64,000 nucleotides of DNA. Origin: an uncultured Nitrososphaeraceae archaeon. Lineage in GTDB: Archaea > Thermoproteota > Nitrososphaeria > Nitrososphaerales > Nitrososphaeraceae. Below are positions 1 to 64,000 of this stretch, piece by piece. How positions within the stretch are numbered: position 1 is the stretch's first letter; each line of letters begins with the position of its first letter. The notes below the pieces were generated by a model that saw only the letters and a list, made by a program, of their open reading frames with translations, made no database searches and had not been told where the DNA came from. The position numbers were made by a program, and so were the translations under genes. Location of the stretch: positions 1-64,000 of the forward strand of contig CAVSMN010000021.1 of the NCBI GenBank assembly GCA_963729045.1, read 5' to 3'.

Positions 1-712
1 CAAACTGCGCGAATTTGGTTTCCCTTCGCCTCCCCTTTATTAGAGGTTAGGCTCGCCATAACAGCAATCTCCCTGGCCCGTGTTTCTAGACGGAACGTAT
101 AACTCTAGAAGGCTTAAGTCCCTTTCGGAACCTCTACCTAATTCCTTTCGAGCCATACACGTCTGTAACCGGTTGGTTTCAGGCACTTTTTACCCCCCTT
201 CCGGGTACTTTTCAACTTTCCCTCACGGTACTAGTATTCTATCGGTCTTGATGAATATTTAGCCTTAGATGCTACTTTCACCCATCATCACTGGCCACTG
301 CCAAGGCCAGTTACTCTTGTTATAGCAGAATCCCATTTTCATACACTTACGGGGGTATCACCCTCTTTACCAGCACATTCCAGAGCACTTCAGTTCTGAA
401 AACAGCATCCTATACGCTATAACACACCACATCTCTATTACGTTACCGAAACAGATTCAGTTTGGGCTAATCCGTTTTCGCTCGCCGCTACTAGCGGAAT
501 CTCAATTGATTTCTCTTCCTCGTCCTACTCAGATGCTTCACTTCGGACGGTTCGCCCTCCCAAGCGTAAGCAAGGGAGTGTAATAGAGAGATCTCATTCG
601 GAAATCTTGGGATCTATGGTCGCATGCACCTACCCCAAGCTTATCGCAGCTTGCCACGTCCTTCCTCACTTATCAAGCCGAGTCATCCTCCAACCGGCGT
701 CTTCGCACCAGT
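1..712 (-). rRNA. rrl: 23S rRNA, 5' portion (runs off the window start; 5' end approximate)
   Basis: Reverse complement contains conserved 23S 5'-domain motifs (GAAGGACGTGGCAAGCTGCGATAAG, GAACCGTCCGAAGTGAAGCATCTGAGTAG, AGTACCGTGAGGGAAAGTTGAAAAG). Confidence 0.95.
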
Positions 713-956
713 TTGCACTTTGCCTATGATAATATGTCTAAAACCTAACACTTTACGCGAACATATGTAAAGCAATCTTTTTTTTATTTATTTATTTATT
801 TACCACTTAAAAACTTCTGTCGTTATTGCTAGATTATCTTTTCTAGCAATAATATGTGGCGTGATTTCTTGTTGTTGATCCTATACATGACGCTCATTGT
901 AAACTTACGCTTACTACATCCTTCATCCCTTGTCATATAACAAGGAATTGCATCAA

Positions 957-1045
957 TTTCTTTAGCGCTACTTCTTTTTCTTTAGCGCTACTTCTTTGCA
1001 TTTTGATCATATAAATGATGATCATCATCATCATCATCATTCATA
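957..1045. repeat. ITS repeats: 20-bp tandem duplication and (CAT)n microsatellite
   Basis: tttctttagcgctacttctt occurs twice with period 20 (957-997); ATC/CAT run at ~1015-1045. No tRNA-Ala seen in the ITS. Confidence 0.85.
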
Positions 1046-1087
1046 GTTTGGTTGATTGATCACATCACATCAATCACAACCCTTTAC

Positions 1088-1106
1088 ACAAAGTAGTCCG
1101 GCCTCA
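1088..1106 (-). other. 3' arm of the 16S pre-rRNA processing stem (pairs with ~2611-2629)
   Basis: GTCCGGCC near 1096-1103 is the reverse complement of GGCCGGAC near 2615-2622, flanking the 16S as expected for an archaeal processing stem. Confidence 0.65.
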
Positions 1107-1111
1107 TTCAA

Positions 1112-2579
<1,468 letters not shown>

Positions 2580-2763
2580 CAATCCATTTATTTTCTATAT
2601 AAAGTAAAGAGTACGGCCGGACAACTTGTTATTGTGCGGGTCGTGTATTGATGTGACCATTGTCAGATTCAATAATCTTAATATTGAATCTCCATGTTAT
2701 GAGCGCAACTGGAGGTCGGTGAATCACGAAATGGCACTATGACCACAATCATCCCAACGCCGC

Positions 2764-2780
2764 CTTTTATAGTTACGTTC
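2764..2780 (-). promoter_or_regulatory. Candidate rRNA operon promoter (BRE + TATA)
   Basis: Minus strand GAACGTAAC-TATAAAAG about 185 nt upstream of the 16S 5' end. Confidence 0.45.
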
Positions 2781-3103
2781 GGATCTACCCATTCACGTTA
2801 TTCACATATTAAGATTCGCATTATAAAGAAGTAACATACTACTCTATATTTGGTGTTGTTACGTCACATAGACAAGATGTAATTAATATGCCTTATATTA
2901 ATAAAATGAATGATTTTTTATTCTATTATCTGATTATATCCCATAGAACGCGCAGCTTCACATTGACAAAAAAACACTTGATATTTGCTACGAAACTAGG
3001 AAATGATATGCTCAATTAGCCAAGGCAGACAACATATTGCAATAATATAATACGAAAATATAAATGATACAATTAAGCAGAGAAATTGTAATTTTATTAA
3101 TAA

Positions 3104-4252
3104 TTAATAATTTTTTCTGGTCATACTGTCGCCAATCTCGCTCATAATCTCCATTGAATCCTTCTTTGTATCATTCGAAAATATTCGTAATGCTATTAAA
3201 TCCTTTAATTTATCCATATTAAAATCTGTCTTTGATGAAACTAGTAAAACATACTGTCCAAAAGGGAGAAAGCCCAGTTTATCACATTTATCATGTGCAC
3301 TTTCAAGATTAGTCAAGTCAACCTTATTCATCACATACAAGACTTTAGTCAAAGGTACTTTCAATTCATTAATAATATGTATGGAACTGTCTAATTTCTT
3401 CTTAATCTCTTCTATAGACTGGCTAATGTCAACTACAAGCAAAACAAGATCAGAATAAGTTATATCCTGAAGTGTTGATTTAAATGCATCGATCATATAA
3501 GCTGGAAGCTTGCTGATAAATCCGACAGTATCTGAAATTAACAGCTTCTTATCATTTTTCAAATTAATTGCTCGAGTAAAGGTAGATAGAGTAGTAAATA
3601 CCTCTTTTCCTTCCATTTTTGATTCTCCTGTTAAAGTATTGAATAGAGTCGTCTTTCCTGCAGAAGTATAGCCAGCAATAGAAATGGTAGGCAAACCTGC
3701 TCTTGATCGTTGAATCCGAAAAAGTTCTCTTCTCTTCTCTTCTCTTTCCAACTTCTTCTTCAAGATAGCGGATCGTTTCTTGATATCTAGAAAATAGACA
3801 TCAGCATCATATTTTCCCATACCAAAAAATCCTGGCTGTTCTCCTGCTCTTGCGAGTCTAACTTTTTCTCGAGCTCTAACCATGTCATATCGTAACTGTG
3901 CAAGTTTAATCTGAATTCTTGATTCCGCAGTGCTTGCTCTTAATTCAAAGATATCTAGAATTAAGCGCTCTCTATCTAGTATGTCTATTTTACAGACTTT
4001 TGCTAAATTATATTGTTGACTTGGCTTTAGCACCTCATCAAAAATAATTACTCCTGGTTTTAATTGCTCAACTAATTCCTTTACTTCTTCTGCTTTCCCA
4101 CTACCGATTCCATATTTTGACTGTGTAAGATTACGCTGGTTTACTATTTTAATAATAGAATATCCAGCTGCGTCTGCTAGAGAAATAGCTTCTTTTGTTA
4201 CCTCCTCTAAAGGATAGGTTATTAGCAGAGCTGTTTTATTAGATTTTAACAT
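3104..4252 (-). CDS. hflX: GTPase HflX
   Basis: N-terminal GSGK..E / DRERLILDIF..RA..E..Q motifs; G1 GYTSAGKT, FTTL, DTVGF, NKVD, SSK. Confidence 0.95.
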   Translation of the reverse strand: MLKSNKTALLITYPLEEVTKEAISLADAAGYSIIKIVNQRNLTQSKYGIGSGKAEEVKELVEQLKPGVIIFDEVLKPSQQYNLAKVCKIDILDRERLILDIFELRASTAESRIQIKLAQLRYDMVRAREKVRLARAGEQPGFFGMGKYDADVYFLDIKKRSAILKKKLEREEKRRELFRIQRSRAGLPTISIAGYTSAGKTTLFNTLTGESKMEGKEVFTTLSTFTRAINLKNDKKLLISDTVGFISKLPAYMIDAFKSTLQDITYSDLVLLVVDISQSIEEIKKKLDSSIHIINELKVPLTKVLYVMNKVDLTNLESAHDKCDKLGFLPFGQYVLLVSSKTDFNMDKLKDLIALRIFSNDTKKDSMEIMSEIGDSMTRKNY

Positions 4253-4762
4253 TATTTTTTTCTCTGTTTAGATTAATAATAATATTGAGGCTCATAAACA
4301 ATTTAAACCTAAAATTAAGATACCTATCAAGAGAATGTAAAACATGAATATAAATAATACTACTATGTGATGTAAGAATTAAGAAAAAGCAAAGTTATAT
4401 CGAAAATCAAAAATTCTATAATATCAATAATATAGCACTTTTCATATTGCCCAGTCAATGTTAGATGTAGATCTATGGGATACCAAATCATAGTTTAGAT
4501 GCACTAAAAAACTTTCCAGAGCATGCCAGGACTATAATGCCTTGATCGTTTACATGGATACATGTAAAATATACGAAAAATATAAAGTATACATATACAG
4601 ATGTTTGAATTTTTGTTTCGAATACTATTTCTTTTATATCAAGTAAAATTGCGGTAGAGTAGTAGTTAGAAGCTACAAGTATACATATTAGTCTTTGGGA
4701 CAACTAAGAAAATTTCATCAACCATAATGTATAACACTATCAAAATATTTTCTATCATACAA

Positions 4763-5239
4763 CTACAATTCATTCTCCATTTCAGAATGCTCTTGTGAAG
4801 TCAACATTTTGCTGAAACCCATTGAAACCCATTCTTCAATCCACACACATTTTGCAGGGCTATATTGACTAGTTTCATCGTCTGATGAACACAGATGCTG
4901 ATAATTGCAACTGATACAAGGAGCACCTTCTATGTTTGCTATTTCGATAGGTTTTTTTGCTAATTCTGCGACTATCGATGATTTTTTTACAACCAATTTA
5001 TACGTCCATCTGCCGTTATGTAACATTTTTTCTCGAGATATAAGGGACTGTTTTTCCAGATTACCTACTAATCTTGAGCCATCCCTGCTATCAAGAGAAA
5101 ACGTCTTACAAAGTTCTGTTTGGAATATTCCGTTTTCACCGCTTTTGGATATTGTGTCAAATACTTGATCAATCAACTCGCTTTTAGTTTTAATTGAAAC
5201 TTTTGGATTATAAGTTAACAGAGCTACTGTAGATAACAT
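4763..5239 (-). CDS. Transcription factor E beta subunit (RPC34-like; winged helix plus Cys cluster)
   Basis: N-terminal wHTH (GIFQTEL..SRDGSRLV..LEK) and C-terminal PCxxCxxxxxC...PxxCxxIxxW, typical of archaeal TFE-beta/RPC34 homologues. Confidence 0.75.
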   Translation of the reverse strand: MLSTVALLTYNPKVSIKTKSELIDQVFDTISKSGENGIFQTELCKTFSLDSRDGSRLVGNLEKQSLISREKMLHNGRWTYKLVVKKSSIVAELAKKPIEIANIEGAPCISCNYQHLCSSDDETSQYSPAKCVWIEEWVSMGFSKMLTSQEHSEMENEL

Positions 5240-5322
5240 GATTAATTTTAGATAAATAAAATTATTTGAACTATTTTAAATAACGGTTATTTTTACACCA
5301 CTCATTTGTTATTGATGATGGC

Positions 5323-5376
5323 CCATGTGTATATCCTCATGATTTCCACCGAATCAGATACCTATTTATAGTAACG
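5323..5376 (+). repeat. Dispersed dyad element, class A + tail E (first copy)
   Basis: CCATGTGTATAT-CCTCATG-ATTTCCACCGAA-tcaGATACCTATTTATAGTAACG. Confidence 0.9.
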
Positions 5377-5619
5377 ATATATTAGAATTTGTTATATCTC
5401 AAAAAACTAGACCATTTTTCTGATCATATTATTATTCAAGCATTGATTAATCCGTATGCTTAGGGAAAGGGCCTGCATAATACGAAAATTTTACATTTTC
5501 CCTTAAATCCAAAGATGTAAAAAGACAACATCCTTCATTGCTAAACAGAGGTTTGAGTTTTCTAAATCTTGAAGAAGCATCAAATAAAAATGACTCGACT
5601 ATTAAAGCTCGCCAAAAAG

Positions 5620-5792
5620 GGGAAAAGCCTGTTAGAAAGAACAATGCGTTACATAAAGGGCAAAACTGAATTTTAAGATGATTATTTTCCATGCAGACTA
5701 GAAAATTGTAAACTAGAGCATATACGGGATTGGTCGAATCTATTCACTGAATACCACAACTAGGATTTAGGAACAGTTAATTGAACATAGCA
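5620..5792 (+). mobile_element. IS6-like transposase C-terminal remnant with degenerate right end
   Basis: Reads KSLLERTMRYIKGKTEF*DDYFPCRLENCKLEHIRDW, homologous to 38792-38970; ends TGAACATAGCA, resembling the end at 38784. Confidence 0.7.
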
Positions 5793-6034
5793 ATAGACTT
5801 ATTATTAATCTCTATTTCTTCTGCAATTGCATTAATGCTATGTGTAGATTTCGAATGTAAATTAGAATTCTTTGACATGTTTGCTGACAAGAAATAGATT
5901 TGTTAAAACAAAGAAAATCTATTCGGTCTGGATAAAATAATTAAGTAGATAGAGTAAGTAAAAAGTAATCCCTTTCTAATGAGTCCAATTAACTCAATTA
6001 TTCATATTATTTGACCTGTGAATAGGACATATAT

Positions 6035-6136
6035 ATGAAAGTGAAACATCTATTATTATCGATCATTTTAGCCACGTTTATCGCCGGATTTGGTCTATTT
6101 GAATCCTCAAACACTAGTGCGCAGAACCCCCTTTAA
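6035..6136 (+). pseudogene. Signal-peptide-only gene fragment
   Basis: MKVKHLLLSIILATFIAGFGLFESSNTSAQNPL* is a Sec signal with no mature domain. Confidence 0.4.
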
Positions 6137-6450
6137 TGGGCTTCGGAAATAACTATCCATTGAATCATATAATTAAACTAGAGTTTGAATCTAGGACAAG
6201 CATACATTGACTGTTTTGCAGTTGTGTTCCTGTTAATCATTACTATAGCCTAGACTTTAACCAAATGATCCCAAAGAGGATAAGGACGGTGTTGGATGAG
6301 TTGAGGAGAGAATTAAGTTAGTCTAAACAGTAGTAACGATAGAAATAGTCAAGGTTTGTTGTTTAGCGAAATGTTTAACTGATTACAGAACATAATTCAG
6401 ACTATATAACGGATATTAAACGACTTTTTCAGGTCACAAATAAATTAACT

Positions 6451-6949
6451 ATGATAATTAAAGGTAAAATGTTCCATAATTAATTATTGACCATACTTAC
6501 ATTGTATTTTCCTGTCTCTATCCAATCTAATCTAGTATCTGCCCAAAGTGACGGTTATACTCATGGGTGCTCAGATGGAAAAATATAATCCGAATCAAAG
6601 ATACCTAAATCAGCCAGGAAATGGATCTGAAAATCAAAATGAAGAATTCAGGAATGAGTATATCAAAGGCTTTAATGATTGTTATGGCAGCTACAATACC
6701 TGTTATGATCAGGGCGTCCTTGACGGAATGACTGTTAACGAAAACATGAGGACAGGTCAATTTGAGAGCCAAGTTCAAAGATACGGTGGTTGCTACGACC
6801 AGGGCTTTCATTTTGGATGTGCATTGGTAAAGGGTATGCAGAGGCTTGTTTTGATTATCTGTATGAGCCGCCCCAAAACATCGGGCAACCATGAATTAAT
6901 TCATGGCAGATCCATAGTGATCAGTCCTATTTACAAGATTAAAATATGA
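6451..6949 (+). pseudogene. Frameshifted secreted hypothetical protein (YxxGxxDG-type repeats)
   Basis: Repeated Y.KGFND / YDQGVLDG / YDQGF motifs; the hydrophobic leader is in another frame. Confidence 0.4.
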
Positions 6950-8046
6950 AGAAAATGGTCTAACCATTTCTTTATACTTTCATAAACCTTCGGTTACAAA
7001 TAAATCGATAATATCTATTGTTAATTATTACTGCTAAGATGAGTGGTTTTATATTGCCTAGTTTTGTTTGTTTGGCTTTCTTTGGTTTAATTTCATCAAT
7101 CAAAATAACCATGCTTTAATCTCTCAAGATCAGTAGATTCTATTGTTATTGTTTCAAATACTCATTGTGGAGAGTTTGTCATTCATAATTCCCAAACAAG
7201 TAAATCCTAAAATTGACAAGCAGTCAGAAATTCCGAAATGTCCCTCAAAATGGTCAATAACTGAACTGATCCAGTATTGTGGACCTGATACTAACGAAAT
7301 AATTACACAGAGAGTAACACCGGTGCTAGATTAGTTGAGGAAAGAGTTAAACTTACAAAACCTCCAAATAATAGAGGTTAGTTCCTTTAGACAGCTCTGA
7401 TTAAATTTTACTCAGCAAGTTCCATCCGTACTGAAAAATGTGTTTTTGGCGGTCTAAATTGGACTGAATATTCCTCCGTGTCTGGTTAAAACATTGGTTG
7501 CCTACTGCTACACTGCAATCCGGACCAGTTTGATCGCCATATGCTGCGACACCACCTCCGGTGGCATCACTACCTTCTCCTATAACAAATCCGCAATAGC
7601 CACAATTACTATTATCAGTACCAGACTCTCCATTAGCAACACCACCTTTCTTAACTCTACATACTATCTTTATATTCTATTGGGGTGTTAGCTACATCCA
7701 TGAAGGAACACGGAAAGGTAACAACAACAAATGTAATTATTCTAACAACAGTAACAATAGTATTCATTGGTGCGTTTATTTGTGCTATCACTATCTTACG
7801 ACAAAAGACTAATGCGTAGTATGTACCAAATCCAGCTTATTCTGGTGGTGGAGAAGGACCACCGATAAAACCGTTCCATCCACCTAGTGATGCAGCTCAT
7901 AGCAAACAGCAAGAAGGGTTTAATACCACCGAACCCACATAGCATAACAGTTCTTTTAAATGGGTTCTACTAACAGATGGATAAAAAATGATAAAATTTA
8001 TACTAGTTTTATCTCATATTGGAAACTTCGATCTAACTTCTTAGAA

Positions 8047-9207
8047 TTAGTGTTTTCTTCCTCCAAAGCCTCCGAGCCTCCTGATGCCCATGGCAGTTTT
8101 TGCCTCTTTCAATACATCATTTACATATTCTTTCATCGACTCGAGGGATTCCTCTATTTCCTTTCTTCTTTTTTCAGCCTCAAATAGTTCCCTCGTTTTT
8201 TTCTCAACTTCTTTAATGAGAGTGTTATTCCACTTTGCTAAAAGTATTATCAATACTACTACAGCGACAAAGGTTGAGGTAAATAAAGTTAACATCTTTA
8301 GATTCTCGGCGGAAATTACATGTCGGATTTGTGAGTGAATTTGGTCCGTCGGTGTGACAATCTGTATAAAAAATTCAGGTCTATCTCCGATGATGACAGG
8401 AGATTGAGTATTCAGTCTTTCTCCCCTTCCATAGTCATAAATAGCGTAACCCGAGTTGCCCATCAGGAGAGAGCGAGTAAGGTTGTTCAATATTGTATTG
8501 TGATTTATAAAATCCTGTACATAGTTCCCAAAATAGTTCTGCCCTATCAATTTCTTGTCCACACCATTGGCTAGGATAGTCCCCGATCGATCAAAAGCGA
8601 CCAGAAATTGTCTGTCCCCGAGTTCCACATTTCCATATTTTGCAAAAAAGGGCTCAGTGGGAATAGCGGCTCCTACTATTCCTATATATTGGTTCGATTC
8701 TCTATTGACTATCGGATATGTTATGAATTCCCTATAGATACCCTGTCTTTCAAATCCACCAGATAGTGTTAGGTTGAGGTTGGTCTTGGTGTCTCTGATC
8801 CAATTTCTTAGCGAGAAGTCTTGTCCCAGAAAAGTTTCAGTTCCTCTGGGTGCCAAGCTCATACGTACTACTCCATCCTCGTCAATCACAAAGAGCCGAT
8901 TTACAATATCGTCGTAGTCGTCGTACTTTTCTTTTAGTAACATTTCTGGTTCTGTTCCCATTAAATCGCCTTCTTGAAAGTATTTAGATGTCGCCAATCC
9001 ATCTAACATAGTAATTACAAGATTAAGATCTGACTGAATATGATTGGAAATACTCTTTGTGGATTCAAGTTGCCTCTCCTTCTCCTCCTCAATGAACCTG
9101 TCTCTAACCGATTCTTCAGTAATGCTCTGATTGTAGATAATTAATCCTACGGATAGAGATAAAATCAAGATTACTGATATTATGCCAATTTTCTTAACTT
9201 TGTCCAA
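8047..9207 (-). CDS. Membrane Cache-domain sensor without kinase domain
   Basis: TM, extracellular Cache-like region (DFSLRNWI, YIGIVGAAIP, GYAIYDYGRGERL), TM, short coiled coil. Paralogous to 27344-29301 but lacks H-box and HATPase. Confidence 0.75.
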   Translation of the reverse strand: MDKVKKIGIISVILILSLSVGLIIYNQSITEESVRDRFIEEEKERQLESTKSISNHIQSDLNLVITMLDGLATSKYFQEGDLMGTEPEMLLKEKYDDYDDIVNRLFVIDEDGVVRMSLAPRGTETFLGQDFSLRNWIRDTKTNLNLTLSGGFERQGIYREFITYPIVNRESNQYIGIVGAAIPTEPFFAKYGNVELGDRQFLVAFDRSGTILANGVDKKLIGQNYFGNYVQDFINHNTILNNLTRSLLMGNSGYAIYDYGRGERLNTQSPVIIGDRPEFFIQIVTPTDQIHSQIRHVISAENLKMLTLFTSTFVAVVVLIILLAKWNNTLIKEVEKKTRELFEAEKRRKEIEESLESMKEYVNDVLKEAKTAMGIRRLGGFGGRKH

Positions 9208-9287
9208 TCAGACCCATTATTATTACCATCTTAGCTCTTATTAACCAATTCTGGGATGAGGGCGAATTTGAATCTAGGCTTATATAG

Positions 9288-10658
9288 TTGACTATGTATC
9301 TCACTATAAGATTGCTACGACCAGCGCTTATTACCGCTATAGGGGTACTAGCAGTTTCCATTTTAGCGAATTATTCATTAAGTTTTGGAAGTAATTTGCA
9401 GCAGATAGATAACTCATCGAACAAAGAAAATGTCACACTTTCCGCAATCCTTGAAGACCAAGGCGATCCGGCAAGGTGGAATTCGCTGATTGGGCCAGCT
9501 CTGGATAGGCTTAGAGAGGAGCATCCTGATACCACCATCAACATCGACTACAGAACTTTTCCTTATAATGAAACAAGAGAGAAGTTATTATCGACTCTTT
9601 CGGAACACATCCCAATTGATCTTATTACACTTGACCAGATCTGGCTTGGAGAGTTTGCTGAGGACCGATTAATTGCGGATCTTACAAACTACACACAAAC
9701 CTGGGATCGTCAGAAAGATTGGTATGAAGTAAATTGGGATGGTGGTGCATTAGGTGAGAATATCTATGGCATATGGGCATGGACTGATGTAAGAGGAATT
9801 TGGTACTGGAAGGATTTACTAGAAGAGGCCTCAGTTGATCCTAACTCACTGAAGACATGGGACGGATATATCGCAGCGGCAAAGCAACTAGATTCAGTAC
9901 TTCGACCTAAAGGGATAGAAGGAATTCATCTTACAGGAGCTGGGCATTCCCCTGACCTCTGGTATCCATATCTTTGGATGCTCGGTGGAAATATCTTACA
10001 GGAGAGAGAAGGACATCCCACAAAAGGTACTTACTGGTTTCCTGCTTTTAATAGCAGCGAAGGAGTAAGGGCGATGAATTTCATAAAGGATCAGGTGGAT
10101 GCGGGCATAAAACCTCAAAAGAATCATTTCTGGGGAGAGGAGTTTCTTGATCGAAAATTTGCTGTAATGATAGAAGCCCTACAACATCATATACCCATAA
10201 CGACTGCCGACAACCGATCTGCATTTGAAGAGAAGGTCGGATTTATACCCATGTTTCCTGTTCCACATGAAGGCAATCAAACTTCTACCTTAATGGGGGG
10301 ATGGCTGTTCAGTATACCTTCATCTTCAACTCACAAGGATCTCGCATGGGAGCTAATTACCATTATGCTGGAACCAGATATTCTTGGTCCATATCTCGTA
10401 AACCATGCAAATTTGCCAACTCAGATTCCAATTGGCGAAGGTCCTTTTTCGGAAGAACCAATGAGTGTTATACCATATTATGACGATTTGATTTCCATGA
10501 TTAACTCTGGTCATGAGAGACCCAATATCAGAGAATATTCTCAGATAGCTGAGTTTGTGAAGGAGGCACTAGATGGCGTTTTCTATAAAGGCGCGGACCC
10601 AAAACGAGCTCTAGATGATGCTGCCTCTGCTTCTGCAAAAGTGCTTGGTTGGTTGTAA
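9288..10658 (+). CDS. Extracellular solute-binding protein (sugar ABC SBP family 1)
   Basis: Signal peptide; DQIWLGEF, W..D.R.IWY.KDLL, TWD.Y..AA, GGW.FSIP, ALDDAA motifs. Confidence 0.9.
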   Translation: MTMYLTIRLLRPALITAIGVLAVSILANYSLSFGSNLQQIDNSSNKENVTLSAILEDQGDPARWNSLIGPALDRLREEHPDTTINIDYRTFPYNETREKLLSTLSEHIPIDLITLDQIWLGEFAEDRLIADLTNYTQTWDRQKDWYEVNWDGGALGENIYGIWAWTDVRGIWYWKDLLEEASVDPNSLKTWDGYIAAAKQLDSVLRPKGIEGIHLTGAGHSPDLWYPYLWMLGGNILQEREGHPTKGTYWFPAFNSSEGVRAMNFIKDQVDAGIKPQKNHFWGEEFLDRKFAVMIEALQHHIPITTADNRSAFEEKVGFIPMFPVPHEGNQTSTLMGGWLFSIPSSSTHKDLAWELITIMLEPDILGPYLVNHANLPTQIPIGEGPFSEEPMSVIPYYDDLISMINSGHERPNIREYSQIAEFVKEALDGVFYKGADPKRALDDAASASAKVLGWL

Positions 10659-10827
10659 TTCACGATATATGAAGCTACCATATGCTGTTTCTATATGGAA
10701 TAGAGGCATCGAGAATATCCGGGGCATTGACTTGAGATGTCATCCTTGAAGCATCCCAAGAGATCGCAGTCATATTTTCCAATTCAATGCAGGGTTAATT
10801 GTGGAGTAATGAAATATCTCGACATAG

Positions 10828-10882
10828 ATTGCATACACTAGTGTATTACATACCGCCGAATCCGCTATCTATTTATAGTAAC
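10828..10882 (+). repeat. Dispersed dyad element, class B (degenerate left arm) + tail E
   Basis: TGTATTA-CATACCGCCGAA-tccGCTATCTATTTATAGTAAC. Confidence 0.75.
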
Positions 10883-10987
10883 TACTGGTAAGACAATGAA
10901 GTATCATTCTATGTTAAATTGCTTGGATTTTGATAAATAAAGGGATGAGTGCTTTACCCAGTCCTGCGGTTTTTTTGTCTTATCCTG

Positions 10988-11185
10988 TTAAAAGTAAGAT
11001 ATTACCTGACTATCATGCTCTGTAGATTGTCCTTGGAATATGGGGGAACCAGAATACATATTTCCAGCATCTGATTGTCCACCTGCATTATTTCCGGAAT
11101 TTACCTGTACCTGAGTGTTTATGTTATTACCAGGTCCGAGTATTCTTTCAAATGACAAGAGTAACGTTCCAATTACAGAAACCAT
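10988..11185 (-). pseudogene. Fragment of an N/Q/G-rich secreted-type protein
   Basis: GNNINTQVQVNSGNNAGGQ low-complexity segment; similar composition to 22830-23570. Confidence 0.35.
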
Positions 11186-11437
11186 TTCTGGAATTAATTT
11201 CTAACATACGTATTTTCCATTACCTGGGTTATACCTCTATCAAACTGGAAGACTCAACCATTCTAGTCGCTATGACCTCATCCTGAAAAAAACACTAATA
11301 AACCCGTCAAATGGGTCTGTCAAGATAACCAAAATAAGAAAAATCTATCAAATTATACGATGATAATTCTAAAAAATTTTTTCTCAGGCACACAAACCTT
11401 CACTCTGAACTAACCTTGTAGCAATGACTATTTATCT

Positions 11438-12272
11438 ATGTACATTATAAGAGAAACATTGAATCAAATAACTAATTTGTTAGTACTTTTGATAGTGGCT
11501 TTATTTATTTTACCTGTCTCAGCATTCATGTATGCTAGTGGGTCTACTGATAATAGTGACTCATCACCGTCTGACTTTCTTCCCGATAACGTCGACTCAT
11601 CATCCGGTAGTGAGTCTACTGATAATAGTAACGGCACGTCAGACAGTGGGTCTACTGATAATAGTGACTCATCACCGTCTGACTTTCTTCCCGATAACGT
11701 CGACTCATCATCCGATAGCGGGTCTACTGATGTAAATGCCGATTCATCAACAATCGACTACGGAAAATAATCCCACTTTACCAAGTGAATCTCCGTTAAG
11801 TAACAATACTGGAAATGTACAAGGGGAGGATTTGGTCAGCATCATCCTGACCTTGCACAACCAAGAGCGTGCTGCAGTTGGGGTTCCACCGCTTACGTGG
11901 AGCGACAGCCTCGCCGCCCACGCACAGCCTTGGGCCGATAATGTATATGCTACAGGTGATGCGTCCCATTCAAGTGGGCGTGCTGACTTCGGTTTTTATG
12001 GTGAGAACATGGCAAGGGGAGGAGGTCCGTCTTATGCAACTCCGTCTTGGCTAGCTCAGACGTGGGCCAACGAAAAGAGTGGATATGTACCGGGCACCCC
12101 CGCGTCCGATAGCACTGGCCATTACACTCAGATGGTTGACAAGCAATCAACCGAGGTTGGTTGCGGGTTTACTAGTGGACCCGGTGGTCTATACGCTGAA
12201 TATGGTGGAACGAATGTATTGGTTTGTCAATATACTCCCCCTGGCAACTGGAATAGTCAACCACCATATTAG
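11438..12272 (+). CDS. Secreted CAP/SCP-domain protein with Ser/Asp-rich linker (one frameshift at ~11765)
   Basis: Signal peptide; linker with a 70-bp direct repeat (11537-11606 and 11645-11714); LHNQERAAVG..L.W, GENMA, GHYTQMV, VGCG, VCQY.PPGN. Confidence 0.9.
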
Positions 12273-12703
12273 AAGGACCTCCTTCCTGTCACGGTAAGTA
12301 CTCGCCTTTCACCCTGAACCAAGACCAAAGACGTTGCTTTTACAAACAAATTAGCACTTAAAAAATGAGAGTGAGGTGGAGTCTCCCTCTTTTATTTTTT
12401 AAAAGAATTTGAAGGATTCAAAAAACCATAGTGAACAAATGATACTCTTATGTATTTAACGGAGTTTCCTTACGATATGAAATTTTTGAGTAATAATTAA
12501 TCGGTCTAGTCTATTCATAATAATTTTATCAAACTAAAATTTACTAGATCAATAATCATATCGACAAGGTGGAGCCTACAGGACCTTAAAGAATAAAATT
12601 CACAATACAAAACCGTGAGAAATTGACGTTCATAATGGCAAAACTCTCTACATTCAGAAAATAGTATTTCAAAGCAGATAAATATTGTTTGTCAATTCTT
12701 GAT

Positions 12704-12743
12704 TTGCAAATTCAAGTCGAATTTGTTTCACATATCACCGAAC
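12704..12743 (+). repeat. Dispersed dyad element, class B
   Basis: TTGCAAAT-TCAAGTCGAATT-TGTTTCA-CATATCACCGAAC. Confidence 0.85.
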
Positions 12744-12957
12744 CAAAATTGAGGTTATTTTTTCTAGAGAATATGCTTAAAAAGTCACTAAAGATTTAAC
12801 ATCTTTTAAAATTCTCGCATAGATGGAGGAGGATTGGCTAAAAGAATAAAGTGGATCTAGTTAAGGATAGTATGAGTTATAACTCAAATATTTCTTAAAG
12901 ATTCTTCCCAATTGTTTATTGGTATAGTTTTTTTCTAAAATCAATTAGGGGGAGATA

Positions 12958-13458
12958 TTGTCCATCAAATTAATTCCAGTTTTAATTTTCATAGCGCTAC
13001 TATCCAATATTCTATTGGATATAGATCCAGTCTCGGCTGACACTTTAGTGACTAGCGCAGAAGTTGGCGATAATCCTTTGTTGTTAGAATATGATCCCAA
13101 TAGTGGGAAAGTCGATATATTAACTCGCGATTCTAATATTCTAAATCAAACTGTTGCTCCATGGGGTTGCACTCCTGAAATAACAAAGGGCTGTATAGAC
13201 ATGACCAATGCATCCAGCACATATCTTAGCATTGCTATAGGTGCTGTTGTTGGTGCGTTAATTAGTTGGTTGGTATACGCTTTACAAAAAAGGTCCACTG
13301 TCAAACAAGATGAAAACCTCAAGAGACTCAAAGAGTTAGATGAAAGACATGATAATATCTTAAACGTAATACAACAATTCCAAAAACATCAGGAAAAACT
13401 TCTTGAACAAATACTTGGTCTGGAAAAAAAAATTGACTCTTTAATTGAGAGGAAATAG
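12958..13458 (+). CDS. Hypothetical membrane protein with C-terminal coiled coil
   Basis: Signal peptide, one YVTN-like blade fragment (VGDNP..LEYDPNSGKV), TM (IAIGAVVGALISWLVY) and coiled coil. Confidence 0.6.
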   Translation: MSIKLIPVLIFIALLSNILLDIDPVSADTLVTSAEVGDNPLLLEYDPNSGKVDILTRDSNILNQTVAPWGCTPEITKGCIDMTNASSTYLSIAIGAVVGALISWLVYALQKRSTVKQDENLKRLKELDERHDNILNVIQQFQKHQEKLLEQILGLEKKIDSLIERK

Positions 13459-13739
13459 AATAATACCTGATATCCTTAGAGGATAAATCATAAGCGGATG
13501 TATCACCGATGGTAATACAAAATAACTATCATTATATTTTTTAAAAAAGAAATGAGCTCTCAAACTCCTTCAGATTCTTAATCTATTTGTACATTCTACA
13601 TATTACCCAAAATCTCCCTCAAGATTAATTCTTTTTGTCTTTGAGACATACTTAGTTCTGAAAGTGTTAGTCAATTGTTAAATCCAAAATTGAACGTTAA
13701 AAATATGGATCTAGCCGACCTATCCAAGGTTATTTTGTG

Positions 13740-13776
13740 TGCAAGATAAGTCAAACTTGTTTCACATACCACCGAG
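13740..13776 (+). repeat. Dispersed dyad element, class B
   Basis: ATAAGTCAAACT-TGTTTCA-CATACCACCGAG. Confidence 0.85.
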
Positions 13777-13832
13777 GACAAATATCTAAGATAGTAATTC
13801 TTTTAATAATTTGTTGTAATTGTTATAAAGTT

Positions 13833-13958
13833 ATGTATGAAGAACATACGATAAAATGTTCATCGTGTGACAAATTATTTACTTCAAAATACGACGAGAC
13901 TGTTTGTGATGAGTGCCCTAATGAACTTGAAAAAAATAGTATGTTTAATGCATTATAG
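13833..13958 (+). CDS. Small CxxC-CxxC zinc-finger protein (41 aa)
   Basis: MYEEHTIKCSSCDKLFTSKYDETVCDECP...; a paralogue at 30266-30376 shares the start and upstream sequence. Confidence 0.75.
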   Translation: MYEEHTIKCSSCDKLFTSKYDETVCDECPNELEKNSMFNAL

Positions 13959-13972
13959 GATAACCTTCAAGT

Positions 13973-14239
13973 CTATTTATTCCCCGATGTCATTATCTTT
14001 TTTAGTTCTTCATAAAACTCCTTGCTTGGAGATGAAGTGGATAATGATGTTTGCCATTGTTTTTCAATTGTTTTAACCGCTAATTCAGCCGCTTTGTCTA
14101 TATTATTTCCCCAATCTCTTTCAATTATTTTCTTTATCTTCTCTACATGAACTTCTTTTAAAGCTTCAAAAAATGCGCTTTCCAATAATTTTTTTGCACC
14201 TTCAATTGGATCGGTGTTGCAACACGAACAACTGGTCAT
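13973..14239 (-). CDS. Hypothetical helical protein with N-terminal CSCC, divergent from HxlR regulator
   Basis: ORF from ATG 14239 (MTSCSCCNTDPIEGAKK...). Confidence 0.6.
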   Translation of the reverse strand: MTSCSCCNTDPIEGAKKLLESAFFEALKEVHVEKIKKIIERDWGNNIDKAAELAVKTIEKQWQTSLSTSSPSKEFYEELKKIMTSGNK

Positions 14240-14459
14240 TACTACCATGCATTGTTTCACACCCACAACTATTGCATTCATGCATATCTGAATACTTGTT
14301 ATGACTGTGATGTGAAGACTTCTCTTCCATAATGAACTTCGCAATTTGAATCACATTGATTTCCTGTCATCAATAAATCACTTTGTAATAGTCACTATAA
14401 AAAAGTAAGTATATAAATTGGTAAGTGATATAATTGTAAGTAGATGAGAGATTGGTAAG

Positions 14460-14921
14460 TTGACAGAAGAAATAAATACCTTAAAACAAAATCATCAATA
14501 CGAAACTCGTTATAATCAGTCAGTTAGAATAGATGGAATGAAATGCAAATGCTGTCCTGTTTTTAACACCTTTAACATTATTGGTAAGAAATTTTCGCTA
14601 TTGATACTTCGGAATATGATTTATAATAATCAGAGAAGATTTAATGAATTTTTAAATTCTATTGAAGAAATAAATCCTAAAACATTATCTATTCGTCTAA
14701 AAGAAATGGAAAAAGATGGAATCATAAAACGACAAATATACCATGAGACTCCTGTTAGAATAGAATACCACTTAACTCAGAAAGGTAAAGAATTACGACC
14801 GATATTGGAGCAAATGGCTTTATTTTCTCTAAAATATTGTTGTGATCAAATATTTGATAATCCTGATCCTGTCAAGATTGGCAAGATTACTGCCAGATCA
14901 TTTGGAAAATATGGTGCATAA
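14460..14921 (+). CDS. HxlR-family winged-helix transcriptional regulator
   Basis: CPV..T..IIGKKFSLLILR, RFNEF, INPKTLS.RLKEME..G, PVRIEY.LT.KG.EL. Confidence 0.9.
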   Translation: MTEEINTLKQNHQYETRYNQSVRIDGMKCKCCPVFNTFNIIGKKFSLLILRNMIYNNQRRFNEFLNSIEEINPKTLSIRLKEMEKDGIIKRQIYHETPVRIEYHLTQKGKELRPILEQMALFSLKYCCDQIFDNPDPVKIGKITARSFGKYGA

Positions 14922-15196
14922 GTATATTTTTGAAAATGGTCCTTTTATGTATACAATACCAAATCATCCAGTTACTCTAGTTTTTCGCAAACTGAAAGGC
15001 AGAGATTAGACTAAGATTGATTACAGAAATTAACCAAGTAATTATTTGATCTTATCCCCATTTGAGATTATTCTAAATATTTTTTATATCTCTTATCGTC
15101 TGATACTGTCAACCAACTCGATTATATTAGTATGTTTACATCTGATTCCCTTTTATAATTTGTTTTCTAAAACATTAAGGAATCATGTGAAATAAC

Positions 15197-15412
15197 ATGG
15201 GATGTAAAAATATTTGTAAAAAGTATATGGCATCAAAACCATCAAACAAACAATCAAGATACGCAGAAGGACAAAAGAGATGTAGCGTATGGGAAATTTA
15301 TATCAAATGGGATGGATTATGTTGTCCGTGTTGTGGTTATAAACTAAGATTCAGACCAATAAATACAAGACTAAGAAGAAAGATTACTAGGCCACTATAT
15401 CCAAGATTATGA
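15197..15412 (+). CDS. Small Cys-rich zinc-binding protein
   Basis: CxxxC...RY..GQKRC..W(C)..KWDGLCCPCCG..LR pattern. Confidence 0.7.
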   Translation: MGCKNICKKYMASKPSNKQSRYAEGQKRCSVWEIYIKWDGLCCPCCGYKLRFRPINTRLRRKITRPLYPRL

Positions 15413-15734
15413 AAAATTAATCCAAAACTAATGTTCATTAAGTCTGAAATGATCATAGATTAAATAATATGTATACAAAAGTTAATGTTTTATCGGGTAG
15501 AACTATAATTTCGCAAGAAAATATAGCTTTATTCAATAATAGCATTTTTAGACTCTAGTATAGGACATACGAGGATTTGCAAATATCGCGAGTTCAGCTG
15601 TGAGAATTAGGATTATTCTTTAAGAGAACAGTATAATCATGAATTGACCATCCGTTGTAATTATTATTATACCTAGGAAACCCACAAATCTTTGAAAACA
15701 AATTTCATTCTCCTGATTAATATTAATTCCCAAC

Positions 15735-15788
15735 TAGTGTGAAATTTCATACTCGTCCCACCGAATTAGATACCTACTTATAGTAACG
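15735..15788 (+). repeat. Dispersed dyad element, class C + tail E
   Basis: TAGTGTGAAATT-TCATACT-CGTCCCACCGAA-ttaGATACCTACTTATAGTAACG. Confidence 0.9.
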
Positions 15789-15797
15789 TTTTAATAT

Positions 15798-17144
15798 CTA
15801 AAAATGCCTTAAAAGTTGTGGCTTCCAGTAAGTATGGTTCCATATAGCGAAATCGATTCCCTCTCTGTCCTCGTAGAGTATTTCCCATAGTTCATCACTA
15901 GATAGTAATTCTTGTAAGAACAATTCACAATTTTTGTAGGAAGTAGTATTTGAATCAGAAAGCCAGATTCTATTTGTTTTTATACCTTGATCATGTTCTT
16001 TGATACCAAAACTTTCGGATTGTAAAACATATTTTTCTTTCCACAATCCCATTGCAGTACTTTTAATATAGAATGTAGGAACGCTGTCTTCCAATTTTCT
16101 TACAAGTTCTAAAGCTGTGCTTGGATCTATTTCTAACAACGTAACACCCCATTCCTTATGCCATTTGAAAAAATCTGCACACAAATTTCTGGTTTTAGAA
16201 TTCTGCCAATCTTTTTCAATAAGCGACTTATCAAGGATCATTATCCTCACACTTTGGAAATCTTTGATTTTGGTTCTCCGTATTAGGTTTGCATGAAGAT
16301 TTAGGTATGACGTTTTTGATTGATATTCTTGGAATTTACTTGGTAACAGTAAATTAGTAGAATCATATTGACTAGCATCTTCAAATAGGGCATGATATAG
16401 ATTTGTGGTTGATTCATCTAACAATACTATTTCTTTTCCGTGGTCAATTTTCTTCTTTAATGATAATGCTTCAGACTCTAAAAATATGTCAAAAGGAATT
16501 ACCAATTTTGAATTTATATCTACTCTATCAATTAAACCTCTTTTATCTTTTGGGATCGCAATATTCCCAAAGGTAAATGATTTTCCATCTTGTTTAGTGT
16601 TGCAATAATTAAAAACATGTATTGGTTTCTTATGTTTTACAAAAAACTCTCCTAAATCCTGAAAGAATCTACTATTAGCTATTTTAAAACCGAATGATTC
16701 ACTTGTTTCTTTTTTGTAGTTTTTAGTAAAGAATTCGTAGACATTGCTATCTAACAATATGTGACTATCATCACAAAGATCGCATAACCTCCTAGCAAAC
16801 GTTGGACCATTTCCCCATACAGGTATACCTAGAATAGATTTCGCTGACTCAATTTCTATTGCTTTATTTCGTGCAATACCAATTTTTAATCCAAAATTTT
16901 GTTCCTCAGAACATGGCGGAAATTTTTCATGAATCTTTAATGCCAGTTGTAAAGGTAATAGAGAATCTTCTTTGAACCAAATTATTGCACCATCGCCAGT
17001 AAAAGATATTTGTAACATTTTTTCGGAATTTTCCAAAAAATCGTTTATTACTTGAAGTAAATCTTTAATGTTGTCTACCTGTGAATCAACGTCTTTAGAT
17101 GATCCAACGATGTCTATGCAGAAAAAATTGTAATATTCCACCAA
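15798..17144 (-). CDS. Class III nucleotidyl (adenylate/guanylate-type) cyclase with uncharacterised C-terminal domain
   Basis: FCIDIVGSS, FTGDG, LKIGI, WGNG...ARRL motifs in the first ~200 aa. Confidence 0.8.
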   Translation of the reverse strand: MVEYYNFFCIDIVGSSKDVDSQVDNIKDLLQVINDFLENSEKMLQISFTGDGAIIWFKEDSLLPLQLALKIHEKFPPCSEEQNFGLKIGIARNKAIEIESAKSILGIPVWGNGPTFARRLCDLCDDSHILLDSNVYEFFTKNYKKETSESFGFKIANSRFFQDLGEFFVKHKKPIHVFNYCNTKQDGKSFTFGNIAIPKDKRGLIDRVDINSKLVIPFDIFLESEALSLKKKIDHGKEIVLLDESTTNLYHALFEDASQYDSTNLLLPSKFQEYQSKTSYLNLHANLIRRTKIKDFQSVRIMILDKSLIEKDWQNSKTRNLCADFFKWHKEWGVTLLEIDPSTALELVRKLEDSVPTFYIKSTAMGLWKEKYVLQSESFGIKEHDQGIKTNRIWLSDSNTTSYKNCELFLQELLSSDELWEILYEDREGIDFAIWNHTYWKPQLLRHF

Positions 17145-17253
17145 ATATAATATTGCATACTCTATATTATTTTTTTAAAAATACCAGTTCTAAATCATGA
17201 ACCCAAATACTGACAGATGAGTATACTATTCTGACTAAAGAATCATAGAGCAG

Positions 17254-17946
17254 ATGTCCCAAAGAATGAATGAAGACAATGAGTAAAGTATAGGATAAAA
17301 TATATGAGTCAGATAATGCATTTTTTGGCGACGAACCTAGCCATTTTGCAAGCCTCTGTTTAAAAGAAATGAGAACAATTAATGTAAAAAAATTGTTAGA
17401 ATTAGGTGGTGCAGGTCATGGAAGAGATTCGATATTTTTTGAATCAAATGGAATTCAGATAGGGTCATTAGATTATTTAAACGCTGGAGTTGATTAATAC
17501 TCAATAAGGCAAAAAAAGAAAAAGAATTGCAAGCAAATTCACAAACCTTTGATGTAAGAAATGCACTTCCATTTCCAAATAACTAGTTTGATGCAATCTA
17601 CTCCCATATGTTCCTTAATATGAAGTTCTCATCAGATGAACTCAGTTTCATTATCTCAGAAATAAAGAGTATTAAAAGATGGGGGGGTTTCCCTTTTTTT
17701 CAGCCAGAAGTAATCATGACAATTTTTATAGGAAGGAAATAGAAATTTAAAAAGATATTTTCAACATTAATGGTTTTAAAATTCGTTTCTTTACGGAAAA
17801 CTGATATACAGAGTTTGTTCGGTGGACAATTTAAATTGCTTTGAATAAAAGTTGCATTTGAAGACCCAGTTACCCTCTATCTAATATGTTGTAGGAAGAA
17901 ATCATCCATAGACTTTCTAATGTTCTTGATCCAGAATAAGGGGTAA
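17254..17946 (+). pseudogene. Class I SAM-dependent methyltransferase pseudogene
   Basis: Pieces FFGDEPSHFA, LLELGGAGHGRDS, LPFPNN*FDAIYSHM with several stops and frameshifts. Confidence 0.75.
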
Positions 17947-18022
17947 TCATATGTAAAGGAAACTAAAAGAGAACTCTCTATCTCCAATACCTCATGGTAA
18001 AAGTGTTTATTGGGTAATAAGA

Positions 18023-18106
18023 TTCGGTCAAATTTGTTTCACATACTGGCGAACCCGCAAACCATTCGGAACTTAATTCCACCGAACCAGCTACCTATTA
18101 GTAACG
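18023..18106 (+). repeat. Dispersed dyad element, class B + half-site D + tail E
   Basis: TTCGGTCAAATT-TGTTTCA-CATACTGGCGAA-cccgcaaaccattcGGAACTTAATTCCACCGAA-ccaGCTACCTATTAGTAACG. Confidence 0.9.
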
Positions 18107-18173
18107 AAGCGAATACAGTTAGAGGTAAAGTAATTCTAAACTGTCTGTATTATTAAAAAAGTTTATAAAAAAA

Positions 18174-18368
18174 TCAACTCGTTTTTATTAACTTTCTAAA
18201 GTTCTCCTTGTCCTTGCCGACGCGTTCATTAAATGTCTCTTCTGTATATCCGTGAGCCTCTATACCGTGTTTTTTTGCATTCTCTAAAAGTTCTTCCTCA
18301 GTTTCACCATACATTGTATGAGTGCAAACAGGATCACCTGCATCTTTACAGTTTAAACTTAATGTCAC
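18174..18368 (-). CDS. DUF1059-like small metal-binding protein
   Basis: L.C.DAG..C...GETEEEL...KH...HG pattern. Confidence 0.8.
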   Translation of the reverse strand: MTLSLNCKDAGDPVCTHTMYGETEEELLENAKKHGIEAHGYTEETFNERVGKDKENFRKLIKTS

Positions 18369-19432
18369 GACATATTGATATTGTGCAACATAATAAAGTT
18401 ATCCTAAATATTCTCAAATGTTGGAAATTTCAAATTTTCGATTCCCGTAACTTCATAATTTAATACATATTATAATATATTGTGAATATTACTTTTCTCT
18501 ATAATTACACCGGCATTGGTTCTTGGATTTTATATCTCTTTTACTTTACTTTTATTACAAACTCCATGGCTTCCCCAAATCCGTCTTTTGAAGTGACGTA
18601 GTAAAACGACAGTGACACTTTTAGTTCGTTAAGTAGAGACTTTGACCAGACTAAAGACAATATTAACGACGATGATAAAAACTCCAAAGACACAACCAAC
18701 GATGATGAGAGCTTACAAGAACGATCTTAAACATTTTAAAATCACTACTCTTAGGATTCCTTAATTATTTGAAGGTATTTAGGATAAATTATTTCAAGTA
18801 GTTAAAAATTTTGATTTTAAAATCTATCAATTTTTAGATTAAATAAACAAATTAAGAACGATCTATAAATTCCAAAAAAAGTTGATGTGTAAAAATGTTA
18901 AGATATCATATCTGCAATTGTATTTAATTTTACTGAACTATTGAATTTGTAGAAATCATATAATAAATAGTGGATTACCCTCAGATCGGGGGTCTTTCCA
19001 AAGAAACGGCTTAGTGACCCTAGAGATAATAAATTTGCCTCATCATTCTGCAATTTTATGCCAACTTGTAGGATGCGAAGTTCAAGTAAAAATTGAATTT
19101 CAAAAAGTTTTTTAATATGTTCAATGAGTATATGATTACCGTAGTCAAAAATCGTCTTCCAATTAAGGTCTTATACTCTTTCTGTGTAAGATCTTACTAG
19201 TATTGGATGCCTTTAACAATTACCCACAAGAAGAGAACCTGTTTGGCTATTATGTGATCTATGAGTACTAGATTCTAACATATCGAGAATATTATTAAGA
19301 ATTACCCTTTCGATGGTTGATCACTTTGATTAACAAAAATGTCATTTCATCGATTTACCCTAGTGATTCGCTCTTGTTGTCCTTTTAGATCATATGTTTA
19401 GTTCGTATCGTATTCAAAAAATCATTCTAGAC

Positions 19433-19499
19433 TAGTATGAAATTTCATACCCGTACTACCAAACTCATAATATACGAAACTTAATCCTTGGGAGCCTAT
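19433..19499 (+). repeat. Dispersed dyad element, class C + partial D + AGCCTAT end
   Basis: TAGTATGAAATT-TCATACC-CGTACTACCAAA...GAAACTTAATCC..GAGCCTAT. Confidence 0.75.
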
Positions 19500-19569
19500 T
19501 TTCGTCAATATTTGGTATTAAAAACCGTTTGATACCCATGTTTATATAGTATGTTGAGTGCTATATAAT

Positions 19570-20184
19570 ATGTCAAAGAAAACAGGAACTAAAGAAAACT
19601 ATTCAAATAATACCAATGAACAAATTAATAATAACAACAATAACAATAATGATTTCCAAGAATCCGTTAACCAATCACTAGATGAAACCAAAGATAATAT
19701 CAAAAAATCAATAGATGAATCAAGACACCAAATTCCACGAATTAATAATATTGTAAATAGTTATCAAGAAGAATCACTACAAACTGCAAAAGAGATTTCA
19801 GAGGATTATATCGATTCTCAAAAACAAGTTGTTAATTCACTCCAATCAGTTTGGAGACCATACAATGAAATCTTTAATGGGTTCGTTACCAACTTCTTTT
19901 CCCCTGATGCAGCAGCTAAAGCATATACTAGATTTGTCAGTAACGTTGCAGATAATACAGTATCGGCTGTTAGACTTTCAAACAACGTAATTTTCTCAAC
20001 CTTAGAATCATGGAAACCAGCTTTAAAACAAGCAAAAGATATATCTAGACACATATCAAACACGGGAGTAAATACAGCAAGAACATTTGAACAAAATTCA
20101 AGCCAATTAGTAGAAGATGTTAAAGAGGTAGTCAATTCAAACACAAACTCTGCTACTAGAACTAAAGACTCCACACATCATTAA
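19570..20184 (+). CDS. Alpha-helical hypothetical protein (phasin-like)
   Basis: Amphipathic helical pattern SLDETKDNIKKSIDE..YQEESLQTAKEI..Y..SQ; a decayed fragment of the same family lies at ~18625-18670. Confidence 0.6.
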   Translation: MSKKTGTKENYSNNTNEQINNNNNNNNDFQESVNQSLDETKDNIKKSIDESRHQIPRINNIVNSYQEESLQTAKEISEDYIDSQKQVVNSLQSVWRPYNEIFNGFVTNFFSPDAAAKAYTRFVSNVADNTVSAVRLSNNVIFSTLESWKPALKQAKDISRHISNTGVNTARTFEQNSSQLVEDVKEVVNSNTNSATRTKDSTHH

Positions 20185-20359
20185 CAAAAAAATAGACAAA
20201 TTCAAAACTGCAAATAAAATCAACCCATCAGTTTTCCTTTGGAGTTAAACAAACTCAAGGAATTAAGTTACCAATACTATAGCTAAATTTACTTTTCTTA
20301 CCATTGTCTTTTTCATCCATAAAGAAAAAATGATTTAAATTATAACTCAATAAGACAAC

Positions 20360-20423
20360 TCAAGTGAATTTTCTCATGATTTCTCCAGAATCCCTATACT
20401 ATATGGAACTTAATCCCGCCGAC
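20360..20423 (+). repeat. Dispersed dyad element, class A + half-site D
   Basis: TCAAGTGAATTT-TCTCATG-ATTTCTCCAGAA-tccctatactatatGGAACTTAATCCCGCCGAC. Confidence 0.8.
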
Positions 20424-20689
20424 CTAATTCATTAACAACCTTACAATATCTTATTCCCAAAAATTTATACAAAGTATGGAGAATACATTGGACATTTGAG
20501 AATGTTTGATTAAGTTTAGTTTACCACTATTGTTCAGAATGCTTCTTGATGAAGTAAATTCATTAACTGTTGTAATTTCATCTAAGACACCTTCTAAATA
20601 CTTTACATCATCTAGTGTATTTAGTTCTACAGGATCCGAATCACTTCATGAATTAAAGGTTATGCAAAGAGTATCTCATTGATGAGTTG

Positions 20690-21187
20690 TTAATTGTCTT
20701 CGTCATCATCCCCATCGTCCCCATCTGCATCATTTCCTTCGCTATTATCTGTTATCTCTCCTCCTGTCGATTTGGTAAAATAGCTAAATGAGTGTTCATC
20801 TTGCCATTTAACGGTAAAGTCATAGCTGGTACCATTACTCTTAATCGCTTCGTCAAGTATTTGTAAAGCAAAATCAGATCTGTCTCCTGGGCCGATAGTG
20901 GTAGGACTAGTACCGCCTGATTCGTGACCTACGGTTCTCCCCCGATCATCAAAAAAGATTGCAGATATTTCTACTGATCTTGCAGTGGCTGTACCATTAT
21001 TCAAAATCACACCAACAATTTCATCCGCAAATGCTTTACTAGTATAATTTTGACTTAGTAATACCATGTCATATTTTTTCTTGTTTTCCTGACTAAAAGC
21101 ATCAGAATGAAAACTTACGTCTAAAACCGATATTGTTATCAACACAAATGATAATCCAAAAATTCCGATATTTGACCATGCTTTCAT
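20690..21187 (-). CDS. Secreted FxLYD-domain protein with acidic tail
   Basis: IVGVILNNG..A..V.I.A.FFD..G..VG......I.PG..S.F motif. Confidence 0.75.
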   Translation of the reverse strand: MKAWSNIGIFGLSFVLITISVLDVSFHSDAFSQENKKKYDMVLLSQNYTSKAFADEIVGVILNNGTATARSVEISAIFFDDRGRTVGHESGGTSPTTIGPGDRSDFALQILDEAIKSNGTSYDFTVKWQDEHSFSYFTKSTGGEITDNSEGNDADGDDGDDDEDN

Positions 21188-21751
21188 TTTAGCTCATTGA
21201 TAACAAGCGTGTAGAAAAAACTTTTATTGTAGATTTTTCTATTCAAAATTTCTACTTGATAATCAATACCGTAATAATTAAAAATTACTATCCATAACTA
21301 TTCTTACTAACTAACTTTACCTTCATAAACGAAAATATCTCCATGAATTTACTAACAGGGCAGTTTATGATTTAGAACATTTAGATAATTAGAGATTCAA
21401 AATATTGTTCGTAATAACCATAATTACTGGATACATTAGATCTCTTGCGTAATTAGTCCAAACAGCTTTTATGAAAAGATGTGTGAATATATCGCAATTT
21501 CTAAATTATTTTAAAAATACAAGAAGAAAAATCAAACAATATTTGTATTGCAAATGAGGTTGAATATGTTGTTGACCGTTTAATTACTTATAAATGGAAT
21601 CGTATATAGATATATTAAGGAAAATTAATTAAGGGTTTGTGTCTCAAGTGACACAGGTTAATTTTTCTCAGAAATACAAAATTTTCCTATCGATAATAAA
21701 ATTCAATTCAACCAATTGATGAATACGTATGTGATAATATTGTAACTGTCG

Positions 21752-22567
21752 CTAATCCAAAAAAACTGTATGTAAATCCTCATTCAGTGAATCTAAAGTT
21801 TCCATGTCTTTTTGATTGATATGAAAATCAAATACCTTGCTGTTTTCTAAAATTCTTTCTTCATGACTAGATTTTGGAATAACAATCAGATTGTGTTGTA
21901 AACTCCAACGCACAAGTATTTGTGCAGGGCTCTTGTCATACCTTATTGCCATTTTTACCAAGTCATGATGGTTAAGTCTTTTACCTCTTGTTAGTGGACT
22001 ATATGCTTCAAGCTGAATTGCATTACTCTTGCAGAATTGTAATAGATCTTTCTGGTATAAGAATGGGTGAAATTCCACCTGATTAATAGCAGGTACAATA
22101 TCAGAGTTTTGTATCGTTTCTTTGAGTTCATTAATAGAATAGTTGCTTACTCCAATCGCACGGACTTTTCCATTATTTAGTAATTGGATCATAGCCTTCC
22201 ATGTTTCAATAATTTTTTTCTGGACTGGCCAATGTATAAGATAAAGATCCACATAAGATAAACCAAGACGTTTCAGGCTAGCTTCAAATGCTCTTAAAGT
22301 TGAATCGTATCCTTGATCACTATTCCAGACTTTTGTGGTGATAAAGATGTCTTCTCTTTTTATGTCACTGACTTTCAAAGCCTTACCCACATCAGATTCA
22401 TTACCATAAATCTTGGCGGTGTCAATGTGTCTATATCCAATTTTCAGGGCATATTTGACTGCATTGGTGGTTTTTCCCCCAGGAGGTGTTTGATAGACTC
22501 CAAGTCCAAGCCGTGGAATTTGAATTCCGTTATTTAAATAAGCAGTGGAATTTAAGGTATATGACAT
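21752..22567 (-). CDS. Aldo/keto reductase (AKR5 / 2,5-DKG reductase-like)
   Basis: GYRHIDTAKIY, TTKVW, DLYLIHWP, IGVSN, NQVEFHP, YSPL, IPKS. Confidence 0.95.
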   Translation of the reverse strand: MSYTLNSTAYLNNGIQIPRLGLGVYQTPPGGKTTNAVKYALKIGYRHIDTAKIYGNESDVGKALKVSDIKREDIFITTKVWNSDQGYDSTLRAFEASLKRLGLSYVDLYLIHWPVQKKIIETWKAMIQLLNNGKVRAIGVSNYSINELKETIQNSDIVPAINQVEFHPFLYQKDLLQFCKSNAIQLEAYSPLTRGKRLNHHDLVKMAIRYDKSPAQILVRWSLQHNLIVIPKSSHEERILENSKVFDFHINQKDMETLDSLNEDLHTVFLD

Positions 22568-22666
22568 ACAAAAAGTAATCTCAGATCTGACTTAACTCTA
22601 TCTATCTATCTATGACAGTAAACCATCAAAACAATATTTTACTTCAAACATTACAAATTGATAAAA

Positions 22667-22812
22667 TATGATTTCCACCGAACCCTTATACCATACCATA
22701 CACTTGATTGTAACCAAACATTAATGTTCGCGACTTAGGAGATAGAGTTGCAAATTCGGTCAAATTTGTTTCACATTCCACCGAACCAGTTACCACTATA
22801 TGGTATAGTAAC
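22667..22812 (+). repeat. Two adjacent dispersed elements: class A right half + partial D (22671-22696) and class B + tail E (22755-22812)
   Basis: ATG-ATTTCCACCGAA-CCCTTATACCATA; GAGTTGCAAA-TTCGGTCAAATT-TGTTTCA-CATTCCACCGAA-ccaGTTACCACTATATGGTATAGTAAC. Confidence 0.9.
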
Positions 22813-22829
22813 AATTTAGTAACACTCGC

Positions 22830-23570
22830 CTAAGAAGAATTGTCCCTTATATTGAAGATGTAGAAAAATACTTTTTCTTGTCCATCCTTAGTAGTATTAA
22901 TAGTGTGACAACTTATAGATTCTAGTGGACCATGTCTTTGCGTACAGTCGAACTCATCTGGCTTGTTACCAATTTGACTGGAGATAACTTCATACCCATT
23001 CAAGTCTAAAAATCTTGGTGAAACAGTGGTTTCAATGAATATGACGCGGTTATATGGTAAAGATGCCTCAGTAGTCTTTCCCATCTGACCTTCACCTATT
23101 GTGACATCTCCTCTAAATATGTTAGCTGTTCCAGGTCCTGCAGCTCCCAAATACGACCCTGCGTGACCATTACACCCATGATCAGTAGCACGACCAGGTT
23201 CACATCCAGGGCAGATAATGAATTGTATTATTAATTTTATTTTTACTTTGTCTTCATTTGTATGAGTTCCATCTAAGCCATCAATAGTACGTATATCCCC
23301 AGAAACATTAGATGTAGTCTTTGAATTAATCTGGCTATCACACTGTACATTATTCTCCGATAGTGTAGCAGCATCTCCTGACATTATCTGATTATCTTGT
23401 CCAGATGATTGAGATTATTCGGTTCCTTGCTCTGAATCGCTATCAACACTTTCTGATAACACGCTATTCTGAGCACTTGCGCTAAAGAGAGGAGAATTGA
23501 ATGTTACTACTACAATTAATAAGAGAAGGAATATGAACATGAGCGGTAAACTCAACTGTTTTATTGACAT
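22830..23570 (-). pseudogene. Secreted hypothetical protein with in-frame TAA at codon 52
   Basis: ATG at 23570 gives a signal peptide (MSIKQLSLPLMFIFLLLLIVV..ASAQ) in frame with ORF 22830-23384, broken by one TAA. Confidence 0.65.
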
Positions 23571-23747
23571 ATTAATTCAATATTAATAGATCATATAACA
23601 ATGGCTATTAATTGTACTTTTAAATATTGCTGTGTCAATATCATTGATTTTTGAGAATGATAATGTTGATATGCTAAATATTGGACTATTCTCAGATTAT
23701 CAACAAAATCAAAAGAATGATATAAACAAGGTGGGATGCATTAAAAC

Positions 23748-23799
23748 TCATGTGGATATCCTCATGAATTCCACCTAACTAGCTCTATATCTTAGTAAC
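23748..23799 (+). repeat. Dispersed dyad element, class A + tail E
   Basis: TCATGTGGATAT-CCTCATG-AATTCCACCTAA-ctaGCTCTATATCTTAGTAAC. Confidence 0.9.
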
Positions 23800-24029
23800 C
23801 ATAAATACAATGATAGTCTAACCCGGATTGAAAATCATGAATTATTCAATCGAATTATTTCGATAGCGTTAATTGGTTCCTTATGGTTTATTTTTATTCT
23901 TTTTTGTTTCTTGGATATTGAAATGTACCTAGTAGGTATGATACTTTCCAAATGTTCTTAATATAATATACCATCGTGTTGATGGGGATCATGAATATAT
24001 AGTCGCATGGTTAATGAAGAAACATAAAA

Positions 24030-25538
24030 TTGAGAAAAATAATAATACCAATAACATTTCTTGCAATTTTGATGCTAGGTTTTAATGAATTAGATGTGAG
24101 TGCTCAAGAAAGCAATTTTACCATAGTCTTAAATCCTGGTGCAACTAACAGCGACAGCCAGAATCCTATGTCACCTGTCAATGTTACTATTCCTGCAGGG
24201 ACCAATGTTACTTGGATAAATAAAGACTCTTCTCCTCACATGTTAGTCTCTGGAACCCCAGATGAAGGTCCAAATAACATATTCTATGGTGATTTCTTTG
24301 GTACAGATGAGAATTACACTGTAACATTTGATGAACCAGGCTTGTATTCATACTATGATCCAATTTGGAGTCATATCAGAGGAGAAGTAACTGTTGAGAA
24401 TCCCGTATTTTCTGCCGATCTGGGATCGAGTACGAATTACTCAAGTATGAATGGTATTGATGATAACCCCGTGCTAAATTCTAATACACCTGACGTAATT
24501 GATTCCAATACAAATAATTTAAACACATCAGAGAATGATTCGTTGTCAATCCCATCATCGTCTTTTTTATCGTCAGTTCCTAGCTTTACCACTAACGATA
24601 CAAGTGACCAAACTTCTCCATTATCATCACTAGGTTCGGATCAGGCCCTTACAAACATATTCAATAAGGTCGGTCCACTGCTCGGCCTTTTGATGAATGG
24701 CAATAGCAGTTCCTCTTCTTCACCCTTCTCCTCTCTGTCCCAATCAAACGAATCTTTTGGTGTCGGTACCCTGGATAATCAATCCTCATTTCCGTCATCC
24801 ACCACTCAATCGTCAAGTCCCGATCAGGCCCTTACAAACATATTCAATAAGGTCGGTCCACTGCTCGGCCTTTTGATGAATGGCAATAGCAGTTCCTCTT
24901 CTTCACCCTTCTCCTCTCTGTCCCAATCAAACGAATCTTTTGGTGTCGGTACCCTGGATAATCAATCCTCATTTCCGTCATCCACCACTCAATCGTCAAG
25001 TCCCGATCAGGCCCTTACAAACATATTCAATAAGGTCGGTCCACTGCTCGGCCTTTTGATGAATGGCAATAGCAGTTCCTCTTCTTCACCCTTCTCCTCT
25101 CTGTCCCAATCAAACGAATCTTTTGGTGTCGGTACCCTGGATAATCAATCCTCATTTCCGTCATCCACCACTCAATCGTCAAGTCCCGATCAGGCCCTTA
25201 CAAACATATTCAATAAGGTCGGTCCACTGCTCGGCCTTTTGATGAATGGCAATAGCAGTTCCTCTTCTTCACCCTTCTCCTCTCTGTCCCAATCAAACGA
25301 ATCTTTTGGTGTCGGTACCCTGGATAATCAATCCTCATTTCCGTCATCCACCACTCAATCGTCAAGTCCCGATCAGGCCCTTACAAACATATTCAATAAG
25401 GTCGGTCCACTGCTCGGCCTTTTGATGAATGGCAATAGCAGTTCCTCTTCTTCACCCTTCTCCTCTCTGTCCCAATCAAATGAGATGTTTGGAGAAAACT
25501 TGATGGATACTGCTAATATTAGTAACGGTGAACCTTAA
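24030..25538 (+). CDS. Secreted cupredoxin-fold protein with Ser-rich 61-aa tandem repeats
   Basis: Signal peptide; P..VTIPAGTNVTWINKD..PH; FDEPG.Y.YYDP..SHIRG (no Cys ligand); then 4.6 repeats. Confidence 0.8.
   Translation: MRKIIIPITFLAILMLGFNELDVSAQESNFTIVLNPGATNSDSQNPMSPVNVTIPAGTNVTWINKDSSPHMLVSGTPDEGPNNIFYGDFFGTDENYTVTFDEPGLYSYYDPIWSHIRGEVTVENPVFSADLGSSTNYSSMNGIDDNPVLNSNTPDVIDSNTNNLNTSENDSLSIPSSSFLSSVPSFTTNDTSDQTSPLSSLGSDQALTNIFNKVGPLLGLLMNGNSSSSSSPFSSLSQSNESFGVGTLDNQSSFPSSTTQSSSPDQALTNIFNKVGPLLGLLMNGNSSSSSSPFSSLSQSNESFGVGTLDNQSSFPSSTTQSSSPDQALTNIFNKVGPLLGLLMNGNSSSSSSPFSSLSQSNESFGVGTLDNQSSFPSSTTQSSSPDQALTNIFNKVGPLLGLLMNGNSSSSSSPFSSLSQSNESFGVGTLDNQSSFPSSTTQSSSPDQALTNIFNKVGPLLGLLMNGNSSSSSSPFSSLSQSNEMFGENLMDTANISNGEP
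24639..25480 (+). repeat. 183-bp tandem repeat, 4.6 copies (coding)
   Basis: Units start at 24639, 24822, 25005, 25188 and 25371 and appear identical. Confidence 0.97.
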
Positions 25539-26153
25539 GATGAATTATTATCATATGAAACTTCCATCTCTCCTCTCAGGGACACTTTTTCTGTACAAGA
25601 CAATCTATCACTTCATTAGATAAAAGAAGGGTAAAAGTCCGGGAAGAATTGATGATTACCTCAAAAGATCCTACAGTATAGTAGCTGAAATACCAGAACT
25701 CCCTACATTTTTAGATGATGAAGAATACCATATTCAGATGTTACATTTAAGGTGGGCTCAGAGAAATACATATCTTTAAGACTGATTTTGGATCATTACT
25801 ATAGGGTAATTATTGCAACGGTTTGATATAATATGTCAACCCATCTTTATTTCATATTTAACAGACATGTCAATAAGAAATTACTCGGATGAATTTATCA
25901 TAATAAGATCATCATAGTACAGATTTGAATTTATCTTCTATATTTTCAAAAGAATATTCATAACTACCGATTGTGGAGAGATTAAACAACAAATTATATC
26001 ATATTGGGAATATCAGACAAAGATACCTATAAAACTTAAGGAATATGTTGAAAAGGAAATTAAGCCTAAAGGGACGATATCTAAATAATTAAAAAAGATA
26101 TGTTAGAATTTATTATAAATACAATAAACAAAACATTAATACATTAAAATTCG

Positions 26154-27284
26154 ATGAATAATAAGATAAGTTTGTATATTAAGACCCTTGTTATGGTTGT
26201 TCTTGTCATGTTTGGAGTGCTTGTCATTTTCTCTTCTAATATTTTTCCCATAAGTGCCGACTATACGAAAATATCAGAAAAACTAATAACAACTCCAACA
26301 CAAGACCAGTCTACAGCAGATAATGGAAAGAAACTGAAAATAGCTTTTCTAACGGATGGCTTATTTAGTGATGCAGGGTGGGGGGCATTCGGATACAATG
26401 CAGCACAGGCATTACAGGGAAAATATTCCTATATAGTCGAACTTAAAGAAAACGTGCCTATTCCAAAAATAGAAGAAACATTAAGAGATTATGCCAAGGC
26501 AGGTTATGACTTAATAATATCTCATGGCTTTGAGTGGGGAAAGCCGGCAGTTAATGTAGGTAAGGATTATCCCGCAGCAAAGTTTGTAATTTTTACAGGA
26601 CTTGTTAATTCTAGTAATGTGGCTTCAATCTATCCGATGCAACAAGAAGGAACTTATGTGTTAGGAGCACTTGCAGCAACTATGTCCAAAACAGGCACAA
26701 TTGGTTTTGTAGGTGGAGAAAGATACCCTAATCTGATCAATATTTATGAAGGATATAGACAAGGCGCTCAGGATGTTAATCCTAGCGTAAAGGTACTCGT
26801 CACATATTTAGACGATTGGGATAATTCCACAAAAGGAAAAAAAGCAGCCATTTCTCAAATAGATAGTGGCGCAGACTTTCTATTACATGTGGCTGATACC
26901 TCTGGCCAAGGTGTTATTGAAGCTGCTAAAGAAAGAGGAATATACGCCTTTGGTGCAATCTCTGACCAGAATAAGTTAGCTCCTGAGACAGTACTTACAT
27001 CCTTTGTATTAGATGCCGAAAAGGCATTTGATCAAGTTATTAAATTAGTAAAAACAGGTAATTTCAGTGGGCAAATATTTAAGCCAGGGCTAGAATCAGA
27101 AAAGGGCTCATCTGGGGAGGGAATCGTGTATATAGCACCATTTCATAACCTTGATCATAATGTTCCAGAAAACGTAAAGCTATGGTTTGAACAGTTAAAA
27201 GAAGATATTGTCAACGGAAAAATCAAAGTACCTGAAAGATATTCCGGTAACATTGGAAACTACCTTGCTAATAACACAGGTTAA
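26154..27284 (+). CDS. BMP family (BmpA/PnrA-like) substrate-binding protein
   Basis: D.GW...GY, GYDLII.HGFEW, EG.YVLGALAA.MSKTG.IGFVGG, G.GVI.AAKE.G. Confidence 0.9.
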   Translation: MNNKISLYIKTLVMVVLVMFGVLVIFSSNIFPISADYTKISEKLITTPTQDQSTADNGKKLKIAFLTDGLFSDAGWGAFGYNAAQALQGKYSYIVELKENVPIPKIEETLRDYAKAGYDLIISHGFEWGKPAVNVGKDYPAAKFVIFTGLVNSSNVASIYPMQQEGTYVLGALAATMSKTGTIGFVGGERYPNLINIYEGYRQGAQDVNPSVKVLVTYLDDWDNSTKGKKAAISQIDSGADFLLHVADTSGQGVIEAAKERGIYAFGAISDQNKLAPETVLTSFVLDAEKAFDQVIKLVKTGNFSGQIFKPGLESEKGSSGEGIVYIAPFHNLDHNVPENVKLWFEQLKEDIVNGKIKVPERYSGNIGNYLANNTG

Positions 27285-27343
27285 AATCTTTGACGAATAT
27301 CTTTTTTTTAATCCTTCTAAAAGTATTGAAATAGTGAAGCAAA

Positions 27344-29301
27344 TTGGGAAAGCGTTTTCTATTTCTCAGAAGAAAAGAAATGACCATTGTTTCAATAATA
27401 CTATTAATTGCTGGATCTTATTCTTTATTATTCTTCCAACAAAATATTGCAGAACAGAATATTAGAGACAGTCTTTTTCTAGCTCATAGGAATAATCAGA
27501 TAGAGGTTACAAAGGGTCTTTCAGAGCATGTTAGTGCCGATCTTCGATTGGTAGCATCGATTCTCCAAGGATTATCCGATTCTATTTATTTGCAACAGGG
27601 AGAATTGTATGGCGATAGGGTTGGAAACCTAATAGAAGAACGATTTAATGAAATAAACAACATTAGTAAAATCGATGGGCTTTTTATCGCAGACAAAAAT
27701 AATATAATAACGCATAATAAGGTATCAGAAGGACAAAGGAGTTTTGTCAATATAGATATTTCACTTAGAGATTACGTAAATGAAACAAAGAGGACTTTAA
27801 ATCCCGTATTTTCAAATGGCTTCAAAGGAATTGATGGCACTTATAAAATAGCATTAACTTCTCCTATAATAAATAGAGATACTCAAGAATACCTCGGAAT
27901 GGTCGGAGTGGAAATACCATCTGTTGATTTCTTTGCACGATACGGAAATGTATATAACATCAGATTCACAATTTTTGGTAGCGTATGATCGAAATTCAAA
28001 TTATATATCCACTCCTAGAACCAACTTTTTAGGGACAAGCTTATTTAGTGATGAAGTTCAGCGCTTTTTCAATTTTAACTCATATCCAAAACAAATATTA
28101 TCAAGGTGTTTTTGATGGTCGACTATTTGGAGGATATGCCATATATGATTTTGGAACTGGAGAAAGACTTAATACTGGATATCCTGTTTCTGTTGATGGA
28201 AACTCCAAATATTTCGTTTTCCTAATTACGCCTACAGCATCGGTTTACTCTGATATTGATGAGACTTTATCTGCAGAAAGATCAAAGTTTTATTTGTTGA
28301 TTGCGGGGATTACTACTACAATTGTAATTTTGGTTTTATTTTTAGTAAAACTGAATAGTATATTGAATGAACAAGTTAAGAGAAGAACAAAAGATTTAGA
28401 GGAATCAAACAAACGCCTTAAAATTGCTAATGAAAAACTTAATATTCATGACAAAATGCAAAAGGACTTTATCAATATAGCAGCCCATGAACTAAGAACC
28501 CCTACTCAGGCGATATCAGGAAATTTGGAATTGATCAAAATGACTTATGTTCCTTCTATTTTCCAAACGTCCCCGCCAGATAAAATAGGCATTAAAGGTG
28601 AATTAGAGAGACTGGTCAAAGATGAAGATAGGCTACATGATTTTACATATACACTTGTATCAACACATAGAAATGCACAAAGACTAGAGAAATTGGTGAA
28701 TGATATTTTAGATACTGCACGAATTGAGGGTAATCGTCTTGAGTTGCATAAAGAATCCTTTAATTTAAACGAAAAAATACAGAATGTAATTAAAGATATC
28801 CACAATAAGACTAATCTTAGTTCACATTATGGTAATTCCTATACTTCTTTTAACATAGTTTTTGAACCGCAAGAAGATCCCATCATGGTATCTGCAGATA
28901 AAATAAGGATTTTCGAAGTTCTTTCAAACGTGATAAATAATGCGATAAAATTTTCAAATGGTGAACCCATCACTATTTCAGCTAAAAATTTTCAAAAAAA
29001 TGAAATTGGAGCGATGATAAGTAGTAATCATAATAATGAATTAGTCGACACCGAAAATACAAGGGAAAATGAAGATGAAAAGGTGGTGGTGGTATCAGTT
29101 AGGGATAGAGGAACAGGCATAGACTCTGATATTCTACCAAGGTTATTTACAAAGTTTGCTACAAAATCAGATCAAGGTACAGGACTAGGACTGTATATAG
29201 CAAAAAGTATTATTGACGCTCATGGTGGGATTATATGGGCTGAAAATAACAAAGATGGAAAAGGGGCTACGTTTTATTTCACATTGCCATTAACTAAATG
29301 A
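27344..29301 (+). CDS. Cache-domain sensor histidine kinase (frameshifts at ~27960 and ~28080)
   Basis: TM, Cache, TM; H-box FINIAAHELRTP; N-box NVINNAIKF; DRGTGI; GTGLGLYI. Confidence 0.9.
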
Positions 29302-29387
29302 TCATAGGATACATTATCGCCAATTTTCTATGCCTATCATTTTCTCTTTATTCATTAAATGCATTATGGGAACCTAAATAAACAAAC

Positions 29388-29440
29388 CCATTTGGATATC
29401 CTCATGATTTCCACCGAACACGCTACCTATTTTAGTAACG
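29388..29440 (+). repeat. Dispersed dyad element, class A + tail E
   Basis: CCATTTGGATAT-CCTCATG-ATTTCCACCGAA-cacGCTACCTATTTTAGTAACG. Confidence 0.92.
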
Positions 29441-29593
29441 ATATAGGAAGGTATAAGATATAGGGCTAATACTTAATTTTCATCTTTTTAAAACAAATCT
29501 TTTTTGTGTTTTCATCTTCACAATTGAGATGGGAAAAACGACCATTTGACTATTTTGAGAGTAAAGGTCAGATAAACGATCTTTTGGATTCTG

Positions 29594-29761
29594 TTATTTT
29601 ATTTCCTTTTTTGCGCATGAATCACAGTATTTTTCTATCATGGTAGCTCCCTCTACAGTGAATATTGCTTCCTGAGTAGCCGTATTACCGCAACTTACAC
29701 AGTATTTTGTCTTTCCGCCAAGGTCAACGAATGCCCTTATCGATGAAAAATTCTTTTCCAT
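29594..29761 (-). CDS. Small zinc-finger protein
   Basis: CVSCGN.AT.EA.F......IEKYCDSC. Confidence 0.75.
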   Translation of the reverse strand: MEKNFSSIRAFVDLGGKTKYCVSCGNTATQEAIFTVEGATMIEKYCDSCAKKEIK

Positions 29762-30098
29762 TCTATGTCTCCATTTTATTATTATGCAATTGCACTTATA
29801 GTATCTGTTTGCTAGATGTGAGCCAAATTTATGTAAAAAACTATTAGCAGATGAATGTTTTATGCTCATTGGTGAATTTAATTTATTTTTTCTGCAGTAG
29901 TTTTTTGTATAAAAACAGAGGACAAGTTAAATAGAGCATCCAAAGAATTTAGAAAATCCATTCCTAGACTTAAAGGATCTTTACAAGTTACTAGATTATC
30001 ATTTGATCTATTTCCTTCACTTTTGAATCAAATCACTAATTGCCCGCATTAAAATAGAGAACGCATATTTATGGTAGTTGATCATAGTCGAAACGTCC

Positions 30099-30141
30099 AA
30101 ACCCTTATACCATGAGGAACTTAGTCCCCCAAGAAGCCTAT
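30099..30141 (+). repeat. Dispersed element, module D only + AGCCTAT end
   Basis: AACCCTTATACCATGAGGAACTTAGTCCC..AGCCTAT. Confidence 0.7.
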
Positions 30142-30265
30142 GAATTTTTCTTTACATATTAGAAAGAAAATTGGGTTCATCGTTTGACTAATCACTGGAT
30201 ATCAATTAAAGGATAAATAGAAGATGGTAATTGTTTTAATAATTTGTTATACATATTGTTAAGTT

Positions 30266-30376
30266 ATGTATGAAAAACATACGATAAAATGTTCGTCGTG
30301 TGGTAGATTATTTACATCAAAAGAAGATGAGACTGTCTGTGATAAGTGTTCCAAAGAGCTTGAGAATATAAAATAA
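30266..30376 (+). CDS. Small CxxC-CxxC zinc-finger protein (36 aa), paralogue of 13833-13958
   Basis: MYEKHTIKCSSCGRLFTSKEDETVCDKCSKELENIK*; below the ORF-track cutoff. Confidence 0.75.
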   Translation: MYEKHTIKCSSCGRLFTSKEDETVCDKCSKELENIK

Positions 30377-30535
30377 TTTCTACTTTAATCTAGCTTTGTA
30401 AAATGATAGTTAATGAAACTCTATAGCCACGTTTACTACCATGTAACTCTTTTAATTAGGTTGAAGTCAATCTCAATTGGATCGAGATATTGGAGGAGAG
30501 TATATACAGGAAATGATGACAATAACTTTTAGAGC

Positions 30536-31255
30536 ATGATATTTACTCAAAGTAGTGTCAAAATTTATTCATCTTTTGTCTTCGTATTTTTTTTCCTATT
30601 CTTGGCACTAAATTTCATTTATACAGAATCAAATCAATATATAGTAAAGAATATTGTTTTTGCCCAAACTCTTGATAACCTAACACTATCTACTATGATT
30701 AATCAAGGCTCTCCTTATTATGGAAATCTTAGCTCTCCATTAGTGGTTATAGATTTTAGCGATTTTCAATGTCATCTATGTAAAAGATATGTAGATAATA
30801 CAGAACAACAAATCAATTCTTCCTATGTCCAACCAGACAAAGCAATCTATGTATTTAAACATCTTCCAAACAGAGGATTTGATTCGAAAAACGCTTCATT
30901 AGCAGCACAATGTACAAATGACCAAGGACAATTCTGGGAGTTTCATAAGATTTTGTATGCAAATCAAGGTCCAATAGATTCCGGTTGGGTCAATACTGAA
31001 AACTTGAAGAAATTTGCTTCACAGTTACCTGATATCAATATTACTGAGTTTAACTCATGTTTTGATACTAAAAAATATGAATCATTCATAGACAAAGATA
31101 TTGCCTTGGCAAATTCATTAGGATTTACAGAAACTCCATCTTTCATAATAATGAACAGCGAAGGTTCCATTATCGAAAAAATTCAGGGTCCAAAGCCATT
31201 TCCAATATTTAAGACAGTTATTGATAACCTGGAAAACAAGATAACTAAGAATTAG
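30536..31255 (+). CDS. DsbA-family thiol-disulfide oxidoreductase
   Basis: FSDFQCHLC, A.AA.C...QGQFWE.H, G...TPSF; N-terminal anchor. Confidence 0.9.
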   Translation: MIFTQSSVKIYSSFVFVFFFLFLALNFIYTESNQYIVKNIVFAQTLDNLTLSTMINQGSPYYGNLSSPLVVIDFSDFQCHLCKRYVDNTEQQINSSYVQPDKAIYVFKHLPNRGFDSKNASLAAQCTNDQGQFWEFHKILYANQGPIDSGWVNTENLKKFASQLPDINITEFNSCFDTKKYESFIDKDIALANSLGFTETPSFIIMNSEGSIIEKIQGPKPFPIFKTVIDNLENKITKN

Positions 31256-31744
31256 ATGTCAGGATTTTTTGCATTCAAAGTAGTATACGGTTCAAATCCA
31301 ATTTTGTATATCGGATTAACCATTCTGGTATTTACTGTCTTTTGGATTTTTTTTAATGCATTTGATGAGCTGCTATATTTTTCACCGATCCTTTATTTTT
31401 ATCTACCAAAAGACGCTATAGTCGGATTTGTTTTATCTACTATCAGTGCACTGCTTCTGGGAGTTCTTGTTTCAATGAATATTTACCTATTGAGAAATTC
31501 AAGTATTAGATTTAATAAATCGTTAATTTCGAGTTCATTTTTTACAATATTATCTAGTGCTTGCGCCAGCTGTTCTTCAATTGGATTTGTAATCATTTCT
31601 ACTTTTGGGAGCGCAGGGGTAATTGCTACTGCCTTTCTTACAAATTATCAGATTCCACTAAGATTGCTTGCAATTGGTGTTTTGATTTTAGCTCTATATA
31701 CTGTTTATCGCAAAATTACAAACAGTTGTTCATTAAATAATTAA
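31256..31744 (+). CDS. Four-TM membrane protein with CxxC, translationally adjacent to DsbA
   Basis: Hydrophobic segments, SACASCS motif, starts immediately after the DsbA stop. Confidence 0.75.
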   Translation: MSGFFAFKVVYGSNPILYIGLTILVFTVFWIFFNAFDELLYFSPILYFYLPKDAIVGFVLSTISALLLGVLVSMNIYLLRNSSIRFNKSLISSSFFTILSSACASCSSIGFVIISTFGSAGVIATAFLTNYQIPLRLLAIGVLILALYTVYRKITNSCSLNN

Positions 31745-32163
31745 TAATATGAAAATTCATGATGAAAGTAATCGTTTGGTTTAGGTATATCCCGAACAGG
31801 AAATAAGTAGTAAGTCGGTAAATTAAAATAATAAATATCGCTCAACGAGAAAATGCTGATAAAATATAGATAGATCCCTTATTCTGTTTAAAATTACCGT
31901 GATCCTGAAAGTATTGACTATCACTTTGGTAAATCTCCTTTAATATTTGGTGTTAGTGGCAACCCGGAATTCACAAGAGATCCACATATTATACAGTAAT
32001 TATTTTGATTTGAGGGTTCCCATTTTTATTAATTATCTTTGATTAAGAAATTTTTTCACGTATAATGACATAATAATTATCAACCAGATTTACGGAAGGG
32101 TTTACGAATGAAATTTGTAATATATATGAAATAATAAAGTTGTGGTGGTGGTAGTGGCGGTGG

Positions 32164-32505
32164 TTAGTTTACAATTACTTTTCCTGTCATAGTGGGATGT
32201 AATTTGCAATGATAATCAAAAGTACCCGATTGATCGAACATGTATTCAAAAGTTTGATCTGGTCTGAGATCGTCTGAACTAAAAATATCATTATTTTCTG
32301 TTACTGTATGAACACCAAAGTCGGTATTATCCATGTGACTGTATCACCTTGGCTTATAGTTATAGGATTTGGATTGTATGCTTTATCTCCTAGTGTAGAA
32401 GCATCCGAAACTATTGATACTTCACTATTTGATTGTGCATAGGCAACTGGAATTATAGAGATGACTAATGTCAATGCAATCGATATTAATACGTAACATT
32501 TCCAT
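32164..32505 (-). CDS. Plastocyanin/azurin-like blue copper protein (two frameshifts)
   Basis: Reconstructed ..AYAQ..YNPNPITISQGDTVTW/NTDFGVHTVT...FDQSGTFDYHCKLHPTMTGKVIV*; H, C, H, M ligands intact. Confidence 0.8.
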
Positions 32506-33510
32506 TAGAGTAAAATTCAATCTATTATATTTCCTTTAGTTATTTTCTGTTTTGAGAATGATGTATTCTTAATCCTTGAAATAGTATGAATATAATATCA
32601 ATATGTCACACTGGTTCTGCATGAATTATTACTCGAGATGCTCCAGTGTTTTTTGCTTAATGGATATATAATGACCTCATCTTTGATTGAACCAGGGGCA
32701 TTTTCCTCTAAAACTTTATCTACATTATCGTTTAGTCCCCTTTGTGTGATTCTATTCTTGTTACCAATGATCCAATTAATTGAGTCATGCAGCTTTAATA
32801 GCTACATTCGAGTCTTCCCTGAATCACAATAATACCTTCGGATGAACTAATCCGATCCATATCTGCCTCAGGATCATAATCTATCGCGCCAGTATCATAT
32901 TCAGTATAGTTAAACTTTGATATTGCGTTAGACTATCTAGGTTCTGTTTGGTCGACATACGATATCCTACAAATTTACAGGAAATCCACAATCTGTTTTA
33001 CCCATTAGATTACGAAAAGTTGGTACACGCCTCATCTTACAATCTTTCATATCCTTTAATTCAGGTTATTGTCAAACGTTTATTTCCTTCTTGTTCTAAT
33101 AGTATTTGGAATCCAATTATTCTACCGGGATCGATATTGATGCCACTCTGTTCTAGTCAATTACCTGAATTCATCTCAATTGACAAAGTGTTATCTTATA
33201 TATCAAATTCCATGCACACTTGTGGCCTCACTTCACAGTAAGTATTTTTTGTTTTAATGTCCTGGTACTAACTCTTGTTCTCTTCCTGGTATTTCCCAAT
33301 ACTCCGTTCATAATTCGACTGTACTTGGGTATTTTGTATCTATGGTCAAAATATGGCAAAATAACACAACCGTTAAATACCAATTACTATAAATAAGTAT
33401 TAGTAATGAGACAGATTAAAAAAACCTACTTTATTCATAAACAGAACAATGTAGGATTTGAACTTAAAAGGAATTATCTGGAAAGATCAAAACAAGATGG
33501 ATTTATTTAA

Positions 33511-34098
33511 ATGATTCAAAAAATAAGATCCTCCATTAATACCTATGGATTGTTATCCGCTTTTTCCATCTCTATGTTTGTACTGGTAATGTTTGCATTT
33601 GATCATTCAAATTATGCTACAGTATTTTTTATTCCGAACGCATATGCTATCAATAATACTGAGGCAATAGGTGGTCTGGCCACAACTGTTGATTTAGGTA
33701 GTCCATTTTTTGTTCAGAAATATTAGCATGATCCTGAGCCGCCAAAATCGGAATCTGAACCAAATCTTTATGTGAACCATACAAACGATGGAATAATCAA
33801 TGGAAACTTGAGCGTCGTTCATGTGGGAAACGACACTGAGACTCTCAGAAATAATAACACAGTCTATCTCCAAGGTAACTATAGTCTAACGTCTCATAAT
33901 GGTATGGATACGGCAAGTTATAATTTCCAAGGAATAGGTACCTATGGTCCAAACGACACGTACGAAAGTAAGGGCGTGGCAATTTTTGATGAAGTCGCTA
34001 CTGGAAAACTATCATCCCTAGCGAATTCAGTTGCCATCTATAAGGTCAAGGTTGATGCCAATGATAACGGGGCATTTCTTATGTGGCACTGGAAGTAA
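33511..34098 (+). pseudogene. Secreted hypothetical protein (…FLMWHWK family) with in-frame TAG
   Basis: ORFs 33511-33726 and 33772-34098 share a frame and are split by one TAG; paralogue at 54313-54839. Confidence 0.75.
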
Positions 34099-34844
34099 GA
34101 TATGTGGCACTGAAAAACTATAACCTAGAATTAAGAGTCAATGCGGGAATGGCACATAAGAGCAGCAAAATATTTCGATACAGTTTAACCAATTGGAGGA
34201 ATGGACCTGGAAACCTCAACTATTACAGGAATAAATAATACGGAAGTGGCCGCCTTTCTTCATAGAATTGTAAAAGCCAGCACACTTTGACTGGCACTTC
34301 ACAATGAAATATTTTTTGTTTTAATGTCCAGATCGTAATACTTGTTATAATTCTGGGATTTTCCCGAAATTCTGTTCATAATTCCAAAGTTATACCACCT
34401 TTAAATTAAATAACGATAGAAGATTAAAATTAAAAAACGGAAGGCTTTCTTGATAACTTTGATGTTTGCATCTATCGAAACGAAGCCGCAGTGTAAATTT
34501 CATCAAATTGCGATATGGTATTAGTTTATTCTATTCCAATGATTTTATAAATCATATAATTACATTTTCTAATAGTTAGTATCTACACCGATAGTTAAAT
34601 ACATCAATACATCAATATATTATTCATTTTTTAATATTTTTTTGGTTAGGTCGTACATATTATGGCGAATATATGAGGTCAAAACCAAAAAGTATAGCAA
34701 GCAATAAATAGCAATCGAAAGAAACGAGCATTACTGATGATACAGAATAATAACTATTACTTTTTTAATAAACAGTACAGTTTAAGAATTGAACATAAAA
34801 GAAATCATTTAGAAAGATCAAAATACTTGGTGGGATTTAATTAA

Positions 34845-36308
34845 ATGGTTAACAAAATAAGGTCCTCTATTAATAGCCGTGGCTTTGTATACACTTTTTC
34901 CATCTCTATGTTTGTTTATGATGATTATGTTTGCATTTGAATCATTCAAATTATAATGCTTTAGCCCAAAATCAATCTTCACCTTTGGCTGGAATGAACT
35001 TTTCAAAGCCTGTAGATGTATATAGTAAAGATGGAGTTTTGAAAACTACACTAGTTGCAGATTACAAGATAGGTCAAGTTGATAACCAGACAATTACTGG
35101 AATGGTCTATAATGGTTCGCTCCGGGGCCCGCTTTCCATGTCTATCCTGGAGATAGAGTTGAAATTGATTTAGTAAACAATCTCAATGAATCTACCAATC
35201 TCCATTTCCATGGAGTTCATGTATCTCCTGGAAATAATTCGGACAATGTATTTCTTGATGTTGCGCCAGGTAAGACACAGCATTATGTTCTCGATATTCC
35301 AAAAGATCACGAACCAGGTACGAATTGGTATCATTCACATTTGCATAAACTTTCTTATGGACAAGTTTCGGCAGGTCTGTCTGGGCTTGTTTATTGTTGA
35401 AGGTTTAGAAAAGTTATTGCCAGAGCCATTACAGAATATCACACAACATACCATTGCCATGAGAGATTTTCCATTTGACAATCTATTCGTTACTACAGAT
35501 GATTTGAGTAATACGATGACAGGCCATGAAAGCCTAACTGTTAACGGTGAAGTCAACCCGACTATCAACATTACATCAGGAGAGACCCAGCTTATGGCGT
35601 CTTGCAAACATCGGTCCTGAGAATGAACTACATATTCCACTGCCTGGCAATACATTCAATGTTATAGCAGAAGATGGAAGCCCAGTTTGGAAGGTGTGGA
35701 ATAATGATACTCTTTTCTTACCTTCTGGAAAACGGTTTGATGTATTGGTGACTGCCAACGGGAGCGGGTCTATTCCATTAGGATCCTGTTAATACCATTT
35801 ACTGCACCATATGATTCACACATTGCGACTGTAAATATACAAGGTAACCAAACCAGATGAAAAACCTGCAGATATCCTTCCAACAAGCTTAATTCCAAAG
35901 AGAGACCTCAAGTAATGCGAACATAACTAATCATAGAGTCCTTAATTTCTCATCAAACGATAGAGATTGGATATACATGATAAATAACACGACCTTTGAT
36001 CCTAACAGAGTAGATATAACAGCGAAGCTTGGAACTGTAGAGGAGTGGAAGTTAGTAAACCTTGATAAAATCTCATCTGGCAATATTCATCCATTTCATA
36101 TCCATGTAAATGATTTTCAGGTAATGTCAGTTAACGGAAAACCATATGACGCTCACGGATACCAAGATACAGTTATTATTCCGACTGAGGAGGTGAAGTG
36201 GTTATTAGGATACCGTTTGATGATTTTGTAGGAAAAACTGTTTATCACTGCCACTTGATGTTCCATGGGGACTTTGGCATGATGGGTATCCTTGAGATCG
36301 TTAAATAG
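34845..36308 (+). CDS. Three-domain multicopper oxidase (multiple frameshifts)
   Basis: TNLHFHG, WYHSH, HPFHIH and HCHLMFHGDFGMM copper motifs spread over different frames. Confidence 0.85.
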
Positions 36309-36335
36309 GTGATGATGTGATTGGAGATTAGTAAA

Positions 36336-36894
36336 ATGTTTAAGACAAATATATCCCAAAAAGGAAAAACAGTGGCTTTGTTCGTTGTACTAGCCTTTGC
36401 CGTAGCCGGACTTACAGCAGTAACCTTTCTTTCAGATCCGTTTGCGTTAGCGCAAAGCCCCGGAATTGACCCAAATGATTGTTTTAGGTCAAACGTTACA
36501 ATAGATACTTGTCCTACAAACCCAAATATCCAAAGCTCAAAATGACACAACGGATTGTTTTAAGAAAATTGAAGAAACCAAGGTAGGGACTGGCGAAATT
36601 CAAAACTACACAAAAACCGTTCAGAACTTTAACTCCTTATACCTACTAACAACAAAATAACAGCAATAAATGAGAATATTGCTGGAGGTAGCGGTCCAGT
36701 AACTGATATGGATGGCGTATGGGATTTAATGAAAAATCAAACTATGACTCGACAAGATAGACAAATGGTATTGGACGAAGTTAATATTCTCTTGGCAGAC
36801 GCCAAACCCGGGTTTACCAAAATACAAAACGGATGAACTAAGTTTGTGTATCACCACTGAACTCAATTCTTTAGGTCCTGCACTTAACTATTAG
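36336..36894 (+). CDS. Secreted Cys-containing hypothetical protein (frameshifted)
   Basis: Signal peptide MFKTNISQKGKTVALFVVLAFAVAG; coding continues in other frames to TAG at 36894. Confidence 0.5.
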
Positions 36895-37169
36895 GCCCAC
36901 CCTTTTTTCTATAGACAAGACAATAGCCTGCAAGATTATCATTTCTTTTCATCTATTATTTTTGTCGCGAACCTCGACACTCAAAGAGACTGACCACTGA
37001 ACCTGAATCCCAACAATCAAGATGTTATAATAGTTCCATGTCATTTTTGCCGCCTAGCCCACTCGATTCGCAATTGTATACTGCGTTCAATATCTTGCCC
37101 AATAAAAATCCGAAGTGGGATATATTTAATACACAAACTCTTAAAACTTTTCAAAAATTTATTATAGAC

Positions 37170-37255
37170 TCGTGTGAAATTTAATACTCGTCCAATCGAA
37201 CCATTATACCATACAGAACTTAATCATTATAAATCAACTCTTCATTTTGGTAACG
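37170..37255 (+). repeat. Dispersed dyad element, class C + D + tail E
   Basis: TCGTGTGAAATT-TAATACT-CGTCCAATCGAA-CCATTATACCATACAGAACTTAATC...TTTTGGTAACG. Confidence 0.85.
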
Positions 37256-37665
37256 ATATCCAATAGAAGTCAAGCCAAAAACCCTATCCTAAATTCTTCC
37301 TTTTCACATACAAGAACAAAGTATACAGTATCACAAATAGTAATCAAGTTAAAGACATCTAATACTCTGATTCCGTAATATTTATGTCCTATTAAGTCAT
37401 ATAATCAACTTTTAGACTCTAACACAGACGTTATAATATTTGAATGAAACATAAGCAAAACTATGTCTCAGGCTACCAACTATCAGTAATTCATGGGCTT
37501 ATCATACGATAAAAAGGATAAATAAAATTCATAGTAATTTTTGTTTTGGGTTTATTATTTGCTAGATAATACACTTATCATATTACTTTGTCTTGGCTAT
37601 TCACAGAAGATGATCATTAAACATGACAAAGAGTTTATCAATAATATCGATGTAGAATTGGAGAA

Positions 37666-37890
37666 ATGAAAACATGTGAAATTTGTGGCGGTACAGTATC
37701 ATCTGGAACTACCACCACTATATGTTCATCTTGTACCAGTATTAAAGAATCTACAACGGCTTCAAGAGGTTCTCTTGAAGATCATATATGTGGTTGTATC
37801 AATACAGACAGAAGAAATTGCCCATGGTGCAAGAAACCATGCCATCATGATACATCCTTGAACCCTAAGATATTAATTTCACCAATGTGA
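37666..37890 (+). CDS. Small Cys/His-rich zinc-binding protein
   Basis: CEICG..CSSC..HICGC..CPWCKKPCHH. Confidence 0.75.
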   Translation: MKTCEICGGTVSSGTTTTICSSCTSIKESTTASRGSLEDHICGCINTDRRNCPWCKKPCHHDTSLNPKILISPM

Positions 37891-38079
37891 TATCTAGCCC
37901 ACAACTACTTCAGTCCTAATAAGAAATGGTGTTAAACTAGAAAATACCTGCATAATTCTTAAGGATTGGATTTGAGATGTATTAGGTATGGTCATCGTTC
38001 AAAAACATTTACCTTTACCTTCATTCTAATACGACCTCAACGAATCCTCAGTATGTACTTTATCTATTTTTCCTTAATA

Positions 38080-38130
38080 GTTGAAATGCAAGCAAATTTG
38101 GGGTTGTTCCCACCGAAACAGCTTACTAAC
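38080..38130 (+). repeat. Dispersed dyad element, B-like left arm with variant spacer
   Basis: TGCAAGCAAATT-TGGGGTT-GTTCCCACCGAA-acaGCTTACTAAC. Confidence 0.6.
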
Positions 38131-38267
38131 ATGGTCTCATGGTAAGAATGCTTTCATGAATTATTCAACCAATAATATAATGAAATGATATCCAGAAAAA
38201 CGCAATTGATTGCAATTGATTACAACAAAAACGTGGACATTATTAGTCCAGATTTTCAATCATTCTT

Positions 38268-38612
38268 ATGAATTTTCAAAACATCAATTCACAACAATAT
38301 ACTGATCAAATGTCGAAACTAACATCGATATTTTCAATTCTTTTTGTTTCCATGTTTATTATGACAATCATTTTGACAGATGATAAAGGGGGCGTAAATG
38401 AGAAATCAATACCAAGACCGCAATTACCAACTTCTGAATCATCATCGACAATCGGAGATGATTTCGAATTAAAAGATCTTACAATCCCGTCACATAAATA
38501 TTTGGATGAATCTAAAATCACAAAGCAGTCAGGAACGAGTTATTTCATATCAAACTATATCAATGCGTGGAAACTAAGTAAAGCAAATTCGGCAATGCAA
38601 ATGATTGTATAA
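38268..38612 (+). CDS. Hypothetical membrane-anchored protein
   Basis: ORF with one TM segment; no recognised motif. Confidence 0.4.
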   Translation: MNFQNINSQQYTDQMSKLTSIFSILFVSMFIMTIILTDDKGGVNEKSIPRPQLPTSESSSTIGDDFELKDLTIPSHKYLDESKITKQSGTSYFISNYINAWKLSKANSAMQMIV

Positions 38613-38687
38613 AATGAATAATACGTCTCTTTCAATAGTAGTTATACACATCATGGCGGTACAAACTAGGTAACCATAGTCATCAAA

Positions 38688-38730
38688 CCGATGTTATATC
38701 CTAATGATTTTAACCGAACCCGCCTATTAT
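38688..38730 (+). repeat. Dispersed dyad element, class A (degenerate)
   Basis: CCGATGTTATAT-CCTAATG-ATTTTAACCGAA-CCCGC. Confidence 0.75.
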
Positions 38731-38783
38731 ACGGGTTATTCTTTAATATATTCGTCATAAAAATATGGATCTTTATGATTTTC

Positions 38784-38970
38784 AGCTCTATTCACTTCAG
38801 CATTTCTAACTCCTTGCTATGATGGTGGATAAATAGTTTCAGCAAATTCTTTGAATGATTAAGTTTGCAGTTTTTCAACCCATAAGGATAGTAGTCATCA
38901 AAACTCTCGGTTTTGTCCTTGATATACTGCATCGTCCTTTCGAGAATGCTTTTCTCGTAAGAGGCATGAT
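38784..38970 (-). mobile_element. IS6-like transposase C-terminal remnant and right inverted repeat
   Basis: HASYEKSILERTMQYIKDKTESFDDYYP..NCKLNH; end AGCTCTATTCACTT at 38784-38797. Confidence 0.7.
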
Positions 38971-39829
38971 TGTGATTGGATATTTGATATTTATATGTTT
39001 TAGTTGTCATCATTTCCATGATAATGAAAACAAATGAATAGTGCTATGAAAATGAATGCATCTATAACTAATAGGGAAGAATAGTAACAGTATAATATAC
39101 CTAACTACAATTTTCAATGGATATATGATTTGATAATCCATACATCATAAATTTACTTAGTTCATAGTCTCTAGTCTCAAAGGTAATGGTTACCATGAAG
39201 CTTATCATCGATTAAGATTATTATATATCATCTAATTTGACAAAGAAATAATCAGAACAAGAACATATCAAAATTATCAGGATTTGATGATACAATATCT
39301 ATTTTTTCTAATCAAAGTCGTTCACTTCCTTTAAATCCGTACATAGAGGTTATTTAACCTTAAATATTCTGATAGACTCTCTAAAGTTCAAAGGATCTAG
39401 TAATTAAACTGAATAGAACGGATTTTGAATCTGTATTATCCGATGTGACATCCAAAGCGTTTACCCGTAAAATATACTTAGACCACTTTATCATATTTCG
39501 TCAACGGTATTTGCTTTTTGTGTTAACGCTGATGGTTTTAACAATAGACCTCACAGATCTTGTCTTAAACCTCAAAGAACCTAGCTAACTGAAAAGTTAT
39601 ATGAATTGATTCTCCAATGAGAAAGTTACATTCTTAGTTTCTTTATGCTCCCTCTTTTATGGGTGTCTTATCACAAGGTATTCAATTATAAAAAATCGAC
39701 ATTATCACAAGAAATTAATTCATACAAGAAGGATGAATCGGTTTGCACTTACAATATTGTTTGTTTATCCACAAAAGTTTGCTAGACCTTTATCTTTATG
39801 AACAAAGAAAAATAAAGTATTTTTAACAT

Positions 39830-40643
39830 CTAGTTGAGCAGATAGGTTATCTGCACACTGACAGAAACCTCTTGTTGTCCTGGAATTATAGGAGTTGAGG
39901 AAGCTCCAGAAGCAAATGATCTTTGCATAAATTGATCGCTAAAAGGCATGGGGTTGAATCCATCTGTATTAACTGATATTGATTTGATACCTACGATTGT
40001 AGACCCTATTGCCGATGAGGCTATATCTGCATTTTGTTTGGCGTTGCTAATAGCTTGTTGTATTAGTGTATTTTTGACCTTGTCTAACGATTTGTCAGAA
40101 ACTTTAAAATCCACCCCATTAATGGTATTGGCTCCTGCAGTTACAGCAGAATCAATCCATGATGAAATATTATCAAAGTTCGGACTTTGAACTGTCACGA
40201 TGTTAGACACTGTGAACCCAGTTTTTACCATATTTCCTGTTTCTGTAAAATTGAAATTAGGTTGAATACTATATTGAGAAGTACTGATCTCATTTTCTTT
40301 GACGCCATTATCTCTTAAACTAGCGATTATTTCGTTTGCTATTTTCGAGTTTGATGTTACTGCATCAGTGACAGATTCATTTGTAGATTGTACATCCAAT
40401 CGAGATAGTTACCAAATCGGTATTTACTTTGTCCGTTGCAGAACCTGACACAAATAAAGTATTATTGAGAGATGCTGTTTGAGTTTTATTGACTTGGTTA
40501 GAATCCGTGACTTGGGCAAATACCTCAATAGGCTCCATGTACATAACAATAAGAGATACAAATCCCAATCCCAATCCCAAAAATAATAAGATTGTAAGAT
40601 TACTCATATTTCGTTTCAAATTTTTTTCATAATAATTTGACAT
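39830..40643 (-). CDS. SIMPL (DUF541) domain protein (frameshift at ~40395)
   Basis: VSGSA..KV..D...IS / V.S...A...N......L...GV...I.T..YSI.P; D.AV.AGAN.ING.F; A..NAK..A; PG.QEV..SV.ITY. Confidence 0.9.
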
Positions 40644-40696
40644 CGATTTATTAGAACCTACTCCAATATATAAGAAGACCCTATTTTTTAAGGCTA

Positions 40697-40968
40697 GACG
40701 AGTCTATAATGAATTCTGAAATCTTCTTTTTATTGATAAATTTTCTTGTGGGTTGTGCTTTTGAATCAACTTTCAACTCGCGCCGTGGCGCTTCTTTTGA
40801 CTTTGTTTAAGAATGACATTGTTTTGACAACGTTTCTAGTCGACAAACCAGGATAGAACAAATGAAGACTAAATTCCAAATCTAATAGAAATGTCTTGCT
40901 TCTTTTAAAAATCATACTAGAGATTGAGCCATTTCAAGGAATAGTTTTGTCGTTAAATTATTAGAGCC
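40697..40968 (-). mobile_element. IS6-like transposase N-terminal remnant and left inverted repeat
   Basis: From ATG 40915: MIFKRSKT...LHLFYPGLSTRNVVKTMSFLNKVKRS.../KKISEFIID; minus-strand end GGCTCTAATAATTT at 40968. Confidence 0.65.
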
Positions 40969-41028
40969 ACTAAACACATCATATTAAATTATTTGTTTTC
41001 AAAAAACTGGACCTGGCTTAGGCTTTGT

Positions 41029-41310
41029 CTAAAATTTACTTTTAGATCCAATGCTTTCTACATTCGTGTTATCAGTAAAGAAATCTGAAGAATTACTAGT
41101 ATCCTTAAGTAAATCATCTTTGTCGTTATTAGTAAAGTCACTAGATCCTAAGTTATCAGGAGTAAGGTTCTTAAACAAGTTGTATATCTCCTTAGGAGTA
41201 ATCATGTAATATACTTTTGAGTCGTTTATATTCACATCAACAGCAGCTCCCAGATGCATTATAAACATTGAATAAATGATGAGAGATTTTATCAAATTTG
41301 TCTTAATCAA
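41029..41310 (-). CDS. Hypothetical protein
   Basis: ORF with hydrophobic N-terminus and acidic tail; no motif. Confidence 0.3.
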   Translation of the reverse strand: MIKTNLIKSLIIYSMFIMHLGAAVDVNINDSKVYYMITPKEIYNLFKNLTPDNLGSSDFTNNDKDDLLKDTSNSSDFFTDNTNVESIGSKSKF

Positions 41311-41659
41311 CTGGAGTATAACTTATGTATGTCAAAGGATAAAAGGTTATCTTGAGTTTTTGCATTAACATTAATACTATTGTCTCTAGAAGCCATTATT
41401 CCTGCAATAACATACTAGACAAAAGCCGGGAATGCGACGAACTGATTATCCACGAATACGAGGATCAAATTAGGAGCCCCAAGAAAAGTATACCAATACT
41501 GTTTCAGACTCAAAGTATCAATATCAATCCTCTACAAGTTCATCCTACGATGACGTCGGATCCCCATCAGGACATATTTTCTAAGATACAACCTTCAAGT
41601 AACTAGAAATAACATGAAAGTTATAAAAGTAGCCATTTCCTTATTGCAATGTTGAAAGA

Positions 41660-43117
41660 TTGAATACAACAAGTCACTTTCAAAGGGCATTGATATTTCA
41701 GGGAGGCGGATCTTTAGGAGCTTATGAGGCTGGCGTTTACAAGGCTACTTATGAATTGCTTTCTGAGAGGGATGTAAAACTGGGTAGGAAAGGAAAACCG
41801 ATATTTCATATTGTAGCTGGTACCTCTATAGGCGCAATGAATGCAGCCGTACTAGTCAGTTATGTAAAAGAGAACAAGAGCTGGCAAGGATCTGCGGATC
41901 GGCTGATTGAATTCTGGGAATATATGGCGACGGAATCCTTTATGGATGCAATTCCAAGTTTTAATGAATGGTGGAATTATTGGCAATATTTTAATAAAGA
42001 TTTGGCATCAAGCGAATCAGCGAGAAGATATTATGACACTAAACAATTCATGCTTAGAGGAGTACCAAATGTATTTACCCTTTCCAAAATGTTGGAAGAT
42101 AGGAGGTTTTTGGATCCTGTTAATACTCAGTATCTTTATAGTAACGAACCGCTCAGAAAGAGTCTTGAGAAATTTGCAAAGTTTCCGATAGCGACCAGTT
42201 ACCAAAATAACGAACCTCGGCTACTTTTGGTGAGCGTCGACGTACAGGAAGGAAGCACTGTAGTATTTGATAGTTACGAAAAGGAGGATGGCACTCGGAA
42301 AACTGAATATGGTCGTTACGGTCCTGAATATGTAAGGGGACCCAATGACCACGGAGGATTTGAGTTTGTAATAAGTCATAATGACGGGATAGAAGTTGAC
42401 TTTGTTCTTGCAAGTGGTTCAGTACCAGTTAACTACGAATATACCAAATTACAGGTCGAAGATACCAATGGTAGTAATCGAATTAAAAGTGGAATCGAAC
42501 AGCAGAAAGAAGAGGTAAATAGTCCTACTACCAAGAAAGTTCGGTATTTTTGGGATGGTGGCATTATAGCAAATACTCCACTTAGAGAGGCCGTTATTGA
42601 ACACCGCAGGTATTGGGCTTCCGTTAGAAAATCTGAAGTACCTCCTCTACGCGTTTTCATAGTTAATGTACATCCAATTAAACAAGACTCCTTACCTACT
42701 GATCATGACTCTCTCGTGGACAGAAAAAATGACTTGACGTATCATGATAGGACCTTATTTGATGAAAGGATGGCGTTACTGATGACCGATTATGTTAACA
42801 TCGCTAATAGCCTCATTAAGCTAGCCGAAGATAACAACGTTAAAAGGTCTTTAATAGATGACATTCTAAAGCGGCAGGCCGATACGAGAAATTTTAGCAC
42901 TGGGAAGCACTTAAAATACGCGGATCTGGTTGAACATATGGTTTCTGTAGAACAGGTAATTAGAATAGAACGCAAGAACGACACACATACGATATCGAAT
43001 AAAACTTTTGATTTCTCAAGCACCACAGTTAGAAATCTAATAAGAGACGGTTATAAAGAAACATTAGAGCAGGAAGCTAAAATACTACAAGTGTGGGACT
43101 CGGAGCACCCAAGATAA
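41660..43117 (+). CDS. Patatin-like phospholipase
   Basis: GGGSLG, GTSIG (catalytic Ser) and WDGG (catalytic Asp). Confidence 0.92.
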   Translation: MNTTSHFQRALIFQGGGSLGAYEAGVYKATYELLSERDVKLGRKGKPIFHIVAGTSIGAMNAAVLVSYVKENKSWQGSADRLIEFWEYMATESFMDAIPSFNEWWNYWQYFNKDLASSESARRYYDTKQFMLRGVPNVFTLSKMLEDRRFLDPVNTQYLYSNEPLRKSLEKFAKFPIATSYQNNEPRLLLVSVDVQEGSTVVFDSYEKEDGTRKTEYGRYGPEYVRGPNDHGGFEFVISHNDGIEVDFVLASGSVPVNYEYTKLQVEDTNGSNRIKSGIEQQKEEVNSPTTKKVRYFWDGGIIANTPLREAVIEHRRYWASVRKSEVPPLRVFIVNVHPIKQDSLPTDHDSLVDRKNDLTYHDRTLFDERMALLMTDYVNIANSLIKLAEDNNVKRSLIDDILKRQADTRNFSTGKHLKYADLVEHMVSVEQVIRIERKNDTHTISNKTFDFSSTTVRNLIRDGYKETLEQEAKILQVWDSEHPR

Positions 43118-43214
43118 TATAATATTAACAGTTCCGTATCTATTACGATTATAACGCAATAATTTTTCCAGTTAATCTCTTATTCTTAATTGCTCTTTCC
43201 ATTTCTTAATTTCA

Positions 43215-44685
43215 TTAAGATATCTCTGGCAAGAGCAAAGGGTATAGGTAGATTGTAAATACCGAAATCATAATGATTCCAACAATGGTGAGTACCAATT
43301 CCATTCTTGATCATCTCTTTGACCTGTATTTTGCCTTGTTCATAAACTAGTGCATTAGGAGGAGTCCCCATTGGTAGGAGGAATGCGAGGGAACTAGATA
43401 ATGTGATAGCAGCAAGAAACGGTAATGGGGGCCATTGATTTAATGCAGCCATGCTTGCAACAACGGGTATGAATATAGCTGCCGTTGCTGTATTTGACAT
43501 AGTATTACCTATAATCATTGTTATAGAAACAATAACAATTACTATTACTGGGAAGGGCAGAATACTTAATACTGATAATTTGGTCCCCAGATAGTCAGCA
43601 AGGCCAGATGTTGTAAACGCTAATGACAGGGAAATTCCTGCACCCAGGATAAATAAAACGCCAAGTGGGACTTTTTGCACATCTGACCAGTTCAGAAATT
43701 TTTCAGTTCTATTTTTTGGTATCACAAATAATGATACACCCCCAAAAATTGCAATAACTGCAGTTTCAAGATATGAATCATCACCAGCCCAATATGGAGC
43801 CGCGAACATTAAGATTAAGACTGATAGCAAAATTATTAATGAGGCCTTTTGCTCCCTTGTGATTTTTCCTAATCTTTCTTTTTCAGCGATAATTATCTTC
43901 TTAATGAGGGATTCATCCATTTGCTCCTTTCTTACTTGAGCTGTGAAATATAGGATAGATATCATCAACATTGTAATTGCCAGTGGAGCAGCTACCGAAG
44001 TCCAAGTACCAAATGTGATAGTTTTGCCGAATAACTCGTTTACAATTTCTGCATAGATTAGATTAGGAGGGGATGCAATAAGGGTTGTAATACTCCCAAT
44101 TGAAGAGGAGAATGCAACCCCAAGTAAAAGGCTAACTTTAAACTTTCTACTAAATTTAATACCGTTATCAGATAACAGGGATAGAGTGGCGAAAACCATT
44201 GGAATAATCAAAATAGCTACTGTAGTGCTCATAATAACCGTGGAAATTAAAGCCGTACAAATCATAAAACCAAGTATTATTCTCTTGGGTGAATATCCGA
44301 AAATGTTAATGATTCCTAACGCAATTTTTCGTTGTAAACCGGATTTCTCAACTGCGAGAACGACCAGAAACATCCCCAATAGAAGAATAATTATTGGGCT
44401 CATGTATTCTGCTCCTACGACTCGTAGTGGTAAGACTCCTGTTATAGGAAACAGAGCTAGAGGTAATAGAGCAGTTGCATAGATACTAACAGCTTCGGTG
44501 ACCCACCACACGACAAGCCAAAGTGTTATGCCAGCAACTAGTTTACCTTGATCTGGTAAACCTTCTGGGGCAGGAATAACAAGAAGGATGAAAAACAAAA
44601 CTGGACCTAAAATGAGTCCAATTATCTTAGTCTTGCTTACTTTTGCAGATGGGGAGGAAAGGCTGTTCTGCATCCATGCTAGCAT
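43215..44685 (-). CDS. SLC13/DASS sodium:dicarboxylate-sulfate symporter (frameshift near 3' end)
   Basis: WWVTEAV, MSNTATAAIFIP, AFLLPMGTPPNA; the last TM helix is restored by a frameshift near 43290. Confidence 0.9.
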
Positions 44686-44848
44686 TATTTGACAGTAATA
44701 TAAGTGAATAATGTGTATCAGAAACAAACAATGGCAAAGACCAAACTGACTCGCTTAATAGCTGGAGTTAGTGAAAGAAACATAATGCAAATGAATATTT
44801 GGATTGTGATAGATATTTAGCCTGAAATTTTCAAAGCCACAACTTCCA

Positions 44849-45082
44849 GACGATTCTACCGATGACAGTTTTGAGGATATAAGCAGAGTCGTGAATACAA
44901 ATAGTCCATCTTCAGTATCGTATTATTCATCTTTATTCGAAGGTTTTTGGGAACAGGCAAAACTCTACGAAAGGACAAAAGAAGAACTGGACACCACCAA
45001 AGACGAATTGACAAAGATGAAGGACTATATATAGACAATTGCAAAAGAACTCTCGATTATGTCAGAAGATAGAATGGGTTAA
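44849..45082 (+). pseudogene. Remnant of a sensor/coiled-coil region of archaeal histidine kinase type
   Basis: DDSTDDSFED...NSPSSVSYYSSLFEGFWEQAKLYERTKEEL..; internal stop, no start. Confidence 0.5.
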
Positions 45083-45238
45083 TTTTAATAGGAAATAAGA
45101 TAAATTTTGTTATCAATTTGGCTTCAGTTGAATATGATTGTTCCTCTATTTGAATTTCACAGAATGGACAACAGACTATATCTTAATTATGAAGTTTTGG
45201 ATATGAGAACATGGTAGCAATAGATATTTTTTTATTGA

Positions 45239-46100
45239 ATGAAGTCACCAAAATTGGCAATGAGGTTCGAGTTTCCCAAAGGCGTAGCCGTGGATGCTTC
45301 AGGTTATGTGTACGTAGCTGACGATGCGAATCATCGTATTCAGAAATCTGATAGCAATGGAAATTTTAGAAAAGAATGGGGAGAAGAAGGCTCTGACAAA
45401 GGAGAGTTCAAGTTTCCCAAAGGCGTAGCCGTGGATACATTCAGGCTATTTGTACGTAGCTGATGATGGCAACTGCCGTGTCCAAAAGTTTGACAGCAAT
45501 GGCAACTTCATTGGTGAATGGGGACGCAAAGGCTCTGACAAAGGAGAGTTCAAGTTTCCCAAAGGCGTAGCCGTGGATACATCTGGCTATGTGTATGTAA
45601 CTGACGACGAAAATCATCGTGTTCAAAAGTTTGACAGCAATGGCAACTTCATTACAACGTGGGGTTCAGAGGGTTCGAGAGATGGTCAACTTAAGCATCC
45701 TTATGGGATTCGAGTTGACTCCAATGGCTATGTGTACGTAGCTGACGATGCGAATCATCGTGTTCAAAAGTTTGACAGCAATGGCAACTTCATTGGTGAA
45801 TGGGGACGCAAAGGCTCTGACAAAGGAGAGTTCAAGTTTCCCAAAGGCGTAGCCGTGGATACTTCAGGCTATTTGTACGTAGCTGATGATGGCAACTGCC
45901 GTGTTCAAAAGTTTGACAGCAATGGCAACTTCATTGGTGAATGGGGACGCAAAGGCTCTGACAAAGGAGAGTTCAAGTTTCCCAAAGGCGTAGCCGTGGA
46001 TACATCTGGCTATGTGTATGTAACTGACGACGAAAATCATCGTGTTCAAAAGTTTGACAGCAATGGCAACTTCATTGGTGAATGGGGAAGACGCGATTGA
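45239..46100 (+). CDS. NHL-repeat beta-propeller protein (frameshift at ~45440)
   Basis: Six 47-aa repeats F.FPKGVAVD.SG.VYV.D..N.RVQKFDSNGNFI..WG; near-identical DNA blocks offset by 423 nt. Confidence 0.9.
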
Positions 46101-46454
46101 CAATGTGATTTAATCATAATCACAAAAAATAAAATATGTCTAAAACAAAAATTATCATTTAACTATAAGTCTAGAATGTTAAAATCCTAAACGTAACCTC
46201 CGGACCCGTTACCTGTCCTGATCCATTTTATAGTTTTTATTTATATTTTCTTGATATTGGATTCTAAATATACCAAAGTATTGCAGTAAGGTTATTGAAC
46301 CCCTTTACCTACACAACTCTAATCCATTTGTGGCCAGTCCAATAATAGTAAAACATTTATCATCATTAGCAAAACAATAAGGAACTGCTTAATTTAAAAG
46401 TAAATTAATTGACTATAATTTGGTCACATAGTTTTTCATTTATGTAAATTGGTT

Positions 46455-46492
46455 AAATTGAGTCAAATTTGTTTCACATATCCGAACCCGCA
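46455..46492 (+). repeat. Dispersed dyad element, class B (2-nt deletion in right arm)
   Basis: TTGAGTCAAATT-TGTTTCA-CATATCCGAA-CCCGCA. Confidence 0.8.
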
Positions 46493-47290
46493 TCAATTTT
46501 GGTTTCTCACTTCTTGCATGAACCAGATCTTACCACATATCAAAATTTAGCATTAATTAGTCAACCCGTTGAATATCGTATTAAGTATTGTTCGGTAGGA
46601 TTTTATTTCAATATACTTTGGTTCAGGACCAGAGATTTGTGAAACGAATTTGACATCAAGAATGGAATCCGCTAAAAATATTATTACGGTATTAATCACT
46701 ACCCTGTTCCGAATTACTATTTGACATTGTTGAGCAATCCCTTTTTGAAAAAATTTGTACTTAATCTCAACTCTATCAACCAGTCTCACCTATTGGAGTA
46801 GATGGAATTTGAATATAATATTAAAAGTCAAATATTTGTGGATCCATACTATGATCTAAACCTAACATATTTACTTGTACCCAATAATATTCACCCAACC
46901 TGTTATTTATGAAATTCTTCCTTACACAAATTCGATTTAGAAAAATATTTATTTCCTTTTCGCTCATGTTAGTTAACACACTTTTCTTTGGGATTAAAAA
47001 GGCCCCCGGATATCTTAAAATTGAGATAGCTTGTAATGCGATGGACTTGTTTTTAAAGAGTTTTTTCAGTGACCCCACACACAAAGAATTGCACACATGA
47101 AAAACATCTAAAGTTTGAAAAAGTTTGTGAAAATATAAATAGAGTTTTGCAAATGTCAGACAAGAAATAAACATGTCTTCAATTTAGATATATACTGGCT
47201 TGTTACAAATGGATAAGCAATGTACGGATAAATATTTCAGCGAACGTTGCTCCTACCATAATTTAAAGTAAGCTGGATGAAATATTTCCT

Positions 47291-47680
47291 CTATCTTACC
47301 TTAAATTGGCCACGCGGAGGCAATTCCTGAAGTGTCCAAGCGTTGCCATCAGGATCATTAAAACGAATGAACTTCCCCCAAGCTTGTACATCGACGTCAG
47401 TAACATCCACTCCGCGCTTTACAAGTTCATCATTAGCGGCCTGAGCATCCTTGACTACCATTTGTAAACCTTTAATGCTACCAGGTTTCATATTCTCGGC
47501 AATGCCAATCCCAAAACAAATTGAACAGGCAGACCCAGGAGGTGTCATTTGAACAAAACGTAGCTTTTCGTTCACGGTATGGTCATGGTCTAAGTTAAAA
47601 CCTATTTTATCTTTATAAAAATCAAGTGCACGATCCACATCAGTTACTGGAATTGCAATCAATTCAAGTTTCATTTCCAT
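47291..47680 (-). CDS. VOC / glyoxalase family protein
   Basis: IPVTDVDRALDFY..KIGF..D.D...RFVQMTPPGS.CSI; WG.F..F.DPDGN.W.LQE. Confidence 0.9.
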   Translation of the reverse strand: MEMKLELIAIPVTDVDRALDFYKDKIGFNLDHDHTVNEKLRFVQMTPPGSACSICFGIGIAENMKPGSIKGLQMVVKDAQAANDELVKRGVDVTDVDVQAWGKFIRFNDPDGNAWTLQELPPRGQFKVR

Positions 47681-48828
47681 CAACAATCCACCCAACACTA
47701 TATGTAAACAAGACAATACTCAAATACTGGTTGGTCAGATGAGTTCTTTGAATAGATATCCATGAATATCTATTATATATCCATGAATAAAAAGATGCGG
47801 TAGTATTGATTTTGATATGACACCATTTCCTTCTCATATCGGGATTTTTGCGGGGAGGAATGTAAAATATTAATTGAGTATCATACCTTGTTGATTGTTC
47901 TTGAAACATTGGAGAGTCGGAGTGCATGTTTCCGTTATCTAATTATATTGCCACGTTACTACCAAAGTTTAATTGAATCAGGATGTTCATGTTGTTACAA
48001 AACCTGATTTTCCTTCGGTTCGACAACAAAGAAAACATTTCTAAATAAATATAATCAAACTGTTTTTGTAAGTCAGGAGGATAATAGATATTCTAGGTGA
48101 TACTGTAAAACCCACACTCTTAAAACTATTTGAGTCAACTCTATTGAAATTAGAATAGATGGTGCTTTATGACTATAATATCAAATACGAAAAAAATGAT
48201 ATTAGATCTTATAGTGGAAAAGAAACAAAAGGTGTTAACTAAGTCAATTTTAGCGAAAATCACAATAGGAGGTGATTCTAATCTTATCGAGAGAGAAAAA
48301 TGAAGACAATCATGAAATTGAACCATTAATGATTTCCGTCCTGCCTATCATATCAGCTCAAACAAAGTGGAATTGTTTTAGAGATTGAGGACCTTTTTCA
48401 ATTACTCTTATCGAAGGAAACGAATTTCATGACAAGTGTTATTTCCACTCGAAAAAGACAAAAAAATCCACAATGGGTTTTAAACCTATTCTTGATTTTA
48501 TTTAATTCCAGAATCAGGATATAGTCCAAAACTAATGGTGGCACCTAAAGAAAGCATCAAAAAAAACAATCAAGTAATTTTGTGAAGCAACGATTATCCT
48601 CATTTGACGGATAGAAATTTCGAAGAGACTACATAGAGGGAAAAGTTGCCTAGAGTTTCATGCTCCTACAATTGAAGAAGTGAGGAGGCCTATTCGTTGC
48701 TATCCCGATAGGCGTATTCGTTCAATCGTGATTGTAATGACATGGAATCTATTTAATATGGGTCATATATCTCCAATTAGGACCTAATATCATTTTGATC
48801 TTTATATACGAAGTTATCATAACATAAT

Positions 48829-50209
48829 ATGCAAGTTGCTGTAAGATTTAATGGAGTACTTCCAAATGTCTCTGAGTTAGGAGAAGAAGAAATCTCTGAA
48901 AGAACCTTCAAAGTAATGAAGCAGAATATCGCATCAAACACGTCTTGTTCTATTTTTTCAAAAAATGAACATAATGAAAATACATCTCATGTACTTGTGG
49001 ATGTTGGCCGTGGAGTAGTCCAAAGCATTGAGCGAGGATTCTCTAGTCTTGAATTCAAATCATCATCTTTACCAGACCCCCATCTTCCTAACGCAATTTT
49101 GATAACTCATTCACATGATGATCATATTGCAGATCTTCCAGCCTTAATAGAAAAAATTACTAATAGTTCCAAGAATTTACAGATTTTCTGTACCTGAAGA
49201 ATGCTATACACAGATTGTTCAAAAGTTTCCCCAACTTTCATCTATTATTTCATCCAATCCCTCTTCTGTAATAAACAATAATGCTGTTTCAGTTAATGTG
49301 ATACGTCCAAACAATATCTTTAACATTGATAATCTTTCGATAACTCCTATTTTGGCAAACCATGGTAGCGATACTCCTACTGGTTCAGTCATTTATGTAG
49401 TAGATACAGATAATATAAAAATGGTATTTGGATGGGATTTTCTTTCTCTAGTAGACGTAGACGAAAAGATACTCTGGAATCCTGATCTTGTTGTACTGGG
49501 GGCTCATAGCTATAATCCGCATCCAGAAACAGGAATGATCTCTGTTTCAGATGCTTACTCACTAATAAGACAATGGAATGCTAAAGATAGCTATATAGTG
49601 CATTATAGTGGGTTAGCAGATCTTGAGGATGCTAAAAATCAATGGTTTAGAGGACCTACAAAACCTATGACATCGGAGGAACTACAAAAGGTAATAGATT
49701 CTAGCGGTCCTATAACAGGTGCAGAAGATCATTATTCTTTTAAAATAATAGTAGCAAAGGAAGGAATGATATGGCATTCAAAAACACAATTTGAAGATTC
49801 CATGGAACAAAATGTTAGCAATGAAAAAATAGGAAATGAACTATTAATTGAAGGGCTTGAAAAATATGTATTGAAATTTGAGCATAATTCTATAGACAAT
49901 AATTTAAAAATTATGGTTGAAGATCGAATTAATAGACGCGATTTATCCTTTGTTAATCCACACAAAGATAGTAAATACGATAATATAGTTTATGCAGAGG
50001 CAGAGAAAGGAGGAATGATGACTCGTGGTCCAGAATTGAGAATGGAGGTAATGGATACAATTCCACAATCCTCGCAGTCACAAGAAGATTCTGCTGTTGT
50101 TAAAATACTTGCTTACAAAGGTAAAAAGGATGTTTATAGAAACGATATACGGATTAATAATTCAGACGCAGTAAGGTTGAAAAGATATCTTCAAGAAAAT
50201 TTAACATAA
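48829..50209 (+). CDS. MBL-fold metallo-hydrolase with C-terminal extension (frameshift at ~49195)
   Basis: LVDVG, ITHSHDDH, ANHG, GWD, IVHYSG motifs. Confidence 0.85.
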
Positions 50210-50552
50210 TATCCTAAGCAATTAATATATCAGAAAAGGTACCTATTTCTTTATACATGTCTATAGGTACGGAAAAGATATTCTATTTAATATATGAACA
50301 TTCCTTATAATATGAAACTTTTGAGCAATAGTTAATTGGTCTATTTTATTGATAGTAATCTTAAAGTAAAAATTTAAGAGATCAATAAACTTATCGACCA
50401 TACGATGTTTACAAAACAATGAATTATGATATCTATGATGTAAAATAGTGATTTGTTGACATTATTATCGATGAATCTCTTGCTATAGACACAACAATGT
50501 ATTTCAAAGCGGATATCACATACTAATTCAATTCAATACTCAAATTAAAAAA

Positions 50553-50586
50553 TAAGGACAAATTTGTTTCATATACCGCCTAACCC
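50553..50586 (+). repeat. Dispersed dyad element, class B
   Basis: TAAGGACAAATT-TGTTTCA-TATACCGCCTAA-CCC. Confidence 0.75.
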
Positions 50587-50849
50587 ATATCAGATCTGTA
50601 ATGGATATTTGTATAATCTGATGAGAATGGCAGCAGCCCTAGAATGTCTGATTTGAACACTTTAGATGAACTAGTTTATTAAGCAAGTATTTCGGCTAAA
50701 GATAAATCAAAAGCTACGTCACGACAATTGAAGCATATAACTATCACTTTTGCTTTCACTTTAAAGCAATTACAGTGATTTTTCAGACGAGGGCTTAACT
50801 AGGAAGGATTAATTGACCGATCTGATTGAGTTCATGAAAGATTTACAAA

Positions 50850-52350
50850 ATGAGATGCGAGAACCCTGTCATGAATCAGATACTCGATGCTTATAAACCG
50901 ATGTGGTCGCTAAAACATGCCATTTCTCTAATGGGTTGGGACTTTGAAACTTATATGCCTAGAGAAGGGGCAGAAGAGAGGGGAGTGGCCGATTCTCAGC
51001 TTCACATGATGCATAAAGATCTTCTGCTAAAGAAAGATTTTAGTGGTCTTGTTGAGTCAGCGAAGAAACTGAGGAGCCTTAGTGACTTTGAGAAGGGAAT
51101 TGTACCAGGTACTTGATAGGGAAATAACTAAGCAGGTCAAGATACCCAAAGAATTGACTGAAGCAGAATCTTTGGTAAGGATAAGGGGAAATATGGCATG
51201 GAGGGAAGCAAGGGCAAAATCTGCTTTTAAGATGTATGAACCGCACTTGAAGAAGATGATAGAAATAAAGAAGCAAATCGCTGCGAAGATAGGTTATGAA
51301 AAACATCCATATAATGCACTCTTAGATACATTCGAAGAGCAGCTTACCGTAAATGACTTGGATAAAATATTCGATGCATTAACCCCTCGTATTCAAACGC
51401 TTCTGAAAAAACTCGTAGATTCAAATAGCCCGTTCTGCAAAACGAACAAACTTGCAAAATCAAAATATGATATCAATAAAGTGAATGAACTCAATCACGA
51501 TATTTTGACTCTTCTGCAATACGACATGAAACGTTTCAGAATGGATATATCCACTCATCCTTTCACCGAGACTATGGGGCTAAACGATATCAGAATAACT
51601 ACTCGGTATGAAGGGATTGATTTCAAAAAGTCGATATTTAGTACCATTCATGAAGCTGGTCACGCATTGTACAATCTACAATGCGATCAATCATTGTCTT
51701 TTTCTCCCATTGAAGGAGGATCTTCACTTGGACTCCATGAATCTCAGTCAAGGTTTTGGGAGAACATTGTGTGCAGAAGTATGCCTTTTGTTCAATTGAT
51801 AAGTCCATTGATTAGAAAACAAATAGATTTCACAAACCAAACTACAGATGACGAATTATACCTTTATTTCAATAATGTCAAAGCTGACTATATACGAGTT
51901 GACGCCGATGAAGTTACTTACAATTTACATATAGCAATTAGGTATGAGATAGAGAAAAAAATATTTGGAGATGAGCTCAATGTATCTGAGATTCCTGAAT
52001 TCTGGAACGATAGAATGGAGCAGCTTCTTGGTGTGAGGCCAACTAAGGATTCAGAGGGAGTGCTTCAGGATACCCATTGGAGCAGCGGCCTTTTTGGGTA
52101 TTTCCCAACTTACACTCTGGGAAATTTGGTTTCAGCAATAATTGCTTCAAAGATGCGAAAAGATCTAGAAGACTCCGAGGAAGACATTAAGAGGGGTAAT
52201 TTTGATCCTATCAGAAAATGGTTAAGATTAAAAATACATCAGTATGGATCTGCTTTTGCTCCCAAAGTACTTCTTGATAAGAACCTAAATGAAGGATATA
52301 ACCCAGATTACTTTGTTAACTACCTTGAGACTAAATATCTTGGCTCCTGA
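50850..52350 (+). CDS. Carboxypeptidase, M32 (Taq) family (frameshift at ~51105)
   Basis: HPF, DIRITTRY, HEAGHALY, HESQSRFWEN, IRVDADE, GYFPTYTLG. Confidence 0.95.
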
Positions 52351-52769
52351 ACCATTGTCTGGATGATATCTAGAATCCGACTCATTATCGGTTCAAATGA
52401 ATTGCAATGTTTAAACATGTATCCGGATAGAAGATGCTAATTCAGCCTAGTTGGAATTGAGTTTGCAGGTTGAAGCAAAATTCCAATATTGGCTACCGTT
52501 CTCTGATACCAATTAATGGAAATAATACTAATCATTGTTAAACTCAGTTTTGACTGTTACGGGATGGAACATGAAACTTGGAGCATTTCTTAGGATAATA
52601 GCGGATATTGTTGACAAGTTCCACAGGTTATCTTCTGTGGAAAATGATTGGATAAGTTCTTATGTAATCATTCAAGAAATATCAAGAAGCTGAGTCAGGA
52701 CTAGCATGTATACCTTGTGGGTGAACCAAAGTTTGTCACAAGTCACAACTGTCCGTGTTGTACCCGTCT

Positions 52770-53062
52770 CCAGATGGAGAATGACCCACCGTTACAGTCT
52801 CCACCACATTATTATTTTGGTCTACTACCGAAACTGAGCCCTAGAATTGATTCATCACATACGTATGCCCATTGTCCGCGTTAAAGACGACACCACTTGG
52901 ACGGTTCCCAACCGTTATAGTTACTATGACCTCATCCTGAGCTAGAACTTTAACTAAATCAGCAAATGAAACCGCTAAAACAGCAAATACAAAAAAGGTT
53001 AGAAAACAAAAGATAATGAAGTCAAGATCGAAAATGAACTTATTGTATACACAAATCTTCAT
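52770..53062 (-). pseudogene. YVTN-repeat beta-propeller remnant
   Basis: Signal peptide then ITVGNRPSGVVFNADNGHTYVMNQF*GSVSVVD..NVVETVTVGHSP. Confidence 0.7.
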
Positions 53063-53240
53063 TTTGAACTGGCCACATAATAATGACTATTAATTTTACT
53101 TTTAGATGTTTCTTCTATATCACTTGATGTTGTTCTAATAGAATAAATTTGATTTCGTGGTCTGTGATCATCAAAAATATCAAAGTTATTTTGTTATAAC
53201 CTGTAACCACGGAATGATAATATTCCAGGATTTCAAAACT

Positions 53241-53287
53241 GAGTTGCAAATTCTGTCAAATTTGTTTCATCTACTATCTTACCCGCA
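53241..53287 (+). repeat. Dispersed dyad element, class B (right arm decayed)
   Basis: GAGTTGCAAA-TTCTGTCAAATT-TGTTTCA-tctactatctta-CCCGCA. Confidence 0.8.
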
Positions 53288-53531
53288 TATTATGCGGGAA
53301 TATATGTCAGATATTCTTTATTATATTCGTCATGATGTAAGGAACTTTATTATTTTCATATTAACTGGAGATTAAATATATCTCTGGAAAATTAGAGATC
53401 ACAAAAAGAAATATTTAATTGTTGGACAATCTCTCATGTTTAAGCTTTATTCTAAAATCTTATCCAATCTAGTCAAATTACAAATCAGGCCAATAACTGT
53501 AAAATATTAGAACTCTGAATATTGAGTATCT

Positions 53532-53930
53532 GTGAATATTATGGATAGTCAAGGAAACGGAAAAAACAATATTAACAACAATAACACCAAAGATGAGCAA
53601 AACATGAACAACCCTAACCAGTTTAGATTGATTACGGATTGGTGGCAACAGAATTCGCCTATGGCTTGGGGTGAAATGTATAATGAATATATTGAATACA
53701 TTACGTCCATGACTGAAATATACAAAGAGTACATTAAGCGCTCAGAAAAAATGACCGAATTGTATAAAGAATTGGCAATAAATACCGAAAAAATGACTGA
53801 CCTGTATAAAGAGTCTGTTAAGAGTACCGAAAGAATGAGTAATCAATGGCTAAATAAATTTCCTAATCCTCTATTTTCAAAAGAACAAAGACCAGAAAAA
53901 CGGGTTAGTAAACTAAAAGATAAAAAATAA
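53532..53930 (+). CDS. Helical hypothetical protein with internal MT.LYKE repeats
   Basis: 14-aa repeats (MTEIYKE / MTELYKE / MTDLYKE); enclosed between two dispersed elements. Confidence 0.6.
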   Translation: MNIMDSQGNGKNNINNNNTKDEQNMNNPNQFRLITDWWQQNSPMAWGEMYNEYIEYITSMTEIYKEYIKRSEKMTELYKELAINTEKMTDLYKESVKSTERMSNQWLNKFPNPLFSKEQRPEKRVSKLKDKK

Positions 53931-53968
53931 CTATGATTTGAAATTATTTACAAACAAACTTGAAATAC

Positions 53969-54018
53969 TCATGTGGATATCCTTATGATTTCCACCGATC
54001 CAGATCTCTATGTTAGTA
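53969..54018 (+). repeat. Dispersed dyad element, class A + tail E
   Basis: TCATGTGGATAT-CCTTATG-ATTTCCACCGAT-ccaGATCTCTATGTTAGTA. Confidence 0.9.
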
Positions 54019-54312
54019 TTGATCAGGATTTTATTGCAAATACTACAAATTCAAGGTGGGATAGTAGCGAACTAAGACATAAAATTTTTCTTGTCCTTTC
54101 TCATCATTCAGGTAAATATAACCACTTCTTGTTGAAGATGGGGGCCATATGGTCAAGTTCTCCGATTATCAACGAAAAATTTGGTGGTCGGTCTCATGGT
54201 CAAATGTTCAAATGTCGAATTAATGTCAATTACTAACGTCCAAGGCAAATTTTCAAAAGCCCCGATTCAAACATGTCTTCTACCCTATCCGATATCGTTA
54301 CTTCGCCTGTAT

Positions 54313-54839
54313 CTATCTCCAATGCCACATAAGAAATGTACCTGTGCCATTTTTGTCGACTTGATCCTTGTAGATTCCTGCTGAATTGCTCGGAAATGAG
54401 AGTTCACCTGTAGCACCATCATCAAAAATTGCTATTCCGTTGCTATCAAAACTACCATCTGGGTTATAATTGCCAATCGCATAAAACTTATAAGTTGCTA
54501 TATCTTTATCATCAGTAACATATTTTGATTTTCCTTGGATGTAGGATGTGTCATTGTTTCTGAAAGTCTCAGTGCCATTTCCAGCTGCAGTTATGTTTAA
54601 TGTACCATTAATTAATCCCTCGCCTGTGAAACTTGCGGTAATACTGTTGTCTGTAGTTTTCGGCTTCCCTGCGGTAGTCTCATAATGTTCAACAAGAAAT
54701 GGGTTTCCCAAATTCAAAATTGAGATGTGTTGGTGTTATCAATGGCCTGGGTGTATTGTGTGATGGCGGCCATAGAAGAGAGGGTTACAAATCCAATAAT
54801 CAATGCTAAAGCACTATTGTTTTTGATTCTGAATTTCAT
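54313..54839 (-). CDS. Secreted hypothetical protein (…FLMWHWR family), frameshift at ~54718
   Basis: Signal peptide from ATG 54839; mature part aligns with 33511-34098 (LG.PF.V..Y, G.ING.L, TETFRNN, ATG.LS, FLMWHW). Confidence 0.75.
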
Positions 54840-55204
54840 ATCAATCTTTTTGATATAGTAGATTAATAAGTTTGCGTCGTATTTCAAGGAGGAATGCTGA
54901 AAATAATATTGATTATAAATTGGTAAATATTCCTTACTCTGTTGTTTGATGATTCTTTTGACAAAATCATGTTCAATATTCTAGTAACTAACTAAATCAT
55001 TCAGATTATAACAATTGAGAATCTATTTAACAACAAGAAATGGACTACAGAAATTTCCAGGCAATCAAACTTTAATCGCGGCTTATTTTCATATCTATAG
55101 ATTTTTTCTTATATTACAAAAACATGTCATATTTGTTACACTTACCCATGAAGCCATCTAGGGTAACTAATCTCAGGTATCTTGAGTAGGCTATCTGCCC
55201 AATG

Positions 55205-56758
55205 TCAGTCACTATGTCTCTTCGATATTTTCATTCTTATACCATTTTTTGGTCTGAGTGTTACTAGTGACTGTATTTTTATATTTACACTATCTTTCTC
55301 TTCAAGTGTAATCTTCCAATTATTGACAACATTTGCTAACACGATAATACCTTCAATCCAAGCTAATGGTTCTCCTATGCATGATCTAGGACCGCCACCA
55401 AAAGGAAAGTAGCAAAATCGTGGCATTGATGTTTTAAATTCTAAAGACCATCTTTCAGGAATAAACTTTTCAGGATCTGAAAAATACCTGACATCATGAT
55501 GCATTAGATATTGACTCATTATAATAACTGAGCCAGAAGGTATGGAATACTTTTCATTTAGAGAGTAATCCTGTATAGTCTGACGACCTATAGCCCAAGA
55601 AGGAGGGTAGAGTCTCATTGACTCCATCAAAACTTTTTCTGTATATTTTAATCTTGTTAAATCATCAACGGTGATAATTTTTCTGTTGCCCTCATCATCC
55701 TCTTTCTCCTTAAGTATGGTGTAAATTTCATCCAGAATTTTAGATTCAATCTTAGGATTACAAGATAATAGATACAAAGTCCATGTCAACGCATTAGCAG
55801 TCGTCTCATGCCCTGCTAAAAATATCGTCATTACTTCATCTCTAAGCTGTTTATCAGTCATTTTTGAAGTAGCTTTCTCTTGTTCTTTACCTTTCTCGAA
55901 TAATAATTGTTCGTCATTATCATTTACTTTTTTATCTGTTGAACCGATAAGAACAGAAAGAATATTTAATTCGTTTTCATATTTTTGGAAATTCTTTTGT
56001 TGTCCTAATTGAGTACCATTAGTTTTAGATTCATTTATTTTCTTGTTTTCATCAACAGGTGTTTTTTGACGTTGCAGATCAATTTTACTATAAATTGTAT
56101 TATCTAGTTCTTTTAAAGCCTCTTTATATTCCAAGGTTAAGGGTATAGGGAGTCTTTCAATAAATCTTAAAAATGGAAGTCTGAGTTTGTTAATATACTC
56201 TATAATTAGTGTAATATGATCACTAATTTTATCGATCTCATTTAATGTTATTGCATTTTTTCCAAATAGTAGTTTACTAATTATAGAGAGTGTTAATTTA
56301 GTCATTTCTTTATGGATATTTACTATCATTCCTTCTCTCCAGTTTGTATTTGTATATTCAATACAATGTTCTGTTATTATGTTTCCAAATGTCCTTACCT
56401 TGTCTTTGGTAAATGCTTGCTGGACCATTCTCCTTTGCTTTGAGTGACTTTCTCCCTCATTTGTTATTAACCCATTACCAATTACTCGTTTTGCTAACTG
56501 CAATCCTGGACTTTTAACAAAATTTTGATTATGTTTTACTAGAATATTCTCAATTAGATATGGGTCATTTATGAGATATACATGTAACTTTGGTCCAAAT
56601 TTAAAATGAGAAATATCGCCGTACCTAGTGGTGATTTCTTTTAGTATTGGTAAAGGATTTGATATGAATTTAAAAGCCAACCTGTAAGGAAATATCTCAC
56701 GTGGTCCTGGTGGATATACATGATCTGCATTTTTATTAGAAATTGACTTCACTTTCAT
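55205..56758 (-). CDS. Cytochrome P450
   Basis: AGHETTA (I-helix), ESMR (ExxR), PERW, FGGGPRSCIG (heme Cys). Confidence 0.97.
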   Translation of the reverse strand: MKVKSISNKNADHVYPPGPREIFPYRLAFKFISNPLPILKEITTRYGDISHFKFGPKLHVYLINDPYLIENILVKHNQNFVKSPGLQLAKRVIGNGLITNEGESHSKQRRMVQQAFTKDKVRTFGNIITEHCIEYTNTNWREGMIVNIHKEMTKLTLSIISKLLFGKNAITLNEIDKISDHITLIIEYINKLRLPFLRFIERLPIPLTLEYKEALKELDNTIYSKIDLQRQKTPVDENKKINESKTNGTQLGQQKNFQKYENELNILSVLIGSTDKKVNDNDEQLLFEKGKEQEKATSKMTDKQLRDEVMTIFLAGHETTANALTWTLYLLSCNPKIESKILDEIYTILKEKEDDEGNRKIITVDDLTRLKYTEKVLMESMRLYPPSWAIGRQTIQDYSLNEKYSIPSGSVIIMSQYLMHHDVRYFSDPEKFIPERWSLEFKTSMPRFCYFPFGGGPRSCIGEPLAWIEGIIVLANVVNNWKITLEEKDSVNIKIQSLVTLRPKNGIRMKISKRHSD

Positions 56759-56967
56759 GAATTCTATTTATGTTTCAACATGCCAATGTATAATTATTTT
56801 TACGTGATTTAGTTATTTTTTGTGAAATATTCATATTATTTGATAACTTTTCGCTGGCGCCATTCGAGATTAATGGTATAAGGAGTTTCATTATATAGTT
56901 AGAAAGATGACGAAATATTCGCAGATCCGTAAATCATCTTCATCTAACCTCCCACTAACAAGTCCGT

Positions 56968-57002
56968 ATTCCCACCGATTGCGCTACCTTATATAAGTAA
57001 CG
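56968..57002 (+). repeat. Dispersed element, right half-site + tail E
   Basis: ATTCCCACCGAT-tgcGCTACCTTATATAAGTAACG. Confidence 0.75.
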
Positions 57003-57215
57003 AGATTTTATGAAAGGGTATCATTCACTTAGAATAATATTACTTTTAGATGCCCCTATAAAATTTAAATCACCGTAATAACATTGCACTACCACAATCT
57101 AACCATTAAATCAATTTGAGGAATTAAGGTCCCAGAGCTTATTATGGTGAGAACAATTTGAAGAGTGATAGCAGCTTGCTCTATATACTAAATATAATAT
57201 AATTTAGTTTGTCAA

Positions 57216-57609
57216 GTGGAAGAAATGAATTTGGAGGGTAATAGAGTAGTGATGATTTTTTTGGTAAGATCCGATATAAAAATGAGCAAAGGACAAATTG
57301 CAGGTAAAGTAGCAGATGTTACTCAATATGTTATAGAGGAATGCATACAGAGAAAATACATTACATATACAACGTGGAAGAAATTCCATGGTTCTCAAAA
57401 AATTGTCTTAAGGGTAAATTCAGAAAATGAATTTCATGAATTACATTCAAAACTAATTGAGTTATCTCATGAACTCAGTTTTCCAATCAAGATTGTAAAA
57501 GATGATCAAAAAATAAAGATAGTCTGAAAATATGCCCACAGTTTTAGTATTTGGACCCATAAAAAGAAGCAAGGTTGAACATATTGTTGCTGATTTAAAA
57601 TTATTGTGA
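57216..57609 (+). CDS. Divergent peptidyl-tRNA hydrolase 2 (Pth2)-like protein (frameshift at ~57525)
   Basis: VR.DIKMSKG.IA, W....Q.KIVLRV, then PTVLVFGP...V..I..DLKLL* in the next frame. Confidence 0.75.
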
Positions 57610-57775
57610 ATTGCTATAATAATAAATTATTACTCTCGTACGACGCAATGTGCTTAGATAGATTTACCTATTCAATTATATTTTGTTATAGATTGATGAC
57701 CTTCTTGTAATGGTTCCCTTGTATAACAAGGCCCAAGTCAAAATCTGTTTTTTAACCCATTGTTTGTTGCTCGAC

Positions 57776-57828
57776 TCATAGAGATATCCATATGATTTCC
57801 ACCGAACACGATACCTATCCATGGTAGC
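57776..57828 (+). repeat. Dispersed dyad element, class A + tail E
   Basis: TCATAGAGATAT-CCATATG-ATTTCCACCGAA-cacGATACCTATCCATGGTAGC. Confidence 0.88.
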
Positions 57829-57924
57829 TATTGGACATTCTTTTGTTGATAATGCAAACGAGAGTATTGATACGCTGAATTATGTTATGAATCTACTTAT
57901 GACTATTCTTATAATTACTTAATA

Positions 57925-58455
57925 TTATTGAAGAGGATTTTCTATTTCATTTTTCGTATAGATCTTAAACATTCTTTTGATTTCATCTCTCATTCCTTCC
58001 GGTACTTCATAATAGACTATTATCTGTAAGGAATTGTTTGGTAGACTGTGAGATTGAGAGCCATGAGTTTTTCCTTTGAATTCTTTTATTAAATCAGATA
58101 GCGTCTCATAATGTGTTATGATCGTATCGGGTGACCCTTCTAGTATTTCCACAGAGTTATCCATCGGCTGTTTGTTGTTTGAGTTAGGCCATGATTTTTT
58201 ATAATTGTAATTATTCTTACTGCTATAATTATTCTGGAAATCATTTTTGTAAAGCGTGGGCTTTGACGAGATATTATTGTCAATTGTTCCTGCACCTGCC
58301 GATTTATTGCTATAGATTGCTCTGTTTGGACAAAAATGTTTCTTCTTTGTTAGAACCTCTGAATATTCGCTATTTAGGGTATTCCAGTAAATTTTGGTGT
58401 TACAACCATAGACACAATATTTTGAATTAGTGTTGGAGACCTCGGATGAACTCAT
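57925..58455 (-). CDS. Hypothetical protein with N-terminal CxxxC...HxC zinc motif
   Basis: YCVYGCNTKIYW...KKHFCP; Asn-rich linker; C-terminal GKTHGSQSH..IVYYEVP. Confidence 0.7.
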   Translation of the reverse strand: MSSSEVSNTNSKYCVYGCNTKIYWNTLNSEYSEVLTKKKHFCPNRAIYSNKSAGAGTIDNNISSKPTLYKNDFQNNYSSKNNYNYKKSWPNSNNKQPMDNSVEILEGSPDTIITHYETLSDLIKEFKGKTHGSQSHSLPNNSLQIIVYYEVPEGMRDEIKRMFKIYTKNEIENPLQ

Positions 58456-58666
58456 CTAAATAATTATACTTTTTAGTTAATATATATTACGCTGTGTAAC
58501 AATAGGTAATTTATCAAGATATTTTCATTATTGAAGTTACGGACTTTGACGAATTAATTACTATTATGTTTCGTTAAGTCATTAATCATACTGAAGACCA
58601 TTATTTTAATAACCCTCTCATGATCAATATGGAATGTTTTCTGTCTCAAATAAGTAAGACCTACCT

Positions 58667-58837
58667 TCTGCAACAGGAACTGATGTCGTAGGTCACTACA
58701 CGCAGATGGTATGGAAATCTACAACTGAGGTTGGTTGAGGGACCGCCAGCGGTGGGCCAGATGACTCCAATGGGTGGGACATTCTAGTTTGTCGCTATAG
58801 CCCACCGGGCAACTACATGGGGCAAGCACCGTATTAG
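58667..58837 (+). pseudogene. CAP/SCP domain C-terminal remnant
   Basis: VVGHYTQMVWKSTTEVG*GTASGG..DILVCRYSPPGNYMGQAPY*. Confidence 0.85.
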
Positions 58838-60107
58838 GAGAGTTTTTCCTGTCACTATAAATATCCCACTATCACTCTGTACCAAGATCACGAACGGAGT
58901 TGCTCCAAACAAAATAAGCAATGATTGATGAGAAGAGGTAAACAATCCTATATGCACACAACTATTAGGATCAAACATCCTTTTTGGTTCGAATAAAGGT
59001 TGATCGAGAATATAATTATTCCTGTTGAAGATATACGATAATTAAGAGGATTGCAAATATTATCAGAGAAACAAAAATAGTAGAATGCTCTTAATTTATA
59101 TCGAGTTTATTTTGTAGAAAACTATGAAAGTAGATATTTAACTGAGCCAGGGTCCTAATTTTATTTTGATGATTTTGTTCTATAATACCAACCCAATTAG
59201 ATTAATATCATATCATCTGTTTTACTCTATTAGGATCATGGTTTTCTATTGTGCGATTGTAATATTTCCTACAGGTAGTGTACGATTAGAAAGTTCTAAA
59301 GGCGAATTAGATTCATGCACTAGGGGTTCACCCGGATCTGCAATTGCAAGTGGCTCTCCATTTACGGCTGTTGGGTACAATGTGAAAATCCTAATATTGA
59401 AAAACTAACCATTATGACGGCTACCAAAAATACCTTAAGTACATCCATGTTCCTATAACTTTAGCACGAGTATTATAACATATATATTTCTTTATCTGTA
59501 TGATTTCAATGTTGTCATTTGATATATCAATACCTAACCATTTAGTGAATGACGTGTTAGTATAATTCATAACTTCAAAAAATAGAATTCATCTCAAATT
59601 TGCATACTTATGAATTTCATTGTATAACACTAGTTAACAATGTAATTATAAATTTTGTATGACCTCATATATTTACATAAATTTTATCATAAATATGAAA
59701 GCCGTGACAAACTTGGTGATATTGCAGTTGCTACTTCAGTTAAATATCTCAAAAACAGATAAATCGAATATACATGGAATAGATTTTTACTATTCAGGAT
59801 TACATTTTCCAAGGATTGATGAAAGTACCTTGCTTTTGCTATGATCTCTTATCCACCAACAAACTTGATCAAGTAGATGATTATCTAAATATGATTGACA
59901 ACCTTTTGGATCAATTTGATATGATGATCAATAAAACAAAATAGAATTGCCAATTAATTAATAGAATGTTCTATTTGTTCTAATCTTTTATAATAGTCTT
60001 GACATAAAAAACTGATGTGGGATTCGCGATATTAAGCTCTAGTAAAAACCTGAGTTGATCTTGGCCTTCTAAATTCAAAATCCATTAATATTGTTATAAT
60101 AGGCCCT

Positions 60108-60332
60108 TTGATGAATTCGAAAATCATTGCCACAATCGTAATTATTTCAATGTTTGCAGGCTTTGCAGCCTTAGTCGGCCAAATATCTCAACAGGCTTCT
60201 GCCGCTTCTATTCCTTGTGATAGCAAAGGGTCAAGTGGTCAAGGAGCTACACATTGTAACTTTGGAGATTGTAAGGTATTAATTACACCAAGTGATAAAA
60301 TAAATAAATACTCAAATAGCAAATGCAGATAA
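60108..60332 (+). CDS. Small secreted Cys-rich protein
   Basis: Signal peptide ending QASA; four Cys in a ~42-aa mature part. Confidence 0.6.
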   Translation: MMNSKIIATIVIISMFAGFAALVGQISQQASAASIPCDSKGSSGQGATHCNFGDCKVLITPSDKINKYSNSKCR

Positions 60333-60582
60333 TACCTACAATGATCAGCTATTGTATGTATAGCCTTTTTTTATTACACCAAAATTAAAATTGGGTTAAG
60401 AGTACATTATCAAGATATTTTATTATCGTTTTTGTGCCTGTAAATATGAGATTTCATTATTTGACAATATGATAACAACAAAAGGTCAAAATAAAAATAA
60501 GTTTTGCTAGTAATAAAATCAAATATTCTCAGATTATCAATCCATTTACCGGACTGACTCCAGTTAGAAAAACCTATTAAAC

Positions 60583-60711
60583 CCATGTGGATCTCCTAAT
60601 GATTTCCACCGAACCCTTATACCATAGGAACTTAATCCCACTGAACCCGCTAGCTGTTTTACTATTATTGAGTGATAGAAATGGGTCAAATTTGTTTTAC
60701 ATACCACCGAG
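60583..60711 (+). repeat. Composite dispersed element: class A + D + weak E + class B
   Basis: CCATGTGGATCT-CCTAATG-ATTTCCACCGAA-CCCTTATACCATAGGAACTTAATCCCACTGAA-cccGCTAGC...ATGGGTCAAATT-TGTTTTA-CATACCACCGAG. Confidence 0.92.
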
Positions 60712-61026
60712 CCTGTTATGTTATTGTTCCTTTTTCAGAACTTTATCCCAATAACCAGAGAAAGGTAGATTGATAGAAATAGAATACAGTGATCAATATT
60801 CAATGATCCTGTTTGCAATGCGGACATCCAAAACTTGAGAAAAATGCGTAGGAGGATTAAATATGTTCATTGACATTGTGGATAATCTTCCTGGGAAACA
60901 GGTACAAAAATGCGTCAGGAGGTATGAGATGAGTCTATACTAATTATCAAGTTATATATAACGATAATACATAGAATTGGGATTTATTACCAATATATTT
61001 AATAGGATCCATTACGATACTAAAGT

Positions 61027-61323
61027 ATGGTTTTTAAAGTTATTATCAGACACCCAAGTGAAGATGATGATGAACACACTTATTATGGGATAGTTTTTCC
61101 CAACCGAGACATAGGGCAAATAAAGCGACTTGGATTTGATGCACCTGATAAACTGAAGGCTACGTTTACTTTTGATTCGGATAAAGTAAAACCAGGAGAA
61201 CATTTTCTAGCTATACTAGTACCAGTTAACGAAAGTGAAATTACGGAAAGCACTTGCGGCTTGCTTGCATGTAAGATGGGAACGAACTCAGATAAACCTA
61301 TGCCAGAAGTAGTTGATTTCTAA
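61027..61323 (+). CDS. Hypothetical protein (98 aa)
   Basis: Clean ORF, AT-rich upstream region; enclosed between two dispersed elements. Confidence 0.55.
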   Translation: MVFKVIIRHPSEDDDEHTYYGIVFPNRDIGQIKRLGFDAPDKLKATFTFDSDKVKPGEHFLAILVPVNESEITESTCGLLACKMGTNSDKPMPEVVDF

Positions 61324-61499
61324 ATATTTATTAGAAACAACAGAAAAATCCAGCCATTTGGTTTATCCTTTGAGTCAAACAAACTCTAAGAATTTTTAAA
61401 CTCATCGATACTGAAATTAAATTCACTTTTCTGAGCCTTATCTTTTTCATCCATATGAAGAAACTTGATTTAATAATTAGACTAATTTCAAGGAGTAAC

Positions 61500-61552
61500 T
61501 CATGTGGAAATTCTCATGATATATACCGAACGTGCCACATGTTTTGGTAACG
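61500..61552 (+). repeat. Dispersed dyad element, class A + tail E
   Basis: TCATGTGGAAAT-TCTCATG-ATATATACCGAA-cgtGCCACATGTTTTGGTAACG. Confidence 0.85.
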
Positions 61553-61601
61553 ATGTAATATAATAGTCACTGGCACGACGGATTTAGAGATTGACGATGG
61601 A

Positions 61602-61830
61602 CAGACCTGGGCAGACGAAGTGTGGTTGCCGAAAAGTAAGATTATCAAGATGCACCGTTCTAGACTATGGGCTGGAACGGTGCTCCCGGTCATTATGCTA
61701 ATAGGGTCTGGCGGACTACGATCGAGGTTGGTTGTGCGACTGCCCATAGTGATATACTGTGGTTCCCGTTTCTGGTGTTTCGCTACACCCCGACGGACAA
61801 CATCTTTGGGCAGCCAGTGTATTGGAAAAG
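61602..61830 (+). pseudogene. CAP/SCP domain remnant
   Basis: QTWADE / WVAEK*DY..GHYANRVWRTTIEVGCATA..LVFRYTP..N..GQPVY. Confidence 0.7.
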
Positions 61831-62084
61831 CCTTGTTCCAATCGCGGTAAGTATCTATCTATCACTATCTGCCAAGACCCTGATAAAGTTGCTCCAAGCA
61901 ACATATACCCTATTAAACTAAGGATAGGTAGAATCTTAATCATCTCCATCTTTACCCTATTCCCCTACTTCCTCCGCTGTCCCCTTCCCCAGTAGTCGTA
62001 TAAGGAGATACTATGGATTCACTGTTATAATATATGGTAACCATATTTTATCAGTTCAATCCATTCTTTATATTCTCATAGGCA

Positions 62085-62709
62085 TTAATGCCCATGTTCA
62101 GGTGGATTATTACCATAAATGTTTAATGTCCCTGTACCATTATTATATTGATAAAACGATGCAACCGGTCCAGGATAAACCTTATTGTTTACAGTTATTG
62201 GTGTATATTTGCTAATTCCTTGATATAATTGACCATTATTTTCCTTTGTAATGTTACTCACACTAAAAACTCGACTTATTTCTTCAATGTTTTGTGAATT
62301 ATTTTTTTGTAAATCAGCCAATTCTAAATGAGAATGATGGAAAAATGCTAATATTTGAAATAATCACTTTGTTATTTTCTGAGTTGAACAATGGATGTTG
62401 GTCTATCCTTTGATTTCCACTTTCATTCACTAGAACCGTGACACTTCCGTTTGTAGGGTTGTATCGCTCTCCTGTAGAACTATACCCTCCAGGATCCTTG
62501 ATTGTTTGCATGGTAATAGATAGGTAAGGCTTATTTACCGTATTTGCATCAGGAATTTGAGTTGCATTTTCAACCGAAGATATTGTCGTGTTTCGTTGTT
62601 GCGAATATGATTTGTGAATAATAGGAATGCCACCATAAATCACACAAACAGTTGTTAGAAATATTGATACAACACATATACATAACCAACTATTAAAAGT
62701 TCTATCCAT
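62085..62709 (-). CDS. Secreted hypothetical protein (frameshift at ~62320)
   Basis: Two overlapping ORFs; the upstream one has a signal peptide. Confidence 0.5.
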
Positions 62710-62898
62710 TGTTAATATGATGATTACCTAGTAAAATACTTTAAAGGTCGTCTATTCATACGATGATTTCAAATACTTTAGAAATCATAGTCGATTATGT
62801 TATTAAAAATGGCTTTCGAGTCAAATATATGTGCGATGCAGCTGAAGTCTATTTTTCGATTATAAGTTTGTACATATCCCTTACCTTATTGAATTGAC

Positions 62899-62929
62899 TC
62901 ATCTTAATATCCTCATGATTTCCACATGA
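62899..62929 (+). repeat. Dispersed dyad element, class A (right arm ends CCACATGA)
   Basis: TCATCTTAATAT-CCTCATG-ATTTCCACATGA. Confidence 0.8.
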
Positions 62930-63031
62930 CCTGCTTAGAAATACACACTAATATAACAGACCTAGGACTAGCAAGTCAAAATCGCAATGTTAACTTGTCA
63001 AGTAAATCTATAGTAGTTTTCGTGTGCTGGA

Positions 63032-63898
63032 TCATTGTTTTTCACCCACTATACATATAGCTTCATTATCTAAAACTATGGAATCTGTATTATTTTTTAC
63101 ATATTTTGTTGCTGCTTCTGTAACTGCTTTCCATATCTGTTCTTTGCGATCTAAAGTTTGATCGGCTAACATTGCAAGAACCGGAGCGGCTATATCTTTA
63201 GTGAAATTTGTGTATTCTTCAGCAGAATCAAACTCAAAGGTTACATTAATCCGTTCAATCTCGATATCTTTGAATCCACACCTGATAAAAGAATTCTTGA
63301 GAATTGTTTCATCAGCTAGACTATATGGTCCCGGTGTTCTACGAGAAGATGGTGATGGAATATTAAGTTCCTTTCTTACAGTATCCATAGCCAACGCAAG
63401 TTGAGGAACTTTCTCTGATGTTGCCCAGACACTAGCCGCAAAACGCCCACCGGTTACCAATGATTTATAGATATTAGATAATCCTGAGTCGAGCTCGTCT
63501 AAAAACATCAATCCCAATCTACATAATGCCGCGTCAAAATTTGATTCGGGTAAGTCAATCGTTGCTGCATCACCTTCTTTAAAGTCAATTATTCCTTCCA
63601 AGTGCTCTGCGATGGCCCTCTTTTTTGCTATTGACAACATTTGTAATGATATGTCTGTAGCCAACACATGACCACTGGTACCCACGCATTTAGCTACAGC
63701 AATTGCGGGTTCTCCTATCCCAGTCGCTATATCAAGAACTTTTGAAGCTGGTTTTATTTTTGCCATATCTATTAATTTGTCACTCATTTTATAAGCACCA
63801 TTTTCAAATGTCTTATACCACTTTTCCCACCCTGCAGCTACACTTTCCCAATCTTGACGTTGATCTCGTCTCAATTGATCCACATCTGAATTAGGCAT
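63032..63898 (-). CDS. Class I SAM-dependent methyltransferase (UbiE-like)
   Basis: VLDIATGIGEP, ATDIS..ML, GDA, FDAALCRLGLMF, L..GGR. Confidence 0.92.
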   Translation of the reverse strand: MPNSDVDQLRRDQRQDWESVAAGWEKWYKTFENGAYKMSDKLIDMAKIKPASKVLDIATGIGEPAIAVAKCVGTSGHVLATDISLQMLSIAKKRAIAEHLEGIIDFKEGDAATIDLPESNFDAALCRLGLMFLDELDSGLSNIYKSLVTGGRFAASVWATSEKVPQLALAMDTVRKELNIPSPSSRRTPGPYSLADETILKNSFIRCGFKDIEIERINVTFEFDSAEEYTNFTKDIAAPVLAMLADQTLDRKEQIWKAVTEAATKYVKNNTDSIVLDNEAICIVGEKQ

Positions 63899-64000
63899 AT
63901 TATCTTAACTCTATCGATCACATTATTATTTTTTAATTGTATTGACTTTAAGGATCAATTTGACTTGGCAAAATTAATAAAACCTAAGCTGATCCGTCTT

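Follow-up and report, generated by a model that had tools for sequence, protein, structure and literature searches.

The question that this locus raises is what lies behind the roughly 26 related intergenic elements that punctuate the window, that is, the whole 64,000-nt stretch of contig C21 of genome G000 that was analysed here. In the best reading, they are attachment (att) sites, and much of the accessory gene set of this soil ammonia-oxidising archaeon is kept between them in an integron-like array that can be reshuffled. An earlier note, made from the window alone, had regarded the elements as co-oriented 31-bp dyads and suggested that a cassette system had built the island, leaving them as its recombination sites or as scars. 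Overall, that interpretation is partly supported. The tRNA-derived core, the homology breaks, the freely assorting arms and the adjacent integrase described below bear out the cassette system, while the proposed size and architecture of the site have to be revised.

Members of one element family are indeed present at all 26 listed places, as 23 full copies and three partial ones (22671, 30099 and 56968). The full copies align without gaps over 40 nt, with the sole exception of a 2-nt deletion at 46458. Eleven copies of the box CCACCGAA were counted in the window where 0.74 would be expected; none of 100 shuffles reached this number, and ten of the 11 are on the + strand. A genome scan with a profile made from the window copies gave 35 matches at E<=10, 29 of them on C21, all on the + strand, and six elsewhere; with all filters off, 24 of 27 matches at E<=0.5 were on C21, again all on the + strand. 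Co-orientation was likewise confirmed for 25 of 25 copies (binomial p = 6e-8) and holds for 111 of 112 sites in six arrays. The sites are intergenic and almost exclusive to the island in this genome. No ORF with a Pfam match contains a site, and two short unsupported ORFs (13737-13958 and 53973-54236) are each overlapped by one. Copies that had gone unlisted were also found (7919-7946, second cores at 18079 and 60638, and a degenerate copy at 55106-55154), and further degenerate copies extend along the + strand of C21 up to ~126 kb. In the genus Ca. Nitrosocosmicus, the model CM R1 has matches in 34 of 34 genomes, with 1-54 per genome.

Such elements might be regulatory DNA, namely operators, promoters or terminators of an accessory regulon whose transcription factor would bind the palindromes. 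They are intergenic, a dimer could bind the palindromes, the right arm termed X below includes a TATA-like TATTTATAG, and the first site has a wHTH gene as its neighbour. Nevertheless, all copies point the same way although the flanking genes are convergent, divergent or tandem, and they keep to one island instead of occurring genome-wide, as the earlier note would have expected of operators. In addition, the core is the tail of a tRNA and synteny breakpoints coincide with the sites (see below). This reading is already disfavoured and must be considered highly improbable.

The element is ~70-100 bp long, instead of 31 bp, with the core TTCCACCGAACC flanked by a left and a right arm. Left arms vary among palindrome types A, B and C, and right arms among X (GCTACCTATTTATAGTAACGATAT), Y (a small hairpin followed by AACTTAAT and a second core) and an integrase-proximal type. 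The 12/7/12 dyad first described is real for type A, where it reads GTGGATAT-CCTCATG-ATTTCCAC, but it is weak in types B and C. Over 112 sites, its pairing reaches 55%, against 19-33% when slid. An overlapping second dyad, TCATGtGGAT/ATCCtCATGA, pairs at 57% against 16-33% and shows covariation between arm types. The 7-bp spacers differ among types A, B and C, and thus are unusable as a common overlap region. Instead of having a loxP- or dif-like 12-7-12 core, the sites are hybrid junctions, in which a tRNA-derived core joins the arm of one element to the arm of another. The type of the left arm is independent of that of the right (chi-square p 0.25), and the arms assort freely.

All sites described here lie on the + strand. 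Type A left arms are followed by X right arms at site 1 (5320..5385, core box 5346-5353), 23745..23805 (core CCACCTAA), 29385..29450 (core 29411-29418), 53966..54030 (core CCACCGAT), 57773..57835 (core 57799-57806) and 61497..61560 (core ATACCGAA). By contrast, the type A site at 38685..38745 (core TAACCGAA) has the Y hairpin only (CCCGCCTATTATACGGG), and the double site at 60580..60660 has a core at 60606-60613, a Y arm and the second core CCCACTGAA (60638). The half-site at 22667..22701 combines a truncated A arm, a core at 22675-22682 and a Y hairpin, and the site at 20357..20430, which ends a phasin-like cassette, has an A-like arm, the degenerate core CTCCAGAA and a Y arm with the second core CCCGCCGA. 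The last type A site, 62896..62960, has the decayed core CCACATGA and then the integrase-proximal right arm GCTTAGAAATACACACTAATATA, which is also found after tRNA-Lys on G000 contig C14 and in G046.

Type B left arms are found at 12709..12748 (core TCACCGAA, other right arm), 13743..13782 (core CCACCGAG, X-like right arm), 22752..22817 (TTCGGT...ACCGAA dyad, core 22778-22785, X arm), 46455..46492 (the core with the 2-nt deletion), 50550..50589 (degenerate core CCGCCTAA), 53248..53300 (decayed core CTATCTTA, Y hairpin CCCGCATATTATGCGGG) and 60678..60717 (core CCACCGAG). They also open the double site at 18020..18110, where a degenerate core (GGCGAA) and a Y arm precede a second core (18079-18086) and an X arm, and the degenerate copy at 55106..55154, just 3′ of the P450 gene, is B-like. 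Type C arms are present at 15732..15797 (palindrome GTGTGAAATTTCATAC, core, X arm), at 19430..19500, which heads the phasin-like cassette (degenerate core CTACCAAA, Y arm), and at 37167..37235 (degenerate core CAATCGAA, Y arm). Other left arms are seen at 10827..10890 (palindromic ATACACTAGTGTAT, core CCGCCGAA, X arm) and 38084..38150 (GCAAATTTGG, core 38110-38117, X-like arm). Among the partial copies, 7919..7946 (core TACCACCGAACCC) has no recognisable left arm, the half-site at 56968..56998 (core CCCACCGAT, X-like arm) has none, and 30099..30129 is the remnant of a Y arm with the degenerate second core AACTTAGTCCCC.

Short, structured, intergenic repeats in many copies also recall MITEs, REPs or IS ends spread by a transposase. 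The left and right arms are unrelated, however, and so form no terminal inverted repeats; target-site duplications are not seen in the aligned flanks, the copies are clustered and strictly oriented, and a transposase family is represented in 0 of 54 scanned ORFs. It is extremely improbable that the elements belong to this class.

The origin of the core is found in a tRNA gene. The conserved sequence formerly called the right arm, TCCCACCGAACCCG, is the final ~13 bases of tRNA-Lys(CTT) and comprises, in tRNA terms, the 3′ strand of the T-stem, the 3′ strand of the acceptor and the discriminator base. Four relatives, two of them with single-contig genomes, have an array that begins at tRNA-Lys(CTT) and runs 3′ from it. 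In G041, G012 and G020, and likewise in G046, an intron-bearing tRNA-Lys(CTT) provides the first array site with its 3′ end. The flank 5′ of this gene is collinear in four of four relatives, and the variable array is on its 3′ side. In G000, tRNA-Lys is on contig C14 and the window array on C21, where it does not start at that tRNA and abuts the wHTH gene, hflX and the rRNA operon. As these neighbours are placed elsewhere in five of five relatives, either the genome has been rearranged or the assembly is discontinuous here.

The earlier note had also suggested looking for a tyrosine recombinase with an adjacent site. A divergent tyrosine integrase with the motif R..HxxR..H..Y is in fact encoded immediately 3′ of tRNA-Lys. 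The gene is intact in G046 (408 aa, 29 nt 3′ of the tRNA gene) and a frameshifted pseudogene on G000 contig C14. The order core, arm, integrase is repeated on G002 contig C35 and G005 contig C319, and a paralogue lies 166 nt 3′ of tRNA-Arg(GCG). Across 30 homologues, residues R163, H293, R296, H318 and Y329 do not vary. The AF2 model (pLDDT 83) has Foldseek matches to XerA, Tn1549 Int, Cre, XerH and lambda Int (E 1e-8 to 1e-4), and the predicted fold is closest to XerA, Cre and lambda Int. Residues and predicted fold together mark the protein as a tyrosine recombinase. Intact members of the family are found in 29 of 34 genomes, with 1-22 matches per genome. A PF00589 search of G000, which is 87% complete, gave no match, and no integrase was found in or beside the array of G041, G012 or G020.

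Inside arrays, integrase remnants follow sites. The window was said to have no recombinase gene; it has no complete one, but two remnants are present on the + strand. An N-terminal part at 5481..5666 (hmmsearch E 3.5e-6; tblastn 67% identity to aa 16-42) follows the core of site 1 by ~130 nt. A middle part is found at 48608..48784 (hmmsearch E 3.5e-7); its upstream core is lost, while the integrase-proximal arm AATGATATTAGATC..ATAGTGGA persists at ~48197-48220.

The modules between sites have a median size of ~2 kb and often hold one gene, in either orientation. They are common to relatives in shuffled order, with homology broken at the core box. The earlier note had asked whether breakpoints between aligned islands of relatives fall inside the 7-bp spacer; the aligned sequences place the apparent exchange points in the CCACCGAA box instead. 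Breaks are far from unrelated to the sites, as 17 of 88 HSP ends lie <=12 nt from a box against 1.06 expected, with a maximum of nine in 1000 random placements. For instance, homology to G004 starts exactly at 5346 in site 1 and at 57799, a G041 block starts at 7921, and G020 homology ends at 38117. The site at 29385..29450 is the junction between a sensor-kinase module and a multi-copy Zn-ribbon cassette; G041 homology ends at 29418, and homology to six cassette copies starts at 29411-29414. One cassette with seven copies shares its sequence from the box onward, while the upstream arms are A, B, Y or other. The left end of the phasin-like cassette bears an X arm in six of seven copies, the copy of G000 being headed by a C/Y site, and an A arm is readable at the right end in five of seven. 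Metagenome contigs from four studies also show joins at boxes: contigs from three studies connect 18045-18055 with 29411-29424, and one contig connects 13774 with 30132, next to the Y arm remnant at 30099..30129, itself the end of a joint. These contigs are mixed, with at least 90% likeness and short sides of 20-36 nt, and what the joints show is a related arrangement in other cells rather than excision in this one.

Taken together, the locus is probably an array of att sites built by serial integrase-mediated insertion at tRNA-Lys(CTT), now made up mostly of integrase-less cassettes and integron-like in its working. Circular arm-core-arm elements would have been inserted repeatedly by a lineage-specific clade of tyrosine integrases, either at the tRNA-Lys 3′ end or at any core already in the array. 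The left arm of each site (palindrome type A, B or C) would have arrived with the upstream module and the right arm (X, Y or integrase-proximal) with the downstream one, and each insertion would add one co-oriented core. Intervening modules could then be excised, deleted, duplicated or re-inserted through recombination between any two cores. Being without an integrase, the majority of modules would depend on integrases encoded elsewhere. We infer that the core CCACCGAA(CC) is where the integrase clade adjacent to tRNA-Lys cuts, that cassettes lacking an integrase are mobilised in trans, and that the system remains active. Such an array would hold much of the archaeon's accessory gene set.

It is also possible, if rather unlikely, that sites left by insertion at tRNA-Lys are now only inert scars, with integrase-less modules immobile and all shuffling, duplication and loss due to homologous recombination and deletion between ~70-bp repeats. 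Integrase remnants do occur inside arrays, many cores are decayed, and frameshifts or a stop disrupt every integrase copy found in G000 (C14, C12:89-1157 and C12:401300-402406). In a comparison of divergence, shared cassettes stand at 75-93% and the core flank at 80-94%; with cassettes about as diverged as the core, there is no sign of recent horizontal spread. Copies in the same genome are 91-98% identical, none fully so, and certain cassette contents are found in both orientations relative to the sites, which recombination between direct cores cannot produce. Nevertheless, an integrase remnant is recognisable in just two of the ~25 window modules, arms are well conserved as families across species despite differing module contents, multi-copy single-gene cassettes keep both arms, and intact integrases of the family are widespread, as noted above.

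Archaeal integrons are reportedly the subject of work by Ghaly et al. in 2022 (bioRxiv 10.1101/2022.02.06.479319), and a true integron-type mechanism, with sites recombined as folded single strands like attC, deserves consideration. As in integrons (IntI, attI, attC), co-oriented sites separate small, mostly single-gene chromosomal cassettes that own a site and no recombinase, the recombinase is of the tyrosine type, and the structure of the left-arm palindrome is conserved across sequence types. By contrast, single-strand folds are weak here (-1.8 to -8.7 kcal/mol), with two of eight reaching z <= -2.4, both being the two strands of one site. The integrase is not of the IntI type, there is no fixed integrase-attI platform, and genes lie in either orientation, thus without a common Pc-type promoter logic. 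The origin of the core in a tRNA suggests a classical double-stranded attB, and single-strand recombination is hardly credible. The att-site array is thus no integron, but would work in the manner of an integron cassette array or of stacked cis-mobilisable elements. XerA/dif and pdif systems are similar in that short dyad-containing tyrosine recombinase sites bound recombinase-less modules, but the integrase scores only 28-31 bits on the XerA model (cut-off 220) and the core is tRNA-derived. pdif sites alternate in orientation, whereas the sites here are all co-oriented. Integron, Xer/dif and MITE identities were all rejected for the array.

A likeness in layout is offered by the cis-mobilisable elements (CIMEs) of streptococci, where accretion and mobilisation at the 3′ end of tRNA-Lys(CTT) stack integrase-less, att-flanked modules with an integrase-bearing element, whose integrase is thought to mobilise its neighbours. 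Here too, integrase-less modules with att sites are stacked at a tRNA-Lys gene. CIMEs are bacterial, ICE-related, tens of kb long and few per locus, and we know of no arrays of dozens of sites among the streptococcal tRNA-Lys elements.

Tandem accretion arrays of integrative elements at one tRNA or tmRNA gene are also comparable. In Dehalococcoides, ssrA-specific genomic islands form tandem arrays, 16 of 31 with an integration module (McMurdie et al. 2011, PMC3146451), and archaea, Thaumarchaeota among them, have tandem integrated elements (Krupovic et al. 2019, PMC6563490; Badel et al. 2021, PMC8371274). The Thaumarchaeota survey (PMC6563490) gives tandem pairs, not long arrays, and 0 occurrences for Nitrosocosmicus. 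There, as here, islands stacked 3′ of a tRNA-type gene are delimited by direct repeats of its 3′ end, an integration module adjoins the integration site while some islands lack one, and the arrays contribute strongly to gene content at the strain level. In contrast to those arrays, the present one, hosted by an archaeal ammonia oxidiser, is finer grained (23-30 sites within 58 kb in the window, up to 54 model matches per genome, the ~2-kb median module), nearly all modules are without an integrase and often hold one gene each, and short conserved arm families reassort freely. A second comparable array is built on the tail of tRNA-Gly(CCC).

The 26 coordinates that the earlier note had listed as co-oriented 31-bp dyad sites of a candidate cassette system all belong to one element family, with 23 full copies and three partial ones (at 22671, 30099 and 56968). 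In the source genome (2.85 Mb in 22 contigs, 35% G+C, 87% complete), a profile built from the window copies gave 35 matches at E<=10, 29 of them on contig C21, which carries the window, all on the + strand, and six elsewhere; in this count the matches within the window arise by construction, and what is informative is that few matches lie elsewhere and that the copies all point one way. With filters off, C21 holds 24 of the 27 matches at E<=0.5. Thus, the copies are nearly absent outside C21 and run in one direction (25 of 25 alike, p 6e-8), which is not the even spread through core regions that the note had named as a sign against its own reading. The window has 11 copies of the box (CCACCGAA), as the most conserved part of the core is called here, where 0.74 would be expected; ten of them are on the + strand. 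All sites are intergenic, with convergent, divergent or tandem neighbours, and, as had been stated from the sequence, none interrupts an intact CDS. At gathering thresholds, Rfam matched only rRNAs in the window, and ARAGORN found no tRNA there.

The element itself is longer than the 31 bp first assigned to it and consists of three parts, a left arm, a core derived from a tRNA tail and a right arm, which together form a composite site of about 75 bp. The left arm is of type A (TCATGTGGATATCCTCATGA), B (GTCAAATTTGTTTCACAT) or C (AGTGTGAAATTTCATACT), and the core reads (T)TCCACCGAACC(CG). On the right, the arm may be of type X (GCTACCTATTTATAGTAACGATAT), of type Y, where a short GC-clamped hairpin is followed by AACTTAAT and a second core, or of an integrase-proximal type, for instance GCTTAGAAATACACACTAATATA at site 62896. 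Two overlapping dyads occupy the left part of the element. A palindrome centred 13 nt into the left arm shows 57% Watson-Crick pairing over 112 sites, vs 16-33% when slid, with compensatory differences among arm types. The 12-7-12 dyad originally described pairs at 55%, vs 19-33% when slid, and is a good description of type A (GTGGATAT[CCTCATG]ATTTCCAC); in the other types, its pairing depends mostly on invariant bases. Single-strand folding of the sites is weak (z +0.7 to -2.5).

The origin of the core is given by its sequence, (AA)TCCCACCGAACCCG, which is identical to the end of tRNA-Lys(CTT), the shared part being the last ~13 nt. In three relatives (G041 and G012, both single-contig, and G020), the array opens with a site formed by the 3′ end of an intron-bearing tRNA-Lys(CTT), and so does the array of a fourth, G046. 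In these four genomes, the arrays begin at an intact tRNA and run 3′ of it; the 8.7 kb on the 5′ side are collinear in all four, and the 3′ side is the variable array. The tRNA-Lys(CTT) of the source genome lies at 114694-114783 of contig C14, that is, on a separate contig from the window array, the head of which adjoins a wHTH gene (4763-5239), hflX (3104-4252) and an rRNA operon. This operon is on the - strand (1-2579), with an LSU gene cut by the contig end (1-714) and an SSU gene at 1112-2579. The hflX and wHTH genes are separate loci, far from the array, in all five relatives compared; therefore, at the array head, either the source genome is rearranged or its assembly is discontinuous.

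Directly 3′ of the tRNA-Lys on C14 lies a multiply frameshifted integrase gene (114812-116025). Its homologue in G046 is an intact 408-aa ORF that starts 29 nt past the tRNA end, with the array about 20 kb further on; in the ~20 kb behind this integrase, Pfam recognises only two of 20 ORFs (an NMT1-like protein and Hsp20), leaving 18 without a family. Core, specific right arm and integrase follow one another in this order in two further relatives as well (G002:C35 and G005:C319), so that a tyrosine recombinase with an adjacent site, which the earlier note had suggested looking for, is present in these two and in G046, and as a pseudogene on C14. Nine of 34 genomes have a tRNA-type core with the specific, integrase-proximal arm after it. 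In G041, G012 and G020, no integrase was found in or beside the arrays. The view that the window has no recombinase gene needs amending, as it contains two integrase remnants (5481-5666 and 48608-48784), and it stands in that nothing else is detected at E<0.1. The relatives' arrays hold a few more remnants, which usually come from the N-terminal part and lie shortly 3′ of a site. Elsewhere in the source genome, a paralogous integrase with one in-frame TGA (C12:401058-402406, near a contig end) lies 166 nt 3′ of tRNA-Arg(GCG); targeting of tRNA 3′ ends is therefore a property of the family. A further frameshifted integrase occupies C12:89-1157, and 6 kb downstream of it stands a solitary A/Y site (C12:7388).

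This integrase family is only weakly similar to PF00589, to the XerA model and to PHROG integrases. PF00589 has no match in the source genome (87% complete), because its integrase copies are frameshifted or broken and divergent, and its integrase matches in five relatives all lie apart from the arrays. It scores two paralogues at 28.4 and 23.2 bits and does not match the tRNA-adjacent integrase. The family has 847 relatives at E<=1e-5; among the 120 listed, PF00589 is found in a minority and PF16795 additionally in one. Within the genus Ca. Nitrosocosmicus, 29 of 34 genomes hold members, with 1-22 matches each. The residues R163, H293, R296, H318 and Y329 (R, HxxR, H, Y) are invariant in 30 sequences, and the top Foldseek matches of an AF2 model (pLDDT 83.2, pTM 0.64) are all tyrosine recombinases, namely XerA, Tn1549 Int, Cre, XerH and lambda Int. 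Sequence searches against solved structures, using a single integrase sequence and a three-sequence profile, gave no match.

Modules of the source genome's array, that is, the stretches of DNA between two sites, recur in the arrays of five relatives in a different order. The position of the breaks was examined with 44 HSPs inside the window (at least 200 nt and at least 75% identity), which provide 88 ends. Of these, 17 lie within 12 nt of a core box vs 1.06 expected, and the maximum in 1000 random placements of 28 boxes was nine; the remaining ends mostly fade out in diverged intergenic DNA. Synteny breakpoints thus fall at the sites, as had been anticipated, although not inside the 7-bp spacer where exchange had been placed, as homology breaks at the core box. 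Because the dyad spacers of types A, B and C differ and the core is the sole sequence common to the partners, we infer that exchange between modules happens in the core and not in the spacer.

Individual cassettes illustrate these joins. The Zn-ribbon cassette (29411-29755) has seven copies in four genomes, in which similarity begins at the box, and upstream of it stands an A arm, a B arm, a Y second core or other sequence. On the left, the phasin-like cassette (19500-20383) is headed by an X arm with a 150-nt leader in six of seven copies, the source genome's copy having a C/Y site at its head instead of the X arm; at the right end, an A arm is readable in five of seven. The types of left and right arm at one site are statistically independent (p 0.25), and within modules the right arm of one site shows no association with the left arm of the next (p 0.88). 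Metagenome contigs of four studies, on soil, sediment and rhizosphere, carry alternative joins whose ends are at boxes, for instance 18045/18055 to 29411/29424 in three runs; these are related arrangements in other cells and not proof of excision. The breakpoints at the boxes, the shuffling of modules among relatives and the independence of the arms bear out the proposal that these are recombination sites, or scars, of a cassette system.

The sites are widespread in the genus. Of 24 other genomes of the genus, 21 have the A-type 15-mer, with up to one mismatch, as does 1 of 16 genomes of the order's other families; a reversed-pattern control gave 0-1. A covariance model gave 1-54 matches per genome in all 34 genomes of the genus, and an exact 13-mer is shared by 25 of 33 of its genomes and by 10 of 25 from a second genus in the family. 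Among representative genomes of 185,579 species, the exact 25-mer of arm plus core occurs in 31 places, nearly all in records labelled Nitrosocosmicus, Nitrososphaeraceae or Nitrososphaerales, with one MAG labelled Nitrosopumilus sp. As for a free element, the 16-mer ATGATTTCCACCGAAC has nine loci in IMG/VR, none with the left-arm palindrome or an integrase homologue, and these were set aside as chance matches; an IMG/VR search with the integrase alignment returned a single relative, at 25% identity.

A second array of this kind is anchored at another tRNA. In a control count of tRNA 3′ 12-mers, based on the 23 tRNAs that ARAGORN lists in the source genome (one of them unusable, as it runs off a contig end), the tail of tRNA-Gly(CCC) occurs 11 times. 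On contig C13, the last ~26 nt of this tRNA (91703-91778) are repeated six times behind it in co-oriented form, spaced 1.3-3.6 kb apart; the array spans C13:91703-107641, and further copies lie at C10:144226-170537 and C16:120025. Its modules encode three alpha/beta-hydrolase paralogues, an aquaporin, a split luciferase-like monooxygenase and a PKD protein. No integrase family was detected among the 10 ORFs scanned in this array. Inverted copies of T-arm sequence are contained in its arms. In the relatives, the tail is repeated in co-oriented form as well (seven copies each in G041, G046:C2 and G004:C15), and at least one copy of the repeat is present in 34 of 34 genomes. As the tRNA-Gly tail array is genus-wide, cassette arrays anchored at tRNA tails are a general trait of the genus.

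The simplest account of these arrays would be serial site-specific integration at the 3′ end of tRNA-Lys by this clade of integrases. Each insertion would add a co-oriented core between arms derived from the element, the integrase presumably cutting within the core CCACCGAACC, and recombination between cores may then excise, delete, duplicate or re-order modules. A few modules are decayed integrase-bearing elements. Most are cassettes of one or a few genes that have no integrase but keep both arms, and these would have to be moved in trans.

Whether such movement still takes place is where the main rival explanation differs. It gives the arrays the same origin and regards the sites as now inert scars that are shuffled by homologous recombination. 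In accordance with this, the integrases of the source genome are broken, many cores are decayed and some module contents are inverted relative to the sites. Shared cassettes have diverged about as much as the core flank (75-93% vs 80-94% identity), and copies within a genome are 91-98% identical. Nevertheless, inert scars fit less well with arms that are conserved across species, with single-gene cassettes that are intact between two arms, and with the abundance of intact integrases in the genus. We advance only tentatively, and with somewhat less than even credence, that the platforms at tRNA-Lys(CTT) and tRNA-Gly(CCC) are a working archaeal counterpart of chromosomal integrons and not a graveyard. 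If they do work, a lineage-specific clade of tyrosine integrases, carried on occasional master elements, would act in trans, separately at each of the two tRNAs, to capture, duplicate, excise and re-order integrase-less cassettes of one or a few genes.

In its operation, the array resembles an integron or a stack of cis-mobilisable elements. The functional likeness to integrons proposed in the earlier note holds for the co-oriented sites and small cassettes, but membership of either the integron or the Xer/dif class does not. Like an integron, the array has co-oriented sites (111 of 112 over six arrays) that part small cassettes, with a median interval of 2.26 kb (16 intervals below 1 kb, 54 of 1-3 kb, 28 of 3-8 kb and eight above 8 kb). 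In contrast to an integron, it lacks an IntI next to an attI at its head, and the array heads of G041, G012 and G020 are without an integrase; its integrase differs from IntI, a fixed platform and attC-type folds are absent, and genes lie in both orientations. Folding of the attC type is not supported, as single-strand folds are weak, and the conserved sequence is a tRNA tail. XerA was the only recombinase family matched in NCBIfam at E<=1, with 28-31 bits against a cut-off of 220; these matches include no separate integron-integrase model, although the description of NF040815 reads 'site-specific tyrosine recombinase/integron integrase'. XerA/dif sites or pdif modules were discarded because the integrase is far below the XerA cut-off and exchange occurs outside the dyad spacer; set against a dif-like 11-6-11 site, the dyad is seen in type A arms only. 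Elements with SSV-type (suicidal) integrases have attP inside the integrase ORF, so that integration splits the gene, whereas here the ORF is intact when integrated, its start lying 29 nt beyond the tRNA on the 3′ side. Ends of a known IS or MITE family, which the note had named among the findings that would speak against it, do not fit, as left and right arms are unrelated to each other and none of the 54 ORFs scanned has a transposase family. The system does agree with tandem arrays of tRNA-targeting tyrosine-integrase elements in the identity of the core, in the start of the array at the tRNA (in G041, G012, G020 and G046), in an integrase adjacent to a site (in G046, G002, G005 and, as a pseudogene, on C14), and in the catalytic residues and fold.

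Earlier papers describe elements integrated in tandem at tRNA and tmRNA genes, as well as islands that have lost the integrase (PMC3146451, PMC6563490, PMC8371274), and one Nitrosocosmicus genome paper reports integrase-flanked genomic islands whose structure was left unresolved (PMC13245735). In the literature on Nitrosocosmicus and archaeal integrons, supplementary files apart, we found no description of these arrays. What is new is their scale and fine grain, arm families that reassort freely, their occurrence at two tRNAs throughout a genus of ammonia-oxidising archaea and the identification of the integrase clade. If the account is true, site-specific recombination at tRNA tails organises and exchanges much of the accessory gene set of this ecologically important genus, including, in the window, those for solute-binding proteins, sensor kinases, P450, copper, phasin-like and CAP-family proteins and hydrolases, which would offer a concrete mechanism for strain-level differences in Nitrosocosmicus. 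As a working device, the arrays would shape the accessory genome of ammonia oxidisers of soil, wastewater and skin. They are also a large and well-resolved archaeal example of cassette arrays bounded by tRNA tails, on which reports have been scattered, and suggest that integron-like gene organisation can come from ordinary tRNA-targeting integrases. No genetic system is known for ammonia-oxidising archaea; integration vectors would naturally set out from a native integrase, its defined site of ~75 bp and the tRNA-Lys gene as chromosomal target.

The ORFs between the sites of the window encode solute-binding proteins, Cache and histidine-kinase sensors, a CAP-family protein, HxlR, an aldo-keto reductase, a cupredoxin-like repeat protein, DsbA-like, SIMPL and patatin proteins, a DASS transporter, an NHL-repeat protein, a glyoxalase, an M32 peptidase, P450, Pth2 and a methyltransferase. 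Several of the accessory genes are broken. The M32 carboxypeptidase gene is in two frames (50850-52350), a multicopper oxidase is present as an 84-aa fragment (35977-36231), and a 122-aa fragment with a metallo-beta-lactamase fold (48829-49197) lies beside an integrase remnant. Internal repeats are found in a 502-aa ORF with a weak plastocyanin-like match (24030-25538), which has four 183-nt tandem repeats that are 99% identical, and in the NHL-repeat gene (45298-46100), made of five 141-nt tandem units 63-100% identical to a reference unit. The island also holds dispersed direct repeats outside the att-site family (13788-13933 with 30221-30366, and 33358-33581 with 34689-34915; 135-146 nt, 73-83% identical). 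In relative G015 (locus L029, G015:C1:1788001-1804000), a ThiC gene (445 aa, PF01964) is located between two co-oriented sites at 9660-12245, with an intact integrase just past one of them, so a housekeeping-type gene appears to lie inside a site-bounded module. Finally, a long homopolymer-like tract at C20:30611-31114 of the source genome, read within an ORF as a run of about 70 Phe codons, has a solitary site nearby, at C20:34920.
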